64,000 nucleotides of DNA, taken from a virus. Taxonomy: Duplodnaviria > Caudoviricetes. Both the position numbers and the translations under genes were made by a program. The stretch lies in the IMG/VR virus record IMGVR_UViG_3300025732_000016. One strand, 5' to 3'. The notes beneath the pieces are model-generated. The model did not search any database. It saw only the letters and a program-made list of their open reading frames with translations, and was not told where the DNA came from. Below, piece by piece: positions 1-64,000 of this stretch; within the stretch, counting starts at the first letter, position 1, and the number at the start of each line of letters is the position of its first letter.

Positions 1-75
1 AGCGAAAGATCTGTCTTGCATGCGTTCCGTAACCAGAAATTGAGAGAGCAGGAGCTCTCAACACGACGCTCTTTC

Positions 76-1350
76 TCATATCGACACCACCTTCCAGTTC
101 CTGGACTTTTTCTTCTTCCACTCATCAATCAAGTTGCCAAGAGTTTCGTGCCACATGTCGATGGTATTTTGAAGGGAGAACTCGCTCTCTACGTAACTCT
201 TCGCCTTCTCTCCAAGATTCTTTCTCCCCTCTGACCCCATCTCATAGAGCTTCAAGATTCCCTCTGCTACAGTTTCATTGGTAACGTAGTCTTCGTAGAT
301 GTACGGGACCTGCTGGCTCCCTACGAGAGTTTTCATTTCAACGGGCAATGCGACCCCATTCTCAGTCCCATCCCTATGATCAACGACTTGACGAGTCAAA
401 CCGCCTGTCTTGAGAGCAACGATTGGCTTACCCACACTCATTGCCTCGAGTGTAGAAAGTCCGAAACCCTCTGCAAAAGAAATGTTTAGAGTAAAATCTG
501 AGATATTGTAGAGAACATTCATCTTCTGGAACTCTATTCTCTCAGCAGAAAATGTAACGTTGTTCTCTACGCCGAGCATCTTTGAAACTTCGATAAGATT
601 CGGTCCTTCCTGATCAAGAGGATCAGTGTGCATAAGAAGAGTGGCGTTCTTATGACCGTGTTTGGATTGCAGCTTATCGAGGAACAGTTTCCATGATTCA
701 ATGACGTCTGCAGGCCTCTTTCTCCTCGCATTGCGATTATTCCAGAAGCCTACAAAATGATCAGCTCTTCCCGGGCCGAGGAGCTGAGTCTTCCAGTTCT
801 TGACATCTGCTTCTGGCAGAATGTGGAATATCTCAGTGGGGACTGCGTGGGGAATGAAGTTCGTCTTTTCGGGGAACATTGACTTACAGATCTCATATGT
901 CAGATGTGAGTGGCAGTTGATGAGATCAGTTGCCTCGTACATGTAACGATTGAACTCAGGTGCAGGGTGATTATCCCACACATGCCACCAAGCGATGGGA
1001 CAAACCTGGTGGATCTCGTCCTCCATCTCAAATAACCAAGTGAAGAATCGAGGGTCAGTGAAGATGAGAATTGCGTCTGGTTTCTCAGTCGCTAGAGTTA
1101 CTCGCAGTAGGTTGCGATCTCCGAAGCCATCGATGGGCTTTATGATGAGATCTTCATTCACTGCGATAGTTTCGTAATTTGCGTGCTTTAGTGCAGCGCC
1201 AAACTGGCGGAAGGACCATCCGCCTTTCTGTATGAGACCCGTCAAGAGGTGTCTCGTTTGTGTACCAACTCCGCTCGTTGAGAGAGCGTGGTCAGACAGA
1301 ACTAGTACTTTCTTCTTTTGCAAGTTTGCCTCACGTATGATATCATCCAC
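76..1350 (-). CDS. Glycosyltransferase, GT-B fold (GT4-like)
   Basis: N-terminal 'VLVLSDH..SGVG', and C-terminal 'EGFGLSTLEAMSVGKPIV' (E-x7-E GT4 motif). GTG start. Confidence 0.88.
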   Translation of the reverse strand: MDDIIREANLQKKKVLVLSDHALSTSGVGTQTRHLLTGLIQKGGWSFRQFGAALKHANYETIAVNEDLIIKPIDGFGDRNLLRVTLATEKPDAILIFTDPRFFTWLFEMEDEIHQVCPIAWWHVWDNHPAPEFNRYMYEATDLINCHSHLTYEICKSMFPEKTNFIPHAVPTEIFHILPEADVKNWKTQLLGPGRADHFVGFWNNRNARRKRPADVIESWKLFLDKLQSKHGHKNATLLMHTDPLDQEGPNLIEVSKMLGVENNVTFSAERIEFQKMNVLYNISDFTLNISFAEGFGLSTLEAMSVGKPIVALKTGGLTRQVVDHRDGTENGVALPVEMKTLVGSQQVPYIYEDYVTNETVAEGILKLYEMGSEGRKNLGEKAKSYVESEFSLQNTIDMWHETLGNLIDEWKKKKSRNWKVVSI

Positions 1351-1378
1351 ACGTGAGGCCAGCAGTTAAGGATAAGTA

Positions 1379-2176
1379 TTACGGTAGACAGATTCCAGCC
1401 TTGCGATAGTCGCATAAATCGCAGGCGTACTTGTTCTTCATGAACTTGCCACGGCGGACGCCGCTCACCATGTTCTTGACGAGCTTCTCACCCCTCTCCA
1501 TGGGCTTTGGACCGACTGAGATATCATATCGAGCAATCGTAGAACCGGCCTTTGCACCCTTCTTCAACACTACGAATGCGCAGCCAACGTCTCGGCTCTG
1601 TAGATCCAGCTTACGAAGAAGGTAAGACTTGTAGAGCCACAGCTGTGCGAGGACGAGCTCATCTTCCAGCTTCTCCCGACGCCATCCATACGCTGGGCCT
1701 GTCTTCCAGTCGAGAATCCAGATCTTCCACTTGGTCTTCTCCTCGTTGAGAGGAGCCCTGATGACAGAGTCCACAAATCCCTTGAACTTTATGGTCTCTT
1801 CCTCAGGAATGTCCTCATAAAGAGGGAGCTCTGCACCGAGGAGCTCCCAACCAGGATGTTCGTTCTCCAACCAATCTGGGAAATCCGTGAGGATGTTGAG
1901 CGCCCACGTCTTCCACTTCTCGACATCAGGACGATTCTTCGCAGACCAGTCGTCCTCGATGAGTTTCAGGACTGCGGGAATGTCCATTGCCCGAGTCTTC
2001 AGGTAGTTCTCCACTCCGGAGTGCACATGCTTGCCGAAGTCAGCGTGGATCCAATCCTGGTCAGGAAGCTGAACCTTGTCTACATAGGAGAGCTTGTGCT
2101 TCCATCCACAGGAAGTCCAGCAAGCGACTTCAGAGTAAGAGACGTGCGGCTTGCCAGTGGGAAACTCAGAGCTCAT
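1379..2176 (-). CDS. PD-(D/E)XK nuclease, Cas4/RecB-like
   Basis: 'SYSEV..W..C.WK', 'KGFVDSV', 'ILDWKTG', 'QLWLY', and C-terminal 'CDLCDY...C' (four-Cys Fe-S pattern). Confidence 0.8.
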   Translation of the reverse strand: MSSEFPTGKPHVSYSEVACWTSCGWKHKLSYVDKVQLPDQDWIHADFGKHVHSGVENYLKTRAMDIPAVLKLIEDDWSAKNRPDVEKWKTWALNILTDFPDWLENEHPGWELLGAELPLYEDIPEEETIKFKGFVDSVIRAPLNEEKTKWKIWILDWKTGPAYGWRREKLEDELVLAQLWLYKSYLLRKLDLQSRDVGCAFVVLKKGAKAGSTIARYDISVGPKPMERGEKLVKNMVSGVRRGKFMKNKYACDLCDYRKAGICLP

Positions 2177-3266
2177 TTTCCTTCCTTGACTTTTGGAGTG
2201 CTGATCCGATCACTTGATGCATGTCGTAATACTTGTACTCAGAGAGGCGACCGCCAAAGAGAACGTTTGGAGTATTCTCAGCGATGTCTCGATACTTTCG
2301 ATAGATCTCATTATTCTTTTCGTCGCCGATGGGGTAGTATGGGACCGCGTCCCTGTGCCACTCAGCCGGAAACTCCTTTGTCCAGATCGTTCGCGGAGTC
2401 TTCTCGAGGTCCTGCGGTTGGAAGTACTTGTGTTCAGTGATTCGAGTGTAGGGAACTGCTGCGTCAGTGTAGTTCACTACTGCATTGCCTTGATAATCAC
2501 CGTCCTGTGAGGTGTGCTCGAACTGGAGCGTTCGATAGTCAAGCTCACCGTGAACGTAGTCAAAGTACTCATCGATCTTCCCAGTGAACACGACCTTCTT
2601 GGCCATCCCTTCCCACTTCGTCCGATCCTTGAAGAAGTCCTCTCCAAGAGCGAGGTCACATCCCTGGAGGAGACCCTTGAAGATCTCTGTGTAGCCACCT
2701 ATCGGAATGCCCTGGTATCGGTCATTGAAGTAGTTATCGTCAAAGTTCAAGCGGATCGGAAGACGCTTGATGATGGAGGCTGGGAGATCCTTCGGTTCAC
2801 GCATCCATTGCTTTGTCGTGTAACCGTGAATGAACGTCTCGTAGACTTCACGACCTACCTGTGAGAGGATCCACTCTTCAAGATTGCGGGGATTCTCACA
2901 TGGGACTCGGACTTCTTCAAGCTTCTGTCTGGCTTCTTCGGGCGTTGTCACACCCCAGAGCTGGTGAAGAGTCATCAGGTTGATCGGGAACGAGAAGATC
3001 CTTCCTTTGTAGTTCACCTTTGGGCGATTCACATAATCGTTGAAAGCCGTGAACTGATTCACGAACTTCCAAATCTTCTCATCAGATGTGTGGAAGATGT
3101 GTGGTCCATAGACGTGGACATCAACTCCTTCTCTCTTCTCTGTGTAGCAGTTTCCGCCAATGTGCGGACGCTTGTCAATCACGAGGACAGACTTCGCCTT
3201 GCGTCGAGCCTCATGAGCGAAGACAGAACCGAACAGCCCGGAACCAACAATGATGTAGTCGTACAT
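2166..3266 (-). CDS. glf: UDP-galactopyranose mutase
   Basis: 'YDYIIVGSGLFG', 'HIGGNCY', 'HVYGPHIFHT', 'YYPI', 'GRLSEYKYYDMHQVIGSAL'. Confidence 0.96.
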   Translation of the reverse strand: MYDYIIVGSGLFGSVFAHEARRKAKSVLVIDKRPHIGGNCYTEKREGVDVHVYGPHIFHTSDEKIWKFVNQFTAFNDYVNRPKVNYKGRIFSFPINLMTLHQLWGVTTPEEARQKLEEVRVPCENPRNLEEWILSQVGREVYETFIHGYTTKQWMREPKDLPASIIKRLPIRLNFDDNYFNDRYQGIPIGGYTEIFKGLLQGCDLALGEDFFKDRTKWEGMAKKVVFTGKIDEYFDYVHGELDYRTLQFEHTSQDGDYQGNAVVNYTDAAVPYTRITEHKYFQPQDLEKTPRTIWTKEFPAEWHRDAVPYYPIGDEKNNEIYRKYRDIAENTPNVLFGGRLSEYKYYDMHQVIGSALQKSRKENEL

Positions 3267-3296
3267 AAGACATTGTTGACAATTAGCGCAGATTGT

Positions 3297-3725
3297 TCAA
3301 GGTTCTTGTCTGTCAGCCATCGATCTGTAGATTTTCCTCTTCAAGCCAGTAAGAGAGTACTCATGATCTCGAGAACAGTAGAAGACAGGAATCCCAAGAT
3401 CATCGCCCGTGTACTTCTTCCCGATGTAGTCTGACCCGAGTATCCTAACATCAATGTGATCGGCCCACTGTCTCAGAAGCTCATAGAGTTCCGCTTCAGT
3501 ACAGTATCGCCACACCTCGTCGACGTCTCTCAGTGAAAGCAGAATCTCGGACCTCTCCTCCCATGTCTGGACTGGCTTACACTTATCAGGACGATCCACG
3601 GTCGGGTCGTCCTGCAGTAGAACAATCAACTGATCGCATGCTGTTTCTTTTGACTCTTTGAACATTCGAACATAGCCCGGGTGGATCAAGTCAAAAGACC
3701 CTGCTATCACTCCTCTTCTACTCAT
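3297..3725 (-). CDS. Cytidylyltransferase (TagD-like, HxGH family)
   Basis: 'AGSFDLIHPGY', 'RILGSDY', 'R.HEYSLTGLK'. Confidence 0.85.
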   Translation of the reverse strand: MSRRGVIAGSFDLIHPGYVRMFKESKETACDQLIVLLQDDPTVDRPDKCKPVQTWEERSEILLSLRDVDEVWRYCTEAELYELLRQWADHIDVRILGSDYIGKKYTGDDLGIPVFYCSRDHEYSLTGLKRKIYRSMADRQEP

Positions 3726-4689
3726 TTCTTTTGCTCACTGCTCTACCGACCTGCTTCTCCCAGTCCCTGTCTTCTGGGGGACGGACCTCGAGATTCTTGT
3801 CCCAAGCAGCTTGCATGACAGTGGGCCTCACTCCGCAACCTCTTGCGATGCTTATGAGAGCGTTGATATCCTTCGGAAAACAGTGTCCTCCGAAACCTCT
3901 CACATATCTTCCATCATGCGTAGGTACTGGACCTGGTACGGACCAATGGGTCTCTCCAAGTCTTTGATCGAATTTAGCGTATTCGACGACCTTATCATAG
4001 TCTACGTTGAGACCGTCCTTGTCAAGCTCTTCGCATATTTGAGAAACTTCATTCGCGAACGCGACCTTCACTGCAAGAAGGCAGTTGGTCGTGTACTTCA
4101 CCATCTCTGCTGTGGTAGAGCTCGTCTTGATGATTGGGACTCTTGGGAAAGCTCGCATGAAGATGTTTCTGACAGTGTTGATATACGGTCGCGGCCCTCC
4201 GAGGACTATCCTTCCCTGAGTGCGCATATCATCGAGCGCATTCGCTTCAGTGAGAAACTCCGGATTGAAGACAACGTGAAGATCTAGATCGCTAAATCTC
4301 TTGTTCCACTTCTCAGTTGATCCTGGTGGTACGGTTGACTTTATCACGGCGATTCTTTGTGGGCTGTCAGCCCCGTAGGGAGCTGACGCTATGAGTTCAA
4401 GGACATCTTCGACTATTCTTGTGTCAGGTGATCCGTCCTCATACATGGGAGTAGGAACACAAACAAAGTAAACTCCAGAAAACCCTGAGGTCCCTTCACA
4501 CTCCCTGACAAACTCAGTGATTGAGCTGGGGTACACGACGTCTCTCGTAATTTGTCTTGTAAAACCTGATATGCCTCCGCGAGCAGATTTGCCAATCTTG
4601 TCGTAGACGTAAACTGTTTCGCCCCTTTCTGAGAACACAGTGGTAAGACTACCGCCGACGAATCCCTGTCCGATGACTGCTATACTCAT
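3718..4689 (-). CDS. UDP-glucose/GDP-mannose dehydrogenase family protein
   Basis: '[10 protein letters not shown]', 'VCVPTP', 'KSTVPPG', 'NPEFL', 'AEMVKY', '[10 protein letters not shown]' (catalytic Cys). Confidence 0.9.
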
Positions 4690-5666
4690 TTGATCCTCTC
4701 TACCTCGTTGTTGAAATCAGACTCAAACATGAGTCTAGCAAGTTCTGTGAATGTCGTCTTGGGAGACCAGCCAAGGCTCTTTCTTGCTTTCGAGCAGTCT
4801 CCCTCCAACCAAGGGACCTCGTGAGGACGTTTGAGCCTGTCATCGATGACAAGGTGCTTGTCAACATTGAGACCTGCAATGTCGAATACCTCATGCAAAA
4901 ACTCACGCACAGTGTGAGTCTCACCGGTGGCGATCACGTAATCATCAGGCTTGTCCTGCTGGAGCATCATCCACATTGCCTCGACATAGTCCTTGGCGTA
5001 TCCCCAGTCGCGGAGAGCATCGAGATTGCCAAGAGCGATCTTGTCCTGTAGACCGAGCTTGATTCGTGCTGCGGCGAGGGTGATCTTCCTGGTGACGAAT
5101 GTCTCACCTCGACGTGGACTCTCATGGTTGAAGAGAATACCGGAGGAGGCGTGGATGCCGTATCCCTCGCGATAGTTCCTCGTGAGACCGTGAGCAAAGA
5201 CCTTGGCACAGGCGTATGGGGACGCTGGCATGAGACGGGTGGTCTCACTCTGCGGATGCTCTGGATTGTCGCCGTACATCTCAGAGGAGGATGCCTGATA
5301 GAATCGACAACCAGGTTGCATCGTACGGATACACTCAAGAAGACGAAGAGGGCCCATTGCAACTGTGTCTACCGTTTCCTCTGGAACCTCAAAAGACACT
5401 CGAACGTGTGATTGTGCTGCAAGATTGTAGACTTCATCAAACTTCTGGTTTGCGAACAAACGATAGAACGCACCAGAATCGTTCATGGAACCGTAGATTA
5501 GTTGAAAATTTGGGTGAGAGAGAAGATGATCGATTCTGTCAGTTGCAAGGAGTGATGTTCTTCGTTTCACTCCAACGACTCGATAACCTTTCTCGATGAG
5601 AAGCTCGGCAAGGTAGCTTCCATCCTGGCCGGTCACGCCTGTTATGAGAGCAGTCTTCATGCTCAA
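4686..5666 (-). CDS. gmd: GDP-mannose 4,6-dehydratase
   Basis: '[18 protein letters not shown]', '[13 protein letters not shown]', '[11 protein letters not shown]', '[16 protein letters not shown]', 'RDWGYAKDY'. Confidence 0.97.
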
Positions 5667-6604
5667 ATGGTAACACCTCGAACACGAGGGTATCTTTCTG
5701 TGAACGCTTTTATTGTCTCTCGAAGTCCATCACGAAGCGGTGTGTACTCACCCTTCCATCCAAGAGAAAGAAGTTTCTCGTTTGATGACGGCTTCTGGTA
5801 CTGGCCATCAGGCTTGCTCTTGTCGAAATTTCCTCCGCCCTCGTAACCGATCTCTTCAGCGATCATATTAGCGAGTGCCATGATAGAGACCTGCTCAGGA
5901 TTCCCGATGTTGATAGGTTCTTCTCCGTCATAGTTCTCGGCTAACCACAGGATGATCTTTGCGGCATCACGAGCAAACGTGAACTCTCTCAGGGGCTTGC
6001 CGCTCCCCCAGATATCGACATGATCGTAACCGTAGATCTTGGCCTCATGAAACTTCCTGATGAGAGCAGGTATCACGTGTCCGCTGTTGAGGTCGTAGTT
6101 GTCATTAGGACCGTAGAGATTATTCGGAATGACAGAGATGAAGTTGCAACCGTGTTGCTGGCGGTAGGCTCGAGTCTGTACTTCCAGCATTCTCTTTGCG
6201 TAGGCGTATCCGAAGTTTGATGGGTGCGGAGGACCCAAGTGAAGCTGGTCCTCCGTCAGAGGATACTTCACGTAGGGAGCGTCTGGGTAGATGCAGGTTG
6301 AGAGGACAGAAACAAGCTTGAGACCAGATTCCTTGCAGGCTCTCATGACATTCATATTCATCTTCATGTTGTCATCAAAGAAGTCTGCTACAAAATCTGT
6401 GTTGGCCTTGACACCGCCAACACGAGCCGCGCAGTGAATGACGGTAGCAGCGTGACCCGGGTCTAGAGATGTGATTACCGAAGCAGACTCTGTGAGATCG
6501 CAATCTTTCGAAGAGATCCCTGTTGAAGAATTGTGAAGGGCAACAATCTCGCTTCCAAGAAGTCCAGTCGAGCCAGTTATCAGATGCACGGTGATCTCCC
6601 ACAT
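5663..6604 (-). CDS. fcl: GDP-L-fucose synthase
   Basis: 'HCAARVGG', 'STCIYP', 'YAYAKR', '[11 protein letters not shown]', '[10 protein letters not shown]', '[10 protein letters not shown]'. Adjacent to gmd. Confidence 0.93.
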
Positions 6605-6629
6605 TTCGCAAGATACAGAAGTTCAACTC

Positions 6630-7385
6630 TCAGGTATCAACAATCTCTTCGCTATGGAAGAGAAGATCCCAGAAATATTCAAACATCCAGCCGAAACCCT
6701 CACCGTTTGGCATTCCGCCGTACTGCTCCATGACTTTCTCGCTTACCATTGCAGCAGGGTTGTATCCGTGGTTTCCAACGCAGAAGCCTGTGAAGTATTT
6801 GCTGTTGTCAAACTTGTCGAGACATTTGAGATACACGCTTTTCTCATTCTGGAGTATGAGATGCTTTGGCACAGCAAAAAGACCATGTATCCCGACTTTG
6901 TATTTCTTCGGTAAGTCTTTGTCAAAAAGCTCTCTGTAGAGAGAAAGATGGTTACCGTAGAAGAAGTTTACTCTTCGAAAGTTCTCATCGTCAAGCTGCT
7001 CTTGAAAGAACTTGTTCTGCTGTTCTACTTTGTAAGAGAAATTGTGATAATCTCTCTCACCAAGATTCTTGAGCATGCTCAAGAGAGCAGGTTGATGGTC
7101 GAACGGATTCCCTTGAATAAAAGCAGTTGTTTCTGCTAAATTTTCATAATTCTTCACTATGTGATAGAGATACGTGTGAGATTCTCTTCCAACGTTTGGA
7201 AGATCACAGTGCAAGATGCTTCCTTCGCGCCTATAGACTGGTACGCGGTCAAACTCTCTTGCACTCAGTGAATTGTCTTTGTGATACACGAAGACGTTGT
7301 ACTCACTCTCGAGCTCGTGTATCCACCTTGTGTCCTCTCTATAGTGAGCCACTACCAAGTCTTTCTTTTTCAAATTAGCTCTCAC
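6630..7385 (-). CDS. DUF3431-like protein (putative glycosyltransferase)
   Basis: 'LVVAHYREDTRW', 'LPNVGRESHTYLYHIVKNY..LA..T.FIQGNPFDH'. Confidence 0.7.
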   Translation of the reverse strand: MRANLKKKDLVVAHYREDTRWIHELESEYNVFVYHKDNSLSAREFDRVPVYRREGSILHCDLPNVGRESHTYLYHIVKNYENLAETTAFIQGNPFDHQPALLSMLKNLGERDYHNFSYKVEQQNKFFQEQLDDENFRRVNFFYGNHLSLYRELFDKDLPKKYKVGIHGLFAVPKHLILQNEKSVYLKCLDKFDNSKYFTGFCVGNHGYNPAAMVSEKVMEQYGGMPNGEGFGWMFEYFWDLLFHSEEIVDT

Positions 7386-8956
7386 TTTTTTGCGAAGATG
7401 TAATCTTCAACGACAACATAATCGAGCTCTGTGTTGTCAAGAACGTACAGAGCATCTTCTATTGTAGTGAGGATCGGCAATCCGCGAATGTTGAATGACG
7501 TGTTCAAAAGAACCCCATGTCTCGAAATTTTCGAGAACTCTGTAAGAAGTTCATAGAACTTCTTGTGTGAATCGCTAGTGACAGTTTGCAATCTTGAAGT
7601 CCCATCGGCATGAGTGATCGAAGGCAGCAGATTCTTATACTCGTCTTTCACTCTCGGAGCAAAACCCATGTATTCTAGATTGCTGTAGTCTCGAGTCTCA
7701 AAGTATCGTGGAGCATCTTCTAGTTTGCAAAAGGGAGCAAAGGGTCTATACCACTCCCTAAACTTGACCTTTGAGTTCAAGATGTCTTTCATCTCGAGAA
7801 TGCTTGGGTCGCAGACTATACTTCTGTTACCAAGAGCACGAGGTCCAACTTCCGAGTCTCCATACACGAAGCCGATGATCTTACCTTCCTTGAGCAACCT
7901 GGCTGTCTCTGCGGCAGTAGTCTTTCTAGCGCCTCTCCTTTCAACAATTTCACCGAGACTTCCTTTGTCTAGCAAGGGAATACCATTGTAAGTTACGTTA
8001 ACTCTTTCTTGGGGTCTCGTCATCGAGAATAAAGCTCCCAGCGAAAGACCGCAATCATTCGGATTGGGAGGAACAAAAACTTTCACACCAAATTCGTTCC
8101 TGATTCTCTCATTCAAGAGAACATTCAACCCACCACCGCCCGTGATTATGACTGGGTAGTTCGGAAACTTTTTGACAATTTCCGTGAACACGCTGATGAA
8201 CGCTTCTTCAAATGCTTTTTGAGCAGTAGCAGCCAGATCGTAAGCTTCCTGCTTATCAAACTTTGCATTTGCCATGGGGTTCTTCCATGGATCCTCAGAG
8301 TTTAGAAGACTAAGGCCGGTCAACTTTGACAGCTTTTGATAGTCTCTATCAAAGAAGAAGTCTCTGAAGTGTGGGAGAAGACTCTCTCGAGGGGAACCAT
8401 AAGCGCATAGACCCATCATCTTTCCAGCTAAAGAAAGCTGGTGTCTACTCTTTTCGCTTATCTCCTTGAGTATCGATGCGCAAAGAAGGTAACCTCCGCC
8501 AAAATCTGATTTTACGTTCTCTATGAGCTGGACGTTGCTTCTGCTACCATAGTAAATGTTGAAGAATCCGTCACTGCCACCACCATCAAATGAGAAGATA
8601 ATCGATTCATAGAAGGGAGACTGGTAGAAAGCGCTGGTAGCATGACACTCGTGATGCTTTCCAACCATGTAGATATTTTGAGTCTCAAAAACTCTTGAAA
8701 GAATGCTGACATCGTTAATCCCGCCATCAGCTGCAATGGCAACTGCGTCAAACCCGTCAAACTGCCAGTTGTTTATAGCGATGTCCTTACACTGACGTAA
8801 AAGAGACTCAATCTGTTCACCAGAATTGTCGACGTGAAGTCTAAAATAGCGCTTCTTCACCAAGCGCTCAAGTTCAATTACATGATATCTCTGGGTCTTG
8901 GAGTTGTAGAACGAAACGTTCGCGTCGTGACCAGCATAGATGCTTACGATTCTCAT
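7382..8956 (-). CDS. Carbamoyltransferase (NodU/CmcH family)
   Basis: 'GHDANV', 'ELERL', 'HHECHA', 'GKMMGL', 'GPRALGNRSI', 'KFREWYRPFAP', 'DGTSRLQTV', 'LLNTSFN'. Confidence 0.93.
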   Translation of the reverse strand: MRIVSIYAGHDANVSFYNSKTQRYHVIELERLVKKRYFRLHVDNSGEQIESLLRQCKDIAINNWQFDGFDAVAIAADGGINDVSILSRVFETQNIYMVGKHHECHATSAFYQSPFYESIIFSFDGGGSDGFFNIYYGSRSNVQLIENVKSDFGGGYLLCASILKEISEKSRHQLSLAGKMMGLCAYGSPRESLLPHFRDFFFDRDYQKLSKLTGLSLLNSEDPWKNPMANAKFDKQEAYDLAATAQKAFEEAFISVFTEIVKKFPNYPVIITGGGGLNVLLNERIRNEFGVKVFVPPNPNDCGLSLGALFSMTRPQERVNVTYNGIPLLDKGSLGEIVERRGARKTTAAETARLLKEGKIIGFVYGDSEVGPRALGNRSIVCDPSILEMKDILNSKVKFREWYRPFAPFCKLEDAPRYFETRDYSNLEYMGFAPRVKDEYKNLLPSITHADGTSRLQTVTSDSHKKFYELLTEFSKISRHGVLLNTSFNIRGLPILTTIEDALYVLDNTELDYVVVEDYIFAKK

Positions 8957-9630
8957 ACACGCGCCTCCTTCTCGTTGTTTGCAGCTCTAAGAACAAAAAC
9001 ATGGTTCCCCACGCCTCCAGCGTGAGTTTTCCAATTCTCCTTTAGACCGCTTAGGTGTGGAGTTGACTTTTCTACTCTCCAGCCGTTCGACTCAAAGCTG
9101 CGCTTCCACCACGTCTCATCCTCAGCTATCAAATGAGAAACTTCAGTGTGATACTCTGGGATCCTATACGTACCGTTGTCTCCCATAGGGATAACGCACA
9201 GTAAAGAGGGGGCTACTTTAGCAAGCGTCTTGAGCATGTCACTCAGCTGATCTTCTGTTAAGTGCTCGAGCATGTCCTTCACTACAACGTGAGTGTAATC
9301 TCGAGAAGGTCTCTTCTCCCAGTCTTGGCAATTCCAACAACCATCAGGGGCATAAGCGAGTGCATACTCGCTTATGTCACATCCATCAGCCTTGATCTCT
9401 AGTATTCTGAGAGCTTTGACCAGAAACCCCTTCGCGCAACCAACATCAAGAACGTAACTTTTCTCATCGAGCTCTAGATAGTCAGCTATTGCGATTGCTT
9501 CCCTAAGAGTTCGGCGTGGCATCCACCGATAATTCTCTAGCCATCCCTTGCCGGACTCTTTGCCTCTTTCAAAGTAGTCCTCATCATAAAAGTCACCAGT
9601 GAAAGGAGACCTCGAACTTTCATTACTCAT
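8953..9630 (-). CDS. Class I SAM-dependent methyltransferase
   Basis: 'VLDVGCAKGFLV', 'GCDISEYA', 'MLEHL'. Confidence 0.87.
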   Translation of the reverse strand: MSNESSRSPFTGDFYDEDYFERGKESGKGWLENYRWMPRRTLREAIAIADYLELDEKSYVLDVGCAKGFLVKALRILEIKADGCDISEYALAYAPDGCWNCQDWEKRPSRDYTHVVVKDMLEHLTEDQLSDMLKTLAKVAPSLLCVIPMGDNGTYRIPEYHTEVSHLIAEDETWWKRSFESNGWRVEKSTPHLSGLKENWKTHAGGVGNHVFVLRAANNEKEARV

Positions 9631-10682
9631 TATGCGAACTCGTTGTGGCTGGTAGGAGTAAGAGCGTCATCTATCAACTCATTTTGAGCGGCGTACTTGC
9701 AGTATGAGCAAGCATGATATCTTCTGACTCCGTTAGAATCTTGAACTCCATTATAGAAGTCAATGATTCCGTTTATATCACAAATTTTGAACTCTGGGTT
9801 CACTTTGTAGGAGTTTTCTACTGCCATCTCTGCGCAGGGACAAACGTAAACATTCCCATCAGTGAAGACAAACGGCTTGAAATTGTGCATGTAGCAGTGA
9901 TTGTTTCTTCTCTCCCCCTTCCAGTTGAAGTCTGACAGGAACGCGTACTTAAGGTTTCTTCCTTCGATGTCAACTCTTATCCTTTCGAGATCCTTTCTGA
10001 TCGTGTCAGCGTCTTTGATAGAGTTGAAAGCTATTCTAGTAGGAATCTTTTCCCTTTCCACAAATTCGAGCATTCTCTCAAAATGCTCAGGCGTTTGCTT
10101 GTTCTTTGACAGCTTCTTACCCTTCGTCTCAGACCAGTTTCCATGGATGTTCGGATTTTGTGAAGTCTCATGAGCTAGATCCCAAATGTAAGCAGCGCCA
10201 ATTTCAAGATTGGGATACTCTCTCAGAGACGCGATATCATATTCGTAGCCCTCTGTGAAACCGTACATCCCTAGTCTTATCCAAGTGAGCTTGTCCCAAA
10301 CTCCTCCGACCTTGTGCCACTTGTTGATCATCGTTCCGTTGGTTACGACACCAACTTTTAGACCCTTTTCATAAGCATAGTTTACTACTCTGCCAAAATC
10401 TGGGTGGAGAGTGGGCTCTCCACCACCGGTCAACTCCATCCCTGTTGCTCCAAGCTCAACGAAGGAGTCGATTGCCTTCTTCATTTGATCAAGTGTGAGC
10501 ATTTCCTTAAGAGCTCGATTCGCAAAGCAACAAAAGCTGCACGTCAGATTGCAAGGATTGCAAGGAGACATGTGAAACATGACTGGAGAGGGTCTCTTGC
10601 CGTCCTGCAAGAGTTGTATCTTTGGTAGATGCTTCAGTAGCTTCGAAACGTTAGAAGTGTATGTCTTTCCCTCAACCATCAA
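9630..10682 (-). CDS. Radical SAM protein with C-terminal SPASM/twitch-like Cys cluster
   Basis: 'CNLTCSFC' (CxxxCxxC), 'TGGGEPTLHP', 'VVTNG'. C-terminal 'CY...DGNVYVCPC...CSYC'. Confidence 0.9.
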   Translation of the reverse strand: MMVEGKTYTSNVSKLLKHLPKIQLLQDGKRPSPVMFHMSPCNPCNLTCSFCCFANRALKEMLTLDQMKKAIDSFVELGATGMELTGGGEPTLHPDFGRVVNYAYEKGLKVGVVTNGTMINKWHKVGGVWDKLTWIRLGMYGFTEGYEYDIASLREYPNLEIGAAYIWDLAHETSQNPNIHGNWSETKGKKLSKNKQTPEHFERMLEFVEREKIPTRIAFNSIKDADTIRKDLERIRVDIEGRNLKYAFLSDFNWKGERRNNHCYMHNFKPFVFTDGNVYVCPCAEMAVENSYKVNPEFKICDINGIIDFYNGVQDSNGVRRYHACSYCKYAAQNELIDDALTPTSHNEFA

Positions 10683-11377
10683 TAGTTCTCCTTATAGCCG
10701 TGAACGATGGGGTAATTTCGCCAATCAGGCTGTCTATGAACCTCAGCCAGCCACTCGGCAGCCTCATACTCAAACCCGCATCTGCTGAAGTGAAATGTCA
10801 TGTTACAGTCAAAAGCGCAAATGCTTCTGTCGCTAATCTCACTCGAGATTGGAGGATTATAGAACGTCGTGTCATGCTCTTCAAGAGAATAGTTCACTGC
10901 ACTTTCATAGACCTGCATGAAAGAACTTGACTTATAGACACTACCACCGCAGGCTCCAAACCTGCCTGATCCTACACAGCCGCGATTTCTGAGTATCTCG
11001 CTGATTCCTTTCGGAGGCATTTGGTTGGCAGTCGGACCCTTTATATCGAATCCATCAAAATCAACTCTTTTCTGCACTAGAACATCATCCTCAAGAATGA
11101 TGATGTAATCTGTCTGAGCATGCTCGACAGCCATCTTGTGGCGATTCCAGGCTTCGATTGTTCTTTCAGAGTTGTAGAAACCTCTGTCAACACCCAAAAT
11201 GTTGTGACGCATGATAAATTTCGCGTCATAGACTTCAGCAATGTCTGTGAAGTCGCTGCCGCCGTCAGAGATCAATAGCACCGGACTGTCCGGATAACAG
11301 GCACGAAAACTCTTCATGGCCGCTTCGGTAGCTTTCTTGTTCTTGTAAACTTGGAAGAAAGCGCCCAATGTCTTCAT
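10679..11377 (-). CDS. Glycosyltransferase, GT-A fold (GT2-like)
   Basis: 'LLISDGGSDF', 'YIIILEDDV'. Start moved to the ATG at 11377 (GGAG upstream) to avoid overlap with the next gene. Confidence 0.75.
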   Translation of the reverse strand: MKTLGAFFQVYKNKKATEAAMKSFRACYPDSPVLLISDGGSDFTDIAEVYDAKFIMRHNILGVDRGFYNSERTIEAWNRHKMAVEHAQTDYIIILEDDVLVQKRVDFDGFDIKGPTANQMPPKGISEILRNRGCVGSGRFGACGGSVYKSSSFMQVYESAVNYSLEEHDTTFYNPPISSEISDRSICAFDCNMTFHFSRCGFEYEAAEWLAEVHRQPDWRNYPIVHGYKENY

Positions 11378-11414
11378 GACGATCTCCGTGTGGCTTTTCA
11401 ATTCAAAAATAGAG

Positions 11415-12230
11415 CTATTGGGCCATCTGGTAAAATAACTCAAAGTTTCTGTGAACAGTGTTGACGTTGACTAAAACGAGAAAATCACTTACTCTTTCCT
11501 TGAGCAGATATCCGAGAGCTATCTGGTCGTTCCCAAGAAGATCATTCGGTAGCATTTTGCACGTTAGCACTTCATCAATCATCTTATGAAGTTTCTTTGC
11601 TCCATCACGATCGGTACCGAACAAGCCTCCCATAACATAAGAACGATTGTCGTTGAAGTATTCGGTTGGAAGTCTTTCTGCAGAGAACAGATCAGAGTAT
11701 GGGTAGACATAGGCTTGAATCAAAGACTTTCCCGGATGTTTGCTGATCTCATTCATGAACTGATTGCCTGGGAAATCTTTGCTGGAGCCAAAGTCAAAGT
11801 CTCCAACCAACCGAGAGAAGCCTGCGTCCATCCACACAAAGTAATCAGTGTCAAAATAGTTTTGCTCTGCAGCGTTGTTCAACCACGGGAACTTTGAAAA
11901 CTGGATTATCGAATAGAGGCTGGTCTTGCACTCGATTCGATGTGGATCCTTAACTTTAGCTTGATACTCAGCTTTGTTAAGAAGCTCATCCATCTTTGGC
12001 TTGAGATGAAAGTATGGAACTTCATCGAGTCTTTGGTTGATGATTTTAGTTTCTCTGCCTTCTGGTCTGTTCTCGAGTATGAAAGAGTTTAGCGACTCCT
12101 CACAATAAATGACCATGGAACAACTGAGCTTGAGAGTCTTGGAGAACCACTCGTAGTACTCTTCCATCCCTCTACCGTCGAACTCCTTACGACCGATGTC
12201 GAAGAGAGCAGTCACAACTGTCGCTTTCAT
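11415..12230 (-). CDS. HtrL/YibB (WlaTC)-like glycosyltransferase
   Basis: 'VVTALFDIGR', 'Y..IQFSKF..L', 'YFVWMDAG', 'GGLFG', 'DQI'. Confidence 0.72.
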   Translation of the reverse strand: MKATVVTALFDIGRKEFDGRGMEEYYEWFSKTLKLSCSMVIYCEESLNSFILENRPEGRETKIINQRLDEVPYFHLKPKMDELLNKAEYQAKVKDPHRIECKTSLYSIIQFSKFPWLNNAAEQNYFDTDYFVWMDAGFSRLVGDFDFGSSKDFPGNQFMNEISKHPGKSLIQAYVYPYSDLFSAERLPTEYFNDNRSYVMGGLFGTDRDGAKKLHKMIDEVLTCKMLPNDLLGNDQIALGYLLKERVSDFLVLVNVNTVHRNFELFYQMAQ

Positions 12231-13190
12231 TTACTCTCCATGTCTGCTCATTATCTGTAGCACTTTTGGCACGTACACATCAGAAACTATGTGAGACCAG
12301 TCGAAGTTCTTTGCGTAATCTCTTATCTGCTCTCTCATCTTCACAGATGCGTTTCTATTTTCTATAATCGCGCTCTCTACGAGACGTTTGTCGTCGATGT
12401 CTTTTTCTGGTATTACGCTGATAAAAGGCAGACTAGTGTCAAGATTTGCAGATGCGTATTCGGATATCACGATCCCAAGACCCGCTGATAACGCCTCTAG
12501 ACAAACGAGAGGGTGAGCTTCTCCGTCGCTCAACAGGACCAGGTTCGCAAAATCTGTAAGACCTTCATAGATTTGAGACTTCTTCCACTCCCCAAGATAG
12601 TCGGGAGAAGAAACATCGAATTTTGGGTCTACGCAATTTCCAACGAACTTTAGACCAGAGACTCCTTGAAATTGTGACTGCCTCTTCCTCGGGTCTATCT
12701 TCGCAAGATAGACAGATTCATTGGGTTTGTTGCACTTCTCTGTGAAGTGAAATAGATCAGTCCTGACTCCGTTAGGTATCACATGTAGCTTCTCTTGTGG
12801 AATGTTCGCCTTCTTGTAAACTTCTGCGATTCCTGAGCTGAGACAGAACACGTCAATGTTCGCATTGACAAAGCCCCAAAAGATGTTTCTATAGCTTGGG
12901 TCCCACCTGTTTGGTTGTTCTAGATAGCCATAGTGGCTTGTGACCGCTACTTTCTTACAATGAAAGTACTGAGACAGAAACACGAACTCATCATATTGAA
13001 TGTGTACGAAGTCAGGTTGCAGACTGTTCACTATGCCTACGATTAGATTCGGGTCTCTTGTGTTGACTATCTCTACACGATGACCAAGACTTTCTAGCGT
13101 TTTTCGATAGTCCTCGATGAGAATCTCAACAGCTCCCCAGCCTTGAGGGGGTATTGACATTGCTCCAGGACCGACTATGCAAATCTTCAT
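12231..13190 (-). CDS. Glycosyltransferase, GT-B fold
   Basis: 'SIPPQGWGAVE', 'IPNGV', 'KIDPRKRQ', 'GEAHPLVCLEALSAGL'. Confidence 0.82.
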   Translation of the reverse strand: MKICIVGPGAMSIPPQGWGAVEILIEDYRKTLESLGHRVEIVNTRDPNLIVGIVNSLQPDFVHIQYDEFVFLSQYFHCKKVAVTSHYGYLEQPNRWDPSYRNIFWGFVNANIDVFCLSSGIAEVYKKANIPQEKLHVIPNGVRTDLFHFTEKCNKPNESVYLAKIDPRKRQSQFQGVSGLKFVGNCVDPKFDVSSPDYLGEWKKSQIYEGLTDFANLVLLSDGEAHPLVCLEALSAGLGIVISEYASANLDTSLPFISVIPEKDIDDKRLVESAIIENRNASVKMREQIRDYAKNFDWSHIVSDVYVPKVLQIMSRHGE

Positions 13191-13915
13191 CTAACACCTG
13201 CGAATCTTGGAAACTCTTTCATATCTTTGTCAAGGTGAACGAACTTCGTCGGAAAGTTGTTCCTTACGTGTTCATATCCGTGTTGTGGTTGCGCAAACCC
13301 AGGGTGTAAGGTCTTTACAGAACTCTTTCTTTGTAAGAAGTATTTGTTCATGTGAGACTCATCGTGCCAAACAGCTACGATACCTTTCTCATAGTCTTCA
13401 TCAACTTTTGCCTCGAGCTCCTCTACCATCTTCACAAATTCAGTAGACTTACCGCCCCAAAGACAGCCTTGCCAGTAGTTGCTAAGATCGTAGTATCCGT
13501 CGAAGATGTTTGCTAGAGATCTGGTGTCAGTTTCGAATGTCCCGATCTTACCAATGAACCCTGGGTGTTGCACTCCGACGAGCTCATCAAGAACTTCTTC
13601 TCCAACTTCGTCGATACACCATAAGTCTGCGTCGACGAAAAAGACGTAATCGAAATCAAGCAATCTATCTCTTGCTTGATTAATGAACTTGAAGCGATGT
13701 AGAGTGATGAAGGGCCATTTTGCGTGTTCAATTTGATGAAGAGAGACTCTTTCTCTCTTGAATGTCGAATCAGAAACATCATCAGTGAACACAACATAGT
13801 TCTTCTCGAACTTTCGCAAGAAGTTCTTCTCTATTCCTTCGTAGAAGCCATCGAAGAACTTTCGATATCCTGCTGTGCCGATGAAAATTATGCCAACGTT
13901 CACAATCTCACCCAC
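13187..13915 (-). CDS. GT6 family alpha-1,3-Gal/GalNAc transferase (ABO-like)
   Basis: 'FIGTAGY..FF', 'YVVFTD', 'WPFITLHRF', 'FFVDAD' (DXD), 'HPGF', 'YWQGCLWGG', 'AVWHDESHMNKYF'. Confidence 0.9.
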   Translation of the reverse strand: MGEIVNVGIIFIGTAGYRKFFDGFYEGIEKNFLRKFEKNYVVFTDDVSDSTFKRERVSLHQIEHAKWPFITLHRFKFINQARDRLLDFDYVFFVDADLWCIDEVGEEVLDELVGVQHPGFIGKIGTFETDTRSLANIFDGYYDLSNYWQGCLWGGKSTEFVKMVEELEAKVDEDYEKGIVAVWHDESHMNKYFLQRKSSVKTLHPGFAQPQHGYEHVRNNFPTKFVHLDKDMKEFPRFAGVR

Positions 13916-14661
13916 CCAGGCTCATAAATAGTCTCCCAGGTCTTGGGACCTTTCTCCCCAAACCATTGATTCGGAGAGATTACGGCTTTGCTTCCCGAGA
14001 GCCAAGCTCCCCACCAGCTGAATGATGAGTTTGCGATCACGTGGATCGGACACATTGACATCATGCAAAGCGAAACTTCTTGTGAAGAGTCATCGACAGC
14101 AATTTGTTCTGGCAGATTCTCTTTGCACCACTTCGGATCATCGCTAAAAGCCAGAATTCTTGCGTTTGGTATGTTCTGAAGAACGACACTAATCGCGCTA
14201 TTATAGTAGTCTGAGTTGAGATTCTTATGATAACTCGAAAGGCTAAGATAGTCTCCCCTGCGTATGTGTAGGCTGCAGATTGGGCTTCCGTCCATGGATG
14301 AAAGCCTTTCTCTTGCAACTTCAACGGTTTCTTTCTTGAAGGAGAAAATCTTTCTCAAATGGTCTTGTACGTGATTGAAGTATCTCCCAGACTGGAAGTA
14401 ACCATAGAGATCAGTCTCATCTGGTACGAGAAACACGCTAGGGTCAAACTCAAAAACTCTCTCTTGATATTGGGTGAGATTTTGAGTTGTGTCTCTGTCA
14501 GAGACCTGTACTCCTTCCATCTCAAAAACTTTAGTGAGATCTTGTTCAGTTGGCAAGCAAACCTTGTAGCCTCTGGCGAAACCAACAGAGTAGAGAGTGG
14601 CAAATTGGAACATCTGGTTCCCAAGTCGCCCATTCTTACCGATACTTTGCGAAGTCAGCAT
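13900..14661 (-). CDS. GT11 family alpha-1,2-fucosyltransferase
   Basis: 'GRLGNQMFQFA', 'YGYFQS', 'LHIRRGDYL', 'FSDD..WC', 'IANSSFSWWGAWL'. Confidence 0.93.
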   Translation of the reverse strand: MLTSQSIGKNGRLGNQMFQFATLYSVGFARGYKVCLPTEQDLTKVFEMEGVQVSDRDTTQNLTQYQERVFEFDPSVFLVPDETDLYGYFQSGRYFNHVQDHLRKIFSFKKETVEVARERLSSMDGSPICSLHIRRGDYLSLSSYHKNLNSDYYNSAISVVLQNIPNARILAFSDDPKWCKENLPEQIAVDDSSQEVSLCMMSMCPIHVIANSSFSWWGAWLSGSKAVISPNQWFGEKGPKTWETIYEPGWVRL

Positions 14662-15332
14662 GTAATACCATACACTCTAGCGTAGTGATGTGCAACAGCT
14701 CTTGGAACTCTTGAGTCATACTTCGGATTGTGAACGTGATGGTAGGTGATCAAGCTCTCTTGTAGATTGCCGAGTCTAGCGTGGGGTAACATTCTCATCC
14801 ACAGATCCATGTCCTCGGCGAAAGGATAGAACTCCCAGTAAGAGCCTGATTTCTCGATCAAGGAACTTCTAAAAACGACAGACGGATGCCCAATAGGGTT
14901 TCGACTGTTGAAGAGCCAAGAACAGCACTCTTCATGAGTTAGCGGGTAAGAAGTGGATGAAGTCCCACTAGACTCTGAGACTATCATTTGTGTACCGAGA
15001 ACGTCAACTTCTCCTGTTTCTAAGACTTCTATCTGCTTTTTGAGTTTGTGTGGTAACCACTCATCGTCAGCATCTTGCCTCGCGATGTATTTGCCTTGTG
15101 AAATTTTGATTCCTACGTTTAATGCAGGGACTATTCCTGGCTGAGATTCAACAACTTTCACTCTAGAGTCTTTGATAGACTTTGCAATTTCGAGAGTTGA
15201 ATCTACGCTACCGTTTACGATGATGATGACTTCAATCTCTCGATAATCCTGCTTCACTACGCTGTCAACTGATCTCACAAGAGTCTCTGCAGAGTTTCTA
15301 GCAGGAATGATGACCGAGACGAGTGGATTCAT
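14655..15332 (-). CDS. Glycosyltransferase family 2
   Basis: 'VSVIIPARN', 'NGSVDST', 'YIARQDADD', 'HPSVVFR', 'EDMDLW'. Confidence 0.9.
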   Translation of the reverse strand: MNPLVSVIIPARNSAETLVRSVDSVVKQDYREIEVIIIVNGSVDSTLEIAKSIKDSRVKVVESQPGIVPALNVGIKISQGKYIARQDADDEWLPHKLKKQIEVLETGEVDVLGTQMIVSESSGTSSTSYPLTHEECCSWLFNSRNPIGHPSVVFRSSLIEKSGSYWEFYPFAEDMDLWMRMLPHARLGNLQESLITYHHVHNPKYDSRVPRAVAHHYARVYGITC

Positions 15333-17251
15333 CTAGATCTCTCTCTCCAACCGACCATTGAAGCCGGCTGTTCTCTTCTAATCTTCACGCTGGGAGTGGG
15401 ATTGTTGAAGTCAAGTCTCTTGTGGAAAATCCATCCTCCCATTTCACTTTCCATCTTCGCTGCAAGACTTCTGATTTCTTCTTCAGTAACTTCCGACCAT
15501 GACTTTTCGAAGAACATGTTATTCTCAGGAACGTCTTCTTGAGTTCTATTGTAGAGACTCATCCAGTGCTTTGACCAGTAATTTTTGTAAGTGTAGATCT
15601 TTCTCTCTATGTCATACCACGAGTAGTGATAAACTCCTGGCAGCTGCTCAGTGACAGCGTTAATCCACGATTCGTAATAAGCTAAAGCTTCTTCATTGCG
15701 CAAAAGCGCATGTTGTCTAGAGATCTCTCCTTCTCGAGACATAAAGGTCGCAAAGGGAACACTTTCTCCAGTGTCGCTGTAAATGTAATCGCAGCCATCA
15801 GAGCCAGAAGAATACATTGAGCCGTCAGCATCATAAGCTCTTTGGTCTAGTGGGACGCCATGAGTGATTCTTGGATTGTTGCGACTAAGCCTCCATTTCC
15901 ATGGGTTGACGTCAACTCTTACTTTCCCTTCTCGACCCCAAAATTCGACAAGTGGTAATGCGATAATGTCAACTTCTCTTGGGAAGCTCTTAACAAGATT
16001 TCTAATCTTCGAGTAATCTTCTTCATGAACTACCTCGTCGATATCAACTTGCCAGCAGAAGTCACCCGTGCAACGCTCTCGAGCAATCGCTTTCTGCTGT
16101 CCGTCATAAAGAGCGAATCTCTTGTCGTCCCAGTCTCTCGCGTGTTGAAACGGCTTCAGACGAGGCTCAGACTCAGCGAGCTCCTGCAGCTTCTCCCAGG
16201 TTCCGTCCGTTGACCCACCGTCAACGACGATGACTTCATCACAGAACCCGAGAAGAGAGTTGATGCTCTCAATCCAGGGATACCTCTGCTCAATGCAGTT
16301 CCTCGTCTGCGTGTAACCGCTAATCTTCGGTTCCCACTCCATTGCGCTCCTGATGCCGTTCCAGAATGTTTCCCTGGCGGCGTAAAGGTAGGATTCAGTG
16401 TCGAGTGGATCGCTGGACGTGAACCACTCCTCATTTGCATGCTCGACGTTGTCATTGGTGTGAAGCTTGCAACCGAGCAGCTTAGCCTCGATGACCATTC
16501 GAGGGCAAGTGTCGCCGCCCTTTGGGAGGTAGACGAGACCCTCAGCAGTCGAAAGCTTCGTGAGGAAGTCTCCAGGAGAGACTCCGTGGACTATCTCGTA
16601 GTCATGCCCCTGTGACTTGCACCACTCTACTGCGTCATCGACTCCCTTGATCCAGGACGTTGAGCCCAATACAATCCAGCCCTTTCTCTCAGCATTTGAG
16701 TTCTTCTCCCTGAGCTGCTTGAGAAGAACCCAGAAGTCCTCTTCGAAGACTGAGGACAGGACACTCTGTGGCACGTTCTCGAGAAATGGGAAGAGCTTCC
16801 AGTATCTCTTCTGCTGTCTCTCAGACATCCACCAGAGAGACTTTGCTCCAAGGTAGAAAGTCGAGGCGAGCTTGCCCGCACTGTCGTTCTGACAGTCACA
16901 GGGCTTCTTCTCTGCTACCTCGTGCTTCTCAGGAGAACGGTACTTGCAGAACTTGTAGTCGTACTCGAGCACTGAGTACTTCATGTTAGCAACTATTGTT
17001 GGGATGAGGTCTCTGTTCAACCCCGCCCAGTTCCCAAAGATCCAGAACTTGCTGTGACCCTCCTCAAGGTTCTGAAGAGAGACGTCCTTCGTGTGGAGTT
17101 TGAATACCCTGAATGGTGATGACTTTATGAGAGCCTCAGTTGTGAGCTCCGCGCCACCCACCAGGTCCTCAGCAAAGAAGTCTGCGACGAACACAACATC
17201 GCAGACGCTCGGAACGTGCTTGTTTTGAATTTGAAATTGGCTACTGAACAT
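15329..17251 (-). CDS. Two-domain glycosyltransferase (GT-B-like N-terminus fused to GT2 C-terminus)
   Basis: N-terminal 'GGAELTTEAL...DTCPRMVIEAKLLGC'; C-terminal 'SLLGFCDEVIVVDGGSTDGT...WQVDIDE'. Start taken as the ATG at 17251. Confidence 0.8.
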   Translation of the reverse strand: MFSSQFQIQNKHVPSVCDVVFVADFFAEDLVGGAELTTEALIKSSPFRVFKLHTKDVSLQNLEEGHSKFWIFGNWAGLNRDLIPTIVANMKYSVLEYDYKFCKYRSPEKHEVAEKKPCDCQNDSAGKLASTFYLGAKSLWWMSERQQKRYWKLFPFLENVPQSVLSSVFEEDFWVLLKQLREKNSNAERKGWIVLGSTSWIKGVDDAVEWCKSQGHDYEIVHGVSPGDFLTKLSTAEGLVYLPKGGDTCPRMVIEAKLLGCKLHTNDNVEHANEEWFTSSDPLDTESYLYAARETFWNGIRSAMEWEPKISGYTQTRNCIEQRYPWIESINSLLGFCDEVIVVDGGSTDGTWEKLQELAESEPRLKPFQHARDWDDKRFALYDGQQKAIARERCTGDFCWQVDIDEVVHEEDYSKIRNLVKSFPREVDIIALPLVEFWGREGKVRVDVNPWKWRLSRNNPRITHGVPLDQRAYDADGSMYSSGSDGCDYIYSDTGESVPFATFMSREGEISRQHALLRNEEALAYYESWINAVTEQLPGVYHYSWYDIERKIYTYKNYWSKHWMSLYNRTQEDVPENNMFFEKSWSEVTEEEIRSLAAKMESEMGGWIFHKRLDFNNPTPSVKIRREQPASMVGWRERSR

Positions 17252-17291
17252 GCAGAATAGTTGTCTTCTGCGCGTCACCAGTAAACAGAAG

Positions 17292-17334
17292 AAGACTCCA
17301 CCTCAGGGCTTGAACAACCGAAAGGCGGAGTCTT
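17292..17334 (-). terminator. Intrinsic terminator-like hairpin after the fibre gene
   Basis: Minus strand AAGACTCCGCCT...AGGTGGAGTCTT forms a 12-bp stem (one G-U), followed by CTTCTGTTT. Confidence 0.55.
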
Positions 17335-17379
17335 AATAATTGTTCAGTTCTTCTTCAGTAGAGAACTGATACTCAATCT

Positions 17380-19689
17380 CTAAGACTGCTCATCCAGCTC
17401 AGGGACTCTCTCAAGGAGGAACTTATACCGCTTCCCAGTCTTGTTGAACCTGATCGAGAGGAAGTCTGGCTCTTCTATCAGAGTGTAGTCTCCCCTCTCA
17501 TTTCTGAGATGAAGATCGCCGGTGTAGATGTTAGCCCAGCGAGCAGTTGAGCTTCCAAGGTCCAGCGTTCTGTCACCGCTCGGTAGTATCGTTGTGCTCA
17601 CCTTCGCATTTGCGAACGATACTTGATCAGTGTTGATGTCATTTCCGAATGTGGTGTTTCCATTGACGACGAGACTGCTGTTGACAGTGGTGGTTCCAGA
17701 CGCGTTTCCAATTGTCAGAGTTGTTGCAGCTCCAGCAAAGTTCACAGTCGTAGCGACAGTATTGAAGACGCTCTGCGTTGTCTGGTTACCGACTAATGTC
17801 CCACCCTGAATCGTTGTTGTTCCGCCATTTGCTCCGATTATGACTGATGAACCGCTCAGCGTGAGTTCCTGTGCAACCGATGTGTCTCCTGCTGCGATCC
17901 TGAGTCCAGCACCTGCGCCAATTGTACCGCTTACTACACCGATGGGCACACCATGTCTCTCGAGCTGGAAACCATTGTTTCCAGCATTCAACCGTATGAG
18001 CGCACCGCTGATGACCAGGTTCTTGTTGCTAACAGCGCCGAACACCGCTGGGTTGCCAGCTCCGCCATCTTTGAAGTTGATGTACGAGAAGCCGTTGACT
18101 TGGAAGTCAACAATACCTCCGGTATTGGGGTTGAGCTCGATTGTGCTGCCCTTGGACGTGAGCTTTGATCCATCCGAAGAAGTTACGAAAGCTGTCGGTC
18201 CACCAAGCTCAAGCTTACCAGCCCTAAACGCCTGATAATCAACAACATTTATCGCGGCACCCACAGCGGCCGCTGTGGGTGTTGTATCAGTTCTCGCAAC
18301 CGTGAAGCCATCCGCGCTCTCATCCCAGAACATTGCAACGCTGTTCTCTCCGACGAGACCTCCTATGAAACCTCTATCGCTCAACGAGCCTGCAACCGAA
18401 CCAGAAGCAAAGCCCAGGCCTATCACTGGGTCCTGGATCTCCATCACTGTGGAGTCGATCGTTGTCGTTGTTCCGCTGATGTAGAGGTCACCCTTGACAA
18501 TCAGATTCTTGTTGACAGTCAGGTCATTGTTGACAGTTGTAGTTCCTGTGGCTGCACCGATATTGACAGTTGTTGCGGCACCTGCAACGCTGAGAGTCGT
18601 GACAGTCGTATTGAGAAGGTCAAAAGACGTTTGAGTGGAGGTGATCTTGTTTGTACCAGCGCCCGACGTGCCATTGACTGCGAGGCTTCCTGCCACCGTT
18701 GTCGTGTCAGAAACAGCATTTCCAAGTGTGGTGTTACCGTCAACTGTAAGATCATTGTTGATCGACGTTGTACCGGTGGCAGCTCCAATCTCAAGCGTAG
18801 TTGCAGCACCGGCAAAATTGACCGTGGTTGCAGACGTATTGACGAGATTGAAAGTGGTAGATGTCGTTGTTAGATCGCCGCCGTTGACTGCAAGATCATT
18901 CGAAGCTGAAACCACACCGACGAGAGTTGAAGTCCCACCCACAGTGAGGTTCGCACCGGCCTGCAGGTCACTGGAACCACTGATCACTCCGCCGTTGCTA
19001 ATAGAAGCGATAACCCCCGATGCAGTCTTGATGCTGAAGGACCCAGAGGTTATTACATTGCCACCGAATAAGGTGGCATTTGACCCAGCAGTGCCGACAC
19101 CTGCATTTGAACCAGAGAAGTAGAAGACGACGTCCGTGCCCTTGTCACTCGCAGCAGTGATGGTCTCGCCAGTCCTTGCGCCCGTGAATGCAACAGTTCC
19201 TGAGTTGTAGATGACTCCCGCTGCCGTCTCAGTGAAGAAGTTCGAGCCACCACCACCACCAGTCGAAGCAATCGTAACTGCACCGTTAGAGCCCGTTGTG
19301 ATCGTAACGTTGGTACCTGCAATGAGGTAGCTTGTTCCGTCTGCGAGCTTCGTGAGCGAACCGGTGAGACCAGCTGTCGTCGTCATTGCGCCGGATACGA
19401 CGAGTCCGTTCCTTGCAATGACTTGATCACCAATGTAGAGCGGTGATCCACCGAACAGTGTGCCGCTGATTACGACGTCACCGCCGAACACCGTTGTTCC
19501 TCTAACTGTGTAATCAGGGCTTGCAGCCGGAGAACCCGGAGAACGAGCCGCTATGTTACCTGAGACAAAGAATACTGCGTCTACGCCAGGCAGCGAAGGA
19601 TAAGTGGCATTGGGCCTGTTGGCAACAATGACCGATCCTGTGATTGCAACTATCGAGTTTGACCCCGATACGCTTCCAACTAACGCCAT
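17380..19689 (-). CDS. Tail fibre/spike-like virion protein (G/T/S/V-rich, beta-rich repeats)
   Basis: Recurrent 'SGS' and 'TTVNFAGAATTL.IG.A.GTT.VN' units. C-terminal 'RWANIYTGDLHLRNERGDYTLIEE' domain is shared with the next gene. Confidence 0.7.
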   Translation of the reverse strand: MALVGSVSGSNSIVAITGSVIVANRPNATYPSLPGVDAVFFVSGNIAARSPGSPAASPDYTVRGTTVFGGDVVISGTLFGGSPLYIGDQVIARNGLVVSGAMTTTAGLTGSLTKLADGTSYLIAGTNVTITTGSNGAVTIASTGGGGGSNFFTETAAGVIYNSGTVAFTGARTGETITAASDKGTDVVFYFSGSNAGVGTAGSNATLFGGNVITSGSFSIKTASGVIASISNGGVISGSSDLQAGANLTVGGTSTLVGVVSASNDLAVNGGDLTTTSTTFNLVNTSATTVNFAGAATTLEIGAATGTTSINNDLTVDGNTTLGNAVSDTTTVAGSLAVNGTSGAGTNKITSTQTSFDLLNTTVTTLSVAGAATTVNIGAATGTTTVNNDLTVNKNLIVKGDLYISGTTTTIDSTVMEIQDPVIGLGFASGSVAGSLSDRGFIGGLVGENSVAMFWDESADGFTVARTDTTPTAAAVGAAINVVDYQAFRAGKLELGGPTAFVTSSDGSKLTSKGSTIELNPNTGGIVDFQVNGFSYINFKDGGAGNPAVFGAVSNKNLVISGALIRLNAGNNGFQLERHGVPIGVVSGTIGAGAGLRIAAGDTSVAQELTLSGSSVIIGANGGTTTIQGGTLVGNQTTQSVFNTVATTVNFAGAATTLTIGNASGTTTVNSSLVVNGNTTFGNDINTDQVSFANAKVSTTILPSGDRTLDLGSSTARWANIYTGDLHLRNERGDYTLIEEPDFLSIRFNKTGKRYKFLLERVPELDEQS

Positions 19690-19736
19690 GTGATCTCTCC
19701 TTTACGAGTTTCAATGATTATGTATACGACTGCGAT

Positions 19737-20819
19737 CTAATCAAGAGGTTGAAGCATCATCTTGTAGCGCTTTCCTGTCTTGTTGTTGATGACGCAGAGA
19801 AACTCTTCTTCCTCAAGGATTGTCCAGTCTCCACGATCGTTCCGCAGGTGTAGGTCGCCCGTGTACACGTTCTGCCAGCGGAGTGCAGGAGTTCCAAGAT
19901 TGTAGGTGAAGTCGGAGTTGGGAGTGATTGAACCCTTCAAGCCAATCGATCCCGTGATCTGCATTGAGCCCGACATGAAGATGTTTGTTATGCCACCGGT
20001 ATCAGTCGTTCCAATCCTGATATTCGTTGTAACACCCGGGTCTGCCCCAAGACCGAAGTTCAAGTTCTTTGTGCTACCAACCGCGGTGGCACCACACGCG
20101 AGGTTCAAAGTAACGTTGCCAGTCCTCGCAGAAGCGACGGTGAACGTGTGTGAAGTGCTGCCCGCAGAGTTTCCTATTGAGATGCTAGAAGCTGCACTGC
20201 CCAGAGAAATTGTCGATGCATTAGTGGGAAAAACGGTGACTGTGCTAGCGTTAGTTAGGAAGTCACCGCCATTTACTGTGAGGTCACCTTCAATTGCGAG
20301 ATTACCATTTGACTGCGTGGCAGTGATAGTTGCGTTACCGCCTGAGTCCTTTAGAGTGATGCTACCTGAGTAGACGGTATTTCCGCCGAAGAGAGTAGAC
20401 TTGGTGCCGTCTCTTGAACCAGACACATAGAAGAAGACGTCCGCTCCCTTGTCACTTGGAGAGTCAACAGAGCTTTCACCACCTCGGAATGCTGCAGATC
20501 CAGTGGTGAAAATTGATCCGTTTGTCGTTGAATCGAAGAATTCGTCGACTGTTAGAGTGACACCGGTCAGAGTGCCCGAGATGTGAACGTCGCCACCAAA
20601 TGTAACCCTGTCACTGCCGCCAGTAGAGCCAGAGATGAAAAGCCACGTGTCTGAACCTGTACCCGCAAGTATGAGGTTGCCAGTGTCGACGGTGACCCCA
20701 TCGTTCCCAGCAGCCCCTGATCCGATGAGCAGAAGTCTCGGGTTTGTTGAGCTCCCCGATGCGATAAGCCTCTCTGCACGTATGCCAGAAGACTTGAAAT
20801 CTGGTGGTCTTGTAGCCAT
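19737..20819 (-). CDS. Fibre-like virion protein, paralog of 17380..19689
   Basis: Shares 'SDKG.DV.FY.SGS', 'FGG.V.ISGTL' and C-terminal 'RWQNVYTGDLHLRNDRGDWTILEE'. Confidence 0.68.
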   Translation of the reverse strand: MATRPPDFKSSGIRAERLIASGSSTNPRLLLIGSGAAGNDGVTVDTGNLILAGTGSDTWLFISGSTGGSDRVTFGGDVHISGTLTGVTLTVDEFFDSTTNGSIFTTGSAAFRGGESSVDSPSDKGADVFFYVSGSRDGTKSTLFGGNTVYSGSITLKDSGGNATITATQSNGNLAIEGDLTVNGGDFLTNASTVTVFPTNASTISLGSAASSISIGNSAGSTSHTFTVASARTGNVTLNLACGATAVGSTKNLNFGLGADPGVTTNIRIGTTDTGGITNIFMSGSMQITGSIGLKGSITPNSDFTYNLGTPALRWQNVYTGDLHLRNDRGDWTILEEEEFLCVINNKTGKRYKMMLQPLD

Positions 20820-21064
20820 TAGCTTGTACTCGCAATGAGATATTCTGCAGTGCCGCCAGACGTATCAGACGTGATGACTAGAAAGATGTCATTTGTCTGC
20901 TTGTGAGGTGTGATAGACACGTTTGTGTGGGGAGTCATGACCACTCCGACGTTAATAGTAGAGTCTATTGCTGGATCTGTGGCAATCACTGATGACTGAT
21001 CCGCAGCCACTGACATGCTACCAAACTGTAGCACCACTTTGTTGGCTCCCAATTTCGCTCTCAT
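20819..21064 (-). CDS. Small beta-rich hypothetical protein (probable virion accessory)
   Basis: Tightly coupled ORF in the fibre operon. Confidence 0.55.
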   Translation of the reverse strand: MRAKLGANKVVLQFGSMSVAADQSSVIATDPAIDSTINVGVVMTPHTNVSITPHKQTNDIFLVITSDTSGGTAEYLIASTS

Positions 21065-21375
21065 TCTGACACCACAATGATGGAAACTGACTCAGAAGTG
21101 GCAAAGCTCGCACCGACGGTGACTGTATCAGTCGTGATTGCCTTGATGAACACATTGAAGCTGTCATTTTGAGCTGTTGCAACGACGACGGGAACGCTGG
21201 AGTACGTGTGCTTGAAGTTATAGACAACCTCGTTGCTGCCTCCGAAATCTACCACGGCGCTTTCAAGGACGACAGCATCATCCGACTGGTAGGTGTACTT
21301 CGGCTCCTTTCTAAGAAATGGGTAGACTTTCGCGTAGCGATTGAGATCAATCTTACGAAAGACTGCTGTCGCCAT
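21061..21375 (-). CDS. Small protein, H-type-lectin/fibre-tip-like
   Basis: 'VYNFKHTYSSVPVVVAT' resembles the F..F...P.V pattern of H-type lectin/gp53-like domains. Confidence 0.5.
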   Translation of the reverse strand: MATAVFRKIDLNRYAKVYPFLRKEPKYTYQSDDAVVLESAVVDFGGSNEVVYNFKHTYSSVPVVVATAQNDSFNVFIKAITTDTVTVGASFATSESVSIIVVSE

Positions 21376-21411
21376 GAATCACCTCTTCGAGCTAAATAGG
21401 AAGCTCAAAGC

Positions 21412-22725
21412 CTACAGTGATTGACTTGCCAACGTTGCGAGCGGAGATCTTTCACCACGATCGAGCCTGATGTGACCGAAAAGCTGAGAGCCCTTTAACC
21501 TCTCGATCGCGATTGTCAATCCGTTCGAGAACCTGTCGAGGTAGGGAGTGTCAACCTGCTCTGTGTCACCAAGCAGGACCATCTTAGTTCCCTCACCGCA
21601 CCTCGTCACGAGAGTCTTGATCTCGTGGATGGTGAGGTTCTGGGCCTCATCAACGATGATATAACAGTTGCTGAAGCTTCTTCCTCGAATGTAAGAAATG
21701 GGGCTCACTTCAATGATCCCGCGCTGTCTCATGGTCTCGAAATAGGTCGTGTCTCGGAAGGCATTGCGAAAGTTGTCAACGATGGGCATGAGCCACGGAG
21801 CCATCTTCTCATCGAGAGTCCCGGGCAGGTAGCCGAGATCTCTTCCCACGGGCTCGATAGATCTTGTGATGATGATTCGCTCATACTTCTTCGAGTTGAG
21901 ACCAGCCATTCCTGCCGTAAGAGCAAGGAATGTCTTTCCCGAACCAGCAAGGCCTGTCATTGCCACGAGGGGCACATCACCATCGTTCAGGAGGTGGATT
22001 GCCGCTTTCTGCTCCTTCGACCTGGGCGTTATTCCAATGGAGTCGACCTTTGCTTTTGGCTGGATGATCTTACCACCTTTCACCATTCCAATGAGGCTCT
22101 TCTGCGGATTCGTCTCTGAGACTCCCACCACGAGAGAGTTCTCACAGAGGCTCTCAGAGTTCACTGGAGTAACCCACCCATGCTGGTAATAGGATTCCAT
22201 GTCCTCATCACTCAGAGTCATCTGAGATTGGCCAGAGTACACAGGGTTACCTTCTCGAACTGCCTGTGGAACATCCCTGTAATAGTCCTCGGCAGTGATG
22301 CCAATTGCATCGGCCTTGAGCCGGAGGTTGATGTCTTTTGTGACGATGATGACCTGGTTGTCGGGCTTCGAGTGACGCAGCCAGGCAGCAACCCACAGGA
22401 GCTTGTGGTCGCCCTTCTTCAGGTCGAACTCCTTCGGAATGAGACCGTCCTCGATGTCAGACATCCCGTCGCTGACGACTCGGATGTTAACGTCGTTCTC
22501 TGGGAGGTGAATCCCATCGTGGAGACTTCCCTTCTTCCTCAAAGAGTCCAGGGACCTGTTCACTTCTCTCGCCGCGCTGCCGATGAGCTCTTTTCGATCC
22601 TTGAACCTATCGAGCTCCTCGAGAGCTATGAGCGGAATGACCACATCGTTGCCAGTGAATGCGAAGATGGAAGAAGAATCGTAAAGTAGGACGCTGGTGT
22701 CAATGACAAATGTCTTTCTGCTCAA
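21412..22725 (-). CDS. phoH: PhoH family protein (PIN domain plus PhoH ATPase)
   Basis: 'FVIDTSVLL', 'ELDRFK', 'VTKDINLRLKA', Walker A 'GLAGSGKT', 'GYLPG', 'RGRSF', 'DEAQN', 'GDTEQVD', 'ERSPLA'. TTG start at 22725 with GAGGGA upstream. Confidence 0.93.
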   Translation of the reverse strand: MSRKTFVIDTSVLLYDSSSIFAFTGNDVVIPLIALEELDRFKDRKELIGSAAREVNRSLDSLRKKGSLHDGIHLPENDVNIRVVSDGMSDIEDGLIPKEFDLKKGDHKLLWVAAWLRHSKPDNQVIIVTKDINLRLKADAIGITAEDYYRDVPQAVREGNPVYSGQSQMTLSDEDMESYYQHGWVTPVNSESLCENSLVVGVSETNPQKSLIGMVKGGKIIQPKAKVDSIGITPRSKEQKAAIHLLNDGDVPLVAMTGLAGSGKTFLALTAGMAGLNSKKYERIIITRSIEPVGRDLGYLPGTLDEKMAPWLMPIVDNFRNAFRDTTYFETMRQRGIIEVSPISYIRGRSFSNCYIIVDEAQNLTIHEIKTLVTRCGEGTKMVLLGDTEQVDTPYLDRFSNGLTIAIERLKGSQLFGHIRLDRGERSPLATLASQSL

Positions 22726-22782
22726 GTTATTGTCCCTCAGACAAGTTTCTATACATACTTCTGACTTTCGTAACCTTCTCTT

Positions 22783-23058
22783 ATGGCAAGAGAGAAACTT
22801 GAAGTCGTTCCCCACACTACCTGCTTTGCAGAGCACGAGAAGAGGTCACTCTCCTGTGAGAAGTCTTCCTGCCGAATGTGGGTAAAGGATGGTTCCTCGC
22901 TGAACTGCTGCCTCATAAAAGCGCGTGAGCCCCACACTCTCCAAGAGATCGGTGATCTCTTTGGCGTTACCCGCATGCGGATATGCCAACTAGAGAAGTC
23001 GATACTCCGGAAAGTGGAGGCTGCTAACGATCTGACTGAGCTCAACCCTTGCGCTTAG
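22783..23058 (+). CDS. Small sigma70 region-4 HTH protein with Cys/His-rich N-terminus
   Basis: 'HTLQEIGDLFGVTRMRICQLEKSILRK' matches sigma region 4.2. Upstream residues include C, H, C, C and CC. Confidence 0.8.
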   Translation: MAREKLEVVPHTTCFAEHEKRSLSCEKSSCRMWVKDGSSLNCCLIKAREPHTLQEIGDLFGVTRMRICQLEKSILRKVEAANDLTELNPCA

Positions 23059-23440
23059 ATGCCTTCGCGACAGGAGCTGCGGCAACAGGAGATTCCACCT
23101 CTACGGCGGGCTCCTGCGCTGGGGACTCAGGAGATGGCTCTGGAGTAACCACTGCGGGCTCAACCACAACCGGCTCCTCGATGAGTGCCGCAGCCGCAGC
23201 TGGAGGTTCAGAAGTGATGGCAGCAGGAGTCTCCTCAACCTGCTCTTCTCTGACGGGAAGAGCAACCCCAGCAACCCCAGCAACCTCAGTCTGAGTCTCA
23301 GTATGGGTCACGGGTGCATCTTCTGTCTGAGGCACCCAACCACGCGGTCGAGAAGGCTCAACAGGGTGAGACGGGGCAACCCCACGCGGCCGTGGCGCGG
23401 GTGGCTCAACAAGAGGAGCTACCCCACGGGGCAGTGACAT
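23042..23440 (-). CDS. Low-complexity Pro/Ala/Glu-rich protein with PRG(V/W) repeats
   Basis: 'PRGVAP' twice and 'PRGWVP' once, an acidic P/A/E body, and a basic tail 'KASKRKG'. Confidence 0.6.
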   Translation of the reverse strand: MSLPRGVAPLVEPPAPRPRGVAPSHPVEPSRPRGWVPQTEDAPVTHTETQTEVAGVAGVALPVREEQVEETPAAITSEPPAAAAALIEEPVVVEPAVVTPEPSPESPAQEPAVEVESPVAAAPVAKASKRKG

Positions 23441-23646
23441 TACTCTACCTTCTCTGACTTCCGAGACTTCTCAGTCTCAACAGTCACCTTTGTGAGCGCT
23501 GCAGCTCTCGCCTTCAGGGTACGAAGTCCCTTGCGAGCCCTGACTCCTGCCGATGCATTTCCAGCAGCGTTCTTACGAACATCGAGGTCAATGCCCTCAA
23601 CGATTCCCCGAATCTCGGTCCAAATCTCCAGGATCGAATTCTCCAC
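23440..23646 (-). CDS. Histone H1-like (Hc1-family) small nucleoid protein
   Basis: 'GNASAGVRARKGL' resembles the GN(K/A)AAG.RARK signature of Hc1-family proteins. Confidence 0.7.
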   Translation of the reverse strand: MENSILEIWTEIRGIVEGIDLDVRKNAAGNASAGVRARKGLRTLKARAAALTKVTVETEKSRKSEKVE

Positions 23647-23866
23647 TTGCTTTTTCTCCTTCGGGAGCGATGAGCTCCTCTTTGTTGATGATGTGAGGCT
23701 TGATGACCTCTAGTACCGAGAGCATCGCTTCTCGGTTCTCTAACTCCAGGCTGAGAAGCTCAATGAGCTTCATTCTCTGGTAGTCAGTGACTCCAAAATC
23801 GTTTATTCTCTGATTGATCTCGCGGCATGTCTGAATCTGCCTGAGCCAATCTGTGTCGATTGACAT
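23597..23866 (-). CDS. Hypothetical protein
   Basis: Coupled ORF, helical, 'IELLSLELEN'. Confidence 0.6.
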   Translation of the reverse strand: MSIDTDWLRQIQTCREINQRINDFGVTDYQRMKLIELLSLELENREAMLSVLEVIKPHIINKEELIAPEGEKASGEFDPGDLDRDSGNR

Positions 23867-24333
23867 TAGAATGTCTCCGTCATGTCGTATGACTCGATCT
23901 TGAACTTATTCGAGCCCTCAAAAGTGAGAGTCTTTCCCTTCACTTTACCATCCTCTGACTGCCTCGTCAAGACTATTCTCTCACCCCATCTCTGGTTTGA
24001 GTAGATGAAGTGAGCTTGTTCCCAAGTAGCTATGTCACACTCATAGCTTGCAAGAACATTAGAGAGCTCTGTGGGGATCATAAGCGAGATGTCTTTGACA
24101 GTGATTATCGACGATGATTTTTCTTTCGTAGTGATCTCAGACTTGCAAAAGTCAATGACAGAATGGATCACTCCGCAATTCGTACACTCAGCGTCCTTTG
24201 GTATTACGTTACCACCATCGTCCAACACCGAGAACACTACGAACGAGTGATACACAGGATTGGGCAACCTCCTTAAAGTAGGGAGGACGCAATGGCACTG
24301 CACGAGATGCTTGATCCCTTCCATTCTGCTCAC
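23866..24333 (-). CDS. Hypothetical protein, putative Zn-binding
   Basis: 'HLVQCHC', 'CTNCGVIH...C'. Overlapping start/stop with neighbours. Confidence 0.65.
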   Translation of the reverse strand: MSRMEGIKHLVQCHCVLPTLRRLPNPVYHSFVVFSVLDDGGNVIPKDAECTNCGVIHSVIDFCKSEITTKEKSSSIITVKDISLMIPTELSNVLASYECDIATWEQAHFIYSNQRWGERIVLTRQSEDGKVKGKTLTFEGSNKFKIESYDMTETF

Positions 24334-24551
24334 TTACGAAAAAATTTCTGAACCTGTCCCCAAAGCGACGGGTAAGCGTTGTTCGCAGACTGCTCAATGC
24401 TTAGCTGCACAGCTGCAACAATCTTCTGCGTCACTCTATCATCGATCCCTTCTTGACGACAAATCGTGATAATGTTGTTAGAAGTCGTGTCCTTCACTGC
24501 ACCGAAAACATTGAAGTACTGTCTTCCAAAATCAGCTTCATTCATGTACAC
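24330..24551 (-). CDS. Hypothetical protein
   Basis: First ORF of a coupled run, with GAGG SD. Confidence 0.55.
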   Translation of the reverse strand: MYMNEADFGRQYFNVFGAVKDTTSNNIITICRQEGIDDRVTQKIVAAVQLSIEQSANNAYPSLWGQVQKFFRK

Positions 24552-24590
24552 CTCATGTTGTATCGAATCATCAAGAGCGATAGTGTAAAC

Positions 24591-25046
24591 TTACCTTGCA
24601 CTCTTATCAGCCAGTGTTGAAGATACCCAAGAGTTAGGCTTCACCTGGCACTTGAAGCCGTAGGCTCCCACCATTGCAGTGAGCTCTTTTACGTACTTCG
24701 AAGACTTGTGGACGGCAGTGTTGAGATCGAGGTGAACCTCTGGGTCCCTTCCAAACTCATCTCGAATTTCGCTTGCAACTGTGAGAGATCTAACAGCCTC
24801 CTCAGTAAGCCGCTGGTGTAGGTGGCGAAAATCAGACTTTTGCGCCTGGTCCCTGACGTAGAAGAACCTGCCTCCCTTGCCCGGGTAGTACACTGCAATC
24901 ACTGTCGCAAACACCCACTGTCCACCGAGCATGTGTGAGTCTGATCCAACGAAGATCTGGACTTCCTTGTCACGAATGAGAGACTCGAGCTCTTCTGTTT
25001 TTGCCGTCTCTCCGCTTGGCCACTTCCACTTTCTTGTCGATAACAA
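24591..25046 (-). CDS. RNase H-like YkuK (DUF458) family protein
   Basis: 'IFVGSDS', 'FATVI', 'GGRFFY', 'RL.EEA.RSL', 'VHLDLN', 'VKPNSWVSS.LADK'. Confidence 0.8.
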   Translation of the reverse strand: MLSTRKWKWPSGETAKTEELESLIRDKEVQIFVGSDSHMLGGQWVFATVIAVYYPGKGGRFFYVRDQAQKSDFRHLHQRLTEEAVRSLTVASEIRDEFGRDPEVHLDLNTAVHKSSKYVKELTAMVGAYGFKCQVKPNSWVSSTLADKSAR

Positions 25047-26232
25047 GGGCGCCTCCCGTATTTCTAACTAGCTGTCTGAACGCTTCATACGTTGAGAGGG
25101 CAATTTTGTAAGAGTCACCTGGGTACGCCCTACACCCAATCATCGTGATTCCCTTTCTCCTTGACACGAGGAAGCATCTCATGCCATGGTCAAATCTTTC
25201 TTTCACTATCTCTCTTGTATCGCCGAACTCTTCACCGATGCAGACAGAAACTCTCCTCGAAGAGATTCTCGAGATGCGATTCTGCAACATTCGCAAGATA
25301 TCAGGATCGCTGAACTGTGAGATCTCACCCCGCAGCTTTCTCAATAACTCATCTCGCCCAGCAGTATCTCTCAAGTGAACCTTGAGCTTACCGTTCTCTA
25401 CGACAACATCGTGACAGTTAGAGTCGTCCTCGTGGGAGATGAGGTTGACAGTCTCCTGCCCAATGACCGTGCTCAAGTCTGAGATCGTAAATTCGTCCTC
25501 GACCGAGGTTCCGGGAGTGAGGGGCACGATGTCAAAAACTCCCCTCTGGTTGTTGGCGAAGATCGTGCTGGCCACCTCTGAAGAGAACGCTCTCGCAACG
25601 AGCAGGACTCGAGAATTGTCAAGTGAACACTTCTCGAGGAATGTGTTCACTTGACCGACGCTCTCGATGACCCCGTCAAAAACGACTATTTGTCTGGAAG
25701 TTAGGGATCGAGAGGTGTGAAAGCTCGGAGAGACTATCACTGGATAGGACGATGACTCGTCAACAGAGATGTGTGTAATGCCTCCGACTGAGACTGAGAC
25801 ATTCCCTGTGGCTCCCGCCTGCCCGATGCTGTCGAGTAACAGGCTTCTCACCGTCTCGTCTTGGACATCGTCGATGAGAGCCGGGAGGTCGCTCTCCAAC
25901 ATCGTCCTTGTACCCGATGCCACCAGTTTTTCGCCTGATAGAAGACGCAAGAAGAGGTATGAAGAGGCGGGTGAAGCCTGCTCAGCCCTGTACGCCGACA
26001 ACAGGACCAATGAGCGAGCGATTCTTTCAATGTCACTCTTGGACTTCCAAGACGACAGGACCCTGAGAGAGTCTGCGGGTGACCCTCCCAGTGCCCTGTC
26101 CTTGAAGACCTCGACTATCGAAGAACCGATAGTCTCGATAGTCCCTTGAGCTATCTTCCTCGCCGCGGCAAGGACAGACTCACCGTCACCAGTGAGTCGT
26201 CTAGCTGTCTCTCCAGAGGTTGTTGGCGGCAA
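24970..26232 (-). CDS. Highly divergent GroEL/Cpn60-like protein
   Basis: Apical-domain-like 'IVVFDGVIESV..V..FLEK...VLLVARAFSSEV..T...N..RG...IVP', then 'LQNRISRI...V.V.IG' (cf. LQERLAKL.GGVAVIKVG). Probable TTG start at 26232 with GAGGAG 10 nt upstream. Confidence 0.65.
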   Translation of the reverse strand: MPPTTSGETARRLTGDGESVLAAARKIAQGTIETIGSSIVEVFKDRALGGSPADSLRVLSSWKSKSDIERIARSLVLLSAYRAEQASPASSYLFLRLLSGEKLVASGTRTMLESDLPALIDDVQDETVRSLLLDSIGQAGATGNVSVSVGGITHISVDESSSYPVIVSPSFHTSRSLTSRQIVVFDGVIESVGQVNTFLEKCSLDNSRVLLVARAFSSEVASTIFANNQRGVFDIVPLTPGTSVEDEFTISDLSTVIGQETVNLISHEDDSNCHDVVVENGKLKVHLRDTAGRDELLRKLRGEISQFSDPDILRMLQNRISRISSRRVSVCIGEEFGDTREIVKERFDHGMRCFLVSRRKGITMIGCRAYPGDSYKIALSTYEAFRQLVRNTGGALVIDKKVEVAKRRDGKNRRARVSHS

Positions 26233-28126
26233 AGGTGATAATCTCCTCAGCAGATTCTGGTGTGTAGCCGTAGTCTTGTACAAGCGCATTGACCATTTCT
26301 GAGTACTTCTTCTGCTGCTCGTTGTCTCTGCTCTTTGACTTCGTGACAATTCGCGCCATGTCCTTCACTGAGGAGATGAGGTAGCCCTCGATCGCCTCAC
26401 GGAGGGGCTCGTAGGAGCGGTAGTCGACCTTCGTTCCGCGCCGAATCTTCGCGAACATGTAGGCCGTCACGTCAGCTCGGAACCCGTCCTTCATCGAGCC
26501 CGTGATCCCGATCTGCTCCTCGAGAGCCTTCATGAACTTCTCGTCAGGCTCTCTCTCCTCGGAGGTGACCCTGTCCTTCATCTTCTGTCGAGTCGTGAAG
26601 GCCTCTGCGTTGTCGAGGTAGTTGTCGAAGAGAGACTGGGCCTGCTCCTCGTAGGCGGTGACGAACGCCTTTGCGATCTCTCCCTCGAGGATCTTCAGGT
26701 ACTCCTCACGGATGACCTTCTGGAGGATCTCGAGATAGTTCTTCTTCTTCTCCTCGTCGACAACCTGCTCCTTCACCTGCTTGATGAGAGCTTCGACGAC
26801 TCTCATCGGAGTGATGAAACCCTTGTCAGAGTCGGTGAGTGCAGAGTCAATTGCCTTCGTGATGAATCGGGTAGAGATTCCCTCCATACCCTCGTGCTTT
26901 GCCTCATCACGGAGGTCAGTGATGTCGACCTTGCGCGTCCTGCCCTTCTCGACAATCTCCTGGCCGTCGTAGATCTTCATCTTGGTGAGGAGGTCACACT
27001 TCTGGGAAGGCTTGAGGCGGCTCATCACCGAGAACATTGCCGCGACCTTGATCGTATGGGGAGCGAGGTGATACTTGAAGTCGGACTTGCGAAGCATCTT
27101 CTCGTAGATCTTCATCTCCTGCGTGAGCTCCAGGACGTATGGAACCTCGATCTTCACGACGCGATCGAGGATGGCCTCGTTCGTGTGCTCAGACTTGAAG
27201 CGATTCCACTCTGCCTCGTTGCAGTGTGAGAGGATGACACCGTCGAAGTAGAGCATCGAGTTCTTGCCCGGTGTCGGAACATTCTTCTCCTGGGTCGCAG
27301 TGAGGATCGTGTGGAGGAACTCGATCTCGTTCTTGAAGATCTCGACAAATTCCACCACACCGCGGTTACCGACGTTGAATGCACCGTTGAGGTTCAGGAC
27401 TCGGGGATCGTCCTCGGAGAACTTGTCCAGCTTTGAGATGTCCTCTGAGCCGATGAGGGCCGAAACGTCCTGAGAGTTGGCATCCATGGGAGGGACGACC
27501 GCGATACCCCTGCGCGCTCTCTGCGAGAAGGATGAGCGGACCACAGGGAACTTCTCGTACTCGCCCTTGAACTCTTCCATGAGCCTGTATCGACAGACCG
27601 GACAGAGGTCTCCCTCGATGTGGACACCGAGGATCTTCTCGAACTCCTCCCTCAATGACCTCGGAAGGAGGTGAAGCGGCTCCTCGCGAACTGGGCAGCC
27701 ATCGAGATGGTAGACGGGCTCTGCAGCCTTCTCAAGAGCCTTCTTCACCGCGTCGGCAAGTGCGCTCTTTCCTGATCCGACAGGTCCCATGAGAAGCAGG
27801 ACCTGCCTGCTTTCCTCACCCTTCAGGGCAGCGGACTTCAGGAATCGCATGAGCTTTGCAATGACGCGCTCATGGCCGTAGAATTCGTCCCTGAAGTAGC
27901 TGTAGGTCTTTAGCTTGTCGCTGCCGAACAGCTTTCGGCAGCGAGGATCAGTCTCATCCATTGTGCTCACACCGTATGACTCTACGGCGTCAACGAGTCT
28001 CCTCGCGGCGAGCTTTGTCACGTCAGGATCTTCCTTGACGAGCTTCAGGTAGTCGATGAAACTACCCTTCCAAGAGTCCTTCTGCGACTCAACCCTTTGC
28101 TTCTTAATGATGTCGAGAAAATCCAC
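26201..28126 (-). CDS. prkA: PrkA/YeaG family AAA+ protein (serine kinase annotation)
   Basis: Walker A 'GPVGSGKS', 'CPVREEPLHL', 'GNRGVVEFVEIFK', 'LLTATQE'-like 'ILTATQE', 'H.NEAEW', 'EAILDR', 'EGMEGISTRF'. Confidence 0.93.
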   Translation of the reverse strand: MDFLDIIKKQRVESQKDSWKGSFIDYLKLVKEDPDVTKLAARRLVDAVESYGVSTMDETDPRCRKLFGSDKLKTYSYFRDEFYGHERVIAKLMRFLKSAALKGEESRQVLLLMGPVGSGKSALADAVKKALEKAAEPVYHLDGCPVREEPLHLLPRSLREEFEKILGVHIEGDLCPVCRYRLMEEFKGEYEKFPVVRSSFSQRARRGIAVVPPMDANSQDVSALIGSEDISKLDKFSEDDPRVLNLNGAFNVGNRGVVEFVEIFKNEIEFLHTILTATQEKNVPTPGKNSMLYFDGVILSHCNEAEWNRFKSEHTNEAILDRVVKIEVPYVLELTQEMKIYEKMLRKSDFKYHLAPHTIKVAAMFSVMSRLKPSQKCDLLTKMKIYDGQEIVEKGRTRKVDITDLRDEAKHEGMEGISTRFITKAIDSALTDSDKGFITPMRVVEALIKQVKEQVVDEEKKKNYLEILQKVIREEYLKILEGEIAKAFVTAYEEQAQSLFDNYLDNAEAFTTRQKMKDRVTSEEREPDEKFMKALEEQIGITGSMKDGFRADVTAYMFAKIRRGTKVDYRSYEPLREAIEGYLISSVKDMARIVTKSKSRDNEQQKKYSEMVNALVQDYGYTPESAEEIITFAANNLWRDS

Positions 28127-28134
28127 GTTCCCTC

Positions 28135-29460
28135 CTACGAGATCTCAAATTCTTCATTTTCTACGTCAGTGAACAGCTTGACGGGACCGTGCCAGATGTT
28201 CCTGATGAGCTTGACGCAGTTGTCTGCGTAATCGAGCTCGAGGTCCCTTCCGTCATGTTCATGCCGCAGTTCTAATGTATTGTCCTTTGCCACGTGATCG
28301 ACGTATATCGTCGGAATCATATTGCCGGCAATGCTCTGCAGGAGGGCGGCCCTCACCTCCTGCCAGCTTTCGTCGTCTTCGACAATGTCGTCAACTGTCC
28401 AATCAGGGTTCTTCTTGCCCTTCGGACTGAAGGTGAAGAGGTTGAGCTCTCTCGCCTTCTCCTCGGTGAGGTACTGCATGATGAAGTTCTCGTCGTTGCA
28501 GACCTCTCTCGCAAGGAAGCACTCCTCTATGCCGAATCTCTTCTCGATGTCCTTGAAGATTTCAAAACCGAGGTGGTATGGGTTGATCTTGAGACCCCAC
28601 GGTCGAAGGACAGCGTTGTGAGTCTTGAGGAAAGGGAGGTGATGCTCATCAGCGAGCTCAAGGTCATGGAGAATTCTGTAGTGCCAGAAGCTCGCCCACC
28701 CCTCATTCATAACCTTTGTCCTGATCTGCGGCCAGAAGTAGAGAGACTCGTCATGGACTATCGAGATGATGTCCCGCTGCCAATCTGTGAGCTTGTGATT
28801 GTTGTCAAGGACAAACTGGAGGATGTCATACTCAGGCTCAAGCGGGAGGTCATCGATATTGAAGTCCTTCCACTCTCCCTTCTCGTCGTTCTTGATGAGG
28901 TCGATGTACTTCTTACGAAGCTCTCTCTCGGACGGTCTCGTCCTGCCGCGACGATCGGTCTGGTAAGTGAATGCGTGGCAGGCATCGATGATCTTCTCCA
29001 CGGCCTCAATCCCTATCGTCGGGTCCTCGATGTAGGCCTTAATCCGCTTTCCGGCATTCCTGAACCTCATCGTGACGGTCGCGGCGTCAGTGTCCTTGAA
29101 CGTCCGATTGTTCTTGAAGAAGTCCGAGTGGCCGACGCAGTGCGCCATGATGAGAATCTGGAGGTACAGCGGGTTCTCCAGCATCAGGTATGCGATTGAC
29201 GGATCAGAGTTGATGATGAGCTCATACGGAAGGCCCTCAGCGCCCGCGTTGTACATGAAGTGCGTCCTCTCGAACGTCTTTCCGTACGACCAGTGTGCAT
29301 AGTGAGAGGGCATCCCGTGGTAAGCCATGTGACCGATCATCTCACGGTAGTCACAGGTCTCATAGGCTATCGGGTACCAGTCGAGGCCGTGCTTTCTCGC
29401 GATCTCGCAGATCTTCTCGTCCCATTCCTCGAGATCACTCAAGTTGTAGTCACCCATCAC
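28135..29460 (-). CDS. spoVR: SpoVR/YcgB family protein
   Basis: 'GMPSHYAHWSYGK', 'YELIINSDPSIAYLM..N', 'AHCVGHSDFFKNN', 'TKVMNEGWASFWH', 'NPYHLG', 'HDGRDL'. Confidence 0.93.
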   Translation of the reverse strand: MMGDYNLSDLEEWDEKICEIARKHGLDWYPIAYETCDYREMIGHMAYHGMPSHYAHWSYGKTFERTHFMYNAGAEGLPYELIINSDPSIAYLMLENPLYLQILIMAHCVGHSDFFKNNRTFKDTDAATVTMRFRNAGKRIKAYIEDPTIGIEAVEKIIDACHAFTYQTDRRGRTRPSERELRKKYIDLIKNDEKGEWKDFNIDDLPLEPEYDILQFVLDNNHKLTDWQRDIISIVHDESLYFWPQIRTKVMNEGWASFWHYRILHDLELADEHHLPFLKTHNAVLRPWGLKINPYHLGFEIFKDIEKRFGIEECFLAREVCNDENFIMQYLTEEKARELNLFTFSPKGKKNPDWTVDDIVEDDESWQEVRAALLQSIAGNMIPTIYVDHVAKDNTLELRHEHDGRDLELDYADNCVKLIRNIWHGPVKLFTDVENEEFEIS

Positions 29461-30632
29461 TCACTCCCAAAGAACTTGCTAAAGACAGGCCAAACGTCAT
29501 CCTTACTCACCAGCGTGGCAGTGCGAAGAACTGGCGAGAGAGCCTTGAGATTGTTCATGAGCTTCGAGGCAGAGTCACTCTGCCAAGCGGGAGTCGAGCC
29601 CTTCGGCTTGATCTCACAGTAGCCGACCATCTGGCTGATGTCACAGAGATCCCTGTACATGTCGAAGGCCTTCGCGTTGTCTTCTTCGAAGTTGTCGCCG
29701 TCCGTGCAGTGGAACACATAGACGTTCCAAGCCGAAGGATGGTACCGCTCGTTCGCAATCTCAATCGCGAGCTCAGGAGCCGAGGAGACGTGCGTGCCAC
29801 CGGATGATCCCCTCTTGAAGAAGGAGTCCTCATCAGTCTCGAAAGCCTCAGTCGTGTGACCGATGAAGACAATCTCGACCTTCTCGTACTTGTGGCGGAT
29901 GAACTGGTAGAGGAGGAAGTAGAAGGACCTTGCGATGAACTTGATGTCCTGGGTCATCGAGCCGGAGACGTCCATCATGAAGAAGATGACGGCGTTTGTC
30001 GCCTCCTTCGGTTTCGCCTTGATGTGGTGGTACCGGAGGTCGTTGTCGTGGAATGGGAAGACCTCATTGCCGTCCTCATCCACCTCCACCTCTCCGGCCC
30101 TTCGTGCTGCCGCGAGGCGCTTTATCCGCTGGATGGCAGACTCTCTCTTGTCGAGCCGCGGTGGAATGCCCTGGGGGCGTGTGCCATGTCGCTTTGGCCT
30201 CTCCTCGAGAACTGTTCGCAGCTTCTTCCTCTCTAGCTCTGGGAGATTCAACGAGGAGAAGAGGTACTCTGCGAGCTCTTCGAGGGTAATCTCGACCTCG
30301 TAGAACTCCTCTCCCTTGTCCTTACCAGCCTTGCTGCCGGAGCCCTGCCCCTGCTGTTGACCCTTCCTTACGACCTGCCCCTTTTGGATGTCGGCGTTAG
30401 GAGCAGAGCCCACCTGCTTCTGACCCTCGTTGTCGCCATAGACGAACTGCCACTCCTTGATGCCACGAACAGGAATGCGGATCTTCTTCTTCCCATCCTG
30501 CCCAATGATCGACTCTTCAGAGACGATATCTGTGATGCCGTCTTTGATCGCTTTCTCAATCTTTTGCTTGTGACGAGAACGGTCCGCTGCGGAGCGGTCT
30601 GCTGAAGTCTTGTGTTCACGGAAGATAGACAT
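29457..30632 (-). CDS. YeaH/YhbH (DUF444) vWA-domain protein
   Basis: 'D..RH..KI...I', 'IPVRGIKE..F', 'LNLPEL..K', MIDAS 'MDVSGSM', 'SGGT..SSA', 'DGDN'. Confidence 0.92.
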   Translation of the reverse strand: MSIFREHKTSADRSAADRSRHKQKIEKAIKDGITDIVSEESIIGQDGKKKIRIPVRGIKEWQFVYGDNEGQKQVGSAPNADIQKGQVVRKGQQQGQGSGSKAGKDKGEEFYEVEITLEELAEYLFSSLNLPELERKKLRTVLEERPKRHGTRPQGIPPRLDKRESAIQRIKRLAAARRAGEVEVDEDGNEVFPFHDNDLRYHHIKAKPKEATNAVIFFMMDVSGSMTQDIKFIARSFYFLLYQFIRHKYEKVEIVFIGHTTEAFETDEDSFFKRGSSGGTHVSSAPELAIEIANERYHPSAWNVYVFHCTDGDNFEEDNAKAFDMYRDLCDISQMVGYCEIKPKGSTPAWQSDSASKLMNNLKALSPVLRTATLVSKDDVWPVFSKFFGSE

Positions 30633-30672
30633 CTAGTAATAGATATCCATCCCGTGCCACTAGTAACCAGTG

Positions 30673-31041
30673 TCAGCCGTAAGACTTCTCTTTTGCCCAC
30701 TGCACTGCTGGATACAGGAAGTCTGGGCAATTCTCTTCAAGAGTTCGCCACGGCACGTACATCATGCCCTTCCTTGAGTTCGGCTTTTTGCCGCTCATCA
30801 CGACGAAGGTGACAAGGTCGCCGACTTTGTAAGAGTCTTCGGTGAGGAAATCACTCTCACTCACCCGAATGCCGCAGTCGCGCCAGGCTTCTCGCAGTGC
30901 AGTTCTCATGAGGGGTTCGTTGTGTTCTCTGCTGCCCCGTGGAATGTTGAGATAATCTCCGTCCTCAAAGACCAGGACTTTGTCGAGTGTGGGGCTAACA
31001 ATGAAGAGGCCAGCGCCCTCTTGGCGCCTGTAAGTTGTCAT
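30673..31041 (-). CDS. Nudix-fold protein with degenerate Nudix box
   Basis: 'PRGSREHNEPLMRTALREAWRDCGI' follows Gx5Ex7RE, but the usual EE is RD. Confidence 0.65.
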   Translation of the reverse strand: MTTYRRQEGAGLFIVSPTLDKVLVFEDGDYLNIPRGSREHNEPLMRTALREAWRDCGIRVSESDFLTEDSYKVGDLVTFVVMSGKKPNSRKGMMYVPWRTLEENCPDFLYPAVQWAKEKSYG

Positions 31042-31042
31042 T

Positions 31043-31423
31043 TTATACTACGTGAAATACCATCGGCATTAGTTTCTTTCGAATTGTTCGGCAACGAGAC
31101 GCCGCTTCCCTGTGCCGGTGTTCTCTCATGACCATCATGAGAAGCTTTCTAAAAATCATCGCGAGGCTCTCGCATATGTGAGAGATTTTATCATCGCCGT
31201 CGCACAATGATAGGCCTTCTTCTGCAAGAGCCTCGAGCTTGAGAAAATGTTTTGTGATGCAATCAGGACACTGCTTCGACTGGTGATTGAGGTGGTCTTC
31301 CAGCAGCGTCAGCTCCTTGCAGATCTCGCGAAGATTGTGCTCCGGCTTCATGATGGGGAGCATTGACTCTGAGAGTTTCATTCTCAGCGTGAGTGACTTA
31401 GATCCGCAAGACTTGCAATGCAT
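31043..31423 (-). CDS. Hypothetical Cys/His-rich protein
   Basis: 'CKSC', 'LREICKELTLLEDHL', 'CPDCITKH', 'LEALAEE'. Start moved to the ATG at 31423. Confidence 0.6.
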   Translation of the reverse strand: MHCKSCGSKSLTLRMKLSESMLPIMKPEHNLREICKELTLLEDHLNHQSKQCPDCITKHFLKLEALAEEGLSLCDGDDKISHICESLAMIFRKLLMMVMREHRHREAASRCRTIRKKLMPMVFHVV

Positions 31424-31427
31424 GCAA

Positions 31428-31781
31428 CTATGTATCTCTTGCGTAGTCATCCTCAAGGCGAACGACGTCATCGAGCTCAGGAGTTGAGACCTCAACAATG
31501 TCAACGTCTCCCTTGTAAGCGCAGAAACGGTGGACAGTGCCGGGAGTGACGTGGAATGTGCTTCCTTCGCAGTAGTCGAACCGGTGCTCGACATTTGGAC
31601 CAGTCTCGATGGTCAAAAGACCGCTAAGAACCCTGATCGTCTCTTCTTTCTTGAGATGGTACTGCCTGCTCAGACGATGACCATTGTTGATGTGAAGAAT
31701 CTTACCAACGTACTTTGGCGTCTCAGCCCAAATCTCTTCGTGGCCCCAGGGCTTTTTTACTATTCTCACGCTTTCCCTCAT
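31428..31781 (-). CDS. Cupin (mannose-6-P-isomerase C-terminal-like)
   Basis: 'VKKPWGHE', 'LSRQYH..KEET', 'PGTVHRF', 'EVSTPELDDVVRLEDDY'. Confidence 0.85.
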   Translation of the reverse strand: MRESVRIVKKPWGHEEIWAETPKYVGKILHINNGHRLSRQYHLKKEETIRVLSGLLTIETGPNVEHRFDYCEGSTFHVTPGTVHRFCAYKGDVDIVEVSTPELDDVVRLEDDYARDT

Positions 31782-32184
31782 AAACCAGATCATATCCTAC
31801 AACAGCAGAGAAAGCGTTTACAAGCTCACCGGCAACTTTGTTGGCTTCGTCTTCTAAATCAGAAGAGAAGTGAAGCTCGTCATATTCGATTCCGCCATTT
31901 TCATGTTGAGCCAAGTGAGATAGTTCGTGAGCCATCGATCTTAGAACATCTACGAACGCTCTTCCCTTTCCGTAGATGCGAACACTTCCCTCCTCAGGGA
32001 AGCAAATTGCAGTCGTTTCTATTGAGTAACGCTTTCGGTCGTCAACGATGTAGATCGAGTAGTCACTCTCCAGCTTCATAGCTCTCACACAGAAATCTAC
32101 AAAATTTCGCATCAGCTTCTTTTTCTCGCCCCCAGGAACGAGATCAAGGGAAGTGAAGAATACTCTGACGTTACCTCTTTTCAT
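31723..32184 (-). CDS. Putative zinc metallopeptidase-like protein
   Basis: 'LRSMAHELSH..Q' (HExxH) followed by 'EDEAN..AG'. Confidence 0.6.
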   Translation of the reverse strand: MKRGNVRVFFTSLDLVPGGEKKKLMRNFVDFCVRAMKLESDYSIYIVDDRKRYSIETTAICFPEEGSVRIYGKGRAFVDVLRSMAHELSHLAQHENGGIEYDELHFSSDLEDEANKVAGELVNAFSAVVGYDLVYEGKRENSKKALGPRRDLG

Positions 32185-32665
32185 TCTTGATTGCCGCAAC
32201 CAGATCAGAGGAGGATTGAATCTTCCCTCCTCCTACTCCAAATATCACCTTCGTTCCAAGCTTTTCACAGACATCGAACTCTGGAACATTTGCTGCAGCA
32301 TCTCTGTCTCCGCCCTTAGTGAAAGCGAAAGGCTTTAGAATTTCAATTGCGCCTACGACAGTTTGACTGCCGTCGTCCCAGGGAACTACATAATCAACTC
32401 CCCTGACTCCCGCGATGATCTCCATCCGCTCCTCAATGGGCATGAAAGCGTACCCCTTCTTACGAAGTAAGAATCCATCACCGTTGACTATGATAGCGAG
32501 TCTTGTTTTTCTGCCAATCTTTCTGACGAAGTCAGCTGACTCTTGCAGACATCGAAGATGACCGACATGCATGGGATCGAACCCGCCAGAAGTAACTACA
32601 AGTCTTTCCCCTCTAATCTCAGCTTGGAGCTTCAAGTCATGTGCGTTGTGCAGAATCTCACTCAT
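32171..32665 (-). CDS. Cytidylyltransferase-like nucleotidyltransferase (RfaE-II/FAD-synthase-like)
   Basis: 'TSGGFDPMHVGH', 'L.RKKG', 'ERMEI', 'KGGDR', 'KIQSSS'. Confidence 0.87.
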   Translation of the reverse strand: MSEILHNAHDLKLQAEIRGERLVVTSGGFDPMHVGHLRCLQESADFVRKIGRKTRLAIIVNGDGFLLRKKGYAFMPIEERMEIIAGVRGVDYVVPWDDGSQTVVGAIEILKPFAFTKGGDRDAAANVPEFDVCEKLGTKVIFGVGGGKIQSSSDLVAAIKNEKR

Positions 32666-32694
32666 GAAGGATTGTAGAACTAACTTATAGAATG

Positions 32695-34317
32695 TTATCC
32701 CCTCAAAGATCGCCTGAACGACTCCGGGAACAGGTCAGAGTGACGATCATAGAACCTGTTCCAGTCAGCATCGAGAATGTAGCTCACGGCGTGGTCATTG
32801 GAACTGCGAACGGATCGACCGATGGACTGCACGATGGTCTTTGCGGTCTGGAGGGGATACCACCACGGCCAGCGGTGCATCCGCTTCTTCACGATCTTGT
32901 CACCGAGGTACGGGTACGGGACCTTGCAGATGATCTGGAATCGTGAGAGGTCGTCCTTCAAGTCAACGCCTTCCTGCATCGAGGGAGAGAGGAGGACGGT
33001 GGGCTTGTCGGAAGTCATGTGCTCCTGCAATTTCTGGATTCGATCCTCGCTTCCGTGAATGAGGAGTCGGTTGGACTTCACATTCTGCTGGAGGTACTTC
33101 GCGATCTTGAAGGTGTGGCAGTGAATGATGCCCTTCTCGTTCGGGTGCTGAGCAAGGATCGCACGGACCGCCTCCGCGAGCTTTGGGAGGTCCTGATCGA
33201 TCGTCCCTGCCGACATCTTCGCGATCGGGTAGGTGAAGATTGGGTGATTCTCCGGGGGGAACGGAGACGGGATGGAGATGAACGCGCAGTCGTCCTCACC
33301 GATGCCGAGCATCTTGCAGAAGCCCTCTCGATTGAGGATCGTGGCAGACATGAGGAGAACCCGTCGACCGTTCTTGAAGAGGATCTGCTCTGCATAACCC
33401 GAGACGTCAATGGGCTTGAACTCGAGCTTTCGCATCCCGCGGCCCTCTCCCTCTGTGAGGTTGAAGACCCAATTCTCCTCGTCGTAGAGCTCCATGAAGC
33501 GGTGAACCTTGCAGATGTGCTTGTCGAGCATCTCATACTGCTTCGCAAGAGCGACGAAGTCGGTCTTCATCTTGTCGGCGAGGTTGAACTTCTCGATCAT
33601 CTCCTCGTAGTGCTTCACGTGTGACTTGAGCTTCGGCTCGTACTCGTCGGTGATCCAACGCCAGGCCTGCTTCTGGGTCGTGATCTCTGGCATCTCGAGC
33701 TTGAGGGCCTGCTTTGCAAAGCGCTCGGACATCGTGATCTCGATGAAGCCGCTCAGCTCGGTGTCGGTGTTGTGGGCCTCATCGATGACCAGCAGAGAGC
33801 GGGGAACGAGCTTACCAGAATAGACCGTCTCGGCGAGGAAGTAGCTGAAGTTCGTCACGGACTCCGTGCTCTGCATGAACTTTCGCTTCTCCTCCTTGTA
33901 GACGCAACCGTATGAGCAGGATCTCGCGAACTTTGAGGTCGGGTCCTTCTCAAGCTTCAATTGACGAAGCGACTCTGCACAGCTCTGTCGCTTGTGGAAC
34001 TTGCACTGGTAGTTCGCGGACGACATCACCTGACACATCGTCTCACCGAAGTCCTTGATGTACTGCTCCTGCAGGATCTTCTGTGTGGTGAGGAAGTAGG
34101 CTCCCGGCTGGAACCCGCTGTCACTGCGCTCAGGGTAGTTCGCAGTGAGGTAGCGAGCGATGGTCAGGCCGATCGCAGACTTTCCCACTCCTGTTCCAGC
34201 CTCGAGTACGACGAACCTCTTACCGGATGAGAAAGCATCCAGCGCGAAGTCAATCGCATTCTTCTGGGGCTCGCGGACTTCGCCGAAGGGAAAGTGACCA
34301 GTGTACTCGAAGCTCAT
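32695..34317 (-). CDS. ATP-dependent DNA helicase, DinG/Rad3-like
   Basis: Q-motif 'REPQ', 'EAGTGVGKS', 'DEAH', 'MSAT', 'EGVDL', 'KVPYP', 'QSIGRSVR...D'. Confidence 0.92.
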   Translation of the reverse strand: MSFEYTGHFPFGEVREPQKNAIDFALDAFSSGKRFVVLEAGTGVGKSAIGLTIARYLTANYPERSDSGFQPGAYFLTTQKILQEQYIKDFGETMCQVMSSANYQCKFHKRQSCAESLRQLKLEKDPTSKFARSCSYGCVYKEEKRKFMQSTESVTNFSYFLAETVYSGKLVPRSLLVIDEAHNTDTELSGFIEITMSERFAKQALKLEMPEITTQKQAWRWITDEYEPKLKSHVKHYEEMIEKFNLADKMKTDFVALAKQYEMLDKHICKVHRFMELYDEENWVFNLTEGEGRGMRKLEFKPIDVSGYAEQILFKNGRRVLLMSATILNREGFCKMLGIGEDDCAFISIPSPFPPENHPIFTYPIAKMSAGTIDQDLPKLAEAVRAILAQHPNEKGIIHCHTFKIAKYLQQNVKSNRLLIHGSEDRIQKLQEHMTSDKPTVLLSPSMQEGVDLKDDLSRFQIICKVPYPYLGDKIVKKRMHRWPWWYPLQTAKTIVQSIGRSVRSSNDHAVSYILDADWNRFYDRHSDLFPESFRRSLRG

Positions 34318-34646
34318 TCACGCTTCCTGTTGAAATTGAACGGGATGATGGTGCCATTCTGTTCGTTGTTGGGCTCTTCTGCGTCCCGGGCAAAGGACAG
34401 AAAGTCCTTCCTCGAGACAGTGTAGATCTCGTCGCTGCTCTCATCGTCCAAGAGAGCATAGTTGACGTGGAAGTCTGTCACACCCTTCACCCTCACCTTT
34501 CCGAGGCGGGGCAGGTACCAGATCTGACCTGGGAAGTAGGGAGCCTTGAGAGCGACTTCCCTGAGGTGCGCTCGAAGGATTGGAGCGTAGAGAAAGTCCG
34601 CCAGCATGTGACAGACAATTGCGATCACGTCGAACAGCTTTCTCAC
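34314..34646 (-). CDS. Hypothetical protein
   Basis: GTG start overlaps the upstream TGA (GTGA). Confidence 0.5.
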   Translation of the reverse strand: MRKLFDVIAIVCHMLADFLYAPILRAHLREVALKAPYFPGQIWYLPRLGKVRVKGVTDFHVNYALLDDESSDEIYTVSRKDFLSFARDAEEPNNEQNGTIIPFNFNRKRE

Positions 34647-34954
34647 TTCTCTCTCCTTGACCTTCTCGGCTTGACGGGCTTCTCTTTGTGCAGCCGGCCT
34701 GAAGAGAAGCTTCTCCACATGCCCTTCATCTCATCCCACACAGTGAACGCGATGTTGCCGTTCGGCTGTTCCCTAATCTCTCTGATGGTTCCCCAAGCGT
34801 ACTTCTCACCCACAAGAGAGGTGTTGAACCACACTTTGTCTCCCACTTTGAAGCCATCGTGCTCCTCCATCGGAACGAAGACTGGTATATCGGGAACTGT
34901 CGGGGCTTGGACGCTAGTGAAGTCTCTCTTGGTCTTCTTAGAAGCCCTTCTCAT
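34643..34954 (-). CDS. Hypothetical protein, SH3-like
   Basis: 'FKVGDKVWF...GTIREI...VWD'. Confidence 0.6.
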   Translation of the reverse strand: MRRASKKTKRDFTSVQAPTVPDIPVFVPMEEHDGFKVGDKVWFNTSLVGEKYAWGTIREIREQPNGNIAFTVWDEMKGMWRSFSSGRLHKEKPVKPRRSRREK

Positions 34955-34966
34955 AAAGAGATAGTA

Positions 34967-35296
34967 TCACTCGGTGGAGTAGAGTTCAAATTTCCGGGCC
35001 TGGAGCTTCGGGTTCGTGCCCATCTTCTTCTTGTGGAGCTTCATCACCTCATTGCGGGCCCAGAACTTCGCGCTCGTCTCGTCGCTGAAGAAGCGCATGG
35101 GAGTGTCGCCCTCTCTGTCCTCGGTGGTGATCTTCACGTACCAGCCTCCCTGGGAGGGCGCAGGGCTCACATCGGCGTGGATGCCGTCCATGTGACGCCA
35201 ATCCTGCATGACATCCTCAGCGGGTGGGCTGCGCATGTTTCGACCGAGCTCTTCCCGGATGATGTCCCTGAGAATTCGAAGCGTGTCTTTCTTCAT
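34967..35296 (-). CDS. Hypothetical protein with LRxIIREEL leader
   Basis: 'LRILRDIIREELG'; ATAGTTA lies just upstream. Confidence 0.6.
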   Translation of the reverse strand: MKKDTLRILRDIIREELGRNMRSPPAEDVMQDWRHMDGIHADVSPAPSQGGWYVKITTEDREGDTPMRFFSDETSAKFWARNEVMKLHKKKMGTNPKLQARKFELYSTE

Positions 35297-35308
35297 CTCA
35301 TTAACTAT

Positions 35309-36103
35309 TCAGCGCTTCCTCTCACCGTCACGAAGCGCTTCACAAGCCTGCCAGAAGATCTCCTCGTCCCTCTCCACGCAGACCCACTTTCGACCGAGGT
35401 TCCTTGCCGCCCAAGCTGTCGTCATGGAGCCGGCAAAGGGATCGAAGACCCAGTCGCCGGGATTGGTGTTCGTCTCGATCGGTATCTCCATCACTCTCAG
35501 CGGCTTCTGTGTCGGGTGGACCTTCCCCTGCATGATCTCGGTGACGTCCATCCAGACGTTGGTCCGCCGGTAGAACTCTGACTTGCAAACGTAAGTCTTC
35601 TTACCTGGTTTCGGGGTATATCCCGGGTACCCCCGTTTCTCTGAGAGTAACGGAATGTTGAAGGTAATAGGTTTCCTTATGTCACCCTTCACGAGGTACA
35701 GGAGGTCTTCCCGTGTTTGGAGATAGTTGTGCTTCACTCCGTAGGCCCTCTTCTTGGACCAAGTGATGATGTTGGACATCCGCCAAGGGGTCTCGGACTC
35801 GAGGCGTGAGACATACTCGAAGAGTGGTCGGAAACCGGGTTTGCCGTACCCACCCCACACGTACATTGCGCCACCGTCGACAACCAGCTCGCTGAAGCGG
35901 TTTGACCAACTGATCATCCAGTCCGCGAATGACTTCTGGTCCCCGTCCCACTTGTCCCAGTCCTCGCTGACAAGGTTCCCGTAGGGCGGGTCTGTCGCAA
36001 CGAGCTTCAGGGGTCCACAGGTTCTCCTGACAAAGTCGACCACCTCATCCGAGGCGCAGTCACCCTGAATGGCGTACCCGTCAGGAAATTCGTGTACTAG
36101 CAT
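35309..36103 (-). CDS. DNA N6-adenine/N4-cytosine methyltransferase (beta class order)
   Basis: 'QGDC', 'TDPPY', 'HPTQKP', 'VFDPFAGS.TT', 'VERDE'. Confidence 0.92.
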   Translation of the reverse strand: MLVHEFPDGYAIQGDCASDEVVDFVRRTCGPLKLVATDPPYGNLVSEDWDKWDGDQKSFADWMISWSNRFSELVVDGGAMYVWGGYGKPGFRPLFEYVSRLESETPWRMSNIITWSKKRAYGVKHNYLQTREDLLYLVKGDIRKPITFNIPLLSEKRGYPGYTPKPGKKTYVCKSEFYRRTNVWMDVTEIMQGKVHPTQKPLRVMEIPIETNTNPGDWVFDPFAGSMTTAWAARNLGRKWVCVERDEEIFWQACEALRDGERKR

Positions 36104-36112
36104 CTTAAATGA

Positions 36113-36150
36113 GTAAACCTCCCGAGGCCTGTGTAACCTGGGAGGTTTAC
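36113..36150 (-). terminator. Hairpin downstream of Hsp20
   Basis: GTAAACCTCCC / GGGAGGTTTAC perfect 11-bp inverted repeat. Confidence 0.6.
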
Positions 36151-36165
36151 GACTAGCTTGGTGAG

Positions 36166-36546
36166 CTACTCTACGGAGATGACCCGCTTTGTCGTCTTCT
36201 GAACGGGAACCTCAACGTAGAGAATGCCAGCATCGTAACGTGCCGAGATGCCCTCCTGCGTGACATTCTCACCGAGGCTCCAGGAGCGGAAGTAGGTGGA
36301 CTTCGTGCCGTTCACCTCACGAGTTCCGGTGACGGTGAGGTAGTCATTCTCGGTGGAGACCTCGATGTCAGAGCGACTGAGGCCCGGCATCTCCACGGCA
36401 ATGGAGTAGCCCTTGTCGTTCTCGTTGATCTGTGCACGGGTCTGTACGGCCGTCTTCGTGGTGCCACGATTGCTTCGATCGTCGAGGAACGTGTCGAGGA
36501 AGGTGTCGAAGCTGGCGTGGGGATTGCGGGTCATGAGGCTGAACAT
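36166..36546 (-). CDS. Small heat-shock protein (Hsp20/alpha-crystallin)
   Basis: 'VEMPGLSRSDIEV', 'FRSWSL', 'ISARYDAGILYV.VP'. ATG at 36546 with AAGGAG SD. Confidence 0.92.
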   Translation of the reverse strand: MFSLMTRNPHASFDTFLDTFLDDRSNRGTTKTAVQTRAQINENDKGYSIAVEMPGLSRSDIEVSTENDYLTVTGTREVNGTKSTYFRSWSLGENVTQEGISARYDAGILYVEVPVQKTTKRVISVE

Positions 36547-36602
36547 GCTGTTTTCTCCTTGTTTCTGGTTGACCGGAGGAACCATTCCTCCATGATCTAA
36601 AG

Positions 36603-36866
36603 TTAAACACCGTTCTTGGAGAGAACACCCTTTTTCTTCACTTTCTTCTCAATTCTTGTGACCCACTTTGACCAGTCCTCCCTCTCATACTCTTCCTTCG
36701 TGCAAACACAGTGCTCGTGAAAGACTCCGATGAATCCGAGCGGGCACTCTGGGACTCCAGCGAGGTAGAGGCGGCGCTCATCGTCAGGGTGAACAGTTCC
36801 CTCGAAACCACCGGAAGTGGGCTTGGTCACTGTCACCCTGACGATGGGTCCGGCGTACGTCCTCAC
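36603..36866 (-). CDS. Hypothetical protein (start uncertain)
   Basis: The frame carries 'VGDLVYVRTYAG...'. The nearest in-frame start is GTG at 36866. Confidence 0.4.
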   Translation of the reverse strand: MRTYAGPIVRVTVTKPTSGGFEGTVHPDDERRLYLAGVPECPLGFIGVFHEHCVCTKEEYEREDWSKWVTRIEKKVKKKGVLSKNGV

Positions 36867-36897
36867 ATAGACGAGATCACCGACCCTTCGCCGAGTC

Positions 36898-37452
36898 TCA
36901 TGCTGTCTTGAGTTGTAGCTGTCTGCGCTCGGAGGCAGACTCTGGAAAGAGCTGCCTTTCCAGCTCCCTACGTTCTCTAGCCTTCTCTCGTTTATTGCTG
37001 GGCCGCATGATCTCGGTGCAGAAGAGCTCGGTGAGCTCGGGGACCTCCGCACCACTCTCAATGGCTCTTTGGAGCTGAGGTGACTTCCTGATTGCAACTG
37101 CTACTCTCCGTACTGATTTCTTAACGCTGTGTTGATCGCTCGTGGTCATGTTGCTTCCAAGGCCGTTCTTATTGAGCTGGAAGACTCCCCTTGAGTTTCC
37201 ACTGTCCCCGACAGCCTTTGGATTGAATCTGCTCTCTGCGTAAGCATTCAGCAGGGCAGCCTTGATTAGTGGGGAATCGAACCCCTCATCTCTCATCACC
37301 TGCTCAATTTCGCAGGCCACTTCTCTATTTTCTATCTCGGTCGAAATGTCCTCACAGACCAGACCTTTCCTGTAGTGTTGCTCAACCTCGGGCTCAGGAC
37401 CTATGGGGGTCGTAAGGAGCAGGAGGAGAGCGAAATGCAGGTGCAGCATCAT
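36898..37452 (-). CDS. Lysozyme/lytic-transglycosylase-like protein with signal peptide
   Basis: Hydrophobic N-terminus 'FALLLLLT', then 'NAYAESRFNP.A.GD.G.SRGVFQL' (catalytic ES plus G..Q motif). Confidence 0.72.
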   Translation of the reverse strand: MMLHLHFALLLLLTTPIGPEPEVEQHYRKGLVCEDISTEIENREVACEIEQVMRDEGFDSPLIKAALLNAYAESRFNPKAVGDSGNSRGVFQLNKNGLGSNMTTSDQHSVKKSVRRVAVAIRKSPQLQRAIESGAEVPELTELFCTEIMRPSNKREKARERRELERQLFPESASERRQLQLKTA

Positions 37453-37515
37453 TCTCCGTTGTGGTTATTCGATCAAAGTGGGCTTGGACCACAGATCGAA
37501 AAGATAGGTATACTC

Positions 37516-37821
37516 TCACTCGTCGTTATCTATGGGCGTGAGGTTGACATAGCGCTCGATGATGTACCACTTCACTCGACTCTGTCTCTTCTCGTAAGAT
37601 GCTCGCTCAGTGCTGGCGTTTTGCGATTTCCTGAGCAATTTTCGAAACTTTCTTTTTGCCTTTCGAGCATCAGCTGGGTCAAGCTGACTGAGACAAGAGT
37701 CAAGGCTTCCTTGAGAATTTCTTGGATAGTGGGAAGGAGGAACAAGGCCAAGATCGACATACGCCATGTCTGTCAATAGCTGCTGCATCTCCCAATGAAA
37801 GTAAGCTTTTGATGCTCTCAT
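37516..37821 (-). CDS. Hypothetical protein
   Basis: Basic helical ORF, 'ARKAKRKFRKL'. Confidence 0.55.
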   Translation of the reverse strand: MRASKAYFHWEMQQLLTDMAYVDLGLVPPSHYPRNSQGSLDSCLSQLDPADARKAKRKFRKLLRKSQNASTERASYEKRQSRVKWYIIERYVNLTPIDNDE

Positions 37822-38074
37822 CTTTCCTTGTAGGTTACTCAGGATTGTGGACCTCTCTCCCTTTCACCTGGTACAACCACCCGGTCACCAGCACCAGTCC
37901 AGGGCGCAACTCGCCGCAGAGAAACGACGTTGATAGCGTTATCTGGTCAGCTATCAAAAACCCAAAGCCCTCAAGTAGGCTTCCTCTGCAGGCACCAGCA
38001 TTGGCGCCTGAATAAGGTTACTATGGCAGTGTGAAGTTTACACTGAACGTGATAGTTACTTCAGAGGAGTCACA

Positions 38075-38485
38075 ATGTCTTCAAACTGGCCGAAGCCAAC
38101 TCACAACTACGTTCCCGAGTACCAGCAGTCGGGCATCCCATACGTCACAAGCTCTGCAGCGAACGAGGTTGGAGCGACGGCCATCCAAGTCTCGTTCCCC
38201 TACGTGACAAGGTGGGTGCAGGTCTTCAACACCGATGGAGTTGCAGGTGACACAATGAGAGTGGGCTTCACGCAAAATGGTGTGAACTCGATTGAATCTG
38301 CAAATTACTTCATCCTGAGCGGTAGCCAGTCCACCGACAGGCTGGAGCTCAAGTGCACGGGACTGTGGTTCCTGAAGCACGGTGCAAACCCGGCGAGCTT
38401 CAGCGTCGTAGCAGGCCTCACGAACGTTCCTGCAGCGGGCTTCCCGATCCTCTCAGGCTCCAACGAGGTCGCCGGAGTCGGTTAA
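38075..38485 (+). CDS. Hypothetical beta-rich protein (possibly virion)
   Basis: 'VPEYQQSGIPYVTSS', 'FPYVTRW', 'N.F.LSGS'. GAGGAG SD and ATAGTTA upstream. Confidence 0.65.
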   Translation: MSSNWPKPTHNYVPEYQQSGIPYVTSSAANEVGATAIQVSFPYVTRWVQVFNTDGVAGDTMRVGFTQNGVNSIESANYFILSGSQSTDRLELKCTGLWFLKHGANPASFSVVAGLTNVPAAGFPILSGSNEVAGVG

Positions 38486-38490
38486 AACAG

Positions 38491-38520
38491 CGCTCCCGGG
38501 GACATTCAACCCCGGGAGCG
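38491..38520. terminator. Hairpin between convergent genes
   Basis: CGCTCCCGGGG / CCCCGGGAGCG perfect 11-bp stem. Confidence 0.7.
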
Positions 38521-38535
38521 ACAGGTGTTTGGTGA

Positions 38536-38787
38536 TTAGGGCTTTGCGGGCTCAGCCGCAGGTGCCGCCTCAGCGGCAGGAGCAGCCTCACTGGTGGCCG
38601 GAGCAGCAGCTTCCGCCGCGGGAGCTGCCGGAGCAGCCTCAGCGGGTGCGCCAGCGGGTGCCTCCTCAGCAGCTGGTGCCTCGACCTTCTCTTCTCCGCC
38701 AAAAAGTCCGGTGGAGAGCGCAGTGAGACCAGCAATGATGGCAGCGAGGATCGCCGCAATGACCTTGTTGTTCTTGATGAGTTCCAT
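38536..38787 (-). CDS. Membrane-anchored Ala/Pro/Glu-rich small protein
   Basis: TM segment 'VIAAILAAIIAGLTALSTGLF' followed by EAPAA repeats. ATG at 38787. Confidence 0.7.
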   Translation of the reverse strand: MELIKNNKVIAAILAAIIAGLTALSTGLFGGEEKVEAPAAEEAPAGAPAEAAPAAPAAEAAAPATSEAAPAAEAAPAAEPAKP

Positions 38788-38800
38788 TGTGTCCTCTTGG

Positions 38801-38914
38801 TTACTCCGCCGCCGAGTCAGCGGCAGAATCAGTACCGCTCGAGTCTTCGTCGCTACCGGTGCAGCCACCGAGGAAGAGAAGACCGAGAGCGAAAATTGCA
38901 GTGATGAACTTCAT
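38801..38914 (-). CDS. 37-aa acidic lipoprotein (not in the ORF track)
   Basis: MKFITAIFALGLLFLGGC-TGSDEDSSGTDSAADSAAE. Lipobox LGGC, GGAG SD. Confidence 0.72.
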   Translation of the reverse strand: MKFITAIFALGLLFLGGCTGSDEDSSGTDSAADSAAE

Positions 38915-39012
38915 TTGATGCTCCATTCCCTTGATTGGGTAATCAGATTCTATACCTCACAATCGAGTGTACAGAACGCTCAGTAACTATAGCTTGGCGT
39001 GAGTTTGTGTAA

Positions 39013-40902
39013 TCAACGCAGAGTGTAATCGCTGCAGAACTTTCTCTCATGAGAAGTAAGATTATGTTCACTGCGGATTGGAAGAGAGTCTGCAGACTCC
39101 ATGAGAGTCTTTGAGACTCTTGAAGCAGATTCATCGTTGTTGTCCCATACGTCCTCGAAGAGTCTATCGACTACCTTGCGACGCGAGTTGAGAAAGTGCT
39201 CAACTAATTCACGGTTAGGTGAAACCTTTAAGCTCACCCCGATTCTCTCTTCAGTCTGAGCTCTCGATAGGGTTAGGGCCATAACTGCAAGTTCAGCCCC
39301 GATGTCGACCAACCTACCGAGTATGAGCTGTCGCATCTCAAGCTTTGGTCCTCTCAGAAGCATCTGGTGAAACAAAGTTAGGGCGAGCTTTCTTGTTTTT
39401 GATTCTATCCAGTTGAGGTGTGCAACAAAAGAGTCATCGAACTCAAGAAATTTATCTGTTATTGGACCGAACAAGTTTCCGATGTACCACTTCGGATAGA
39501 TGAGCGCGCACTTTCCGACCACCTTGAGCTTGTCCCAAAGAGTGGCTCCCTTCTTGAAAAGACCACCGGCATTCTTCAGGTGACCGTCAAGGGCCTCGCG
39601 GGCAATGAAGAGGTGCATGATGTCCGTGGTCCCTTCGACAATACGGTTGATTCGAGTGTCACGAAGTGCTCTCTCTATCGGAAATCCGACCTCGCCTCTT
39701 CCCTCAACCGACTTTTCTGTTTCAAATCCGCGACCACCTCTCAACTGGAGAGCGGTGTCAACCACCTCCCAACTCCTCTCGCTGTTCCACATCTTGGCGG
39801 TGGCAGCTTCCATACGGATGTCCACATCATGCTTGTCACTGAGGGCTGCGCCGTAAAGTGCTAGCGTCTCCATCGCATACGTGAGCCCTGCAATGTCTGC
39901 CAACTTCTGCGCACCTGCCTCGTGTTCACCCACCGCCTTACCCCACTGAGTCCGACTCTTGGCCCATGAGGCAGAGAAGTCTCGGATGTCCTTGGAGACG
40001 AAGGCTGCCACAGCGGGAATTCCCAGACGACCGTCATTGAGAGTGGTGAGAGCCAGCTTGAGACCCTTGCCCTCACCGAGGATGACATTGTCACCGGGAA
40101 CCTTGACATTCCTGAAACGGATGAGACCGTTCTCGATGGCACGGATACCGAGGAAACGACAGCGGTGAACGACCTCCAAGCCCTCTGAGCGTCCCTCGAC
40201 CACGAATGCCGTGATTCCCTTCCTTCCATCCTCCGAGGTGGTGCGCGCCATGACGACGTAGAGGTCTGCAAGGGTTCCGTTGGTACACCAGAGCTTCTCA
40301 CCATTGAGGACCCATGAACCATCAGGCTGCTTCACGGCCTCAGTAACCATGCTGGCTGGATCAGATCCAGCACCGGGCTCAGTGAGAGCGAATGCCGATA
40401 GCTCACCCTTGGCGATTCGAGGAAGCCACTTCTGCTTCTGTTCCTCGGTGCCAAAGAGCTTCAGTGGCTGTGGAACGCCGATGGACTGGTGTGCTGAAAG
40501 CGTCGCTGCGGTGGAACCGCAGTACTTTGCTACTGTGCCAAGTATCCGCACGTAGTTTGTCTGCGACATTCCAAGGCCACCGTACTTCTTGTCAATCTTG
40601 ATGCCAAAGAGACCGAGATCTGCGAGTCCGCGCCACACATGTGGAGGAATCTCCTGGTTCTTGTCAATGAGGTCTCCGTCAAGATTGCCTTGTGCCCATG
40701 CTTCAAACTTCTCGATCACTGAGTCTCCCTCCTTCCTGTCCTCCTCACTCTGCAGTGGGAACGGGAAAGCAAGGCCCATATCAAGTTCACCCATGAACAT
40801 GGATCCCATGAATGACTTGGACTTCCAGTCGAGCTCACGGCTCTCTTCTGCGACCTGGATCGACTTTGCCTCTTCCTGTGTGCGATTCTTGTTCTCTATC
40901 AT
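39013..40902 (-). CDS. Acyl-CoA dehydrogenase (long, VLCAD/ACAD9-like)
   Basis: 'LGLFG..I...YGG', 'AHQSIG', 'AFALTEPGAGSD', 'NGEKLWCTNG', 'L..GRLGI', 'QLRGGRG', 'RINRIVEGT'. Confidence 0.93.
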   Translation of the reverse strand: MIENKNRTQEEAKSIQVAEESRELDWKSKSFMGSMFMGELDMGLAFPFPLQSEEDRKEGDSVIEKFEAWAQGNLDGDLIDKNQEIPPHVWRGLADLGLFGIKIDKKYGGLGMSQTNYVRILGTVAKYCGSTAATLSAHQSIGVPQPLKLFGTEEQKQKWLPRIAKGELSAFALTEPGAGSDPASMVTEAVKQPDGSWVLNGEKLWCTNGTLADLYVVMARTTSEDGRKGITAFVVEGRSEGLEVVHRCRFLGIRAIENGLIRFRNVKVPGDNVILGEGKGLKLALTTLNDGRLGIPAVAAFVSKDIRDFSASWAKSRTQWGKAVGEHEAGAQKLADIAGLTYAMETLALYGAALSDKHDVDIRMEAATAKMWNSERSWEVVDTALQLRGGRGFETEKSVEGRGEVGFPIERALRDTRINRIVEGTTDIMHLFIAREALDGHLKNAGGLFKKGATLWDKLKVVGKCALIYPKWYIGNLFGPITDKFLEFDDSFVAHLNWIESKTRKLALTLFHQMLLRGPKLEMRQLILGRLVDIGAELAVMALTLSRAQTEERIGVSLKVSPNRELVEHFLNSRRKVVDRLFEDVWDNNDESASRVSKTLMESADSLPIRSEHNLTSHERKFCSDYTLR

Positions 40903-40949
40903 GTGACTCCTCAATGAAAGGATAACAAAGAATCAACGATGTATCAAAG

Positions 40950-41316
40950 TGGTGGACCCGAGGGGAGTCGAACCCCTGTCCGAAGCATTATCATCCTTCC
41001 GAGATACGTGGCCTGCCGGAAGCTCACCGGCGAGTGTCGGAACCTTTGGTCCCCGTCACGGTGTCCTGTCTATCTTCGTTCCCCGACCGTCCACCGATCC
41101 GTCGGTTCACTGCGGGTCTGAAACTCACCCGGAAGGATTCGACCATTCTCCTTCCGAACGCCACGGGGTCTAGATGCCCCGGGACTTCAATCAGGCCGCG
41201 AGGGCCTCGCTGAAGTGGTCAGTGTTGTTGGCACTTACTTGCTTGGTCCGATGCGGGAGACCACCCCTGCCACGCCCTTCAGGAATCCGACACCCCGTCG
41301 AAGCCAGTACGGGCCC
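40950..41316 (-). ncRNA. ssrA: tmRNA; tag peptide ANNTDHFSEALAA (41191..41232)
   Basis: 5' GGGCCCG pairs with 3' CGGGUCC-A-CCA, including the G3:U70 Ala determinant. T-arm GGGG-TTCGACT-CCCC. Internal reading frame ends in ALAA*. Confidence 0.95.
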
Positions 41317-41421
41317 ATGAAATGATTGCGGCTTTGACCCAGAGCCGCGAACTGGCCGACCTACGATTCGAGCAGGATTGCTGTCAGGATACCTGCGGTT
41401 ACGATCCCTGATCAGGGGCGA

Positions 41422-41709
41422 TTAGGCCGGAGGAGTCTCGGCAGTGTCTCCGCCCGTGTCCTCGGTCCCGGTGTCGCTGGTGCCCGTGTCCGAGCCAGTG
41501 TCGACCGGGTCGGTGGCAGTGTCACCGGTGTCAGCCCCCGTGTCAACGGGGTCGATTGCAGTGTCAGCGGTATCAGCGGTGTCGCCGGTATCGACCGGAG
41601 TTCCCGTGTCGTCGCCGCACTCGACAGCGGTGTCCTCCTTCACCTCCTCATCAGTAGAGCATGCGAAGAGGAGGAAGGGGAGAGTGAGGAACAGAACTAC
41701 GAAACGCAT
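41422..41709 (-). CDS. Lipoprotein with Asp-Thr-Gly (DTG) repeats
   Basis: Signal 'MRFVVLFLTLPFLLFAC' (lipobox), then 'DTGDTADT/PVDTG' repeats. Confidence 0.8.
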   Translation of the reverse strand: MRFVVLFLTLPFLLFACSTDEEVKEDTAVECGDDTGTPVDTGDTADTADTAIDPVDTGADTGDTATDPVDTGSDTGTSDTGTEDTGGDTAETPPA

Positions 41710-41746
41710 TATTTTCTCCTTGTGTTGGAAAGGCTAAGTATGGGGA

Positions 41747-41833
41747 CGGAGACGGCAGGATTTGAACCTGCGACCAGCTTTCGCCGGTGATCCCTTAGCA
41801 AGGGATTGGTTTGAGCCGCTCACCCACGTCTCC
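41747..41833 (-). tRNA. tRNA-Ser(GCT), no encoded CCA
   Basis: Acceptor GGAGACG/CGTCTCC; anticodon arm ATCCC-TTGCTAA-GGGAT; long variable arm. Confidence 0.92.
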
Positions 41834-41841
41834 AAAGTAAA

Positions 41842-41930
41842 TGGCGGAAGGAGTGAGATTCGAACTCACGGTGGTGTTTACCCACGGCGGTTTTCAAGAC
41901 CGCTGCCTTAAACCACTCGGCCATCCTTCC
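41842..41930 (-). tRNA. tRNA-Ser(TGA)
   Basis: GCGGT-CTTGAAA-ACCGC; long variable arm; CCA end. Confidence 0.95.
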
Positions 41931-41934
41931 ATAA

Positions 41935-42009
41935 TGGAGCCCGAAGTCGGGATTGAACCGACGACCTGCTGCTTACAAGGCAGCTGCTCTACCACTGAGC
42001 TATTCGGGC
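41935..42009 (-). tRNA. tRNA-Thr(TGT)
   Basis: GCTGC-CTTGTAA-GCAGC; CCA end. Confidence 0.95.
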
Positions 42010-42034
42010 ATTGGTTCCTGTTAGGAACATTGTT

Positions 42035-42063
42035 AATGTAGTCACACCGTCAAAGGTGTACAC
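42035..42063 (-). promoter_or_regulatory. Sigma70-like promoter for the Thr-Ser-Ser tRNA run
   Basis: GTGTAC-N17-TACATT. Confidence 0.5.
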
Positions 42064-42082
42064 ATTGCTCTCAACTTCTTTC

Positions 42083-42205
42083 GGTTCACCAGTTGCTCTC
42101 TGTTGAACCCGGGTCCATGGTAAGGTATATCCTAATCACCTAAACCCGAGTAACACAGAGTATCACAGGGTTCAACGGGTGTCATCGTGGTTTCGGTGTG
42201 GAACC
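42083..42205 (-). ncRNA. Candidate structured ncRNA (family unassigned)
   Basis: Nested helices GGTTC(C)AC/GTGAACC, GTTGAACCC/GGGTTCAAC, GTGATAC/GTGTTAC and GGGTTTA/TGGACCC. The G-U pairs favour the minus strand. Confidence 0.45.
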
Positions 42206-42206
42206 T

Positions 42207-43301
42207 TCAAGCCAACCTCACAAGTCTGACCCAGTTTGCGTTGATCGCACCGAGTCCGATGACTTCCTTCTCCTGTGCGAAGAAGTTAACCTCTTCCATC
42301 TCAACGTCGTACAGGCCCTCGGCATCGAGAAACTTCCCAGAGTTCTCTCCTGAGCTCGCTGCAAAGATGACCGAGTATGTGTTGCTTTCCCACTGGCTAC
42401 GACGACCCAATGAGAAACCGTCAGCGACCTCAATGTCAGATGACCAAGAGGAAGAGAACCTGTCACCCGTGGGTGTGATCTCGAAATTGCCCCGCAGCTC
42501 CTGCTTCCCGCCGTCTGGGTCCAGCTCAGTGATGTCCACTCCCATCCTCTCGAGCTCATCTAGCGTGAGGGACATCCCGCGGAAGTATGTTCCGGGCGGA
42601 GCTTCCCTGAAGACGTCCGTGTAGAGTCCATCCCTGATGAATCCCATGATAAGGTTGGCCTGCTGCCTTGTGAGCGGCCTGTTCCCCTCAAAGTGGTTGA
42701 TGATGGACCGGAGGAGGGCAGACTCAACAGGCGTGTTCCTCTCCATCGGAGGACGCTTCTTGGCAGCCTGGCGCTGGGGTGAGAATGCGTACTTCCCAAG
42801 GGGCGAGCCAATGGGAGCCGTGGGCTCATAGGAGGCGGCATACTCAGCCTCCTCTCGCTCTGCCCCATCCAGCTCGGCAATCCGGCTCATCCTGAGAATC
42901 TCCTTCGACTGGCGCCTCATCTCCTTTCCGATTCTCTCGATGGCTCGTGAGACCCTGAGGTCCCTCCTGTCATCGTTATCCACGAACTTGACGAGCTGCC
43001 TGTAGACACCATCGAGGAACTTTCCACCAGGGTCGAATCCCATGACGCTCTCGAAGGGGATGTCGGGAGACTCTTCCCTGCCGTACTCATACGTGAACCC
43101 GGGAATTGCCTTCTGGAAGATCTCGACGTACTCTCCGTATGTCGGCCACCTCCCACTGATGTCCTTGAAGTCGCTTCGCAAGAAGTATCGCCAGAATTCG
43201 AAGACACCGTGGATGGAGTCTCCACCTGGGTGCTGGGACTTCGCTTCGGCGAGGAGGGTCTCGCGGATGAGATGTCGAAGCGTAGACTCAGTGATTCGCA
43301 T
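42207..43301 (-). CDS. Putative ADP-ribosyltransferase (R-S-E clade) with MRITES leader
   Basis: C-terminal 'TYFRGM' (R), 'FSSSWS' (S-x-S), 'QEKEV' (E-x-E). Confidence 0.55.
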   Translation of the reverse strand: MRITESTLRHLIRETLLAEAKSQHPGGDSIHGVFEFWRYFLRSDFKDISGRWPTYGEYVEIFQKAIPGFTYEYGREESPDIPFESVMGFDPGGKFLDGVYRQLVKFVDNDDRRDLRVSRAIERIGKEMRRQSKEILRMSRIAELDGAEREEAEYAASYEPTAPIGSPLGKYAFSPQRQAAKKRPPMERNTPVESALLRSIINHFEGNRPLTRQQANLIMGFIRDGLYTDVFREAPPGTYFRGMSLTLDELERMGVDITELDPDGGKQELRGNFEITPTGDRFSSSWSSDIEVADGFSLGRRSQWESNTYSVIFAASSGENSGKFLDAEGLYDVEMEEVNFFAQEKEVIGLGAINANWVRLVRLA

Positions 43302-43305
43302 GATA

Positions 43306-43905
43306 CTAACTATTCGGCCTCACGCCACTTCGCAGGACAATCTCGCAGATGTGGTCGAGCCTCTCGATGTGCTCGTACGCCGACCATGGGTCACCCGCCA
43401 CCGAGCACACCCCGTGGTTCGCCTGACCCACGACATCGAAGGCGAGCTTCCCGTTCCCGTCCAACATCGCGGAGGCAGTCGCACGTGCCAACTCAGGTGA
43501 TGTGGCAGGCAGGACCGGGACTGTCGGGCCCACCCTCGTGTACCGGCTCACCTCAGGGAACTCACTTGCGATCCTCTGCAGGTCCCAGCCTGCGTAGACA
43601 GCAGCGACAATGTGGGTCGGATGGACATGGACGACTGCACGGGTGGAGCTGTTACCCAGCTGGAGGAGACGGTGCATCTCCAGTTCACCGGATGGGCTTG
43701 AGTCCTTCGGCACGTCAAGCGTCCCGTCGAAGCCGAACCTCACCTTGACGACGTGTTCAGGATGGATGATGGTCTTACGCCAGCCGGAGGGTGTGATGTA
43801 GAGTGTCTGAGAACCTCTCTTTCGCAGCGAGATGTTACCGTCCCTCGTAGTTATCCATCCCTTGTCGTAGCATCTCCTCATCACATCACCGATAGCAGTG
43901 AGCAT
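43306..43905 (-). CDS. Class II aldolase/adducin family protein
   Basis: 'DGNISLR', 'ITPSG', 'SGELEMH', 'VVHVHP', 'NHGV'. Confidence 0.88.
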   Translation of the reverse strand: MLTAIGDVMRRCYDKGWITTRDGNISLRKRGSQTLYITPSGWRKTIIHPEHVVKVRFGFDGTLDVPKDSSPSGELEMHRLLQLGNSSTRAVVHVHPTHIVAAVYAGWDLQRIASEFPEVSRYTRVGPTVPVLPATSPELARATASAMLDGNGKLAFDVVGQANHGVCSVAGDPWSAYEHIERLDHICEIVLRSGVRPNS

Positions 43906-43934
43906 CTTTCCTCCGGGAGGTAAGTATTAAAAGA

Positions 43935-43962
43935 ATATGGCCCGGTAGAAACCGGGCCATAT
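43935..43962 (-). terminator. Intrinsic terminator after tRNA-Glu
   Basis: ATATGGCCCGGT / ACCGGGCCATAT 12-bp stem, followed by TCTTTT on the minus strand. Confidence 0.75.
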
Positions 43963-44036
43963 GGCGATCCCACCGGGAGTTGAACCCGGCTTCCGGGGAT
44001 GAAAACCCCGTGTCCTAACCGATAGACGATGGGATC
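43962..44036 (-). tRNA. tRNA-Glu(TTC)
   Basis: CGGGG-TTTTCAT-CCCCG; CCA end. Confidence 0.93.
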
Positions 44037-44040
44037 AAAG

Positions 44041-44116
44041 TGGTGGGACCAATGGGGATCGAACCCATGACCCTCGGATTAAAAGTCCGGTGCTCTACCT
44101 GCTGAGCTATAGTCCC
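44041..44116 (-). tRNA. tRNA-Lys(TTT)
   Basis: Anticodon loop CTTTTAA; canonical D and T arms; CCA end. Confidence 0.94.
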
Positions 44117-44145
44117 AAATGACCGGCCAAAGTTTGACCTATGAG

Positions 44146-44173
44146 ATTGTAACAAGCTCTCACAGGTTGACAA
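44146..44173 (-). promoter_or_regulatory. Sigma70-like promoter for the Lys-Glu tRNAs
   Basis: TTGTCA-N16-TACAAT with an extended -10 TG. Confidence 0.55.
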
Positions 44174-44184
44174 CTTCTCGGGAA

Positions 44185-45003
44185 CTATTTGATCTTGCAG
44201 GTCACTTTCTTCGCCGAAGCCTGATCGCCGAGGTCAACGGGCCAGAGAGCCTTCGCAGTCGCAGACTTGTCGAGGCCCGCGGGGACCGGGAACGTGATGC
44301 CAGTCACTCCCTCGATGGCAGAGATCGAGACTGCGCTGGGGAGCGGGTCAGAGGGCTGCTTCTCGATCTGCCTGAAGACGAAGGCGAGCGACTCTCCGGT
44401 CGTTCCGTCGATGACGATCTTGTAGAGGGAGTCCGGCACAACGACCTTGCTTTCGCCGATCGTCTTGCTCTTGCCGACCTCGTAGATGTTCCCGGCGTAG
44501 ACTGTGAGATTGTGCTTCCGTCCCCAAGCCCACGCACGGGTGCTCGCCTCGATGCCCTTCCAGACTCCCCGGTTGAGGTTCGGGAGCTGCGGGCTCATGT
44601 TGCTCATGAGGAACGATTCCTGCTCGGCCTGGAGGCTCCAGCTGAGGTCGGCGTCGGGAGTGAGGTGACCCTTGTCGTAGCCCGACTTCGCGTAGTCACC
44701 GGGAGTGGACCTCCCGTCCTTCGGGAGAGACTCGTCTGCGACAAAAGCGTCCTTGCGAGGGACGCATCCAACAGTCTCTTCGGGCGTGACAGTCCACGCG
44801 GTCCAAACGGGGACCTTCGCGGTGTTGTCGTGGAGAGTCGCATAGCCCTCTCTGCAGAGGAGAGTCGTGTTCACTTTCTGGGACTGCGGGACTCCCCAGG
44901 GAAGCTCAGCCGAGCACTGCTCAATCGGCTTGTTGGGCTTCTGGTCCCACGCGAGGGCTACCAGAGGAAGCGCGAGCAGTGCTGCAATTACGAGTCTCTT
45001 CAT
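44185..45003 (-). CDS. DNA/RNA non-specific endonuclease (NucA/Serratia-like), secreted
   Basis: Signal peptide, 'SGYDKGHL.P' (DRGH-like), 'F.MSNMSPQ...LNRG.W..IE', 'VPDSLYKI'. Confidence 0.9.
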   Translation of the reverse strand: MKRLVIAALLALPLVALAWDQKPNKPIEQCSAELPWGVPQSQKVNTTLLCREGYATLHDNTAKVPVWTAWTVTPEETVGCVPRKDAFVADESLPKDGRSTPGDYAKSGYDKGHLTPDADLSWSLQAEQESFLMSNMSPQLPNLNRGVWKGIEASTRAWAWGRKHNLTVYAGNIYEVGKSKTIGESKVVVPDSLYKIVIDGTTGESLAFVFRQIEKQPSDPLPSAVSISAIEGVTGITFPVPAGLDKSATAKALWPVDLGDQASAKKVTCKIK

Positions 45004-45042
45004 GTTCTCTCCGTGTGCTATGTATGCTTCACGAAGAGAAAG

Positions 45043-45117
45043 TGGTTGGGGCGGAAGGATTCGAACCTTCGGATGTGGGAGTCAAAGTCCCATGTCTTAC
45101 CACTTGACGACGCCCCA
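45043..45117 (-). tRNA. tRNA-Gln(TTG)
   Basis: TGGGA-CTTTGAC-TCCCA; CCA end. Confidence 0.94.
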
Positions 45118-45118
45118 G

Positions 45119-45194
45119 TGGTGCCCCGAGCGGGATTCGAACCCGCCCTACAGGAATTTTAAGTTCCCTGACTCTGCCGCTGGTCTATCGGGGC
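45119..45194 (-). tRNA. tRNA-Leu(TAA), short variable loop
   Basis: GGGAA-CTTAAAA-TTCCT; 5-nt variable loop; A73; CCA end. Confidence 0.85.
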
Positions 45195-45198
45195 AAAG

Positions 45199-45282
45199 TG
45201 GTGCGCGAAGAGGGACTTGAACCCTCACACCTTCCGGCACGGGCTCCTAAGACCCGCGTGTCTGCCATTCCACCATTCGCGC
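45199..45282 (-). tRNA. tRNA-Leu(TAG)
   Basis: CGGGT-CTTAGGA-GCCCG; long variable arm; CCA end. Confidence 0.94.
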
Positions 45283-45287
45283 ATTTG

Positions 45288-45361
45288 TGGTCGGGGTGGC
45301 CAGAATCGAACTGGCGATAAATGCTCCCAAAGCACTCGTGTTACCTCTACACTACACCCCG
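45288..45361 (-). tRNA. tRNA-Pro(TGG)
   Basis: C1 start CGGGGTG; loop TTTGGGA; CCA end. Confidence 0.92.
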
Positions 45362-45963
45362 AAAATCTGTCTTAGTCTCTCTTCGATGTTCTCTTTAGAC
45401 CTGATCCGAACAACATTGTATCCAAGAGAGACCAGCTTTTCATCTCTGGTTTTGTCTTTTTCGTTCCCTTCTGGGTGCCAGTGCTCACCGTCTATTTCGA
45501 TCACTAGCTGATCGATGACAAAATCAGCGTAAAAGTTGTCGATTCTGACTTGAGTCAGAAACTGGACGTCGTTCTTTGTGAGCCAATCAAAAGCTATTCT
45601 TTCCGGGAAAGACATCCTTTGTCTGTTGTTGGAAACGATTCTGTTCGGATGCTTGTCGGGTGATTCCTTGAATAGTAATTTCTTCTCATCAGAGACTCTC
45701 TTTCTTCTTGAATCGTCCCACCAGTCTTTAGTGAATGGAGAAGAGACGCTTCCGTCTTTCAACTTTTGCTTCATAATGACAGAATTCTTCTCTGCCATTG
45801 AGGCAAGACCGGAGTGATCAGTCTTCTTTACACCGTAGTTCCACGCTTTCTTGCCTTGCATCCCATTCTTATAGTTTCTGTCTGGATTCTTTGGGCAAGT
45901 TCTCTCATGATGAGAGAGAGATCGTTTATTCTTACAGTCTTTTTCGCAAAATGAGCAGTTCAT
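45352..45963 (-). CDS. DUF559/Vsr-like PD-(D/E)XK endonuclease with Zn-finger N-terminus (homing-endonuclease-like)
   Basis: 'CSFC...H...C' N-terminus; 'SFPERI', 'YADFVI', 'IEIDGEHWH', 'RDEKL...GYNVVRI'. The stop codon lies inside tRNA-Pro. Confidence 0.8.
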   Translation of the reverse strand: MNCSFCEKDCKNKRSLSHHERTCPKNPDRNYKNGMQGKKAWNYGVKKTDHSGLASMAEKNSVIMKQKLKDGSVSSPFTKDWWDDSRRKRVSDEKKLLFKESPDKHPNRIVSNNRQRMSFPERIAFDWLTKNDVQFLTQVRIDNFYADFVIDQLVIEIDGEHWHPEGNEKDKTRDEKLVSLGYNVVRIRSKENIEERLRQIFGV

Positions 45964-45997
45964 GTCTTAAGTATGAGGCAGACGCTCTACTAAGATG

Positions 45998-46072
45998 TGG
46001 TTGTCGAGATCGGGATTGAACCGATGACCCTCGCCTTGTAAGGGCGGTGCTCTTCCGCTGAGCTACTCGACA
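45998..46072 (-). tRNA. tRNA-Val(TAC)
   Basis: Loop CTTACAA; acceptor TGTCGAG/CTCGACA; CCA end. Confidence 0.9.
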
Positions 46073-46077
46073 CTGTT

Positions 46078-46154
46078 TGGTAGGTCCGGGCCGACTTGAA
46101 CGGCCGACCTCTGCCTTATCAGGGCAGCACTCTAACCAGCTGAGCTACGAACCT
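46078..46154 (-). tRNA. tRNA-Ile(GAT)
   Basis: CTGCC-CTGATAA-GGCAG; CCA end. Confidence 0.94.
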
Positions 46155-46158
46155 TCAG

Positions 46159-46234
46159 TGGTGGAGGCGAGGGGGTTCGAACCCCTGACCCCCGGCTTGC
46201 AAAGCCGGTGCTCTCCCAACTGAGCTACGCCCCC
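46159..46234 (-). tRNA. tRNA-Ala(TGC)
   Basis: G3:U70; CCGGC-TTTGCAA-GCCGG; CCA end. Confidence 0.96.
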
Positions 46235-46246
46235 AAAGGATAGTCT

Positions 46247-46275
46247 ACTGTATCTGACATCAGGACTTTGTTCAC
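46247..46275 (-). promoter_or_regulatory. Sigma70-like promoter for the Ala-Ile-Val tRNAs
   Basis: GTGAAC-N17-TACAGT. Confidence 0.45.
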
Positions 46276-46293
46276 CAAATGGGTGAAACGGGA

Positions 46294-46701
46294 CTACTTC
46301 CCTGCCGGCTTCACTCTCAGGATCTGGTCCTCGGTCCTATAGCCGACGGGTCCTGAAGGGAAGAAGCGACGCTGCATTGCGTCCCAATCGAAAGTCCTTT
46401 CGTTACCACTGTCACCCTTGAATTTCAGGTAGCTCTGGTAAGCCTCGCCGCTGAGACCCTCGCGGCCTGCTCCGAAGAACTTCGTCATGAGACCGAGACC
46501 AGACTTCTCGTCCTCACCGGCCTTTGAGACGAGCCAGTCAATGAAGGTCCAGGTTCCTTCCATCCCATTGATCTCATACTTTGCGCCCTTCTTCAGGACT
46601 TTTGCAAAATTCTTCGCATCAAGCTCGACAAATCCCTCCGCCGCCTCACGAAGCAGCTCTTCACGGATGACCTGACGTAGACGTGACTCGGTGATTCTCA
46701 T
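46294..46701 (-). CDS. Hypothetical protein with MRITES leader
   Basis: 'MRITESRLRQVIREELLREAA'. Confidence 0.7.
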   Translation of the reverse strand: MRITESRLRQVIREELLREAAEGFVELDAKNFAKVLKKGAKYEINGMEGTWTFIDWLVSKAGEDEKSGLGLMTKFFGAGREGLSGEAYQSYLKFKGDSGNERTFDWDAMQRRFFPSGPVGYRTEDQILRVKPAGK

Positions 46702-46754
46702 TGCGGTAACCCCATTCTGCTCACTATCTATTCGATGAGCAGCAGACTTTATGA

Positions 46755-46955
46755 CTATCCTGTCACGTCCTCGACCTCTCCGTCAAAGGAGAGGCAGAGC
46801 TCAGGTTCACGAGGGTGCTCCGTTGACCAGTCCATCGAGCACTCCCTGGAGAAGTGCTCCACCAGCGTGGGATGATTGCGCTCGCACCACTGGCGGAGCG
46901 CCTCGTGAACCTCGTCCCTGCTGAAGTAGAGGTTCACCATCTTCATCTGCCTCAT
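46755..46955 (-). CDS. Small hypothetical protein
   Basis: ATGA-coupled to the upstream small ORF. Confidence 0.55.
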   Translation of the reverse strand: MRQMKMVNLYFSRDEVHEALRQWCERNHPTLVEHFSRECSMDWSTEHPREPELCLSFDGEVEDVTG

Positions 46956-47053
46956 CCGCCCGCCGCCATCACGAGGACTGGCATCGAGAAGAGGACGATG
47001 ATACCGATGACGACTGCCACAAACTCAATCTTGCTCTTTGTCTCGAAACTCAT
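46952..47053 (-). CDS. 33-aa single-TM protein (not in the ORF track)
   Basis: MSFETKSKIEFVAVVIGIIVLFSMPVLVMAAGG. ATGA overlaps on both sides. Confidence 0.6.
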   Translation of the reverse strand: MSFETKSKIEFVAVVIGIIVLFSMPVLVMAAGG

Positions 47054-47412
47054 GCTTGCTCCTTGATCCGAAGTGTTTTGATGGGCTGACCGTAGTTGGT
47101 CTTCTCGCTATCCGTAATCTCGAGAAGACCCGCCTTGAGGAGCTTCCGAATCTGGCGGTGGACGTTGGTGAAGCCGTCTCCCTCCGCAAGGTAGATTCCT
47201 GACCTGAACCAGGGCCCCGTCGACCAGATGCTGATGCTACCGAATCCGATAGCCTCCTCGAAGCTCATCATGCGCATCGTTCCTGGACAGATGTACCCCC
47301 TGGAACGGGATGCAACGAGGAACTTGGAGTCCTTGAGCTTGTTGAGCAGCTCCTGTAGTTCTTCCATTAGAACGCTCCGGTGAGGAAGGACCACGCGAAA
47401 CTGAGGATCCAC
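47050..47412 (-). CDS. Hypothetical protein
   Basis: Coupled ORF with GTG start. Confidence 0.5.
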   Translation of the reverse strand: MDPQFRVVLPHRSVLMEELQELLNKLKDSKFLVASRSRGYICPGTMRMMSFEEAIGFGSISIWSTGPWFRSGIYLAEGDGFTNVHRQIRKLLKAGLLEITDSEKTNYGQPIKTLRIKEQA

Positions 47413-47555
47413 GCCGAGAACCAGATGACGACAGACGAAAGAAACACTGCGAGGCTGAATCCGAGAACTCCGTAGGCAAGACCGAGAGTCTTGCTGAATG
47501 GGTCATCAGTGAACTCGCTCCAGTGCTTCATTGCGATTGCCTTGACACTTTCCAT
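47367..47555 (-). CDS. Small membrane protein
   Basis: Long hydrophobic C-terminus; AAGGAG SD before the ATG at 47555. Confidence 0.55.
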   Translation of the reverse strand: MESVKAIAMKHWSEFTDDPFSKTLGLAYGVLGFSLAVFLSSVVIWFSAWILSFAWSFLTGAF

Positions 47556-47575
47556 GTTTTCTCCTTTATTCGACA

Positions 47576-48454
47576 TTAGACTTCAGGACAGGGTTGTTCA
47601 ATCTGATTAAGGGCCCAGTCAACCTGAATGGTTTGTCCGTTTGCCCTCATCTGGTAGGTGTCACCCCCAATCTCAATGTTCTCCGTCCACTTTCCGAGGA
47701 ACATGATGAGGTCGGACTTTTCGATGTGACCGCCGCTGGCAAGCCTCTTCACGGCATTCTGGACGCCGTGGAGGTGACGTTCGGTGAACTCTGGGAAGTT
47801 GTCACCCGCAGCCTTCGCAAGCCACTCCACGAGGAGGGGATACGAGGACTCCTCGATGCCGTCGTAGCCTCGATACTTCATATACTTCAGGATTCGAGAT
47901 CCGAGGAACGGAGAGTGGATCTGGTTGATGCGAAGCTTTCGACTGGCCTCCAACTCGCGCCAGTCCTTCGGATGGATGAGGACATCACCCACCAGGGCAA
48001 CCTGACAGTTGACCATGTCGAAGCGGGAGATGCATTCCTCTGGGGTCTTGCTGATAAGGTCAGGCCTGTCGATGAGCTGGACTTTGAAGTTGATGTCCCG
48101 CTTCTCAGGGATGGCCGCGGAATTAATCGAGACCCAGTCCATGGTCTCCTGTGCAAAACCCGCCATGGAACGACGATCCTTGAAGGAGCTCGTCGTCTTC
48201 TTGGCGCCCTCCTCCGAGGTGAAGAAGACGTCGACATCGCCTGCGTGTGTATAGACACCTTTCCCGTCGTCCTGGCTGACGTACTCGTGCAGAGAGTCGC
48301 CCCGGAGGAGAGCGCGAGCAAACCCGCCGGCGATGAAACCGCCGTTGTGAAACGAATTTCGCAAGCGAGCCGAACCGTGGAGAATCGCTCTCATGATCTC
48401 CATGTTCTCGCCCTTGACGACATCGAGGACGTGGGTCTCTACGAACTGGGACAA
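47576..48454 (-). CDS. Nucleotidyltransferase, poly(A) polymerase/CCA-adding head-domain-like
   Basis: 'FIAGGFARALL...GDVDVFF', 'KVQLI', 'I.RFD...CQVAL'. Lies next to tRNA genes. Confidence 0.65.
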   Translation of the reverse strand: MSQFVETHVLDVVKGENMEIMRAILHGSARLRNSFHNGGFIAGGFARALLRGDSLHEYVSQDDGKGVYTHAGDVDVFFTSEEGAKKTTSSFKDRRSMAGFAQETMDWVSINSAAIPEKRDINFKVQLIDRPDLISKTPEECISRFDMVNCQVALVGDVLIHPKDWRELEASRKLRINQIHSPFLGSRILKYMKYRGYDGIEESSYPLLVEWLAKAAGDNFPEFTERHLHGVQNAVKRLASGGHIEKSDLIMFLGKWTENIEIGGDTYQMRANGQTIQVDWALNQIEQPCPEV

Positions 48455-48479
48455 TGTGCACCCGTGGTTTGGACGTAGA

Positions 48480-48555
48480 TGGTGGACCGGGTGGGGAACG
48501 ATCCCACGACCTGCGGATTAAGAGTCCGACGCTCTACCGACTGAGCTACCGGTCC
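48480..48555 (-). tRNA. tRNA-Lys(CTT), atypical T-loop ATCGTTC
   Basis: Anticodon loop CTCTTAA; acceptor GGACCGG/CCGGTCC; CCA end. Confidence 0.9.
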
Positions 48556-48559
48556 AGTG

Positions 48560-48647
48560 TGGTGGGGAAGGAGAGAATTGAACTCCCGACGTCCTTAGGA
48601 ACCGGATTTACAGTCCGGTGCTAGCTACCAGCACTAGCAACTTCCCC
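48560..48647 (-). tRNA. tRNA-Tyr(GTA)
   Basis: CCGGA-CTGTAAA-TCCGG; long variable arm; CCA end. Confidence 0.93.
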
Positions 48648-48651
48648 AAAG

Positions 48652-48728
48652 TGGCCTCCCCTGCAGGACTCGAACCTGCTACCTCCGACTTAGAAGGACG
48701 GCGCTCTATCCAGATGAGCTAAGGGGAG
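48652..48728 (-). tRNA. tRNA-Arg(TCT)
   Basis: Loop CTTCTAA; acceptor CTCCCCT/AGGGGAG; CCA end. Confidence 0.9.
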
Positions 48729-48782
48729 AAGTTTTATCCGTCTTTCCGGACCGCCAGACTGGTTATCTCACAATCATTGAAG

Positions 48783-48858
48783 TGGTAGGCGGGGTGGGGT
48801 TTGAACCCACGACCGGTCGGATATAAGCCGACTGCTCTGACCGCTGAGCTACCCGCCT
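48783..48858 (-). tRNA. tRNA-Ile(TAT)
   Basis: GTCGG-CTTATAT-CCGAC; acceptor AGGCGGG/CCCGCCT; CCA end. Confidence 0.9.
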
Positions 48859-48920
48859 GTAAGGGGCAGAGATCTTGTTGAGCAGATTTATTGGCATCCA
48901 CGACCGGACCAGCATGGTAG

Positions 48921-48949
48921 AATATAAATCAGGGAACCAGATTGTTCAA
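48921..48949 (-). promoter_or_regulatory. Sigma70-like promoter for the Ile-Arg-Tyr-Lys tRNAs
   Basis: TTGAAC-N17-TATATT. Confidence 0.55.
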
Positions 48950-49257
48950 AGGCTCCGCAACTTTTCGATCAGGACCTTCACGCTCGACTCGGTGGCCCCG
49001 ACAAGCGTGTCAATCCGCTCACCGTTGTGAAACCCGATGACGGTTGGAACGGCCTGCACCTTCATCTTCTGGGAGAACTGCTCACCGCCCTCGATGTCGA
49101 CGTATGCAAAGACGATATCAGGAGTCTCAAAAGAGATCTTCTCGACCTTGGGCTTCAGGAGCTTGCAGGGCATGCACCACGTGGCCCCGAACTGGACGAT
49201 CACGTGAGTGTTGCCGTCGATGAGTTCCTGGATGTTGTCGTCGTTCCGGTTGATCAT
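48946..49257 (-). CDS. Thioredoxin
   Basis: 'QFGATWCMPCK', 'YVDI', 'VQAVPT'. Confidence 0.92.
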   Translation of the reverse strand: MINRNDDNIQELIDGNTHVIVQFGATWCMPCKLLKPKVEKISFETPDIVFAYVDIEGGEQFSQKMKVQAVPTVIGFHNGERIDTLVGATESSVKVLIEKLRSL

Positions 49258-49529
49258 CTCTTCTCCCTGTATGGGGTCACAGAAGCTATGAATTTGGTTG
49301 GATCCACTCGCATGTAGCTCTTGGTCGAGTGGGGATTGCCCTCTTCAGTGCGGACAATCGTAATCTCGTTTGTGAGAAGGTGGTGTTCTACGACCTCAGC
49401 GACGTACCTCTTCATGTAGGTGCCGTATCCCCACTTCGTTCCGATCGCAGGGAACCTTGATGATCGCTGGCGCATGAACCACGCGATGTGAACGGTAGCG
49501 GCGATGAGGAGGGATAGCCCGAACAGCAT
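49254..49529 (-). CDS. Hypothetical protein with N-terminal hydrophobic segment
   Basis: Coupled to thioredoxin; ATACTTA upstream. Confidence 0.55.
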   Translation of the reverse strand: MLFGLSLLIAATVHIAWFMRQRSSRFPAIGTKWGYGTYMKRYVAEVVEHHLLTNEITIVRTEEGNPHSTKSYMRVDPTKFIASVTPYREKR

Positions 49530-49546
49530 TGCTATGGGACTAAGTA

Positions 49547-49623
49547 TGGCTCCCGATCCCTGATTTGAACAGGGGACCCACGGATTAACAGTCCGTTGCT
49601 CTAACCAACTGAGCTAATCGGGA
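49547..49623 (-). tRNA. tRNA-Asn(GTT)
   Basis: ACGGA-CTGTTAA-TCCGT; CCA end. Confidence 0.95.
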
Positions 49624-49629
49624 ATGAAG

Positions 49630-49703
49630 TGGAGCGGGCACCGGGATTCGAACCCGGTTATCCAGCTTGGAAGGCTGGTGCACAACCCATATGCCATGCC
49701 CGC
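49630..49703 (-). tRNA. tRNA-Gly(TCC)
   Basis: CCAGC-CTTCCAA-GCTGG; CCA end. Confidence 0.93.
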
Positions 49704-49712
49704 GATTTGAAA

Positions 49713-49807
49713 GAACATGGAGACCCGGAGCTTGTACAGCGTCGGCCAACCCGGTTCGGCTGTGCTCCCCACTCACATGGGATACTGTACACCCGCCGTC
49801 CATGTTC
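49713..49807 (-). ncRNA. Candidate structured ncRNA between tRNA-Arg and tRNA-Gly
   Basis: GAACATGGA/TCCATGTTC encloses TGTACAG/CTGTACA and a CCCAT-GTGA-GTGGG GNRA hairpin. Possible GGAGC/GCTCC pseudoknot. Confidence 0.5.
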
Positions 49808-49811
49808 AAAG

Positions 49812-49888
49812 TGGCGTCCACGACAGGATTCGAACCTGTGACCTATCGCTTAGGAAGCGATTGCTCTATCCAGCTGAGCTACGAGGAC
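49812..49888 (-). tRNA. tRNA-Arg(CCT)
   Basis: ATCGC-TTCCTAA-GCGAT; one acceptor mismatch; CCA end. Confidence 0.92.
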
Positions 49889-49926
49889 TTGTTCCGTTGA
49901 TTGGTTTGGTTCCAACCAACATGCGT

Positions 49927-49955
49927 AATATAATTTACCTGTGAAAACTGGACAA
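49927..49955 (-). promoter_or_regulatory. Sigma70-like promoter for the Arg-ncRNA-Gly-Asn run
   Basis: TTGTCC-N17-TATATT. Confidence 0.55.
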
Positions 49956-49963
49956 CTTTTCCT

Positions 49964-50230
49964 TCACTTATTTTCTCTCGGGATCAAGTGATCCTCGGTG
50001 AACCAGAGATTGCGCCCACCCACGTAGACGAGCCACATGGTGAAGCGACCGCCCGTGTCCTTCTCTGGACCGTCAATCACGAGGCCCACCTCGCCGGGCT
50101 GTGGGAAGTACCCCCGACCCGGCATGATCCTGTCGGTGAGGTCCCTCGAGACGAGGCCCTCTGCGAATACGAGGTCCACTGAGGTTTCGATGGGGCAGAA
50201 AGAGACGAGGGCTCCAGTCTTGATGCTCAC
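49964..50230 (-). CDS. Hypothetical protein, SH3-like
   Basis: 'IKTGALV...GEVGLVI...WLVYV'. GTGA-coupled start. Confidence 0.55.
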   Translation of the reverse strand: MSIKTGALVSFCPIETSVDLVFAEGLVSRDLTDRIMPGRGYFPQPGEVGLVIDGPEKDTGGRFTMWLVYVGGRNLWFTEDHLIPRENK

Positions 50231-50646
50231 TTTCTTTTCTCGTCGCAAGGGATGCACAGGGTCTTCACCCAGCCCCCTCGAATGGGCTTACCGGGACTGC
50301 CGCACTGTTCACAAGTCCTCACGGACATCGCCTCGGCCATCTGGATGATTCCCCTCACGTAGTCGTCAGAGTTGTCCACGTAGAAGCGGAGTCCCCCGAA
50401 CTTCTCCTTCACCTGCGCAGCCTTCGTCTGGAACTGCTCCTCGAACTCGGTGGGAGTTAGGTGGCGCTTTGCCCTGTGGTGGTTGAGGTGGTTCTGCACG
50501 CTTGAGCACAGGCAGTCGATGATGTTGTACCAGCCATCGCCCACCGAGATCCCGTAGCTGACGACCTCGTTCTCACCGTACGCGTTCGTTCGGGTGAAGA
50601 TTTCAGGGTACTTCTCAATGAGCTTGTTCTCGAGTTCTGGTGACAC
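50227..50646 (-). CDS. Conserved phage hypothetical protein
   Basis: 'GDGWYNII', 'QVKEKFGGLRFY', 'S.RTCE.CG', 'TLC..C'. Confidence 0.75.
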   Translation of the reverse strand: MSPELENKLIEKYPEIFTRTNAYGENEVVSYGISVGDGWYNIIDCLCSSVQNHLNHHRAKRHLTPTEFEEQFQTKAAQVKEKFGGLRFYVDNSDDYVRGIIQMAEAMSVRTCEQCGSPGKPIRGGWVKTLCIPCDEKRK

Positions 50647-50981
50647 TAGCTCTCCTTCGGTTTAGAGATCTCTTCAACGTACCCGGGGTAGAACCCAGTG
50701 CCCTCTTTCAGGTGTCGAACGAGATTTTGCGGGCCATAACCCTCGTCATCGCAGTGGGACCCCCAGTGCTCGACGATCTCCTCGTGGGCTGCGAGCATCA
50801 CGGTCCGGAGACGAAGGTTCTCCTGCGCAAGTCGAGTGACCTCGTTCTGTAGCGCAATCACCTTGCTGGGCTCACTCACCCACTGCGCAAACTGCCTGAT
50901 GACGCCCTTCTCGGATTGGAGGAGCTTCTTGATGTCCTCCTCGTCAATGTGGTGCAGCCACTTGGGAAGCGCTTCACTCAT
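50646..50981 (-). CDS. Hypothetical protein (coiled coil)
   Basis: Coupled ORF. Confidence 0.55.
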   Translation of the reverse strand: MSEALPKWLHHIDEEDIKKLLQSEKGVIRQFAQWVSEPSKVIALQNEVTRLAQENLRLRTVMLAAHEEIVEHWGSHCDDEGYGPQNLVRHLKEGTGFYPGYVEEISKPKES

Positions 50982-51309
50982 CTCTCTTCTCCTTCTTCAA
51001 CTTGAGACTCTCTAACCATCCATTGAAAGCTTCGGGATCCCAGTTGTCCTTCTTGTGGTCGAACGAAGGGTCTTGGCCCCACTGCGAGCTCGTCCATCCC
51101 TCGACAATCTTTCGCCAGAGCGTGACATCAATTCGAAGGAGCAGGCTCGGAAGCTTGCCTTCTCCCCGCCGCCAGTCTACTCTGTCAGTATCGAGAGACG
51201 CGCCCCATCCCTCACCGTCGAGCTGGAGGTAGACGTTGTCACTCTCAAAGCACTCCTGGTAGAGGTGAAAGTCTTTCTGGTCGTAGGCGATGGTGCAACG
51301 GGTGCTCAT
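50974..51309 (-). CDS. Hypothetical protein
   Basis: Coupled ORF, GGAG SD. Confidence 0.55.
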   Translation of the reverse strand: MSTRCTIAYDQKDFHLYQECFESDNVYLQLDGEGWGASLDTDRVDWRRGEGKLPSLLLRIDVTLWRKIVEGWTSSQWGQDPSFDHKKDNWDPEAFNGWLESLKLKKEKRDE

Positions 51310-51380
51310 TAGCGCTCCAATAATTGATTGTTTCCAATCACTCGACAGTGTTCAACGTCTCGAAAAGGATACATTAAGGC

Positions 51381-52115
51381 ATGCGCATTGGAATCTTCGG
51401 CGGCGGATTCAAGCCGTTCACTTCAGGTCACTTCTCGAAGCTTGCTCTCGCGTCTGCAGAGAACGATGAGGTCCTCCTCTTCTACGGCATCGCCGAGAGG
51501 AAGAAGGGCTCAGACTACCTCTACACGAAGGAGATGGCAGAACAGGTCTTCGAGATCGCGAAGAGTGCAATCGAAAGAGAGATGCCCAACGTCAATGTCA
51601 TCAAGGCGAAACCGACTCCCATCGTCATGGCTTTCGAGGCGATACAGACGTTTGCGGGAGTTCTCGACGCTCCCAGGTTCTTTCGCTACTCCGACTACGG
51701 AATCGACGTGAACAGCATCGACGAGGTGACTCTCTACGGCGACCAGGAGACGGTGGGAGAGTATCTGGCTTATGCCGATGACCCTGTGAAGGGACCGAGG
51801 TACTACGGCACGACTCTACAGGACGGGACCCTCCATTTCGACACGGGTATGGCGGATGGCGATGATGCGAGAATCATCAACGCAGTCCAGTCCTTCCACC
51901 CGGGTTGCAGTCGAGAAGAGGTGAGGGCAAGAAACCTTGTCCGAGGCTCAGAGGTTCGGGCTTCCATCGCATCCCGCAACCCAGAGGCGATCACTCGCTT
52001 CCTCCCACCCATCTACAGCCCTGAGGAGAAGGCGGCGGTGATAGACATCCTCTACAGGGGACTCTGCGAGTCCACCCTTCGCAAGACAATCAGAACCATG
52101 ATACTGGTGGGATGA
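51381..52115 (+). CDS. HUP-fold (cytidylyltransferase/NMNAT-like) nucleotidyltransferase
   Basis: 'GIFGGGFKPFTSGH' (HIGH-like), and C-terminal 'RGSEVRA.I......RFLP' (SxT.IR-like). Confidence 0.75.
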   Translation: MRIGIFGGGFKPFTSGHFSKLALASAENDEVLLFYGIAERKKGSDYLYTKEMAEQVFEIAKSAIEREMPNVNVIKAKPTPIVMAFEAIQTFAGVLDAPRFFRYSDYGIDVNSIDEVTLYGDQETVGEYLAYADDPVKGPRYYGTTLQDGTLHFDTGMADGDDARIINAVQSFHPGCSREEVRARNLVRGSEVRASIASRNPEAITRFLPPIYSPEEKAAVIDILYRGLCESTLRKTIRTMILVG

Positions 52116-53389
52116 TGATCAGACAGCTTATCCGTGAGATGCTCATGCTGGAGAACGGTCCCGAGGCCCACATCCTCAACTTCTATGAGGACCTCGACAT
52201 GCCCCTCTCCGAGTTCAAGGAGGCCATCAGGGCCCTCCTCGATGCCCAGGTGGAGGACGTCGAGGAGAAGATGGACGGGCAGAATCTCACCTTCACCGTG
52301 AGGAACGGCGAGGTGGAGACGTTCTCCAAGGGAGCCTCCTGGGCATCCGTCCAGCGCGGCGGAAAGAAGATCGCCGACTACGAGGCCCAGTACGCTGACC
52401 GTCCGCAGGTGAGGGACGCCTTCAAGAGGGCGTACGCATCCCTCCAGGCCGCGGCAGATGTCGATCCGGCCCTCACCTCCCGGCTCTTCAGGGACGGCGG
52501 AGTGGTGGTGGAGTCCCTCATGATGCTCCCCGAGAACCCCAACACCATCGTCTACGACAGGCCCACCATCCGATTCGTGAGGGCCTACCCGATGGACCCG
52601 GCGCTCGGTGGACAGGTGGACCAGGAGGCGTACAGACAGTTCCTCGCTTCAGCTTCCTCGCTGGACGTCGCCGTCCCGATGGGTGAGGTTCCCATCCTGA
52701 AACTGAAGAAGGTCCTCAATTCTGACCAGGTCGCAGCCGAACTTGAGACAGACCTCGATGCGCTCATGGCCGAGGCCGGTGTCAACGACTCGTCCACCAT
52801 GGGTGATCTCATTGTCGGACTCGTGAAGACCCGCCTCGAGTCCGATGGGATGAGTCCTGATGTCGCGACAAAGGTCGCCATCCGTCTCGGTCGCGGTGAG
52901 AAGGCGGCGTTCTCCGCGAAGGACGCGAAGGCGGTGGGACCCGGCGTCTGGGAGAAGGTCCAGGGAATGGAGTCCGGCCCATACGTCGACGAGGCCATCA
53001 TCCCCATCGAGAGGATCCTCCAGAAGCTCGCCGTCCAGGTCTTCCGCAACCTGGAGTTCGTCCTCTCCTCCAACCGCACCGAGTCAGGTGACGCTCTTCG
53101 ATCCTTCGTCCGGCAGACCCGAGACGCAGTGAGGGGCGGGAGGCTCATCGCCGACCCATCCCAGACCGAGTCCATCAGGGTTGCACTCGAGAGGATCGGT
53201 GACGAGGCAGCATTCGAGAAGGCGGTTGAGGGAATCGTCTTCCGGTGGAAGGGAAAGACCCGGAAGCTCACCGGACTCTTCACGCCCATCAACAAGCTCC
53301 GCGGATTCTTCGCCTATGGTAAGACTCCAGCGAGGATATCGCAGAATGAGTCTCGAAAGAGATACTTACCATTCGGAAGGGTCGGATAA
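52112..53389 (+). CDS. ATP-grasp/ligase-like nucleotidyltransferase (RNA-ligase-like motifs)
   Basis: 'EEKMDGQN' (KxDG, motif I), 'EGIVF' (motif IV) and 'KLTG.F' (motif V-like). IRQLIRE leader. Confidence 0.55.
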   Translation: MMIRQLIREMLMLENGPEAHILNFYEDLDMPLSEFKEAIRALLDAQVEDVEEKMDGQNLTFTVRNGEVETFSKGASWASVQRGGKKIADYEAQYADRPQVRDAFKRAYASLQAAADVDPALTSRLFRDGGVVVESLMMLPENPNTIVYDRPTIRFVRAYPMDPALGGQVDQEAYRQFLASASSLDVAVPMGEVPILKLKKVLNSDQVAAELETDLDALMAEAGVNDSSTMGDLIVGLVKTRLESDGMSPDVATKVAIRLGRGEKAAFSAKDAKAVGPGVWEKVQGMESGPYVDEAIIPIERILQKLAVQVFRNLEFVLSSNRTESGDALRSFVRQTRDAVRGGRLIADPSQTESIRVALERIGDEAAFEKAVEGIVFRWKGKTRKLTGLFTPINKLRGFFAYGKTPARISQNESRKRYLPFGRVG

Positions 53390-53440
53390 TGAGAATCACA
53401 GAATCACAGCTTAGAAAGTACGGATCAGGCGGGCACTGAG

Positions 53441-54247
53441 ATGGGAGGAGAGGCATTCAAGGGTCCCGACGGAGAGCCACTAGCCACGGGCATAAAGCAG
53501 GCAGAGGTTGGTCCGACTCTCGACTCTCTTCTTCGAGATGTCCTCCGCCCCGTGGGCATCGATTCCTACGTCCCGCTGGGCTCGACGGGCAAGAAGCCGA
53601 TCTCTAGTGACCTTGACATCGCAGTCGGACCTGTCCCGATGGATGACCCGAAGGCTCTGAAGGCTCTGAAGGACGCGCTACTGGCGAACATCCAGGCGGT
53701 TGTCGGACCTGACAACGCGAAGCTCGTCGGTCAGAACATCGCGATACTTCAGCCCATTGCTGGCTCTCCCGATCGTTTCGTGCAGGTCGATCTCATGCTG
53801 TCGGGTGACCCACAGAAGACGGGCTGGCTGATGTCTGGTACGGGTTCGGGCGTGAAGGGAGTCTATCGCAACCTCATGCTAGCATACATCGCGAAGCTCC
53901 GTTCTGAGGAGCAGCCTGGTACCAAGATCACCATCTCATACCCAGGCGGCATCCAGGTCGTCAAGGATGGGCAGACAGTGGTGCCGAGGACTGAGGACGC
54001 GGAAGCGATTGTCTCCACTCTCGGAATCCCTGCGAAGCCCTCAGAGATCAATACTTTTGAGGAACTAGTAACCATATTGGCAAGGGACCCGAGCATCTCT
54101 GGTAAGCTCGAGGGTTACGAGACATACATCGGAAGGTATCTCCAGGATCCGAAAACTGCAGTAGAGGCCCAAAAGTCGATTGCTGCCCTTAAAACAGCTC
54201 GCGGTCTCATGGAGACCGTGAGACTGCTGGTTCGCTCTCTCAGGTGA
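53441..54247 (+). CDS. Pol-beta-superfamily nucleotidyltransferase
   Basis: 'LGSTGKKPISSDLDIAV' (GS..DxD) and a third Asp in 'VQVDLM'. The leader appears frameshifted at 53389-53440. Confidence 0.72.
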   Translation: MGGEAFKGPDGEPLATGIKQAEVGPTLDSLLRDVLRPVGIDSYVPLGSTGKKPISSDLDIAVGPVPMDDPKALKALKDALLANIQAVVGPDNAKLVGQNIAILQPIAGSPDRFVQVDLMLSGDPQKTGWLMSGTGSGVKGVYRNLMLAYIAKLRSEEQPGTKITISYPGGIQVVKDGQTVVPRTEDAEAIVSTLGIPAKPSEINTFEELVTILARDPSISGKLEGYETYIGRYLQDPKTAVEAQKSIAALKTARGLMETVRLLVRSLR

Positions 54248-54758
54248 TTCGGATTCCCTTCACAGACATCTGAAGGGTCGTAAACCACGGATCCTTCACT
54301 TCCCGGTCGAGCTCATCAACTGCGATGGCGACCGGGATTGCTGTCATCTCCCACTGCTCAATGCGCTCGCCCTCGTGATCACTCACGACCATCTTCACCT
54401 TGCGCTCAAGGGGCTTTTGGAGCCATGAGAAGACGCCAGCGTTCATGCCAGGCTTAGCTCTGACCTCAACGACCATCTGTCCCGAAGAGTTCTCTCCGGG
54501 TGTGAAGACCGAGAACTTCACGCCGCCGGACTCGAGGGGCTGCATGCCTTCGATGGAGATCTCCCACTTCGGAGACTCATCGACCTCGGGCTCCTCGCCT
54601 TCTCCGCCAGCTCCCAGAGCCCCTGCAAGACCGACCTTCTGCATGAGCTCCTCCATCGTGACAAATTCTACGGGAGGAGTCGCGACCTCACTCGGAGCAT
54701 CAGCGACAGAAGTCTCAACAAGAGCATCTTCCTTCTTCTTACGACGAAATCTCATCAA
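54240..54758 (-). CDS. Hypothetical protein; C-terminus resembles T4 gp19-like tail-tube fold
   Basis: 'F.WL....R.V.M.V.D..G..IEQW.M...P.AI..DELD.....W..TLQMSV'. Confidence 0.45.
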   Translation of the reverse strand: MMRFRRKKKEDALVETSVADAPSEVATPPVEFVTMEELMQKVGLAGALGAGGEGEEPEVDESPKWEISIEGMQPLESGGVKFSVFTPGENSSGQMVVEVRAKPGMNAGVFSWLQKPLERKVKMVVSDHEGERIEQWEMTAIPVAIAVDELDREVKDPWFTTLQMSVKGIRIT

Positions 54759-54973
54759 GCGCCTGCCTTCTCTTCAGATTCAATAGACTCACGGATGACT
54801 TTCACGAACTCACGCTGTGCTCGTTCCTCATCCCACTCTGTCACTCCCCAAGCCTTCATGAGGATGCATTTCACATCCTCATCAAACTCGATGTTGATCT
54901 TTGCAGAGCCGTCGGGCTGCTCCTCAACGCTTGCCACCCTGATGGGAACCTGGAGCTGCTTTCTCTGTTTCAC
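54755..54973 (-). CDS. Small hypothetical protein
   Basis: Coupled ORF; ATAGTTA upstream. Confidence 0.55.
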   Translation of the reverse strand: MKQRKQLQVPIRVASVEEQPDGSAKINIEFDEDVKCILMKAWGVTEWDEERAQREFVKVIRESIESEEKAGA

Positions 54974-55010
54974 GAAACCTCCGAGAATACTGTAACTATC
55001 ACCCTAAACT

Positions 55011-55808
55011 TTACACTGCCTTCTTCTTGCGGGGCTTGCGGACCTTCGGGAAGATGAGCTTCTCAGCGTCCGATGTCACCACGGTACCCTCGAGCAGGAC
55101 GTCCACCATGACCATCCCGTAGCCAGAGAAGGTGCGGTTCCCGATGATGAGAATGTCGATGGGTGTGTTGTCGTCACCGTTCTTCCAGGCCCGACCCGGA
55201 ATGTGCCACGGCCTCACCTGACAGAGGGACCCGACCTTCTCGGGGATGGATTCCCAGAGGGCAACCACTGCCCTGAACTGGGACTTCAGGAAGTCCACGT
55301 CCTCGACCTCGACCTCGCTCTGGTAGAGAATCTTGTTGGCGATCCGGTCGATGCGGTTGGAGGTCGCCGGCTTGTTGCCCCAGTAGTACTGGGACATGCG
55401 GGACTTCCGATTGAAGAGGCCCGCGGTGAGCTGGCGGAGCTCGTCGTCAACCTGGATCGAGTTGATGGGACGCTGGGCACCCGCCACGATCCGCTCGGCG
55501 TACGCCTTCTGGCGCTCGGTGAGGTCCCGACCCTGGAGGACCTGGCCGGCAAAGCTCCGGAGAGTGTCGGCCTCGTCCTTGCGGACGCAGGTCTCGGCCA
55601 CGGCCAGCCAGTCCTTCGCCTTCTGCCATGACGGCCAGGTCTCGGGCGCTCCCTTCGCGAGTAGGTCGCGGAGGATGTTGACGCCGTTCCCACGGGGCTG
55701 CTTACCCTCGGCCGAGAGGGACGCGAGGAAGCCACCCGGCCAGGTGCCACCGAGGCCGGCGGCCTGGTAGGCCTGTGAGAGGGACCGGACCTTGTCGAGG
55801 TCGAACAT
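55011..55808 (-). CDS. Hypothetical protein (putative early gene)
   Basis: Strong GC3 codon bias; AAGGAGG SD; preceded by the 52-bp promoter cassette. Confidence 0.7.
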   Translation of the reverse strand: MFDLDKVRSLSQAYQAAGLGGTWPGGFLASLSAEGKQPRGNGVNILRDLLAKGAPETWPSWQKAKDWLAVAETCVRKDEADTLRSFAGQVLQGRDLTERQKAYAERIVAGAQRPINSIQVDDELRQLTAGLFNRKSRMSQYYWGNKPATSNRIDRIANKILYQSEVEVEDVDFLKSQFRAVVALWESIPEKVGSLCQVRPWHIPGRAWKNGDDNTPIDILIIGNRTFSGYGMVMVDVLLEGTVVTSDAEKLIFPKVRKPRKKKAV

Positions 55809-55811
55809 TCC

Positions 55812-55863
55812 ATTCCTCCTTACATTAAGACTATACCACACTTTTCAACAGATTGGAATAGGC
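55812..55863 (-). promoter_or_regulatory. 52-bp promoter/leader cassette, copy 1
   Basis: Gapless match to 59311..59362: GCCTATTCCAAT...TG(G/T)TAT...TAATGTAAGGAGGAAT. Confidence 0.75.
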
Positions 55864-55881
55864 CCGCGCAAAATAGTGATT

Positions 55882-55918
55882 AAAAGAGAACCGCCGAGCC
55901 AGTTACCCGACTCGGCGG
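55882..55918 (-). terminator. Intrinsic terminator
   Basis: CCGCCGAG/CTCGGCGG stem followed by TTCTCTTTT. Confidence 0.7.
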
Positions 55919-55941
55919 CTTGCGCTCTCCCGAGGAAGGGA

Positions 55942-56127
55942 TCAGTCGATGGCCTCCTTCGCGAGCTTGACGGAAAGCGCCGCGACAGCCTTCGCGATCT
56001 TCTTACCCTCTTCCTTCGTGATGTTCACCTTCCCATTCTCGTCCTTCTTCAGGGACTCTCCGATCAGCTTCGCGAGCTTCTCGAGTTCAGGTGCGAGCAC
56101 TATGAGCTCATCTGGTGTCAATGCCAT
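55942..56127 (-). CDS. Small hypothetical protein
   Basis: GAGGAGG SD; ATAGTTA upstream; terminator downstream. Confidence 0.65.
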   Translation of the reverse strand: MALTPDELIVLAPELEKLAKLIGESLKKDENGKVNITKEEGKKIAKAVAALSVKLAKEAID

Positions 56128-56208
56128 TTTGAAGTCCTCCTCTAGAGGCGGGGTTTCCGCGCTCTAAGGATAACTATCATCGAAGCCGCAGATATAGTTA
56201 CGATAGGA

Positions 56209-57165
56209 GTGCAAATGCATAGAAACGAAGCTGTGGTGAGGAGCCTTATTCGTGAATGGCTCATAATCGAACAGGCAGCTGATGACGGCGCGAGCGCAGG
56301 AGCTGAAGCTGCTGGAGAGCTCAGCGGACTTGGATCTTTGGAGAGCCAAGTTGATGCTGCTCTCGATAAGATTGAAGACAAGATAGAAGACAAGAGTGAA
56401 GCAGTTGTCGCTCTTGCTTTAGGGCTCGGTCTCTCGATCCCCACGCTCGGAAAGTGGGCCGCAAAGGCAATAGCTCTCATCGTCAAAGGTTACGTCAAGC
56501 TCGCATCGAAGTTCGGCAAACCTGAACAGTCTGGTGGGCTTGCGTGGGCTGCAAAAGTAGAGGCTGCGGGAGAATCCTTCTACGAGAAAGGTCATCACAT
56601 GATCGAAAGCTTCTATACAAAAATTGTGAAAGCCCTGTTTCTTCTTCTGTGCGCAATGGGAGACGTGGGAGGAATTGATGCTTACAAAGCTTACGCAGAC
56701 TCACCAGCGGGACAAGAAGCTTTCACAAAAGTAGCAAAGCTGATCGATCTTGCAGTAACGTGTATCCTCGCAGTCTATAGCGTCCAGGGGGCTATCGGAG
56801 CGATTCAGGCAGCTCACGCAGGACTCGCCGCGACCGAGGGCGTTCTTTCTGCTGCAAAGGGAGCGCACATAGGAGCTGCAGTCGCAGAGTCAATAGTAGA
56901 GGCTTCTAGAGCATTTGCAAGAGCATTTGCTGAAGCGGGTGTAGCCTCGGCCCTGATCTCGGACATCATGAAGAAAGCTTCATCTTTCTTCGAAGCCATC
57001 AAAGAGACGATTATGGGCGGCATCGAAGTCACTAAAAAGGCTGCTCAGGCTGCTGGACTCTCAGTTGCTCTCGCTGCAGGATCGGCAGTAGCCAGTGATG
57101 CTCCTGCCGACAGTGCTGCCTCTGCGCAGGACAGCGGAGTTGTTAGAGCTGATTCATCTCGTTGA
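56209..57165 (+). CDS. Ala-rich protein with several hydrophobic helices and an LIRE-type leader
   Basis: 'EAVVRSLIREWLIIEQ'; hydrophobic segments 'VVALALGLGLSIP' and 'LIDLAVTCILAVYSV'. Confidence 0.65.
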   Translation: MQMHRNEAVVRSLIREWLIIEQAADDGASAGAEAAGELSGLGSLESQVDAALDKIEDKIEDKSEAVVALALGLGLSIPTLGKWAAKAIALIVKGYVKLASKFGKPEQSGGLAWAAKVEAAGESFYEKGHHMIESFYTKIVKALFLLLCAMGDVGGIDAYKAYADSPAGQEAFTKVAKLIDLAVTCILAVYSVQGAIGAIQAAHAGLAATEGVLSAAKGAHIGAAVAESIVEASRAFARAFAEAGVASALISDIMKKASSFFEAIKETIMGGIEVTKKAAQAAGLSVALAAGSAVASDAPADSAASAQDSGVVRADSSR

Positions 57166-57442
57166 CAACCTCTTCTGTGCGCTTGTCACGGCCTCCCCAG
57201 TCGCGGGCCTCAATCCATTCAGTGACAGTTCCGCTCTCGTCACACGGGAAGACAAGAGTCTCATTGATGGTGAACATTCCGTTGCCGTGCTGGGCGTCAG
57301 AGATCGCGAAGTGTCGACCGTCAGTCATGACAACGTGACTTCGGAAGATGATGCCGCCCTTCTTCACCAGCCTCCCACTCTCGAAGTAATCTTCAATGAC
57401 GACTGGTTCCTTGAACTTGATGAAACGATCGATCATTCTCAC
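57143..57442 (-). CDS. Hypothetical protein
   Basis: ATGA-coupled to the MT-A70 gene. Confidence 0.55.
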   Translation of the reverse strand: MRMIDRFIKFKEPVVIEDYFESGRLVKKGGIIFRSHVVMTDGRHFAISDAQHGNGMFTINETLVFPCDESGTVTEWIEARDWGGRDKRTEEVVNEMNQL

Positions 57443-57990
57443 TCCTTCACGTTGATCTCGATGTCAGAAACGACCTCATCACCCCACACGTCCCAGCCCG
57501 GTGCCTTCTCACGCGCAAACAGTTCAAGCTTTCGCTGCGTCGGAAACATCTGCTCGATCCTACTTCTCACCTCGAGGGGCTTCGCAGAGTGCTCCCTGCG
57601 CTTTTCAGAGAGGAATTGCCTCACATTACGAGAACCTCGTGGCTGAGGTATCTTACCCTTCTTTCCGATAAGACAGAGCTCGACCTGGGACATCGTGTAG
57701 AAGCCCGGATTGACTTTCTGCTTGTCCCAGGCAAAACCAACGGTCGCCCACTGGAATCCCCACGACTTCATCAGGTCAATCGCCTGGTCCAAGTGGGGCG
57801 ACGTCGACCAGAGAAACAGTAGGCAGTCGGGAGCACAGTGCTCCGCCACGTTGTACTGTTTGAGGTCATCGAGAGTGAGAGTCCCGTAGTGGTTCTTTGC
57901 TCCGCCTGAAGTGGGACCTCCACGACCGGTGTGCTGCACCTGTCCCTTGTAGTCCCACGGTGGGTCGCAGTAGATGATTTCGTAGCTCAA
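57439..57990 (-). CDS. MT-A70 family N6-adenine methyltransferase
   Basis: 'IIYCDPPW', 'LFLWSTSP', 'WGF', 'G.YT....ELCLIG', 'HSAKP', 'LELFAR....GWDVWG'. Confidence 0.92.
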   Translation of the reverse strand: MSYEIIYCDPPWDYKGQVQHTGRGGPTSGGAKNHYGTLTLDDLKQYNVAEHCAPDCLLFLWSTSPHLDQAIDLMKSWGFQWATVGFAWDKQKVNPGFYTMSQVELCLIGKKGKIPQPRGSRNVRQFLSEKRREHSAKPLEVRSRIEQMFPTQRKLELFAREKAPGWDVWGDEVVSDIEINVKE

Positions 57991-59309
57991 GCCTTCTCCT
58001 TCCAGGTGTCGTAAGCGGCGAGGACCTTGGGGTCCACATCAGAGGGGTCTCGGAAGCGGCAAAATACGGGAAAGCGGAGCTTCCCATCCGGGGTGAACGG
58101 GGGCTGGTGTTCGCATTCCACGATCCGACCGATGTAGGAATCAGGCGCCGAGTTCACCTCGGTCTTGAGTCGATCGGAGTATCCACCACCGACCCGGGTA
58201 ACCACGCCATTGGGCGTGAGGACCTTGAATCCACCGAACTGGCCTGCCCGCTTCGTGGCCTTTGACGCCTCGTACCAGCCGACCACCACACCCTCCTCGG
58301 TGGCCACCGGCTTGAGCTTGAGGATGGCCGAGGAGCGCTTCCACTGGTACTTGGCTTTGACGTCCTTGAGCATCACACCCTCGTAGCCGGCGTCGAGGCA
58401 GGTCGAGTAGAACTCTCGGAGCTCATCCTCATTTGCGCAGGTCTTCGCCTTCACGTACCGGAAGGGACCCTGGGAGAGCATTGGGCCAGCCCCGATGATG
58501 GTGACCAGGTCTGCCAGACGCTGCTCGTAGGTGAGCTCGGTCCTTTGGGCCTGCCAGTCAGTGAGGGGAACGCAATCGAAGACGTGGTAGCACATGGTCG
58601 AGTCGTCCTTCTTGGACTTGGCCGACATCACCACCGAGGCCGACTCATTCCAGTCCTCACCCATGGCCTCGCCGTCGAGGACGAAATCATCGGAGGAGAG
58701 GGACTCGATTGCCGCCTTGATGCGGGGGAGAGTCTCGAGCACCGTGCCATTGCGAGTGTAGAGAGTGACCTCACTCTTGGACTTCACCGCCACCACTCGG
58801 AGGCCATCGAGCTTCGCCTCGACTCGGACGGGATAGGTCACCGGCTCGGAGAAGACGAAGTTTCCGTTGACTCCCTTGGTGGGGAGAGTGCCGGCGAGAG
58901 CCACCGCGAATGGGACCACCGTGCCCGGCCAGAGCTTGTTGATCGTGGTCACCGAGACCCCGCAGCGGAGGTTCCGCCAGAGGAGGCGTTCGAGCCACTT
59001 CTGGGCGACCCCGTCACCGGACTGGATGAGATCGGAGACCGCCTTCTTGGCTGCGTTACCTTTGAGTTCCCGCTTGTCGAGGCGAACCAGGAGATCGAGG
59101 AACTCGGTGACCAGGTCATCGCCGTGACCCCGGGTGCCGGGCGCCTTCGGGCGATCGTACTTGGCCACGCCCCAGTTCTTCCAGGGATCGAAGGCAAGCG
59201 AGAAGAAGCGGTGGAGGAGCGGATTGCCGCGATTCTCCTCCATGACGGCGCCCTTTGCGTTCCGGCCGCCGTCCGCCTCGAGAGTTTCCAGGATGTCCAG
59301 GACTTCCAT
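57987..59309 (-). CDS. ATP-dependent DNA ligase
   Basis: 'EAKLDGLR' (KxDG), 'VLDGE', 'YHVFD', 'EGVMLK', 'KRS..ILKLKP', OB domain 'LRFPVF..FR'. Confidence 0.95.
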   Translation of the reverse strand: MEVLDILETLEADGGRNAKGAVMEENRGNPLLHRFFSLAFDPWKNWGVAKYDRPKAPGTRGHGDDLVTEFLDLLVRLDKRELKGNAAKKAVSDLIQSGDGVAQKWLERLLWRNLRCGVSVTTINKLWPGTVVPFAVALAGTLPTKGVNGNFVFSEPVTYPVRVEAKLDGLRVVAVKSKSEVTLYTRNGTVLETLPRIKAAIESLSSDDFVLDGEAMGEDWNESASVVMSAKSKKDDSTMCYHVFDCVPLTDWQAQRTELTYEQRLADLVTIIGAGPMLSQGPFRYVKAKTCANEDELREFYSTCLDAGYEGVMLKDVKAKYQWKRSSAILKLKPVATEEGVVVGWYEASKATKRAGQFGGFKVLTPNGVVTRVGGGYSDRLKTEVNSAPDSYIGRIVECEHQPPFTPDGKLRFPVFCRFRDPSDVDPKVLAAYDTWKEKA

Positions 59310-59310
59310 G

Positions 59311-59362
59311 ATTCCTCCTTACATTATGATAATAACACATTAGAGCACAAATTGGAATAGGC
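59311..59362 (-). promoter_or_regulatory. 52-bp promoter/leader cassette, copy 2
   Basis: Gapless match to 55812..55863; directly upstream of the ligase gene. Confidence 0.75.
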
Positions 59363-59436
59363 TGGGGACCTTTTTGCAAAGAAATGTTTACTTAGTTGAG
59401 GCAACGCTAGAATGATCGGTTGCCCAAGGAGCAGAT

Positions 59437-59925
59437 ATGGATCCGTTAGACACGACTGGCGAGCTCGTTGAACCGCCTCCCGCTGATGAAGCTGCCGCGC
59501 CTGTTGTCGAGGGATCCTCGACTGGTGCAAATCTCGTTGAAGTTGCTGATGCAAAATCGCAAACTATCGCGCTTGACAAGGATGGCGACAAGATTTACCC
59601 GAGCCTGTATGACACAGTCCCAACAACATTCGGGGCAATCGTTCTCGGCGGTCTCATCATCGGCGGCATTCAGTGGATAGTGAAGAAGATCTTCGAGCGT
59701 GAAAAGAAGGAGCACAAGGCTCTCACGCAGTTTGTCACTTCGATGTTTGCTTTCATCATTGGAGTTTGGATCGCTGACAAGATCATCGCGGGACCCACAG
59801 CTAACATTCTCGACCCAGCTGAGAGCAAGGAACTTCTCACCTTCATCAAGGACATCACGCTGATGGTGTTCGCATACTACTTCGGAACAAAAGCGAACGT
59901 TCCAAAGGATGACGTCGATGGATAA
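59437..59925 (+). CDS. Membrane protein with three TM segments (holin-like)
   Basis: Acidic N-terminus, TM helices, 'DITLMVFAYYFG'. Confidence 0.6.
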   Translation: MDPLDTTGELVEPPPADEAAAPVVEGSSTGANLVEVADAKSQTIALDKDGDKIYPSLYDTVPTTFGAIVLGGLIIGGIQWIVKKIFEREKKEHKALTQFVTSMFAFIIGVWIADKIIAGPTANILDPAESKELLTFIKDITLMVFAYYFGTKANVPKDDVDG

Positions 59926-60403
59926 CGCAGCAGACATCATTAGCGCCGCAGGAGGCGGCAACATCTGGGCCGTGCTCGGTCTCGCTATCTCAGGCGCCCT
60001 CGGCAAGTACGCTTGGGACTTCTACAAGAAAAAGGCTGACCTCAACTTCAAGGAGAAGGACAACCTCCGCAAGGACAGCAAGGAAGAGCGTCTCCTCGAC
60101 CGCAAGGAGAAGAACGAGTTCAAGGACGACCTGAAGGAGAGAGTGGCCGCTCTTGAAGTGAAGCTCGAGGCGGCATTGCAGGCGAAGGAGGACCTCCTCG
60201 AGCAGGTTGGAGAGCTGAAGGCGAAGCTCGCCAAGATCGAAACCAAGCTCGAGATCCTCCTCGCGGGCGGCAAGGTTGCGCCAGAGCCGCCCACAGACGA
60301 GAAGCCGAAACCCAGGGCAAAAGCGAAGGCCGCGCCTGCACCCACACCAGCTCCAGAGCCGACGCCCGCTCCGAAGCGTGGCCGAGCCAAGAAGAATGGC
60401 TGA
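59918..60403 (+). CDS. TM plus coiled-coil protein with Pro/Ala/Lys tail
   Basis: 'IWAVLGLAISGALG..AW', then a heptad region 'LKERVAALEVKLE...LKAKLAKIE'. Confidence 0.7.
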   Translation: MDNAADIISAAGGGNIWAVLGLAISGALGKYAWDFYKKKADLNFKEKDNLRKDSKEERLLDRKEKNEFKDDLKERVAALEVKLEAALQAKEDLLEQVGELKAKLAKIETKLEILLAGGKVAPEPPTDEKPKPRAKAKAAPAPTPAPEPTPAPKRGRAKKNG

Positions 60404-61073
60404 TCCTTGTTTCATCAAATCCGGTGAGATTGTCACAATAGACGACCCACGTTTAAGTGACACTGATTGCGTGATAGAGGCGGGCGTCATCATTCGTCCG
60501 CCCGCAGACGAGACAACAGTCAAGGAAGTCGAGAAACATGTTGAGGAGAAGACAGAGGTCAAGGAGATAAAGCACACTGTCAAGAAGAGGGTGGAACTAC
60601 CCTTAGAACCAGAGCCTCCTCCCGCTGTAGTTGAGACTCCTCCAGTCAAGACTGTTGTTACAAATCCGACAACAGTCTCTACAGCAGCAACAGCGGTTCC
60701 TGCCCCTGCTCCAAAGGAAGAAATTTACTTTGGGATGTCACCTGAAATGGCGACTGTTGCAGCAGTTGGCACAATCGCTGCAGTGGGTGGTGCGGTCGCA
60801 GCTTCAACGATGGGAGGTTTCAGTGCTGTTCAAGCAAAGCTCGCTTCGATCTTTGGTTCAAAAGCTGCTGCAACTGCTACAGCGGCGGTCGCAGTGACGG
60901 CGGGAACCATCGCCGCCGTGAAGGCCCTCGAGGGAAAGGTGGGCAAGTTCGAGGAGGACATGAAGAAGGCGAAGGAGGAGGTCGGTGGTGCAGCCTCTTC
61001 AATCGACCGGATCGATGCCCTACTGAGCCGGCTTGGCGGCGACAACGACGACGAACTCGACCCTTCGGTTTAG
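60396..61073 (+). CDS. Membrane-associated hypothetical protein
   Basis: Start re-called at 'MADPC' (60396). Pro/Thr linker, two Ala-rich hydrophobic segments, C-terminal coiled coil. Confidence 0.6.
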   Translation: MADPCFIKSGEIVTIDDPRLSDTDCVIEAGVIIRPPADETTVKEVEKHVEEKTEVKEIKHTVKKRVELPLEPEPPPAVVETPPVKTVVTNPTTVSTAATAVPAPAPKEEIYFGMSPEMATVAAVGTIAAVGGAVAASTMGGFSAVQAKLASIFGSKAAATATAAVAVTAGTIAAVKALEGKVGKFEEDMKKAKEEVGGAASSIDRIDALLSRLGGDNDDELDPSV

Positions 61074-64000
61074 GGCCTGCCCCTCGGGAGTCCCGGAGGT
61101 GTCGAGCGGTGCCGTGTCTCCCTTACCCTCGATGGAGATGCGCCCCGCATCGACACCCTTGCCGATGAGGTAGTCAGCAGCGACCTTCGCTCTTTCCCGT
61201 GAGAGTTCCTCAGGGTGCTTGAACTCCATTTCCGAGGAGTCCGCGTATCCGACGACCTTCACGCCGTATCCCGGTCGAAGATTAAGGACCGTCCAGACAC
61301 CGTCGAGTGTCGCCCGGGCCTTAGTGTTGAGCTTCGTGTCGCCTGGAAGGAAACCGATTCCGACCTCCTGCTTCGGAGGTAAGGTGACATCAGGCTTCGC
61401 CGGGACTACTATCACGATGGGCTGGAGCGGTTCTTCCTGAACCTTACACTCACATGCGGTCTGGGGCGAAACTTCGGGAGTAGCGTCTTCCTCTTCCTCA
61501 TCTGAGGGACCGAAAGTAATCTGCATTGTTGCCTGCCAATCTCCATCGCCAGGTTGACGAATGACACCCTTGCTCAGTGCACCGCCAATCGAGAAGTTGC
61601 CGACAGTCCACTCCAGTGAAGACCCTATGAAGAGAGATGAGACAGGCGACTCTCCAAGGTTGTGAAACGCCTGCGAGTCTACTCCAATCGTGAAGTCGCC
61701 GACTGAATAAGATCCTGCCGCCGTGATGTAGGGCCCGGATCCAAGCTCGTATCCTTCGAGATCGACCTTCGGGTAGACCATGAAACCAGCCCCGAGGAGC
61801 CCCCCGACGTTACCGAACTGGGCCTCGGCTCCTGCTTCGAGTGTCGTTGCCCACCCAGGATGTGAGACACCGAGTCCTACTCCGGTGGGAGCAACCAACG
61901 ACACATCGCCGTAGGCTCCCAGGCCATCGACACTGAAGGCTTTCGAGTTCACGCGGAGACCGCCCCAGACATCACCGAGGCGAACTACTCCATCGTTAGC
62001 GATGGATGCTGGCACGCCGAAGTCGACAGAGAAGTGCTCGAAAGTGTAACGATTGGTCGTCCAGCCCCAGTAGACGTCATCGATGACCACGACCTCGTCA
62101 CCCTGCGGGTTGATGTAGGAGAGGGGATCGGTGACCACACCACCGACGATGGCAGTCTCATCTCCGAGGAACCTCGACTCACCCCTCGGTGGGAGGGGCA
62201 CCACACTCATCTCGGGGACCTCACCCCCAGAAGCTCCCATCAGGAGCGGGAATCCGAGGAGGAAAGAGAAGAGGCCCCTCCGCCTTGAGGCGAGCACCGC
62301 GCCGAGGGTCATGAGAATGAGGCTTCCGCTTCCACCGCCGCCGGTCGTGGAGCAACCGCCGCCCGGGACATATGACCCCTTCGGAGCGGGATTCTCGTCC
62401 GTGTCATCGACCGGTGGGGCGCCAGTCTCGTCGGCACTATCAACGGCTGAATCGGAACCGGTATCGATCGAGGTATCGTGGCCACTGTCGCCCGTGTCGA
62501 TCACCACACCGCTGTCACCAGAATCTCCTGTATCGATTGGCCTGTCATCGACAGGATCACATGCATCACCGACTCCGTCTCCATCAACGTCGGACTGGTC
62601 ATTGGAGAGACCTGGACAGTTGTCGGTCACATCGTCAGCCCCGTCTCCGTCGGCGTCTGGATCGCAGATATCACCAAGACCGTCTCCGTCGATGTCTGCT
62701 TGGTCGGAGTTGAAGGCATCCGAGCAGTTGTCAGATAGACCGCAGAGCCCGTCCTCATCAGCGTCGTTTGTCGCATCATCCGGACAGGCATCGACATCAC
62801 CACAGATTCCGTCGGCATCGATGTCGTTGTCAGCATCGAACTCGCATGGATCGGTGTCGGCACATGCTCCGTCACCATCGACATCGTCGCTTGGATCGAG
62901 CGGGCAGACGTCCAGTGATTCACAGGCTCCGTCGCCGTCCCGATCATCGAGGGAGTCATTGGGGCAGATGTCCTCGTCACCGCAGGTCCCGTCACCGTCG
63001 ATGTCGTTCAGCTCATCGAGCGGGCAGGTGTCACAGTCATCTGAGAGGCCGTCCTCGTCCGAATCTACCGTGTCATCAGCGCCCGGGCAGATATCTGCAG
63101 AATCGCAGGATCCGTCACCGTCGGAATCATCGGCTGAGTCCGCCGGGCAGGCATCGCAACCATTCGGGATGCCATCACTGTCAGTATCGAGTGTGTCATC
63201 AGCGCCCGGGCAGATATCGTCGGAGTCGCATGAACCATCCGCATCACTGTCACCGAGTGCATCGAATGGGCAGGTGTCGCAACCGTCGGGGGTGTAGTCA
63301 CCATCAGTGTCGATGCGGTCATCTGAGCCGGGGCAGATGTCGTTCTCAGCACAGACGCCATCGGAATCGGAGTCATTGTCTGCGTCATACTTGCAGGCAT
63401 CGCAACCATTCGGGATGCCATCTGAGTCGGAATCCACCAGGTCACTGTAGCCCTCGCAGACATCCACATCTCCGCAGACTCCGTCACCGTCAGCGTCATC
63501 GTATGGGTCTGACGGGCAAGAGTCGCAGCCATCTGGCGTGTAATCAGCGTCCGCATCAGCGAGGTCATCGTATCCTTCGCAGGCATCAACATCACCGCAG
63601 ACACCGTCGGCATCTGCGTCGTCATACGGATCGGATGGGCAGGAATCGGAGGAGTCTGGGATTCCGTCGCCGTCCGCATCCGGTTCAACAGGGGCTTCGG
63701 CGCAGTCCGTTGCAGCGGAGACCGCAGTCTCGTCAAGGGTGTAGATGACCCTGAATGTCTCGGACTGCCCAGGAGCCATATCACCGAGGCTCACCGCAAG
63801 CGAGATCGCCGCATCATCGGAGACCGAAGATCCCACTGTGGAGTAGAATCCTGAGCCGTTCCAGATGTCCGAGGCATCGGTGTTGAAGAACCCACCATGG
63901 GTGACCCTTGCACGACTGTCGGAGGCGATGAGGTAGAGATCCGCGCCATCTCCCCCGGTCGCCCTAACTGAGGCAAGATCGGTGGATGAGTCAGGTTGCG
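61020..64000 (-). CDS. Large surface protein (5'-truncated by the window): TSP3 repeats, DTG linker, internal MYXO-CTERM-like motif, beta-barrel-like region, OmpA C-terminal domain
   Basis: The frame is open to 64000. About 19 DxDxDG..D.C units; 'GGGCSTTGGGGSGSLILMTLGAVLASRRR'; amphipathic beta region; OmpA motifs 'V.VVGYAD', 'LS.ERA..AADYL..KGV...RI...GKG', 'ALNRRVEF'. Confidence 0.88.
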   Translation of the reverse strand, partial: QPDSSTDLASVRATGGDGADLYLIASDSRARVTHGGFFNTDASDIWNGSGFYSTVGSSVSDDAAISLAVSLGDMAPGQSETFRVIYTLDETAVSAATDCAEAPVEPDADGDGIPDSSDSCPSDPYDDADADGVCGDVDACEGYDDLADADADYTPDGCDSCPSDPYDDADGDGVCGDVDVCEGYSDLVDSDSDGIPNGCDACKYDADNDSDSDGVCAENDICPGSDDRIDTDGDYTPDGCDTCPFDALGDSDADGSCDSDDICPGADDTLDTDSDGIPNGCDACPADSADDSDGDGSCDSADICPGADDTVDSDEDGLSDDCDTCPLDELNDIDGDGTCGDEDICPNDSLDDRDGDGACESLDVCPLDPSDDVDGDGACADTDPCEFDADNDIDADGICGDVDACPDDATNDADEDGLCGLSDNCSDAFNSDQADIDGDGLGDICDPDADGDGADDVTDNCPGLSNDQSDVDGDGVGDACDPVDDRPIDTGDSGDSGVVIDTGDSGHDTSIDTGSDSAVDSADETGAPPVDDTDENPAPKGSYVPGGGCSTTGGGGSGSLILMTLGAVLASRRRGLFSFLLGFPLLMGASGGEVPEMSVVPLPPRGESRFLGDETAIVGGVVTDPLSYINPQGDEVVVIDDVYWGWTTNRYTFEHFSVDFGVPASIANDGVVRLGDVWGGLRVNSKAFSVDGLGAYGDVSLVAPTGVGLGVSHPGWATTLEAGAEAQFGNVGGLLGAGFMVYPKVDLEGYELGSGPYITAAGSYSVGDFTIGVDSQAFHNLGESPVSSLFIGSSLEWTVGNFSIGGALSKGVIRQPGDGDWQATMQITFGPSDEEEEDATPEVSPQTACECKVQEEPLQPIVIVVPAKPDVTLPPKQEVGIGFLPGDTKLNTKARATLDGVWTVLNLRPGYGVKVVGYADSSEMEFKHPEELSRERAKVAADYLIGKGVDAGRISIEGKGDTAPLDTSGTPEGQALNRRVEFVVVVAAKPAQ
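63070..63422. repeat. Exact DNA repeats within the TSP3 coding array
   Basis: 26-bp repeat at 63070..63095 and 63193..63218; 30-bp repeat at 63147..63176 and 63393..63422. Confidence 0.85.

Follow-up and report, generated by a model that had tools for sequence, protein, structure and literature searches.

The functional model for the module described here is the Escherichia coli trio of YeaG (SpdA), YeaH, and YcgB. YeaG was found in 2026 to be needed for a non-specific, starvation-induced proteolysis that feeds new protein synthesis, a result obtained by testing yeaG and not yeaH or ycgB (PMC13684143). The three genes are mutually cofit in six bacteria, and a signalling pathway has been proposed for them (bioRxiv 10.1101/072470). 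For many years, YeaG/PrkA has been seen as controlling the expression of starvation and sporulation genes (PMC4664914; PMC9512850). As an AAA+ protein of clade III, PrkA has a pore loop and lacks protease activity of its own; the activity reported for B. subtilis PrkA is weak and possibly due to a contaminant, and B. anthracis PrkA alters sporulation transcripts with no detectable protease activity (PMC13001217). Two careful studies of PrkA found no kinase activity. In phages, annotated PrkA trios date back to phiYS40.

In the window, i.e., the whole stretch of 64,000 nucleotides that was analyzed, such a module spans positions 26201–30632 on the minus strand and comprises three intact ORFs, assigned by Pfam to DUF444/YeaH, SpoVR, and PrkA. 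The module and its neighbors are as follows:

30673..31041, minus strand: small Nudix-like protein (PF00293, E 0.036; phrog_1198 MutT/NUDIX, E 7e-4; both weak)
29457..30632, minus strand: DUF444 protein, YeaH/YhbH homologue, 391 aa (PF04285, E 3e-107)
28135..29460, minus strand: SpoVR protein, YcgB homologue, 441 aa (PF04293, E 7e-119; PF24755, SpoVR_C)
26201..28126, minus strand: PrkA protein, YeaG homologue, 641 aa (PF08298, AAA_PrkA, E 1e-143; PF06798, C-terminal domain, E 8e-80)
24970..26232, minus strand: degenerate GroEL-fold protein, 420 aa (phrog_5725 chaperonin, E 3e-10)
24591..24932, minus strand: YkuK-type RNaseH_like protein, 113 aa (PF04308, E 1.4e-22)
23866..24333, minus strand: conserved 155-aa protein (o155), downstream of the module
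21412..22836, minus strand: PIN-PhoH ATPase (PF02562, E 1e-52; PF13638, E 2e-30)

An earlier note on this DNA had described an intact trio with a vWA MIDAS in DUF444 and a Walker A motif in PrkA; its ORF coordinates proved exact, the main domain of each protein was recovered (Pfam E of 3e-107 or below), and both motifs were found. All three proteins passed the Pfam thresholds, and DUF444 additionally matched TIGR02877 (YhbH) from end to end with 385 bits, under the 468-bit cut-off. The spoVR start codon (GTG at 29460 or ATG at 29457) overlaps the DUF444 stop, and a gap of 8 nt separates spoVR from prkA. The window PrkA carries the Walker A sequence GPVGSGKS, the box NRGVVEFVE, and an aromatic residue (F) at the pore-loop position; every aligned PrkA of the phage clade retains an aromatic at that position together with the NRG..E..E box and Walker A. 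The window PrkA matched PDB 9xip (E 1.5e-108). In DUF444, an N-terminal predicted SpoVR-binding segment (residues 1–24 and 58–93) is followed by a linker rich in G, Q, and K and by a vWA domain at the C-terminus. The MIDAS of this domain is intact, and none of its residues D221-x-S223-x-S225, T280, and D311 varies among 32 phage homologues; the DxSxS motif is present in all phage copies recovered. PrkA showed the lowest dN of the region (0.06–0.12, compared to 0.14–0.35 for the helicase and 0.17–0.43 for PhoH), with dN/dS ratios of 0.03–0.09 where dS was computable. Overall, the analysis supports an unbroken trio that truly belongs to a phage and is subject to selection.

From 158 loci in IMG/VR, 80 were kept, and all 75 whose fragments reach the three genes showed the order DUF444–SpoVR–PrkA. 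Relatives encode a T4-type terminase and a Gp23 capsid protein. One trio-bearing relative is a T4-like genome of 293,409 bp with terminal repeats, rated 100% complete, and the sole other record of at least 90% completeness, picked by its capsid gene, contains PrkA as well. The earlier note had raised the concern of a bacterial chimera in the assembly, which is ruled out by the same operon in this complete genome and in dozens of other viral contigs. The window stretch was also recovered in independent freshwater/lake runs. The best explanation is that the window belongs to an uncultured freshwater T4-like jumbo phage. Lake metatranscriptome contigs covering pieces of DUF444, SpoVR, and PrkA give a weak hint that the trio is expressed; promoter and terminator scans yielded scores no higher than shuffles, and no T4 late-promoter motif was found within the window. 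The contig of one relative was binned into a TMED MAG. A MYXO-CTERM-like adhesin weakly suggests a Myxococcota-type host. Apart from the adhesin, the window encodes glycosyltransferases and a methyltransferase, and 19 tRNAs, a tmRNA, PhoH, and HSP20 lie near the module.

When compared with cellular trios, as the earlier note had proposed, the phage genes formed one clade beside Binatia-type bacterial PrkA (SH-aLRT 97 for monophyly of phage PrkA; stem of 0.51 changes per site). Among cellular genomes, the closest are MAGs bearing the labels Binatia, ‘delta proteobacterium’, Geminicoccaceae, and Udaeobacter, which carry a short ‘Binatia-type’ subtype with identities of 54–58% for PrkA, 39–48% for DUF444, and 37–45% for SpoVR. 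To our knowledge, none of these lineages is known to form spores. The Binatia-type module shares families, domain architectures, motifs, and the H-x3-H form of SpoVR with the phage module, but its loci are all arranged PrkA–DUF444–SpoVR. The E. coli proteins belong to a longer proteobacterial subtype (SpoVR motif H-x4-H; 505-position SpoVR model) and share the conserved ATPase and MIDAS residues with the phage proteins at identities of 32–34% (PrkA), 33–35% (SpoVR), and ~31% (DUF444); their genes lie in two operons under RpoS and NtrC control, whereas the phage trio forms one. Among isolated phages, PrkA is adjoined by SpoVR and DUF444, as here, in Thermus phages phiYS40, TMA, and phiLo and in Ralstonia phage RsoM2USA, yet it is only 31–34% identical to the window PrkA. 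In phiYS40, DUF444 and SpoVR likewise precede PrkA, but an unrelated 616-aa gene separates SpoVR from PrkA; the RsoM2USA trio, which keeps the canonical order, was acquired separately and is of Burkholderiaceae type. Among the isolated trio phages examined, none is both T4-like and equipped with a coupled GroEL-like gene. As judged from sequence, the module is clade-wide and anciently inherited among the phage relatives. This would fit a single ancient capture of a complete PrkA–YeaH–SpoVR module of the short Binatia-like subtype by the phage lineage, after which the genes may have been reordered to yeaH–spoVR–prkA and coupled to the phage-specific GroEL-like protein.

The earlier note had placed the GroEL-like, YkuK-like, and PIN-PhoH genes correctly, and the families of these genes were borne out by PHROG, Foldseek, and Pfam. 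The GroEL-like gene has a conserved TTG start and overlaps the 3′ end of prkA by 32 nt; such an overlap with the prkA stop was observed in 64 of 76 phage loci and in none of 79 bacterial loci, and ORFs at this position in relatives measure 400–470 aa. Its AF2 model (pLDDT 86) matched GroEL/Hsp60 in Foldseek (E 5e-19, probability 1.00). It thus has the three-domain group I chaperonin fold in common with known phage chaperonins (PHROG 5725 GroEL; gp146 of phage EL), but differs from them in being ~100 residues shorter, only 12–16% identical to GroEL, devoid of a Pfam Cpn60 match, and always located behind prkA. Its alignment contains just five near-invariant columns and no conserved nucleotide-binding motif, and the protein is probably ATPase-dead. 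A GroEL-fold partner of prkA that is confined to phages is a new observation. Homologues of o155, which matched nothing in Pfam or PHROG, and of the YkuK-like gene occur in 52 and 23 of 65 eligible phage loci, respectively, and adjoin none of the 79 bacterial loci. PIN-PhoH lies on the strand of the module, and its downstream position is conserved in most relatives. The Nudix-like gene, directly upstream of DUF444, has a homologue in 31 of 72 phage loci, and its Nudix box reads as degenerate.

Complex prediction for DUF444 and SpoVR gave a score of 0.84 (best of three controls, 0.00), a mark reached by 58 of 80 solved complexes and by 2 of 110 mismatched pairs. Contacts agreed between runs by at least 78%, partner pLDDT was at least 87, and the predicted interface coincides with invariant residues. 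As no solved structure of either family exists, the score does not derive from known structures of these proteins. A DUF444 N-terminus predicted to clamp SpoVR is a new feature. The SpoVR model (AF2; pLDDT 80) retrieved almost exclusively zincin catalytic domains or zincin-like proteins among its best 50 VIA matches, with Z-scores up to 10.2, where values of ~10 are middling for a helical protein; neither Foldseek nor hhalign revealed a peptidase link. H106, G109, H110, E252, G253, and A255 are invariant, E. coli YcgB included, and the catalytic Glu of HExxH is missing in every subtype examined. In the models, SpoVR thus resembles a zincin peptidase in fold while lacking the catalytic Glu, which is likewise a new observation.

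By analogy with YeaG-dependent starvation proteolysis, our favored reading, rated slightly short of an even chance, is that the trio uses ATP to break down or remodel proteins of the host. The data themselves show that the genes are intact and retain their motifs, that they are under selection, and that they form a monophyletic group with conserved synteny in a phage setting; binding of YeaH to SpoVR is predicted. The mutual cofitness of yeaG, yeaH, and ycgB, the zincin-like matches of SpoVR, and the GroEL-fold gene next to prkA, seen only in phages, also favor this reading. A useful comparison is FtsH/YME1, in which a clade-III AAA+ unfoldase and an M41 zincin peptidase are parts of one protein and which similarly combines an aromatic-pore-loop AAA+ ring with a zincin-fold partner (PMC13001217 for PrkA). 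In the phage, the parts are separate with the vWA protein as a bridge, there is no membrane anchor, and SpoVR lacks the HExxH Glu; the comparison may serve as a working analogy and does not imply membership. The proposal is weakened because this Glu is absent and no peptidase link emerged from Foldseek or hhalign. The middling Z-score of SpoVR, the doubtful protease activity of B. subtilis PrkA, the restriction of the E. coli experiments to yeaG, and the negative promoter and terminator scans likewise count against it.

Alternatively, the module could be a switch, working by signalling or remodelling, that targets a handful of host regulators (RpoS, stringent-response, or development factors) and is no bulk protease. 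It would then either keep a host that is starved or prone to dormancy in a condition suited to a long infection, or prevent that host from becoming dormant or sporulating. The regulatory descriptions of YeaG/PrkA (PMC4664914; PMC9512850), the altered sporulation transcripts and undetectable protease of B. anthracis PrkA (PMC13001217), and the pathway proposed from cofitness (bioRxiv 10.1101/072470) point in this direction, as do the adjacent Nudix-like gene and the adhesin hinting at a Myxococcota-type host. However, PrkA kinase activity was absent in both careful studies, the phage protein has Ile where B. subtilis PrkA carries its phospho-regulated T217 (sequences compared by eye), and an AAA+/vWA/zincin-like set with a chaperonin-like protein would be heavy machinery for a switch. 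Spore-forming hosts also seem unlikely for a module kept across many relatives and a stretch from lake water, and we regard this alternative as rather unlikely. Control of host sporulation or development in particular, as suggested in the earlier note, found no support: the module is clade-wide on many contigs, the stretch recurs in freshwater/lake runs, its nearest relatives are not lineages we know as spore formers, and in E. coli, a bacterium that does not sporulate, the role, tested for yeaG, is starvation proteolysis (PMC13684143). Thus, the earlier interpretation stands for a phage-borne, intact, selected, and non-chimeric module, but not for developmental control.

A serious though improbable alternative is that the trio, together with the GroEL-like protein, serves the folding, assembly, or activation of some phage structure or enzyme, such as the large capsid, and does not act on host proteins. 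AAA+ proteins paired with vWA/MIDAS partners are commonly maturation chaperones of the MoxR type (RavA–ViaA, CbbQ–CbbO, NorQ–NorD), only phages have a GroEL-fold gene physically joined to the trio, HSP20 is encoded nearby, and assembly of a jumbo T4-like capsid is demanding (Gp23 homologues of 640 aa, present in two copies in the relative G001). Yet the module was taken whole from bacteria, where the phage client is absent, and unrelated phages captured the trio independently (Burkholderiaceae-type in RsoM2USA, another in the Thermus phages); the operon is surrounded by auxiliary and nucleic-acid genes, distant from the structural block (in the relative G002, the capsid gene is ~57 kb away), and hardly any residue of the GroEL-like protein is conserved, nor is an ATP-site motif. 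Degradation or sequestration of host immune or competing-phage proteins is very improbable, since PrkA is far more conserved than its neighbors, unlike fast-evolving conflict genes, and the bacterial homologues are housekeeping starvation genes, even though AAA+/vWA and protease modules are found in conflict systems and the window holds other host-interaction genes (glycosyltransferases, methyltransferase, adhesin).

For a machine acting on host proteins, we propose the following mechanism, in which proteolysis, the proteins it would hit, and what SpoVR and the GroEL-like protein contribute are inferred. During infection, PrkA would form an AAA+ ring that grips proteins via its aromatic pore loop, the YeaH N-terminus would clamp SpoVR while the vWA/MIDAS domain docks onto PrkA or substrates, and the zincin-like SpoVR would supply or control the hydrolytic step. 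Host cytoplasmic proteins may then be turned over in bulk or remodelled, comparable to the YeaG-dependent, starvation-induced degradation in E. coli, and the freed amino acids and energy would allow a very large virion to be built in nutrient-poor hosts.

The three genes were recovered as intact open reading frames exactly where an earlier note, made by reading the DNA without searches, had placed them:

29457-30632, minus strand: DUF444 (YeaH), 391 aa, Pfam E 3e-107
28135-29460, minus strand: SpoVR (YcgB), 441 aa, Pfam E 7e-119 plus SpoVR_C
26201-28126, minus strand: PrkA (YeaG), 641 aa, AAA_PrkA E 1e-143 plus PrkA C-terminal domain E 8e-80

The trio is tightly packed, with the DUF444 stop overlapping the SpoVR start and 8 nt separating SpoVR from PrkA. 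Both the vWA MIDAS of DUF444 and the Walker A motif of PrkA were seen in the translations, and the claimed neighbours were likewise present, i.e., a YkuK-type RNaseH_like gene (PF04308, E 1e-22), a PIN-PhoH gene, and a GroEL-like gene. As in the cellular prkA-yeaH-spoVR operon, the genes are adjacent and co-directional, but here they run in the order yeaH-spoVR-prkA and sit on a phage replicon. PHROGs assigns no function to any of the three families. Phage trios as such are already known from annotations, such as those of the Thermus phage phiYS40 (SpoVR and a 'serine kinase', annotated without functional work) and the Ralstonia phage RsoM2USA (SpoVR and PrkA, likewise). The present variant is set apart by its permuted gene order, by its coupling to a GroEL-like gene, and by its T4-like jumbo lineage.

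The suspicion that the trio is a bacterial chimera or a mis-assembly was ruled out by an identical PrkA on contigs of up to 208 kb, by two independent runs, and by synteny over 80 viral loci. The identical protein was also found in an ENA assembly, and two freshwater runs, each from a different study, contained 96-97% of the stretch. In IMG/VR, a PrkA 65-91% identical to that of the window occurs at 158 loci, 80 of which were kept; the order DUF444-SpoVR-PrkA was found in all 75 loci that reach all three genes, and in the remaining five a contig end interrupts the trio. Each of five long relatives encodes a large terminase of T4 type and a capsid protein of Gp23 type; one of these genomes, 293,409 bp long, has direct terminal repeats and a completeness rating of 100%. 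In a core-gene test on records picked by their capsid gene, the only additional record of at least 90% completeness (318 kb) carried PrkA, and four fragments of 32-52% completeness, too partial to count either way, had no PrkA within the part present. The terminase shares only ~41% identity with its counterpart in any isolated phage, so the lineage is uncultured; the nearest isolates are Flavobacterium phage 'immuto' and Microcystis phage Mel-JY01. The complete relative (IMGVR_UViG_3300007513_000001) encodes two tandem Gp23-type major capsid paralogues at 176.5-180.1 kb (open frames of 640 and 631 aa), whereas the other four long relatives have a single gene. Further cargo of the window includes a DNA ligase, a helicase, a methyltransferase, sugar-pathway genes, and the following array:

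40950-49888, minus strand: 19 tRNAs and a standard one-piece tmRNA (tag ANNTDHFSEALAA), with small ORFs interspersed

To place the phage proteins among their cellular homologues, one genome per prokaryotic species was scanned. The nearest cellular PrkA proteins were 54-58% identical and came from MAGs labelled Binatia, 'delta proteobacterium', Geminicoccaceae, Udaeobacter, and others, some of them on chromosome-sized contigs of 1-2 Mb; all of these loci have the canonical order PrkA-DUF444-SpoVR. This Binatia-type subtype was the closest cellular match for all three phage proteins, and outside its neighbourhood nothing exceeded ~40% identity (representatives at 50% identity). A phylogeny (the earlier note had proposed one against host-lineage trios as a check) placed the phage PrkA copies in one clade (maximum-likelihood tree, SH-aLRT 97, stem 0.51) beside the Binatia-type bacteria. 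PrkA of RsoM2USA was nested in a Burkholderiaceae-type group and so represents a separate capture, and that of phiYS40 sat on a very long branch. In phiYS40 (1699-7824), DUF444 (YS40_056) and SpoVR (YS40_057) precede PrkA (YS40_059) as in the lake phage, but an unrelated 616-aa protein (YS40_058) lies between SpoVR and PrkA, where the lake phage has no gene. The permuted order may thus predate the T4-like clade or be convergent with it. YS40_058 was dropped as a candidate second PrkA (16% identity, no alignment). A recent host-to-phage transfer was ruled out, as cellular PrkA proteins are at most 58% identical, barring one match of 68%. This match, labelled 'Methylococcaceae bacterium TMED69', was rejected as a cellular PrkA on account of its surroundings. 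Its contig NHDW01000006.1 (305,838 bp, in a species-representative bacterial MAG) encodes the trio in phage order along with the PhoH, helicase, and cytidylyltransferase of this phage clade, and almost certainly represents the genome of a jumbo phage that was mis-binned. Within the phage clade, PrkA had the lowest dN (0.06-0.12) among eight genes tested, and dN/dS of the trio was 0.03-0.09 in the few computable cases; dS was saturated in most pairs, which leaves the dN ranks and these few ratios as the usable measures.

PrkA shows the two-domain architecture of its family, PF08298 followed by PF06798 (479 and 269 bits, Pfam gathering cut-off 25), together spanning residues 22-632, and matches PDB entry 9xip with an E-value of 1.5e-108. 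Its motifs comprise the Walker A sequence GPVGSGKS, NRGVVEFVE, and KLDKF; the Walker A and the NRG..E..E box occur in 80 of 80 phage-clade copies, and the pore-loop position, assigned by reference to PMC13001217, is F or Y in seven of seven aligned members. With 415.5 bits against the cut-off of 576 for the NCBIfam equivalog NF011999, the protein is, as judged from these profiles, a divergent family member and not an E. coli-type equivalog. Phage and Binatia-type PrkA share a cysteine cluster, GCPVREEP...GDLCPVCR (residues ~93-462; 26740-27850 in the window), which E. coli YeaG lacks and which may form a zinc-binding insert in the AAA+ domain. For B. subtilis PrkA, a weak ATP-dependent protease activity has been reported; the purified B. 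anthracis protein belongs to AAA+ clade III, has an aromatic pore loop, and showed neither protease nor kinase activity (PMC13001217). A literature search for a structure paper on PrkA found none.

DUF444 scored 359.7 bits with PF04285 (threshold 27), and its MIDAS residues D221, S223, S225, T280, and D311 are present and invariant. It aligns end to end with the equivalog TIGR02877 'sporulation protein YhbH' (2-388 vs. 2-371 of 371) at 385.5 bits vs. the required 468, i.e., by its sequence it has the short YhbH-like architecture and is not an equivalog. A complex prediction of DUF444 with SpoVR reached a score of 0.84 (best of three controls 0.00), a mark attained by 58 of 80 solved complexes vs. 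2 of 110 mismatched pairs. The runs shared at least 78% of contacts, with partner pLDDT of at least 87. The predicted interface is formed by residues 1-24 and 58-93 of DUF444 and by residues 54-60, 286-296, and 337-417 of SpoVR, both sets being rich in invariant residues. YeaH is thus predicted to bind SpoVR; for neither family was a solved structure found.

SpoVR scored 397.6 bits with PF04293 (threshold 27) and 28.4 with PF24755 (27.6), and 267.6 with NF008737, below the cut-off of 679 bits. Residues H55, E79, H106, H110, E252, N292, and Y294 are invariant, E. coli YcgB included. When the SpoVR model (pLDDT 80) was subjected to exhaustive structural alignment (VIA), zincin catalytic domains and zincin-like proteins made up nearly all of the 50 best matches (Z 10.2 down to 5.2, 160-190 residues aligned), from the families M1, M2, M3, M4, M9, M30, M32, M49, M61, DUF885, YbeY, and MATCAP, and including thermolysin and LasB (M4), ACE, and DPP III. 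The chain ranges matched in those enzymes cover their HExxH sites. In SpoVR itself, H106-x3-H110 lies on a long helix and is invariant, as is N-E252-G-W-A, which resembles the 'NEGFA' ligand motif of M1. The catalytic Glu of HExxH is absent from every subtype examined: the motif reads HC[VIA]GH in phages, HV[YF]GH in the nearest bacteria, and HA[AG][FY]GH or HACYGH in proteobacteria. Foldseek of the model against the PDB returned no match at E ≤ 0.001, an ESM Atlas feature search no usable match, and an Atlas shape search SpoVR clusters only; aligning 139 SpoVR sequences to E. coli PepN with hhalign gave a probability below 2%. A literature search found no paper tying SpoVR or YcgB to metallopeptidases. 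The model-based alignments provide a fold-level lead towards a zincin-like SpoVR.

Directly behind prkA lies a further gene:

24970-26232, minus strand: GroEL-fold gene, overlapping the prkA stop by 32 nt

Its start is most likely TTG 26232, at the position used in close relatives. The 310-aa call of the public assembly (from ATG 25902) looks truncated, as the relatives' ORFs at this locus comprise 400-470 aa. The AlphaFold model (pLDDT 86) has the three domains of the Cpn60 fold and matched GroEL and Hsp60 in Foldseek (E 5e-19, probability 1.00, ~460 aligned columns, 12-16% identity). The protein combines this confident chaperonin fold with extreme divergence: mean column identity was 24%, only five columns were near-invariant among 29 homologues, no conserved nucleotide-binding motif was seen, and the match to NCBIfam GroEL3 was 20.9 bits (cut-off 600). 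As a Pfam Cpn60_TCP1 search gave no match and invariant residues are almost lacking, we infer that it is likely an ATPase-dead chaperonin. Its profile matched in 64 of 76 phage loci, 56 of them with the match directly behind prkA, and in none of 79 bacterial trio loci; this partner of the trio was thus observed in phages only.

Regarding the wider neighbourhood, public gene calls with Pfam marks and our own searches added the following entries:

30673-31041, minus strand: small Nudix-like gene directly upstream of DUF444, with homologues in 31 of 72 related loci
31428-32184 and 36166-37452, minus strand: cupin, IrrE/M78-like, HSP20, and lysozyme genes
61020-63836, minus strand: 938-aa protein with a region like the MYXO-CTERM cohesion protein MtsC (E 2e-20, below cut-off) and an OmpA-like anchor

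Inspected by eye, the Nudix box is REAWRDCGI where the consensus has REUxEExGU, and both catalytic Glu residues appear to be replaced. The cupin (mannose-6-P isomerase-like) and the weakly matching IrrE/M78 peptidase-like gene lie between helicase and trio, HSP20 and the phage lysozyme further along. The 938-aa adhesin-like protein is the only hint in the window at a Myxococcota-type host. In four lake metatranscriptome runs, short contigs matched parts of all three trio genes and of downstream neighbours at 97-100% identity; these contigs give no strand, level, or timing, may stem from DNA carry-over, and prove nothing for uncovered bins, so they are a weak hint at expression. The T4 late promoter TATAAATA was not found within the 64-kb window, where sigma-70 promoter and terminator scans did not exceed shuffles.

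Functional readings of the trio start from its cellular counterparts. In E. coli, YeaG is required for the non-specific, starvation-induced loss of cytoplasmic proteins, which yields amino acids and ATP for new synthesis (October 2026; PMC13684143), and yeaG, yeaH, and ycgB are mutually cofit in six species (bioRxiv 10.1101/072470). The most parsimonious reading, at slightly less than even chances, is that the trio is an ATP-driven protein-remodelling or degradation machine that acts on the cytoplasmic proteins of the host. PrkA would form a ring with a pore loop; YeaH would clamp SpoVR and leave its vWA/MIDAS domain free to engage PrkA or substrates; SpoVR would supply or gate hydrolysis; and the phage would gain amino acids and energy out of host cytoplasmic protein. 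Such recycling is plausible for a phage of ~300 kb (complete relatives 293-318 kb) that multiplies in nutrient-poor lake or sea water and carries its own tRNAs and tmRNA. The earlier note had proposed control of host dormancy or development, or an assembly chaperone; its observations stood, and its interpretation held in part. A regulatory takeover of the host stress state is possible, if rather unlikely. A chaperone role in phage assembly appears improbable, and counter-defence very improbable. Control of sporulation as such found no support.

A bolder form of the degradation reading, which we regard as unlikely, is that PrkA, YeaH, and SpoVR form an unrecognised 'split FtsH-like' protease. 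PrkA would be the AAA+ unfoldase, SpoVR a hydrolytic or gating subunit of zincin fold whose site, H-x3-H...E, is atypical, and YeaH the vWA bridge clamping SpoVR; the jumbo-phage lineage would have added a nucleotide-independent GroEL-like cage or adaptor, so as to digest the host proteome in bulk whenever needed, much as in autophagy. If true, protein recycling would be a viral auxiliary metabolic function, comparable to the recycling of host DNA by T4.

PrkA/YeaG-YeaH-SpoVR is among the most widespread bacterial modules without known biochemistry, and YeaG was shown in October 2026 to drive a global starvation proteolysis programme (PMC13684143). A large, abundant lake and ocean jumbo-phage lineage retains the complete trio among its most conserved genes, which argues that the module is self-sufficient, portable, and valuable where the 'cell' need last for no more than one infection cycle. 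The phage versions are compact, co-evolved protein sets for biochemistry: their genes are tightly coupled, an interface between YeaH and SpoVR is predicted, and a GroEL-like partner comes in addition. The outcome is a sharper, directly testable mechanistic hypothesis for this module; if the recycling idea is true, protein turnover would join nucleotide and photosynthesis genes as a virus-managed resource in nutrient-poor waters.

What the first reader, a model, noticed from the sequence alone, without database searches (positions are those of the whole stretch)
34967..57165. Shared N-terminal leader (MRITESxLRxxIRE..L.E) on unrelated proteins: a candidate capsid-targeting or ejection signal
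Seen: MRITESTLRHLIRETLLAE (43301, ART-like), MRITESRLRQVIREELLRE (46701), MRITESQLRKY/IRRAL (53389, pol-beta NTase, frameshifted), MIRQLIREMLMLE (ORF 52112, ligase-like), EAVVRSLIREWLIIE (56209, hydrophobic) and LRILRDIIREEL (35296). C-terminal echoes occur as LCESTLRKTIR (51381 gene) and LMETVRLLVR (53441 gene). The bodies are otherwise unrelated. Three of these genes have ATAGTTA upstream and a fourth has ATAGATA. Established: T4 internal proteins carry a short N-terminal capsid-targeting sequence removed after Glu by the prohead protease. Inference: this amphipathic helix sorts a cargo of enzymes into the head for injection. That would be an uncharacterised sorting system.
Basis: partly seen in the sequence, partly recalled or inferred. 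Interest (0 to 1): 0.85.

Follow-up and report, generated by a model that had tools for sequence, protein, structure and literature searches.

The report
Head-loading-like leader tag on phage proteins
An uncultured aquatic T4-like giant phage puts the same roughly 19-residue helical tag on the front of unrelated proteins; the tag ends in the cutting motif of the phage's own head protease, so it most likely loads them into the capsid as T4 does with its internal proteins, but no virion data exist.

Summary
The core observation is real. Three ORFs start with MRITESxLR (43301-, 46701-, 53389+). Three more N-termini (35296-, 52112+, 56215+) carry a diverged LRxxIRExLxxE core.

Two claims fail. The 53389 copy is a 16-codon stub, not a frameshifted NTase; it looks like the scar of a deleted cassette array. 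The C-terminal "echoes" are not statistically supported.

The tag is a widespread portable module:
- 627 protein clusters carry it in public metagenomes.
- It sits almost always at residue 1.
- In a sample of 128 tagged proteins, the bodies form 97 unlinked groups.
- It is conserved at the protein level, not the DNA level.

The window's own genome, and four of the five tag-bearing IMG/VR records tested (the fifth is a 38.7-kb fragment), encode a T4-type prohead protease (Peptidase_S77) and a gp23-type capsid. Its own genome also has a scaffold. The tag's distal LLRE / LLTE-A copies T4's known gp24 and gp23 cut sites. Two small proteins in the head-gene cluster have tag-like N-termini. The portal gene and the tagged genes share an ATAGTTA promoter-like motif. 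One cargo is an ADP-ribosyltransferase, like T4 Alt.

Best reading (about 0.6): a capsid-targeting, cleavable leader. That makes it a new variant of the T4 CTS principle, not a new kind of system. This scan has reported similar tags before, in other huge phages and in other windows of this genome. Packaging and cleavage remain untested.

The parts
42207..43301 (-). 364-aa protein. Leader is residues 1-19 (MRITESTLRHLIRETLLAE, nt 43245-43301). It is followed by a helical domain and a C-terminal ADP-ribosyltransferase domain (about residues 216-364).
   Evidence: The leader scores 39.3 bits. R241, S283-S285 and E344xE346 are invariant or nearly so in 22 homologues. The AF2 model has mean pLDDT 83.6, with the leader as a detached low-confidence helix. 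All top Foldseek and VIA matches are ART-superfamily folds, Z 6-8.3.
46294..46701 (-). 135-aa protein of unknown function with a full leader (MRITESRLRQVIREELLRE).
   Evidence: 39.7 bits. Homologues exist only in metagenomes. Two unrelated proteins share just the leader at 88% identity.
53389..53439 (+). Leader-only stub: a 16-codon mini-ORF (MRITESQLRKYGSGGH, then stop). It overlaps the ligase-like stop (TAATG) and ends one base before the NTase start.
   Evidence: In G005 four leader cassettes lie between the ligase-like gene and a similar stub. In L080 there is neither stub nor cassette.
53441..54247 (+). Pol-beta-type nucleotidyltransferase-like protein (GS...DxD) without a leader.
   Evidence: 58 homologues mostly start MGGEAFKG. 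There is no Pfam match.
52112..53389 (+). Ligase-like protein (KxDG) with a 14-residue leader-like N-terminal extension (MMIRQLIREMLMLE).
   Evidence: Core HMM 10.2 bits, the third best hit in the window. The G001 homologue lacks the extension. L079 has only MLFLE. PF09414 matches weakly, E 0.0021, below its cut-off.
56215..57165 (+). 316-aa Ala-rich protein with hydrophobic stretches and a diverged leader (RSLIREWLIIE at residues 9-19).
   Evidence: Fifth best core-HMM hit (6.5 bits, E 0.82). ATAGTTA lies 21 nt upstream, and AGGAG 5 nt before ATG 56215. No homologue in the five relatives.
34967..35296 (-). 109-aa protein with a short-form leader (LRILRDIIREELGR).
   Evidence: 13.3 bits, E 0.0035. 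Orthologues in G001 and G002 keep LLRxLIREEIGR. AATAGTTA lies 12 nt upstream.
51381..52115 (+). NMNAT-like (HIGH-type) protein whose C-terminus (ESTLRKTIR) was called an echo. This is not established as a tag.
   Evidence: 6.6 bits only. The tail is conserved in orthologues as ENTLRRAIR and ERVLRSTIR.
43307..43313 (-). ATAGTTA promoter-like motif, 12 nt before the ART gene start.
   Evidence: The same heptamer lies 19 nt before the portal gene of the same genome.
46725..46731 (-). ATAGATA promoter-like motif, 30 nt before the 135-aa gene start.
35302..35308 (-). ATAGTTA promoter-like motif, 12 nt before the 109-aa gene start.
56194..56200 (+). ATAGTTA promoter-like motif before the 316-aa gene.

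Best explanation
The leader is a capsid-targeting propeptide of a T4-like phage. It is an amphipathic helix of about 19 residues; the consensus is MRITESQLR(K/R)I(I/V)REE(L/I)LRE, and shorter forms keep LRxxIRExLxxE.

Inferred mechanism:
1. Late in infection, the leader docks the attached protein into the scaffolding core of the prohead. The small core proteins encoded between the protease and scaffold genes carry related N-terminal helices.
2. The Peptidase_S77 (gp21-type) prohead protease then cuts it off after Glu14 (I/V-R-E) or Glu19 (L-x-E).
3. The trimmed cargo stays in the head and enters the host with the DNA.

Known cargo bodies are an ADP-ribosyltransferase in this window, and GNAT, nucleotidyltransferase, HD and many unknown small proteins elsewhere.

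The leader's DNA also serves as the homology where cargo cassettes are gained and lost.

Shown here: the leader is portable, N-terminal and protein-level conserved; the T4-type head machinery is present; the leader matches known cut sites; the promoter-like motif is shared; cassettes turn over.

Inferred only: docking, cleavage, packaging and ejection.
For: 1. Position. 627 representative clusters match at E<=1e-3 among 1.84 billion proteins. Of the best 149, 132 have the motif at residue 1, and the internal ones shown begin with Met.
2. Portability. 128 bodies fall into 97 unlinked BLAST groups, and the median length is 120 aa. The window's bodies are unrelated to each other.
3. Selection acts on the peptide. 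Invariant residues are encoded with free third positions and with six-fold codon switches such as AGA/CGT/CGC and CTT/TTG.
4. Machinery. The window's own contig (100% identical overlap) encodes a T4-type portal, Peptidase_S77 (85 bits), a 609-aa scaffold and a Gp23-type capsid protein. All four large leader-bearing IMG/VR contigs have PF03420 and PF07068.
5. Cut motif. (L/I/V)xE sits at fixed positions: E14 in 129 of 138 leaders, and E19/21/22 in 95 of 138. A G/P/D-rich linker follows. The distal LLRE-(A/S) and LLTE-A equal T4 gp24 MAKINELLRE|S and gp23 FLTE|AEIGG (cleavage facts from PMC9958956). The phage's own capsid protein has ILKE-AN at about residue 61.
6. Head-cluster relatives. Two small proteins encoded between the protease and scaffold genes start MTRDDLKELVKECLLE and MAKTMTLTPALLRRIVLEE. 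Profile-profile comparison with the leader gives P=0.0045 and 2.5e-4, aligned N-terminus to N-terminus.
7. Promoter-like motif. ATAGTTA or ATAGATA lies 12-30 nt before four leader genes. It also lies 19 nt before the portal gene and 25 nt before the gene ahead of the terminase gene.
8. Cargo type. One cargo has the ART fold with R-S-ExE motifs, like T4 Alt, which is packaged and N-terminally trimmed by gp21 (PMC9958956). Other cargos hit GNAT, PolyA_pol, ART-PolyVal and HD.
9. Structure. AF2 models the leader as a separate helix (residues 5-18) with low confidence, not part of the body fold.
10. Turnover. Between the window and its closest relative G005, leader genes are swapped or absent at conserved flanks, and one indel junction lies inside the leader DNA.
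Against: - There is no cultured relative and no virion proteome. tblastn of leaders and of the ART against 50,697 phage records found nothing useful.
- The leader HMM gives no meaningful match to T4 gp67, gp68, gp21, gp22, gp23 or gp24 (best 2.4 bits, over 5 residues). By eye it does not resemble the T4 CTS.
- Similarity to the phage's own scaffold (P=0.096) and capsid protein is not significant.
- The matches to the head-cluster proteins are short, with modest P values.
- Only about a quarter of leader genes in relatives have the ATAGWWA motif. Many sit inside operons or have a different TATATTTA-like motif.
- A 425-aa ligase-like enzyme in a three-enzyme operon is an odd head cargo. Its 'leader' could be a recombination scar.
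Confidence: 0.6

Rival explanations
1. The helix is a general docking or oligomerisation tag for something other than the capsid. Candidates are a phage hub protein, a host target, or a multi-enzyme complex. It would work at either end of a protein and would not be cleaved.
For: Leader-like helices appear at the C-termini of the NMNAT-like and NTase proteins of one operon. Some NTase homologues end ESRLRQIIK. The ligase-like enzyme of the same operon has the helix at its N-terminus. The leader has a heptad-like hydrophobic face.
Against: The C-terminal matches are statistically weak: 6.6 bits or none. The strong family is almost exclusively at residue 1. This model does not predict fixed (L/I/V)xE motifs followed by a flexible linker, identity to T4 cut sites, tag-like N-termini in the head-gene cluster, or the portal-type upstream motif.
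Confidence: 0.15
2. The leader is kept mainly as a mobility and expression module. It would be a shared 5' end, with start region and homology arm, that lets small accessory genes move between intergenic junctions. It would have no sorting role for the protein.
For: Leader cassettes sit at different junctions of the same NMNAT-like / ligase-like / NTase operon in the window, G005, L079 and the P0183 contig; L080 has none at the only junction it covers, ligase-like to NTase. An indel junction lies within the leader DNA, and a leader-only stub remains. Tandem arrays are common.
Against: Conservation is at the amino-acid level, with synonymous and six-fold codon variation, which is poor for DNA homology. 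The peptide is conserved across 627 clusters from diverse samples. Mobility and sorting are not mutually exclusive; T-even internal-protein loci are also described as variable (from memory).
Confidence: 0.1
3. The shared N-terminus reflects one paralogous family whose bodies diverged beyond recognition, or chance similarity of Arg/Leu/Glu-rich helices.
For: Some leader proteins do form paralogue families, for example the ...TPxxAxExG(I/L)xF bodies. The weak window copies are individually not significant.
Against: Bodies include different known folds: ART, GNAT, PolyA_pol, HD and hexapeptide. The same enzyme occurs with and without the extension. The strong copies have E about 1e-11 in the window.
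Confidence: 0.04

Closest known systems
Phage T4 capsid targeting sequence (CTS) of the internal proteins, and the N-terminal propeptide of Alt, removed by prohead protease gp21 (Mullaney and Black 1996, as cited in PMC9958956 and PMC3012670)
   Same: A short N-terminal peptide on otherwise unrelated, dispensable proteins. The phage has a homologous gp20/gp21/gp22/gp23-type head assembly. The peptide ends in (L/I)xE. One cargo is an ADP-ribosyltransferase, like Alt. The loci are variable.
   Different: About 19 residues instead of about 10. No sequence similarity to the T4 CTS by eye, and none by HMM to the T4 head proteins tested. Far more cargo families (hundreds of clusters), including enzymes. 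Related helices also occur on the small core proteins, whereas the T4 CTS is reported as not shared by the other core proteins (PMC9958956). No experimental proof.
Propeptide-cleaved ejection proteins of giant phiKZ-like phages such as SPN3US (PMC7411985, PMC10052503)
   Same: Many head-internal proteins are processed by the prohead protease and ejected into the host.
   Different: Those phages reportedly use a different cleavage motif (from memory, not checked here), and no single shared portable leader is described. This phage is T4-like with an S77 protease.
Encapsulin cargo-loading peptides
   Same: A short terminal peptide addresses diverse enzymes to the inside of an HK97-fold shell.
   Different: They are usually C-terminal, bind the shell protein directly, are not cleaved, and involve no DNA or ejection (from memory).
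Earlier findings of this scan: CTS-like leaders in other huge phages (e1-5368290, e1-5354488, e1-4543595, e1-5355880 and others)
   Same: The same phenomenon: one leader on many unrelated proteins of uncultured large T4-like phages, read as a capsid-loading tag.
   Different: Those are other genomes, and in most cases apparently other leader sequences. I could not check whether any of them uses this MRITES leader.

Membership tests
T4-type capsid targeting / internal protein system | A short peptide at the extreme N-terminus, shared by otherwise unrelated proteins | tested here: met
   132 of the 149 best database hits lie at residue 1. The bodies form 97 unlinked groups out of 128. The window's bodies are unrelated.
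T4-type capsid targeting / internal protein system | The phage has a gp21-type prohead protease, a scaffolding core and a gp23-type capsid | tested here: met
   Own genome: Portal_T4, Peptidase_S77 (85 bits, cut-off 27), a 609-aa scaffold and Gp23. Four relatives have PF03420 and PF07068.
T4-type capsid targeting / internal protein system | The peptide ends at a protease site, (L/I)-x-Glu | tested here: met
   E14 in 129 of 138 leaders and E19/21/22 in 95 of 138. The distal LLRE and LLTE-A are identical to the T4 gp24 and gp23 sites read from the T4 record. This is sequence level only; cleavage itself is untested.
T4-type capsid targeting / internal protein system | Sequence homology to the T4 CTS or to T4 core proteins | tested here: not met
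   The leader HMMs score below 3 bits on T4 gp67, gp68, gp21, gp22, gp23 and gp24. The ip genes themselves were not fetched. By eye the T4 CTS (recalled from memory and from earlier notes) is not similar.
T4-type capsid targeting / internal protein system | Late expression together with the head genes | tested here: inconclusive
   A shared ATAG(T/A)TA motif lies before four leader genes, the portal gene and the gene ahead of the terminase gene. It is not shown to be a promoter, there are no transcript data, and many leader genes in relatives lack it.
T4-type capsid targeting / internal protein system | Proteins are found in virions, trimmed at the N-terminus, and ejected | not testable with these tools
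   No cultured relative.
R-S-E ADP-ribosyltransferases (cargo 42207-43301) | Arg, Ser-x-Ser and Glu-x-Glu motifs on an ART fold | tested here: met
   R241 (YFRGM), S283-S285 (SSSW) and E344xE346 (EKEVIGLG) are invariant or nearly so in 22 sequences. Foldseek's best hits (25 of its top 28) are ADP-ribosyltransferases, prob up to 1.0. All 50 rows of VIA-align (Z 5.8-8.3 on residues about 216-364) are ART-superfamily folds, including Tpt1/KptA and Arr. Z is middling and activity is untested.
T4 Alt / ModA / ModB family | Detectable sequence homology to T4 Alt | tested here: not met
   tblastn of the 364-aa protein against 50,697 phage records, T4 included, found no match at E<=0.1. It is an analogue, not an orthologue.
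Programmed frameshift joining leader and NTase | The same frame relation and an open overlap conserved in relatives | tested here: not met
   The NTase is in frame +1 after the stub in the window and in frame -1 in G005. L080 has no stub. NTase homologues start MGGEAFKG.

The most novel reading that the evidence does not exclude
The leader is a sequence-readable address label. Any gene captured behind it becomes head-packaged, injected cargo, and the same leader serves as the homology arm for cassette exchange. If so, aquatic T4-like giant phages carry a large, fast-turning-over arsenal of injected enzymes (ADP-ribosyltransferases, acetyltransferases, nucleotidyltransferases, HD hydrolases and hundreds of unknowns). 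That arsenal could then be listed from metagenomes alone.
Probability: 0.35. Interest if true: 0.75.

Novelty: new variant of a known kind. Interest (0 to 1): 0.6.

Why it matters
T4 loads only a handful of proteins by its CTS, and reviews still call the mechanism that places proteins in the scaffolding core mysterious (PMC9958956). If the reading is right, this longer and strongly conserved leader gives three things:
- A way to predict, from sequence alone, which proteins uncultured marine and freshwater giant phages deliver into their hosts at the first moment of infection. Such proteins are likely anti-defence and host-takeover factors.
- A larger natural set of leader, core-protein and protease triples for working out how docking works.
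- A candidate tag for loading foreign proteins into T4-like capsids.

It also shows how enzymes can acquire or lose the tag by recombination.

Tried and rejected
- No whole genome is held for the window. The JGI record could not be scanned as a whole, so I walked along the contig with five exact-protein look-ups.
- Megablast of 42000-54300 and tblastn of the leaders and the ART against cultured and deposited phages found nothing or only E about 5 noise.
- A full-text search for the motif strings gave only spurious hits.
- The profile of the ART family against PDB sequences gave nothing relevant.
- Pfam and PHROGs found nothing for most leader bodies or for the small head-cluster proteins.
- hhalign of the leader against the scaffold (P 0.096, best at scaffold residues 34-50, RIRKLVEKKLVRE) and against the capsid protein was not significant.
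- Complex prediction with the leader (residues 1-45 of the G001 ART orthologue) and the G001 scaffold (residues 1-130) gave no verdict: score 0.00, both chains poorly folded. This is evidence neither way.
- I rejected a programmed frameshift for the NTase.
- I rejected the idea that the NMNAT-like C-terminal echo is the scar of a deleted leader gene, because orthologues keep it.
- My first core-HMM run was circular: it contained the G005 ligase orthologue. I repeated it without that sequence.
- An earlier-findings look-up by sequence found nothing.


Full report
**What the window is.** The window carries 19 tRNA genes and a tmRNA gene between 40950 and 49888. It also holds glycan-synthesis genes, DNA methylases, a DNA ligase, an Hsp20, a lysozyme and other accessory genes. 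It has no near relative among deposited phages.

An exact-protein look-up found a 169-kb JGI metagenome contig whose sequence is 100% identical to window 1-12176. Walking along that contig reached the head-gene cluster of the same genome, about 37-47 kb left of the window. The gene order is: T4-type portal, a 282-aa protein, a Peptidase_S77 prohead protease (85 bits against a cut-off of 27), proteins of 150, 99, 167 and 185 aa, a 609-aa acidic scaffold, and a Gp23-type major capsid protein. So this is a large, uncultured, T4-like phage.

**The observation.** MRITES starts exactly three ORFs. A leader HMM built from relatives scores them 39.7 bits (46701-), 39.3 bits (43301-) and 24.6 bits (53389+) in a six-frame scan. 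The next hit is the N-terminus at 35296- (13.3 bits, E 0.0035).

A second HMM covers only the core LRxxIRExLxxE. It was trained on 25 sequences from other genomes and excluded the window and its direct orthologues. Its top five hits in the whole window are 43283, 46683, 52121, 35275 and 56239. Each lies within 12 residues of the start of a real ORF. About 1% of six-frame positions lie that close to a gene start, so the weak copies are probably genuine diverged leaders even though each alone is not significant.

The bodies share no detectable similarity.

**What does not hold.**
- The copy at 53389 is a 16-codon mini-ORF (MRITESQLRKYGSGGH, then stop). It overlaps the stop of the ligase-like gene and ends one base before the NTase ATG.
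- In the closest relative (G005, syntenic with window 38.7-64 kb, 72-93% DNA identity) the stub reads MRITESQLRKIVREEYR and ends TAATG. The NTase therefore sits in the other relative frame.
- Fifty-eight NTase homologues mostly start MGGEAFKG. One relative (L080) joins the ligase-like and NTase genes directly, with no stub.
- G005 has four leader cassettes between the ligase-like gene and its stub. L079 has cassettes at both junctions of the same three-enzyme operon. The window's stub is therefore best read as the scar of a lost cassette array. The alignment break lies inside the repeated leader DNA.
- The C-terminal 'echoes' score 6.6 bits or nothing. They are conserved tails of those enzymes in orthologues, so I do not count them.

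**How widespread the leader is.** A degenerate DNA pattern found 21 stretches of DNA in IMG/VR. A profile of 21 leaders then found 4-19 matches per related contig. It also found 627 representative clusters (50% identity level) at E<=1e-3 among 1.84 billion proteins.

Of the best 149 hits, 132 have the motif at residue 1. The internal cases shown begin with Met after another ORF body. The consensus is MRITESQLR(K/R/Q)I(I/V)REE(L/I/A)(L)(R)(E), followed by a Gly/Pro/Asp/Ala-rich stretch. Median protein length is 120 aa. After removal of the leader, 128 proteins fall into 97 unlinked BLAST groups.

Among 111 of them, Pfam recognises only a few bodies: GNAT acetyltransferases, a poly(A)-polymerase-type nucleotidyltransferase, ART-PolyVal, HD domains and hexapeptide transferases.

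Codon analysis of 23 distinct leaders shows invariant residues encoded with free third positions. Arg, Leu and Ser switch between their codon families. Selection therefore acts on the peptide, not on a DNA or RNA element.

**Link to the head machinery.**
- All four large leader-bearing contigs encode PF03420 and PF07068, as does the window's own genome.
- The leader carries (L/I/V)xE at fixed places: E14 in 129 of 138 leaders, and E19, E21 or E22 in 95 of 138.
[quoted passage not shown] Read from the T4 record, those sites are MAKINELLRE|S and FLTE|AEIGG. The leader's distal part is EELLRE-(A/S/G) or ETLLTE-A.
- The phage's own capsid protein has ILKE-AN at about residue 61.
- Two small proteins lie between the protease and scaffold genes, the place where T4 has core genes 67 and 68. 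They start MTRDDLKELVKECLLE and MAKTMTLTPALLRRIVLEE, and both are conserved in four relatives. Profile-profile comparison with the leader aligns N-terminus to N-terminus with P=0.0045 and P=2.5e-4. This is modest but in register.
- The scaffold's best match (RIRKLVEKKLVRE, residues 34-50) is not significant, P=0.096.
- ATAGTTA lies 19 nt before the portal start and 25 nt before the gene ahead of the terminase gene in the same genome. ATAGWWA precedes the portal, scaffold and 90-aa core genes in G001.
- Other lineages show a TATATTTA-like motif before leader genes, and many leader genes sit in arrays without any motif.

**The cargo at 42207-43301.** Twenty-five homologues were found, 21 of which were aligned with the query. 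Their leaders vary (MRITES..., MNMLLLRR..., MSKILRQ...), but L8 and R13 stay invariant and R9, E14 and E19 nearly so. The bodies keep R241 (YFRGM), S283-S285 (SSSW) and E344xE346.

AF2 gives mean pLDDT 83.6. The leader is a separate helix (residues 5-18) with pLDDT about 50. Foldseek's best PDB hits (25 of its top 28) are R-S-E ADP-ribosyltransferases, with probability up to 1.0 and best E 2.5e-3. VIA-align places residues about 216-364 on ART-superfamily folds only, Z 5.8-8.3. This Z range is middling, so the motif conservation carries much of the call.

T4 Alt is an ADP-ribosyltransferase that sits in the core, loses a small N-terminal peptide to gp21 and is injected (PMC9958956). This protein is an analogue of Alt, not an orthologue: tblastn found no match to any deposited phage.

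**How tags come and go.**
- At the tRNA-flanked locus 42207-43927 the window has the ART gene plus an aldolase gene. G005 has three other leader genes between the same flanks.
- The ligase-like enzyme has the 14-residue extension MMIRQLIREMLMLE in the window and G005. L079 has only MLFLE, and the G001 homologue has none.
- The 109-aa protein keeps its short-form leader in G001 and G002.

So leaders are gained, truncated and lost by recombination, and enzymes can pick them up.

**Mechanism and odds.** My best explanation, at about 0.6, is a capsid-targeting, protease-removable leader. It docks cargo into the scaffolding core next to core proteins that have related helices. It is then cut after E14 or E19, and the cargo leaves with the DNA. 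Every step after 'is present and fits' is inference.

The rivals are:
- a docking helix for a non-capsid partner (0.15);
- a mobility and expression module without a sorting role (0.10), which need not exclude the main reading;
- paralogy or chance (0.04).

One structure-based binding test (leader with the scaffold N-terminal region) gave no verdict.

**Novelty.** Full-text searches found the T4 CTS literature but nothing on this motif. This scan has already reported CTS-like leaders in other huge phages, and leader-like helices in other windows of this same genome. The phenomenon is therefore not new to the scan.

What this report adds:
- direct confirmation of the S77 protease and head-gene cluster in the window's own genome;
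- the identity of the leader's distal motif with T4's gp23 and gp24 cut sites;
- the size of the leader family;
- protein-level selection on the leader;
- the cassette dynamics;
- the ART cargo.

I rate it a new variant of a known kind, with interest 0.6.

Noticed in passing
L062:10365-12077 (G001, a relative): The prohead protease gene of relative G001 is split by an insertion of about 350 aa that matches LAGLIDADG_3 and, weakly, Intein_splicing. It looks like an intein inside the S77 protease. The window's own protease (207 aa) has none.
   Followed up: partly
window 38075-38485 (+): A 136-aa ORF (MSSNWPKPTHNYVPEYQQ...) with no Pfam or PHROG match has ATAGTTA 23 nt upstream. A protein with a near-identical N-terminus (homology judged by eye) lies inside the head-gene cluster of relative G003, between the protease and core genes (L071:7412-7816). 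It is a candidate virion protein.
   Followed up: partly
window 51381-54247 (+) and L079, L080, G005: A conserved three-gene operon (HIGH-type NMNAT-like, KxDG ligase-like, GS-DxD nucleotidyltransferase) sits in the tRNA-rich region and may act on RNA or NAD. Leader cassettes insert at its gene junctions in some relatives.
   Followed up: partly
P0228, P0230, P0233, P0234 (distant NTase homologues): Some NTase homologues carry a different N-terminal extension (MKLLFENWRKYL...). It ends in (L/I)xE directly before the conserved GG(E/N)AF. This looks like a second leader type with the same cut-site logic.
   Followed up: no
P0031, P0032, P0037, P0045, P0059, P0100, P0175: Some database proteins contain two leaders, one of them internal and starting with Met, with no stop between the units. 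They are either tandem fusions or merged gene calls.
   Followed up: no
window 40950-49888: A tmRNA gene (tag ANNTDHFSEALAA) and 19 tRNA genes lie in several clusters. Between them sit the leader genes, an HNH/DUF559 endonuclease, an NS-type endonuclease and a thioredoxin-like gene.
   Followed up: no
window 26201-30632 (-): Three ORFs whose N-termini resemble PrkA, SpoVR and YeaH (DUF444), by eye only and not tested here, lie in a phage; another finding of the scan has already noted them.
   Followed up: no
window 54993-54999 (-) and 54755-54973 (-): Another ATAGTTA lies 26 nt before a 72-codon ORF that has no leader. The motif is therefore not specific to leader genes.
   Followed up: no
L065 and L066 (both ends of G001): At least four paralogues (268-417 aa) start MTHLLRSLIRETLLLEEVYGAQ. 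This is a short-form leader on a multi-copy family near both contig ends.
   Followed up: no

Follow-up and report, generated by a model that had tools for sequence, protein, structure and literature searches.

Small stable RNAs have been recognised in phage tRNA operons from species 1 and 2 of phage T4 onwards, and to our knowledge none of them has an assigned function. The two T4 RNAs are reportedly released by tRNA-processing enzymes. The T4 annotation places the start of rnaD 1 nt beyond tRNA-Arg, with rnaC next in line; of the two, rnaC has a tRNA-like T arm at its end, and the fold of rnaD is weak. Y RNAs are also sometimes encoded among phage tRNAs, and in Class I RNAs the closing stem is followed by a conserved (UU)ACAGCAA. 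A further type of clamp on RNA ends is provided by RNase III stalks, such as the rRNA leader-trailer helices and the early sites of T7, in which the stalk is conserved and the interior is exchangeable. In HDV-type folds the strand nearest the 5' end is paired to an internal one, and the strand at the 3' terminus to the one that comes second from the 5' end. Theta ribozymes are HDV-type ribozymes from gut phages that lie beside many different tRNAs, and HDV-like and theta ribozymes have their catalytic C in J4/2 (PMC10879173).

The RNA described here fills a spacer between two tRNA genes in a viral stretch of 64,000 nt (Caudoviricetes; IMG/VR record IMGVR_UViG_3300025732_000016), the whole of which we refer to as the window. 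Its resemblance to T4 rnaC and rnaD (species 1 and 2) is one of context only, each being a small non-tRNA RNA in a tRNA operon, on the same strand as the tRNAs and next to tRNA-Arg. The T4 pair lies at the end of its cluster whereas the spacer RNA lies between two tRNAs, and unlike either T4 RNA it is built as a stalk carrying a three-way junction. A search of the T4 tRNA region with the covariance model of the spacer RNA (R1; cmsearch, filters off) found nothing at rnaC or rnaD, the best hits being short AT-rich hairpins elsewhere. Theta ribozymes resemble the spacer RNA in being compact RNAs other than tRNAs that adjoin tRNA genes in Caudoviricetes, and either could conceivably take part in processing tRNA ends; the spacer RNA differs in being single-copy, in having a fixed context, and in joining its 5'-most to its 3'-most strand with everything else nested. 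It shares with RNase III stalks an interrupted helix of approximately 20 bp clamping the RNA ends within a polycistronic transcript, but its interior junction is conserved just as strictly as the stalk. Like YrlA (RF02553) and the dictyostelid Class I RNAs (RF01414) it is a small RNA closed by a stem of its 5' and 3' ends; unlike them it has no tRNA-like module and no exact ACAGCAA.

Genomic context of the spacer RNA

The spacer is 108 nt long and is located at 49704-49811 on the minus strand; the RNA is numbered 1-108 from 49811 down to 49704, so that RNA position p corresponds to window position 49812 - p. Taken as a small RNA gene, the whole spacer scores 129.5 bits with R1, and there is one copy in the window. 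Directly 5' of it is a tRNA-Arg(CCU) gene with an encoded CCA (49812-49888, minus strand), called by both ARAGORN and the Rfam tRNA model (66.6 bits), and a consensus scan places a sigma70-like promoter (TTGTCC, 17 nt, TATATT; 49927-49955, minus strand) approximately 40 nt upstream of this tRNA. On the 3' side a U-rich tract follows the closing helix P1, and a tRNA-Gly(UCC) gene (49630-49703, minus strand; ARAGORN) starts 9 nt after P1. This is followed by tRNA-Asn, a 91-aa ORF and a thioredoxin gene (48946-49257, minus strand; Pfam PF00085, E = 2e-18). A scan for terminator-like sites found none.

The window contains 19 tRNA genes and a tmRNA (ARAGORN, Rfam), every one of which is on the minus strand, and the other tRNA pairs of the array are separated by gaps of only 4-7 nt (ARAGORN). 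The window also encodes PhoH/PIN proteins, a PrkA-DUF444-SpoVR operon, an ATP-dependent ligase, a non-specific nuclease, the thioredoxin and glycosyltransferases. The relatives of this region are IMG/VR viral contigs.

Homologues and their distribution

The search for homologues began from a neighbouring gene of 139 aa, through which two syntenic IMG/VR contigs with an identical Arg-spacer-Gly arrangement were found; in these the spacer is clearly more conserved than the tRNAs. Three exact-pattern scans of IMG/VR, each using a different block of the RNA, returned six loci on new contigs (five true and one chance match), and JGI metagenomes scanned with a junction pattern yielded 42 loci; R1 was built from seven of the sequences. 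The family comprises 49 true copies scoring 88-136 bits, with 36 distinct sequences and one copy per locus, and the 48 copies beyond the window are from IMG/VR and from lake or marine metagenome contigs. Elsewhere the searches were negative. A core pattern gave one GC-rich chance match (12.5 bits) among 185,579 prokaryote genomes, blastn of the spacer gave one chance match (E=4) among 50,697 deposited phage records, and R1 found no copy among 80 related phage loci sharing the 139-aa gene. By blastn, deposited phages resemble the tRNA region of the window through its tRNAs only, and the RNA is not described in the literature that we searched. The source contigs are mostly lake metagenomes, judging by their names, with one titled as a marine metagenome, and as far as sampled the family is confined to uncultured phages, almost all of them from lakes.

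Wherever flanking sequence is available the RNA occupies the slot between tRNA-Arg(CCU) and tRNA-Gly(UCC), and neither a second copy nor any other context was seen. The upstream gene is tRNA-Arg(CCU) in every locus where ARAGORN called a tRNA there; it lies 0-31 nt from the spacer RNA, which starts 0-4 nt after the CCA in most loci, and six loci have an extra 25-31 nt in this interval. A tRNA-Gly(UCC) gene is present a few nucleotides downstream in all sufficiently long loci but one (L131, which has a weak tRNA in that slot), and starts 3-10 nt after the end of P1. Most homologous loci have -35/-10 or extended -10 boxes 30-45 nt before tRNA-Arg. Because promoter, tRNA-Arg, spacer RNA and tRNA-Gly are kept together across the loci, we regard them as a conserved transcription unit. 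The first-pass annotation of the window had proposed a compact RNA co-transcribed between two tRNAs, and both layout and conservation support a compact structured RNA on the tRNA strand in a promoter-headed unit. In 25 loci, the window among them, a thioredoxin gene lies downstream at a distance of 0.1-2.3 kb (5.1 kb in one locus), and it is the only gene to recur when ORFs around the 49 loci are clustered, the top clusters being spurious ORFs that overlap the spacer RNA itself.

Secondary structure

The minus strand of the spacer has a predicted minimum free energy of -42.9 kcal/mol (RNAfold; z = -2.9) with 1 in 200 shuffles as stable, and the plus strand folds more weakly; the fold z-scores of other family members are modest, at -0.5 to -1.5. 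Comparison across the family used 26 pairs in 37 distinct aligned rows, made up of 36 copies of the RNA and one chance match. Standard pairs occupy 98.1% of cells against 94.3% in shuffles, there are 24 cells with both partners changed against 5.8 expected, and none of 500 shuffles reached the observed covariation score, while slid-alignment controls were only 30-58% paired. RNAalifold, unaided, returns P1, P1b, P2 and P3, and the covariation resides in P1 and P3.

P1 pairs RNA 5-13 (GAACAUGGA; 49799-49807) with RNA 91-99 (UCCAUGUUC; 49713-49721), these and all of the segments below being on the minus strand. A 9-bp closing stem had been drawn at 49713-49807 from the window sequence, and it is recovered with that exact span and with covariation across the 36 distinct homologues: C8-G96 is replaced by U-A in two lineages, a third has the U-G intermediate, and six other pairs show wobble-compatible changes. 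An internal loop, C-R-R (RNA 14-16), in which G15 and G16 change to A as loop positions would, lies between P1 and P1b. The latter consists of CGGG (RNA 17-20; 49792-49795) paired with UCCG (RNA 83-86; 49726-49729); it was found independently by RNAfold and RNAalifold and is invariant. P2 pairs RNA 21-28 (UGUACAGU; 49784-49791) with RNA 72-79 (GCUGUACA; 49733-49740) over 8 bp, as indicated by the alignment and RNAalifold. In the window it takes the form UGUACAG(U) with (G)CUGUACA, 7-8 bp; across the family 100% of its cells are paired and its sequence is constant save for position 79, where A or G can each pair with U21. The 7-bp inner stem of the first-pass annotation is therefore present and fully paired; since P1b and P2 show no variation of the kind seen in P1, they are backed by energy and full pairing rather than by covariation. 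Between P2 and P1b is a 3-nt bulge, R-R-Y (RNA 80-82; 49730-49732), in which all three positions vary. The stalk of P1 (9 bp), P1b (4 bp) and P2 (8 bp) thus has 21 bp, interrupted by a 3x4 loop and the 3-nt bulge, and spans approximately two helical turns.

The stalk is capped by a three-way junction composed of P3, an 8-nt conserved strand, a CYG/CGG helix with an AAC loop, and a variable 6-nt linker. P3 is the hairpin CCCAU-GUGA-GUGGG (RNA 31-44; 49768-49781), and the GUGA tetraloop hairpin reported at first is borne out, with changes on both sides in four of its five pairs, among them U-A to C-G. It behaves as a variable peripheral arm. Its loops across the family are GUGA, GCAA, GUAA, GCGA and GCAG, it is swapped for an unrelated longer hairpin (GCAUCG...CGAUGA) in six loci, and it carries a 13-nt insertion in two. 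P3 length changes among the variants are 8, 9, 11, 12 and 13 nt, and these indels exclude a coding reading of the spacer. The junction strand J3/4 (GAGCACAG) and a mini-helix with its loop, CYG-AAC-CGG-G, together make up RNA 45-62 (49750-49767), for which the IMG/VR contigs retrieved with stem patterns are informative: in IMG/VR copies obtained with 5' or 3' blocks of the RNA, positions 45-62 and 69-72 show a single substitution, G47>A in one contig. Y54 alternates between C-G and U-G pairing with G61. RNA 63-68 (49744-49749) is a freely varying hexanucleotide with six variants in the family, UUGGCC in the window and AAGGCA, ACUGAU, GAGGCC, AUUGAU and AAGACU elsewhere.

Two elements of the fold first proposed do not extend to the family. 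A second hairpin, CAGCC/GGUUG, does fold in the window copy and is peculiar to it, with only C53-G62 and Y54-G61, or alternatively the CYG/CGG triloop helix, persisting in the homologues. When the segment was folded with all 4,096 possible hexamers the observed variants ranked at the 31st-90th percentile and the window's own in the top 3%; an extended P4 hairpin was accordingly rejected as a conserved feature, the observed hexamers stabilising it no better than random ones. The suggested GGAGC/GCUCC pseudoknot is formed by segments that are complementary in the window, but two of the three independent substitutions found there break the pairing (G81>A in three sequences and G47>A in one) and the other, C82>U, is tolerated as a wobble only. 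Variation at all of RNA 80-82, which overlaps the GCUCC, fits an unpaired bulge and argues against the pseudoknot.

The pairs also indicate which strand is functional. G20-U83 and U28-G72 do not vary, U21-G79 is the most frequent version of its pair, and all three would be A-C mismatches on the other strand; the single substitutions in stems are all transitions that keep a wobble on the tRNA strand. We therefore conclude that the tRNA strand is the functional one.

Sequence conservation

Among the 35 loci in which both tRNAs were called, mean pairwise identity is 89% for the spacer RNA, 72% for tRNA-Arg and 73% for tRNA-Gly, the shortfall in the spacer RNA being due mostly to the P3 insertions. 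Pairs of loci whose tRNAs are 47-48% identical still have spacer RNAs that are 92-96% identical. RNA 45-72, except for positions 47, 54 and 63-68, was fixed by the metagenome retrieval pattern, and the unbiased view of these junction positions comes mainly from a few IMG/VR contigs retrieved with stem-only patterns. In the 54 columns that are not fixed by this pattern and lie outside P3 and the hexamer, identity averages 95%, with a minimum of 87% and values up to 100%. The neighbouring thioredoxin, by comparison, averages 53% amino-acid identity between loci, and at many loci blastn aligns the block of tRNAs and spacer RNA only, the flanking coding DNA being too diverged. P3 and the hexamer have diverged freely in the same molecules, and the invariance of the core is for this reason attributed to selection and not to recent transfer. 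Judged by these identities, purifying selection acts much more strongly on the core of the RNA than on the tRNAs and the protein gene beside it.

Comparison with known RNA families

No Rfam 15 family matches the spacer RNA at gathering thresholds (whole window) or at E<=10 (spacer), and none matches it at E<=5 in eight other family members or in L084, so the proposal of a candidate new ncRNA family stands. None of the 19 tRNAs called by ARAGORN in the window falls within 49704-49811 and the Rfam tRNA model (RF00005) has no match there at E<=10 or in the eight other members at E<=5, in agreement with the earlier statement that the RNA is not a cloverleaf. The same holds for its being unlike HDV and theta ribozymes in topology. 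P1 joins the 5'-most and 3'-most strands with the rest nested, and this covariation-backed arrangement excludes the HDV/theta fold; the HDV-type Rfam families have no match on the RNA at E<=10. The single copy and fixed context, unlike those of theta ribozymes, suggest a gene rather than a module.

The hammerhead, twister, twister-sister, pistol, hatchet and hairpin families have no Rfam match in any of nine members (E<=10 or E<=5). A hammerhead was considered because of the CUGAUGA in the commonest hexamer variant and was rejected, as the needed helices and GAAA do not accompany this motif, and it is absent from the other variants. We also considered what we took to be likenesses to SRP RNA or RNase P RNA (AAGGCAGA, GAUGACGC, and UCCGGG-CUCCAU). 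Alignments to Escherichia coli ffs (4.5S) and rnpB are at chance, with 9-100% of shuffles scoring as high, and neither SRP RNA nor RNase P RNA has an Rfam match on the spacer RNA at E<=10.

ACAGCAA occurs eight times in the window, with 7.9 occurrences expected. One of these (41378-41384, minus strand) falls in a hairpin loop closed by GCAGG/CCUGC, with a small lipoprotein-like ORF on one side and the tmRNA gene on the other; it is probably meaningless, the motif count being at chance.

Proposed role and alternative explanations

We give roughly even chances to the reading that the spacer encodes a stable small RNA that is cut out by tRNA-processing enzymes and whose invariant three-way-junction core binds a conserved partner, a proposal drawn from sequence comparison. 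The RNA would be transcribed from the sigma70-like promoter ahead of tRNA-Arg and freed as a discrete, stable species of approximately 95-108 nt during host maturation of the two flanking tRNAs, as the layout and the T4 precedent suggest. RNase P would make the releasing cut at the start of tRNA-Gly, and on the other side RNase E or 3' trimming would act beyond the tRNA-Arg CCA. The RNA would then act in trans, its invariant stalk and junction offering a surface to which a conserved macromolecule binds. The most plausible partners would be a component of tRNA or translation metabolism in the host, or a phage factor for RNA repair or defence evasion. We prefer a trans-acting gene over a mere processing site because the RNA is single-copy, keeps one fixed slot and has its own predicted promoter, because its junction and stem sequences are invariant without compensatory change, and because the other tRNA pairs of the array, 4-7 nt apart, need no such element. 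When the junction strand was tested for pairing with the 19 tRNAs and the tmRNA of the phage itself, none of the 20 tests gave an outlier beyond z = -2.4. By analogy with a broken anticodon loop, P1 could juxtapose the 5'-phosphate and 3'-hydroxyl of the released RNA, and phage RNA ligases could circularise it.

It is possible, if doubtful, that the RNA belongs to a new functional class, one that either is catalytic or binds a universal host component or a small ligand with high affinity; nearly every nucleotide of the stalk and junction would then be needed, which would explain why the RNA is more conserved than the surrounding tRNAs. An unlikely alternative is that it acts in cis, either through its stalk as a place of cutting and stabilisation (for RNase III, for example) that parts tRNA-Arg from tRNA-Gly, or as a new self-cleaving ribozyme that trims the trailer of tRNA-Arg or the leader of tRNA-Gly. 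The tight spacing on both sides (0-4 nt after the CCA in most loci, and 3-10 nt from P1 to tRNA-Gly) and an interrupted stalk of about two helical turns are what such a module might look like, theta ribozymes are a precedent for ribozymes beside phage tRNAs (PMC10879173), and a role in processing or regulating the tRNA-Gly transcript would fit the fixed position equally well. However, the other tRNAs of the array are separated without any such module, there is one copy per genome in one context, and in the six loci with an extra 25-31 nt a cut at the edge of the RNA would not give the 3' end of tRNA-Arg. A processing stalk would moreover need neither an invariant junction core nor invariant stems without compensation, and none of the known self-cleaving classes matches. 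A riboswitch-like sensor of a ligand or factor, in which formation of P1 controls transcription or processing into tRNA-Gly and the downstream genes, would account for the aptamer-like build (a covarying closing helix, a variable peripheral hairpin and an invariant junction), the U-rich tract after P1 and the thioredoxin recurring downstream in 25 loci; we consider it improbable given that no terminator-like site was found, that no alternative pairing is backed by covariation, and that no riboswitch family in Rfam 15 matches. We know of no riboswitches ahead of tRNA genes.

The general design of Y RNAs, in which the 5' and 3' ends form a long stem containing a bulge and an internal loop, is also seen here, and ACAG occurs twice in the RNA (in UACAGUAU and CACAGCYGAA), which would suit a partner of a Ro60-type protein or an RNA with an ACAGCAA handle. 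This is very improbable, as the exact ACAGCAA is absent, YrlA and Class I have no match at E<=10 or E<=5, and no partner gene recurs near the RNA; among 29 window proteins scanned against Pfam there is no TROVE or DUF2828, the only vWA-related match being the DUF444 of the PrkA operon. The copy of the motif in UACAGUAU is paired within P2. Equally remote is an explanation at the level of DNA or of decay, namely that the spacer is a miniature inverted-repeat mobile element, a palindrome bound by a protein, or what is left of a tRNA gene. P1 and P2 are indeed inverted repeats, with TGTACA itself palindromic, AACCGGGUU in the window copy corresponds to the start of the T arm of tRNA-Gly, and near-identity between diverged phages could stem from recent transfer. 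Yet the position is constant, with no second copy or other context seen, and the G-U pairs and wobble-only substitutions reveal RNA constraint on one strand. The strong divergence of P3 and the hexamer beside an undiverged core points to old age plus selection, and not to recent spread or decay. As for a tRNA remnant, the RNA has no tRNA score at all and the match of AACCGGGUU is not kept in the other variants.

The spacer RNA is a well-defined case among phage RNAs of this kind, with its single copy, fixed position, predicted promoter, covariation-supported fold and near-unchanged core. The degree of constraint is typical of catalytic or machinery-binding RNAs, and makes it a good candidate for studying how phages manipulate host tRNA and translation biology. 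The covariance model can be used to annotate a recurrent 'empty' spacer in freshwater phage genomes.

Other features of the tRNA regions

The tRNA-Arg slot in six loci (L084, at 301-377 on the plus strand, and L087, L118, L090, L127 and L101) is occupied by a tRNA-Arg(CCU)-like gene that both ARAGORN and the Rfam tRNA model miss. In the L084 gene (fold z-score -3.9) an acceptor stem of 7 bp, a normal T arm, the loop UUCCUAA and an encoded CCA can be recognised, with only 5 nt in place of the D arm and a variable region of 16 nt, and the gene in these six loci looks like a D-armless tRNA-like phage gene. L084 also has a weak tRNA match (15.3 bits) at 577-664 on the plus strand; the acceptor and D arms of this sequence are normal, it contains an insertion of 41 nt, and it may be an interrupted or intron-bearing tRNA gene. 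A group I intron (RF00028, 58 bits, above the gathering score) is present within the tRNA array of L131, a related phage contig, at 2837-3035 on the plus strand.

Two further spacers in the window are of interest. The one upstream of tRNA-Thr (42010-42206, minus strand) has a predicted folding energy of -64.1 kcal/mol (z = -4.0) and is a second structured-RNA candidate in the same tRNA region. The other, of 54 nt, separates tRNA-Arg(UCU) from tRNA-Ile(UAU) (48729-48782, minus strand) and is 81-87% identical in the four related loci L123, L114, L089 and L093.
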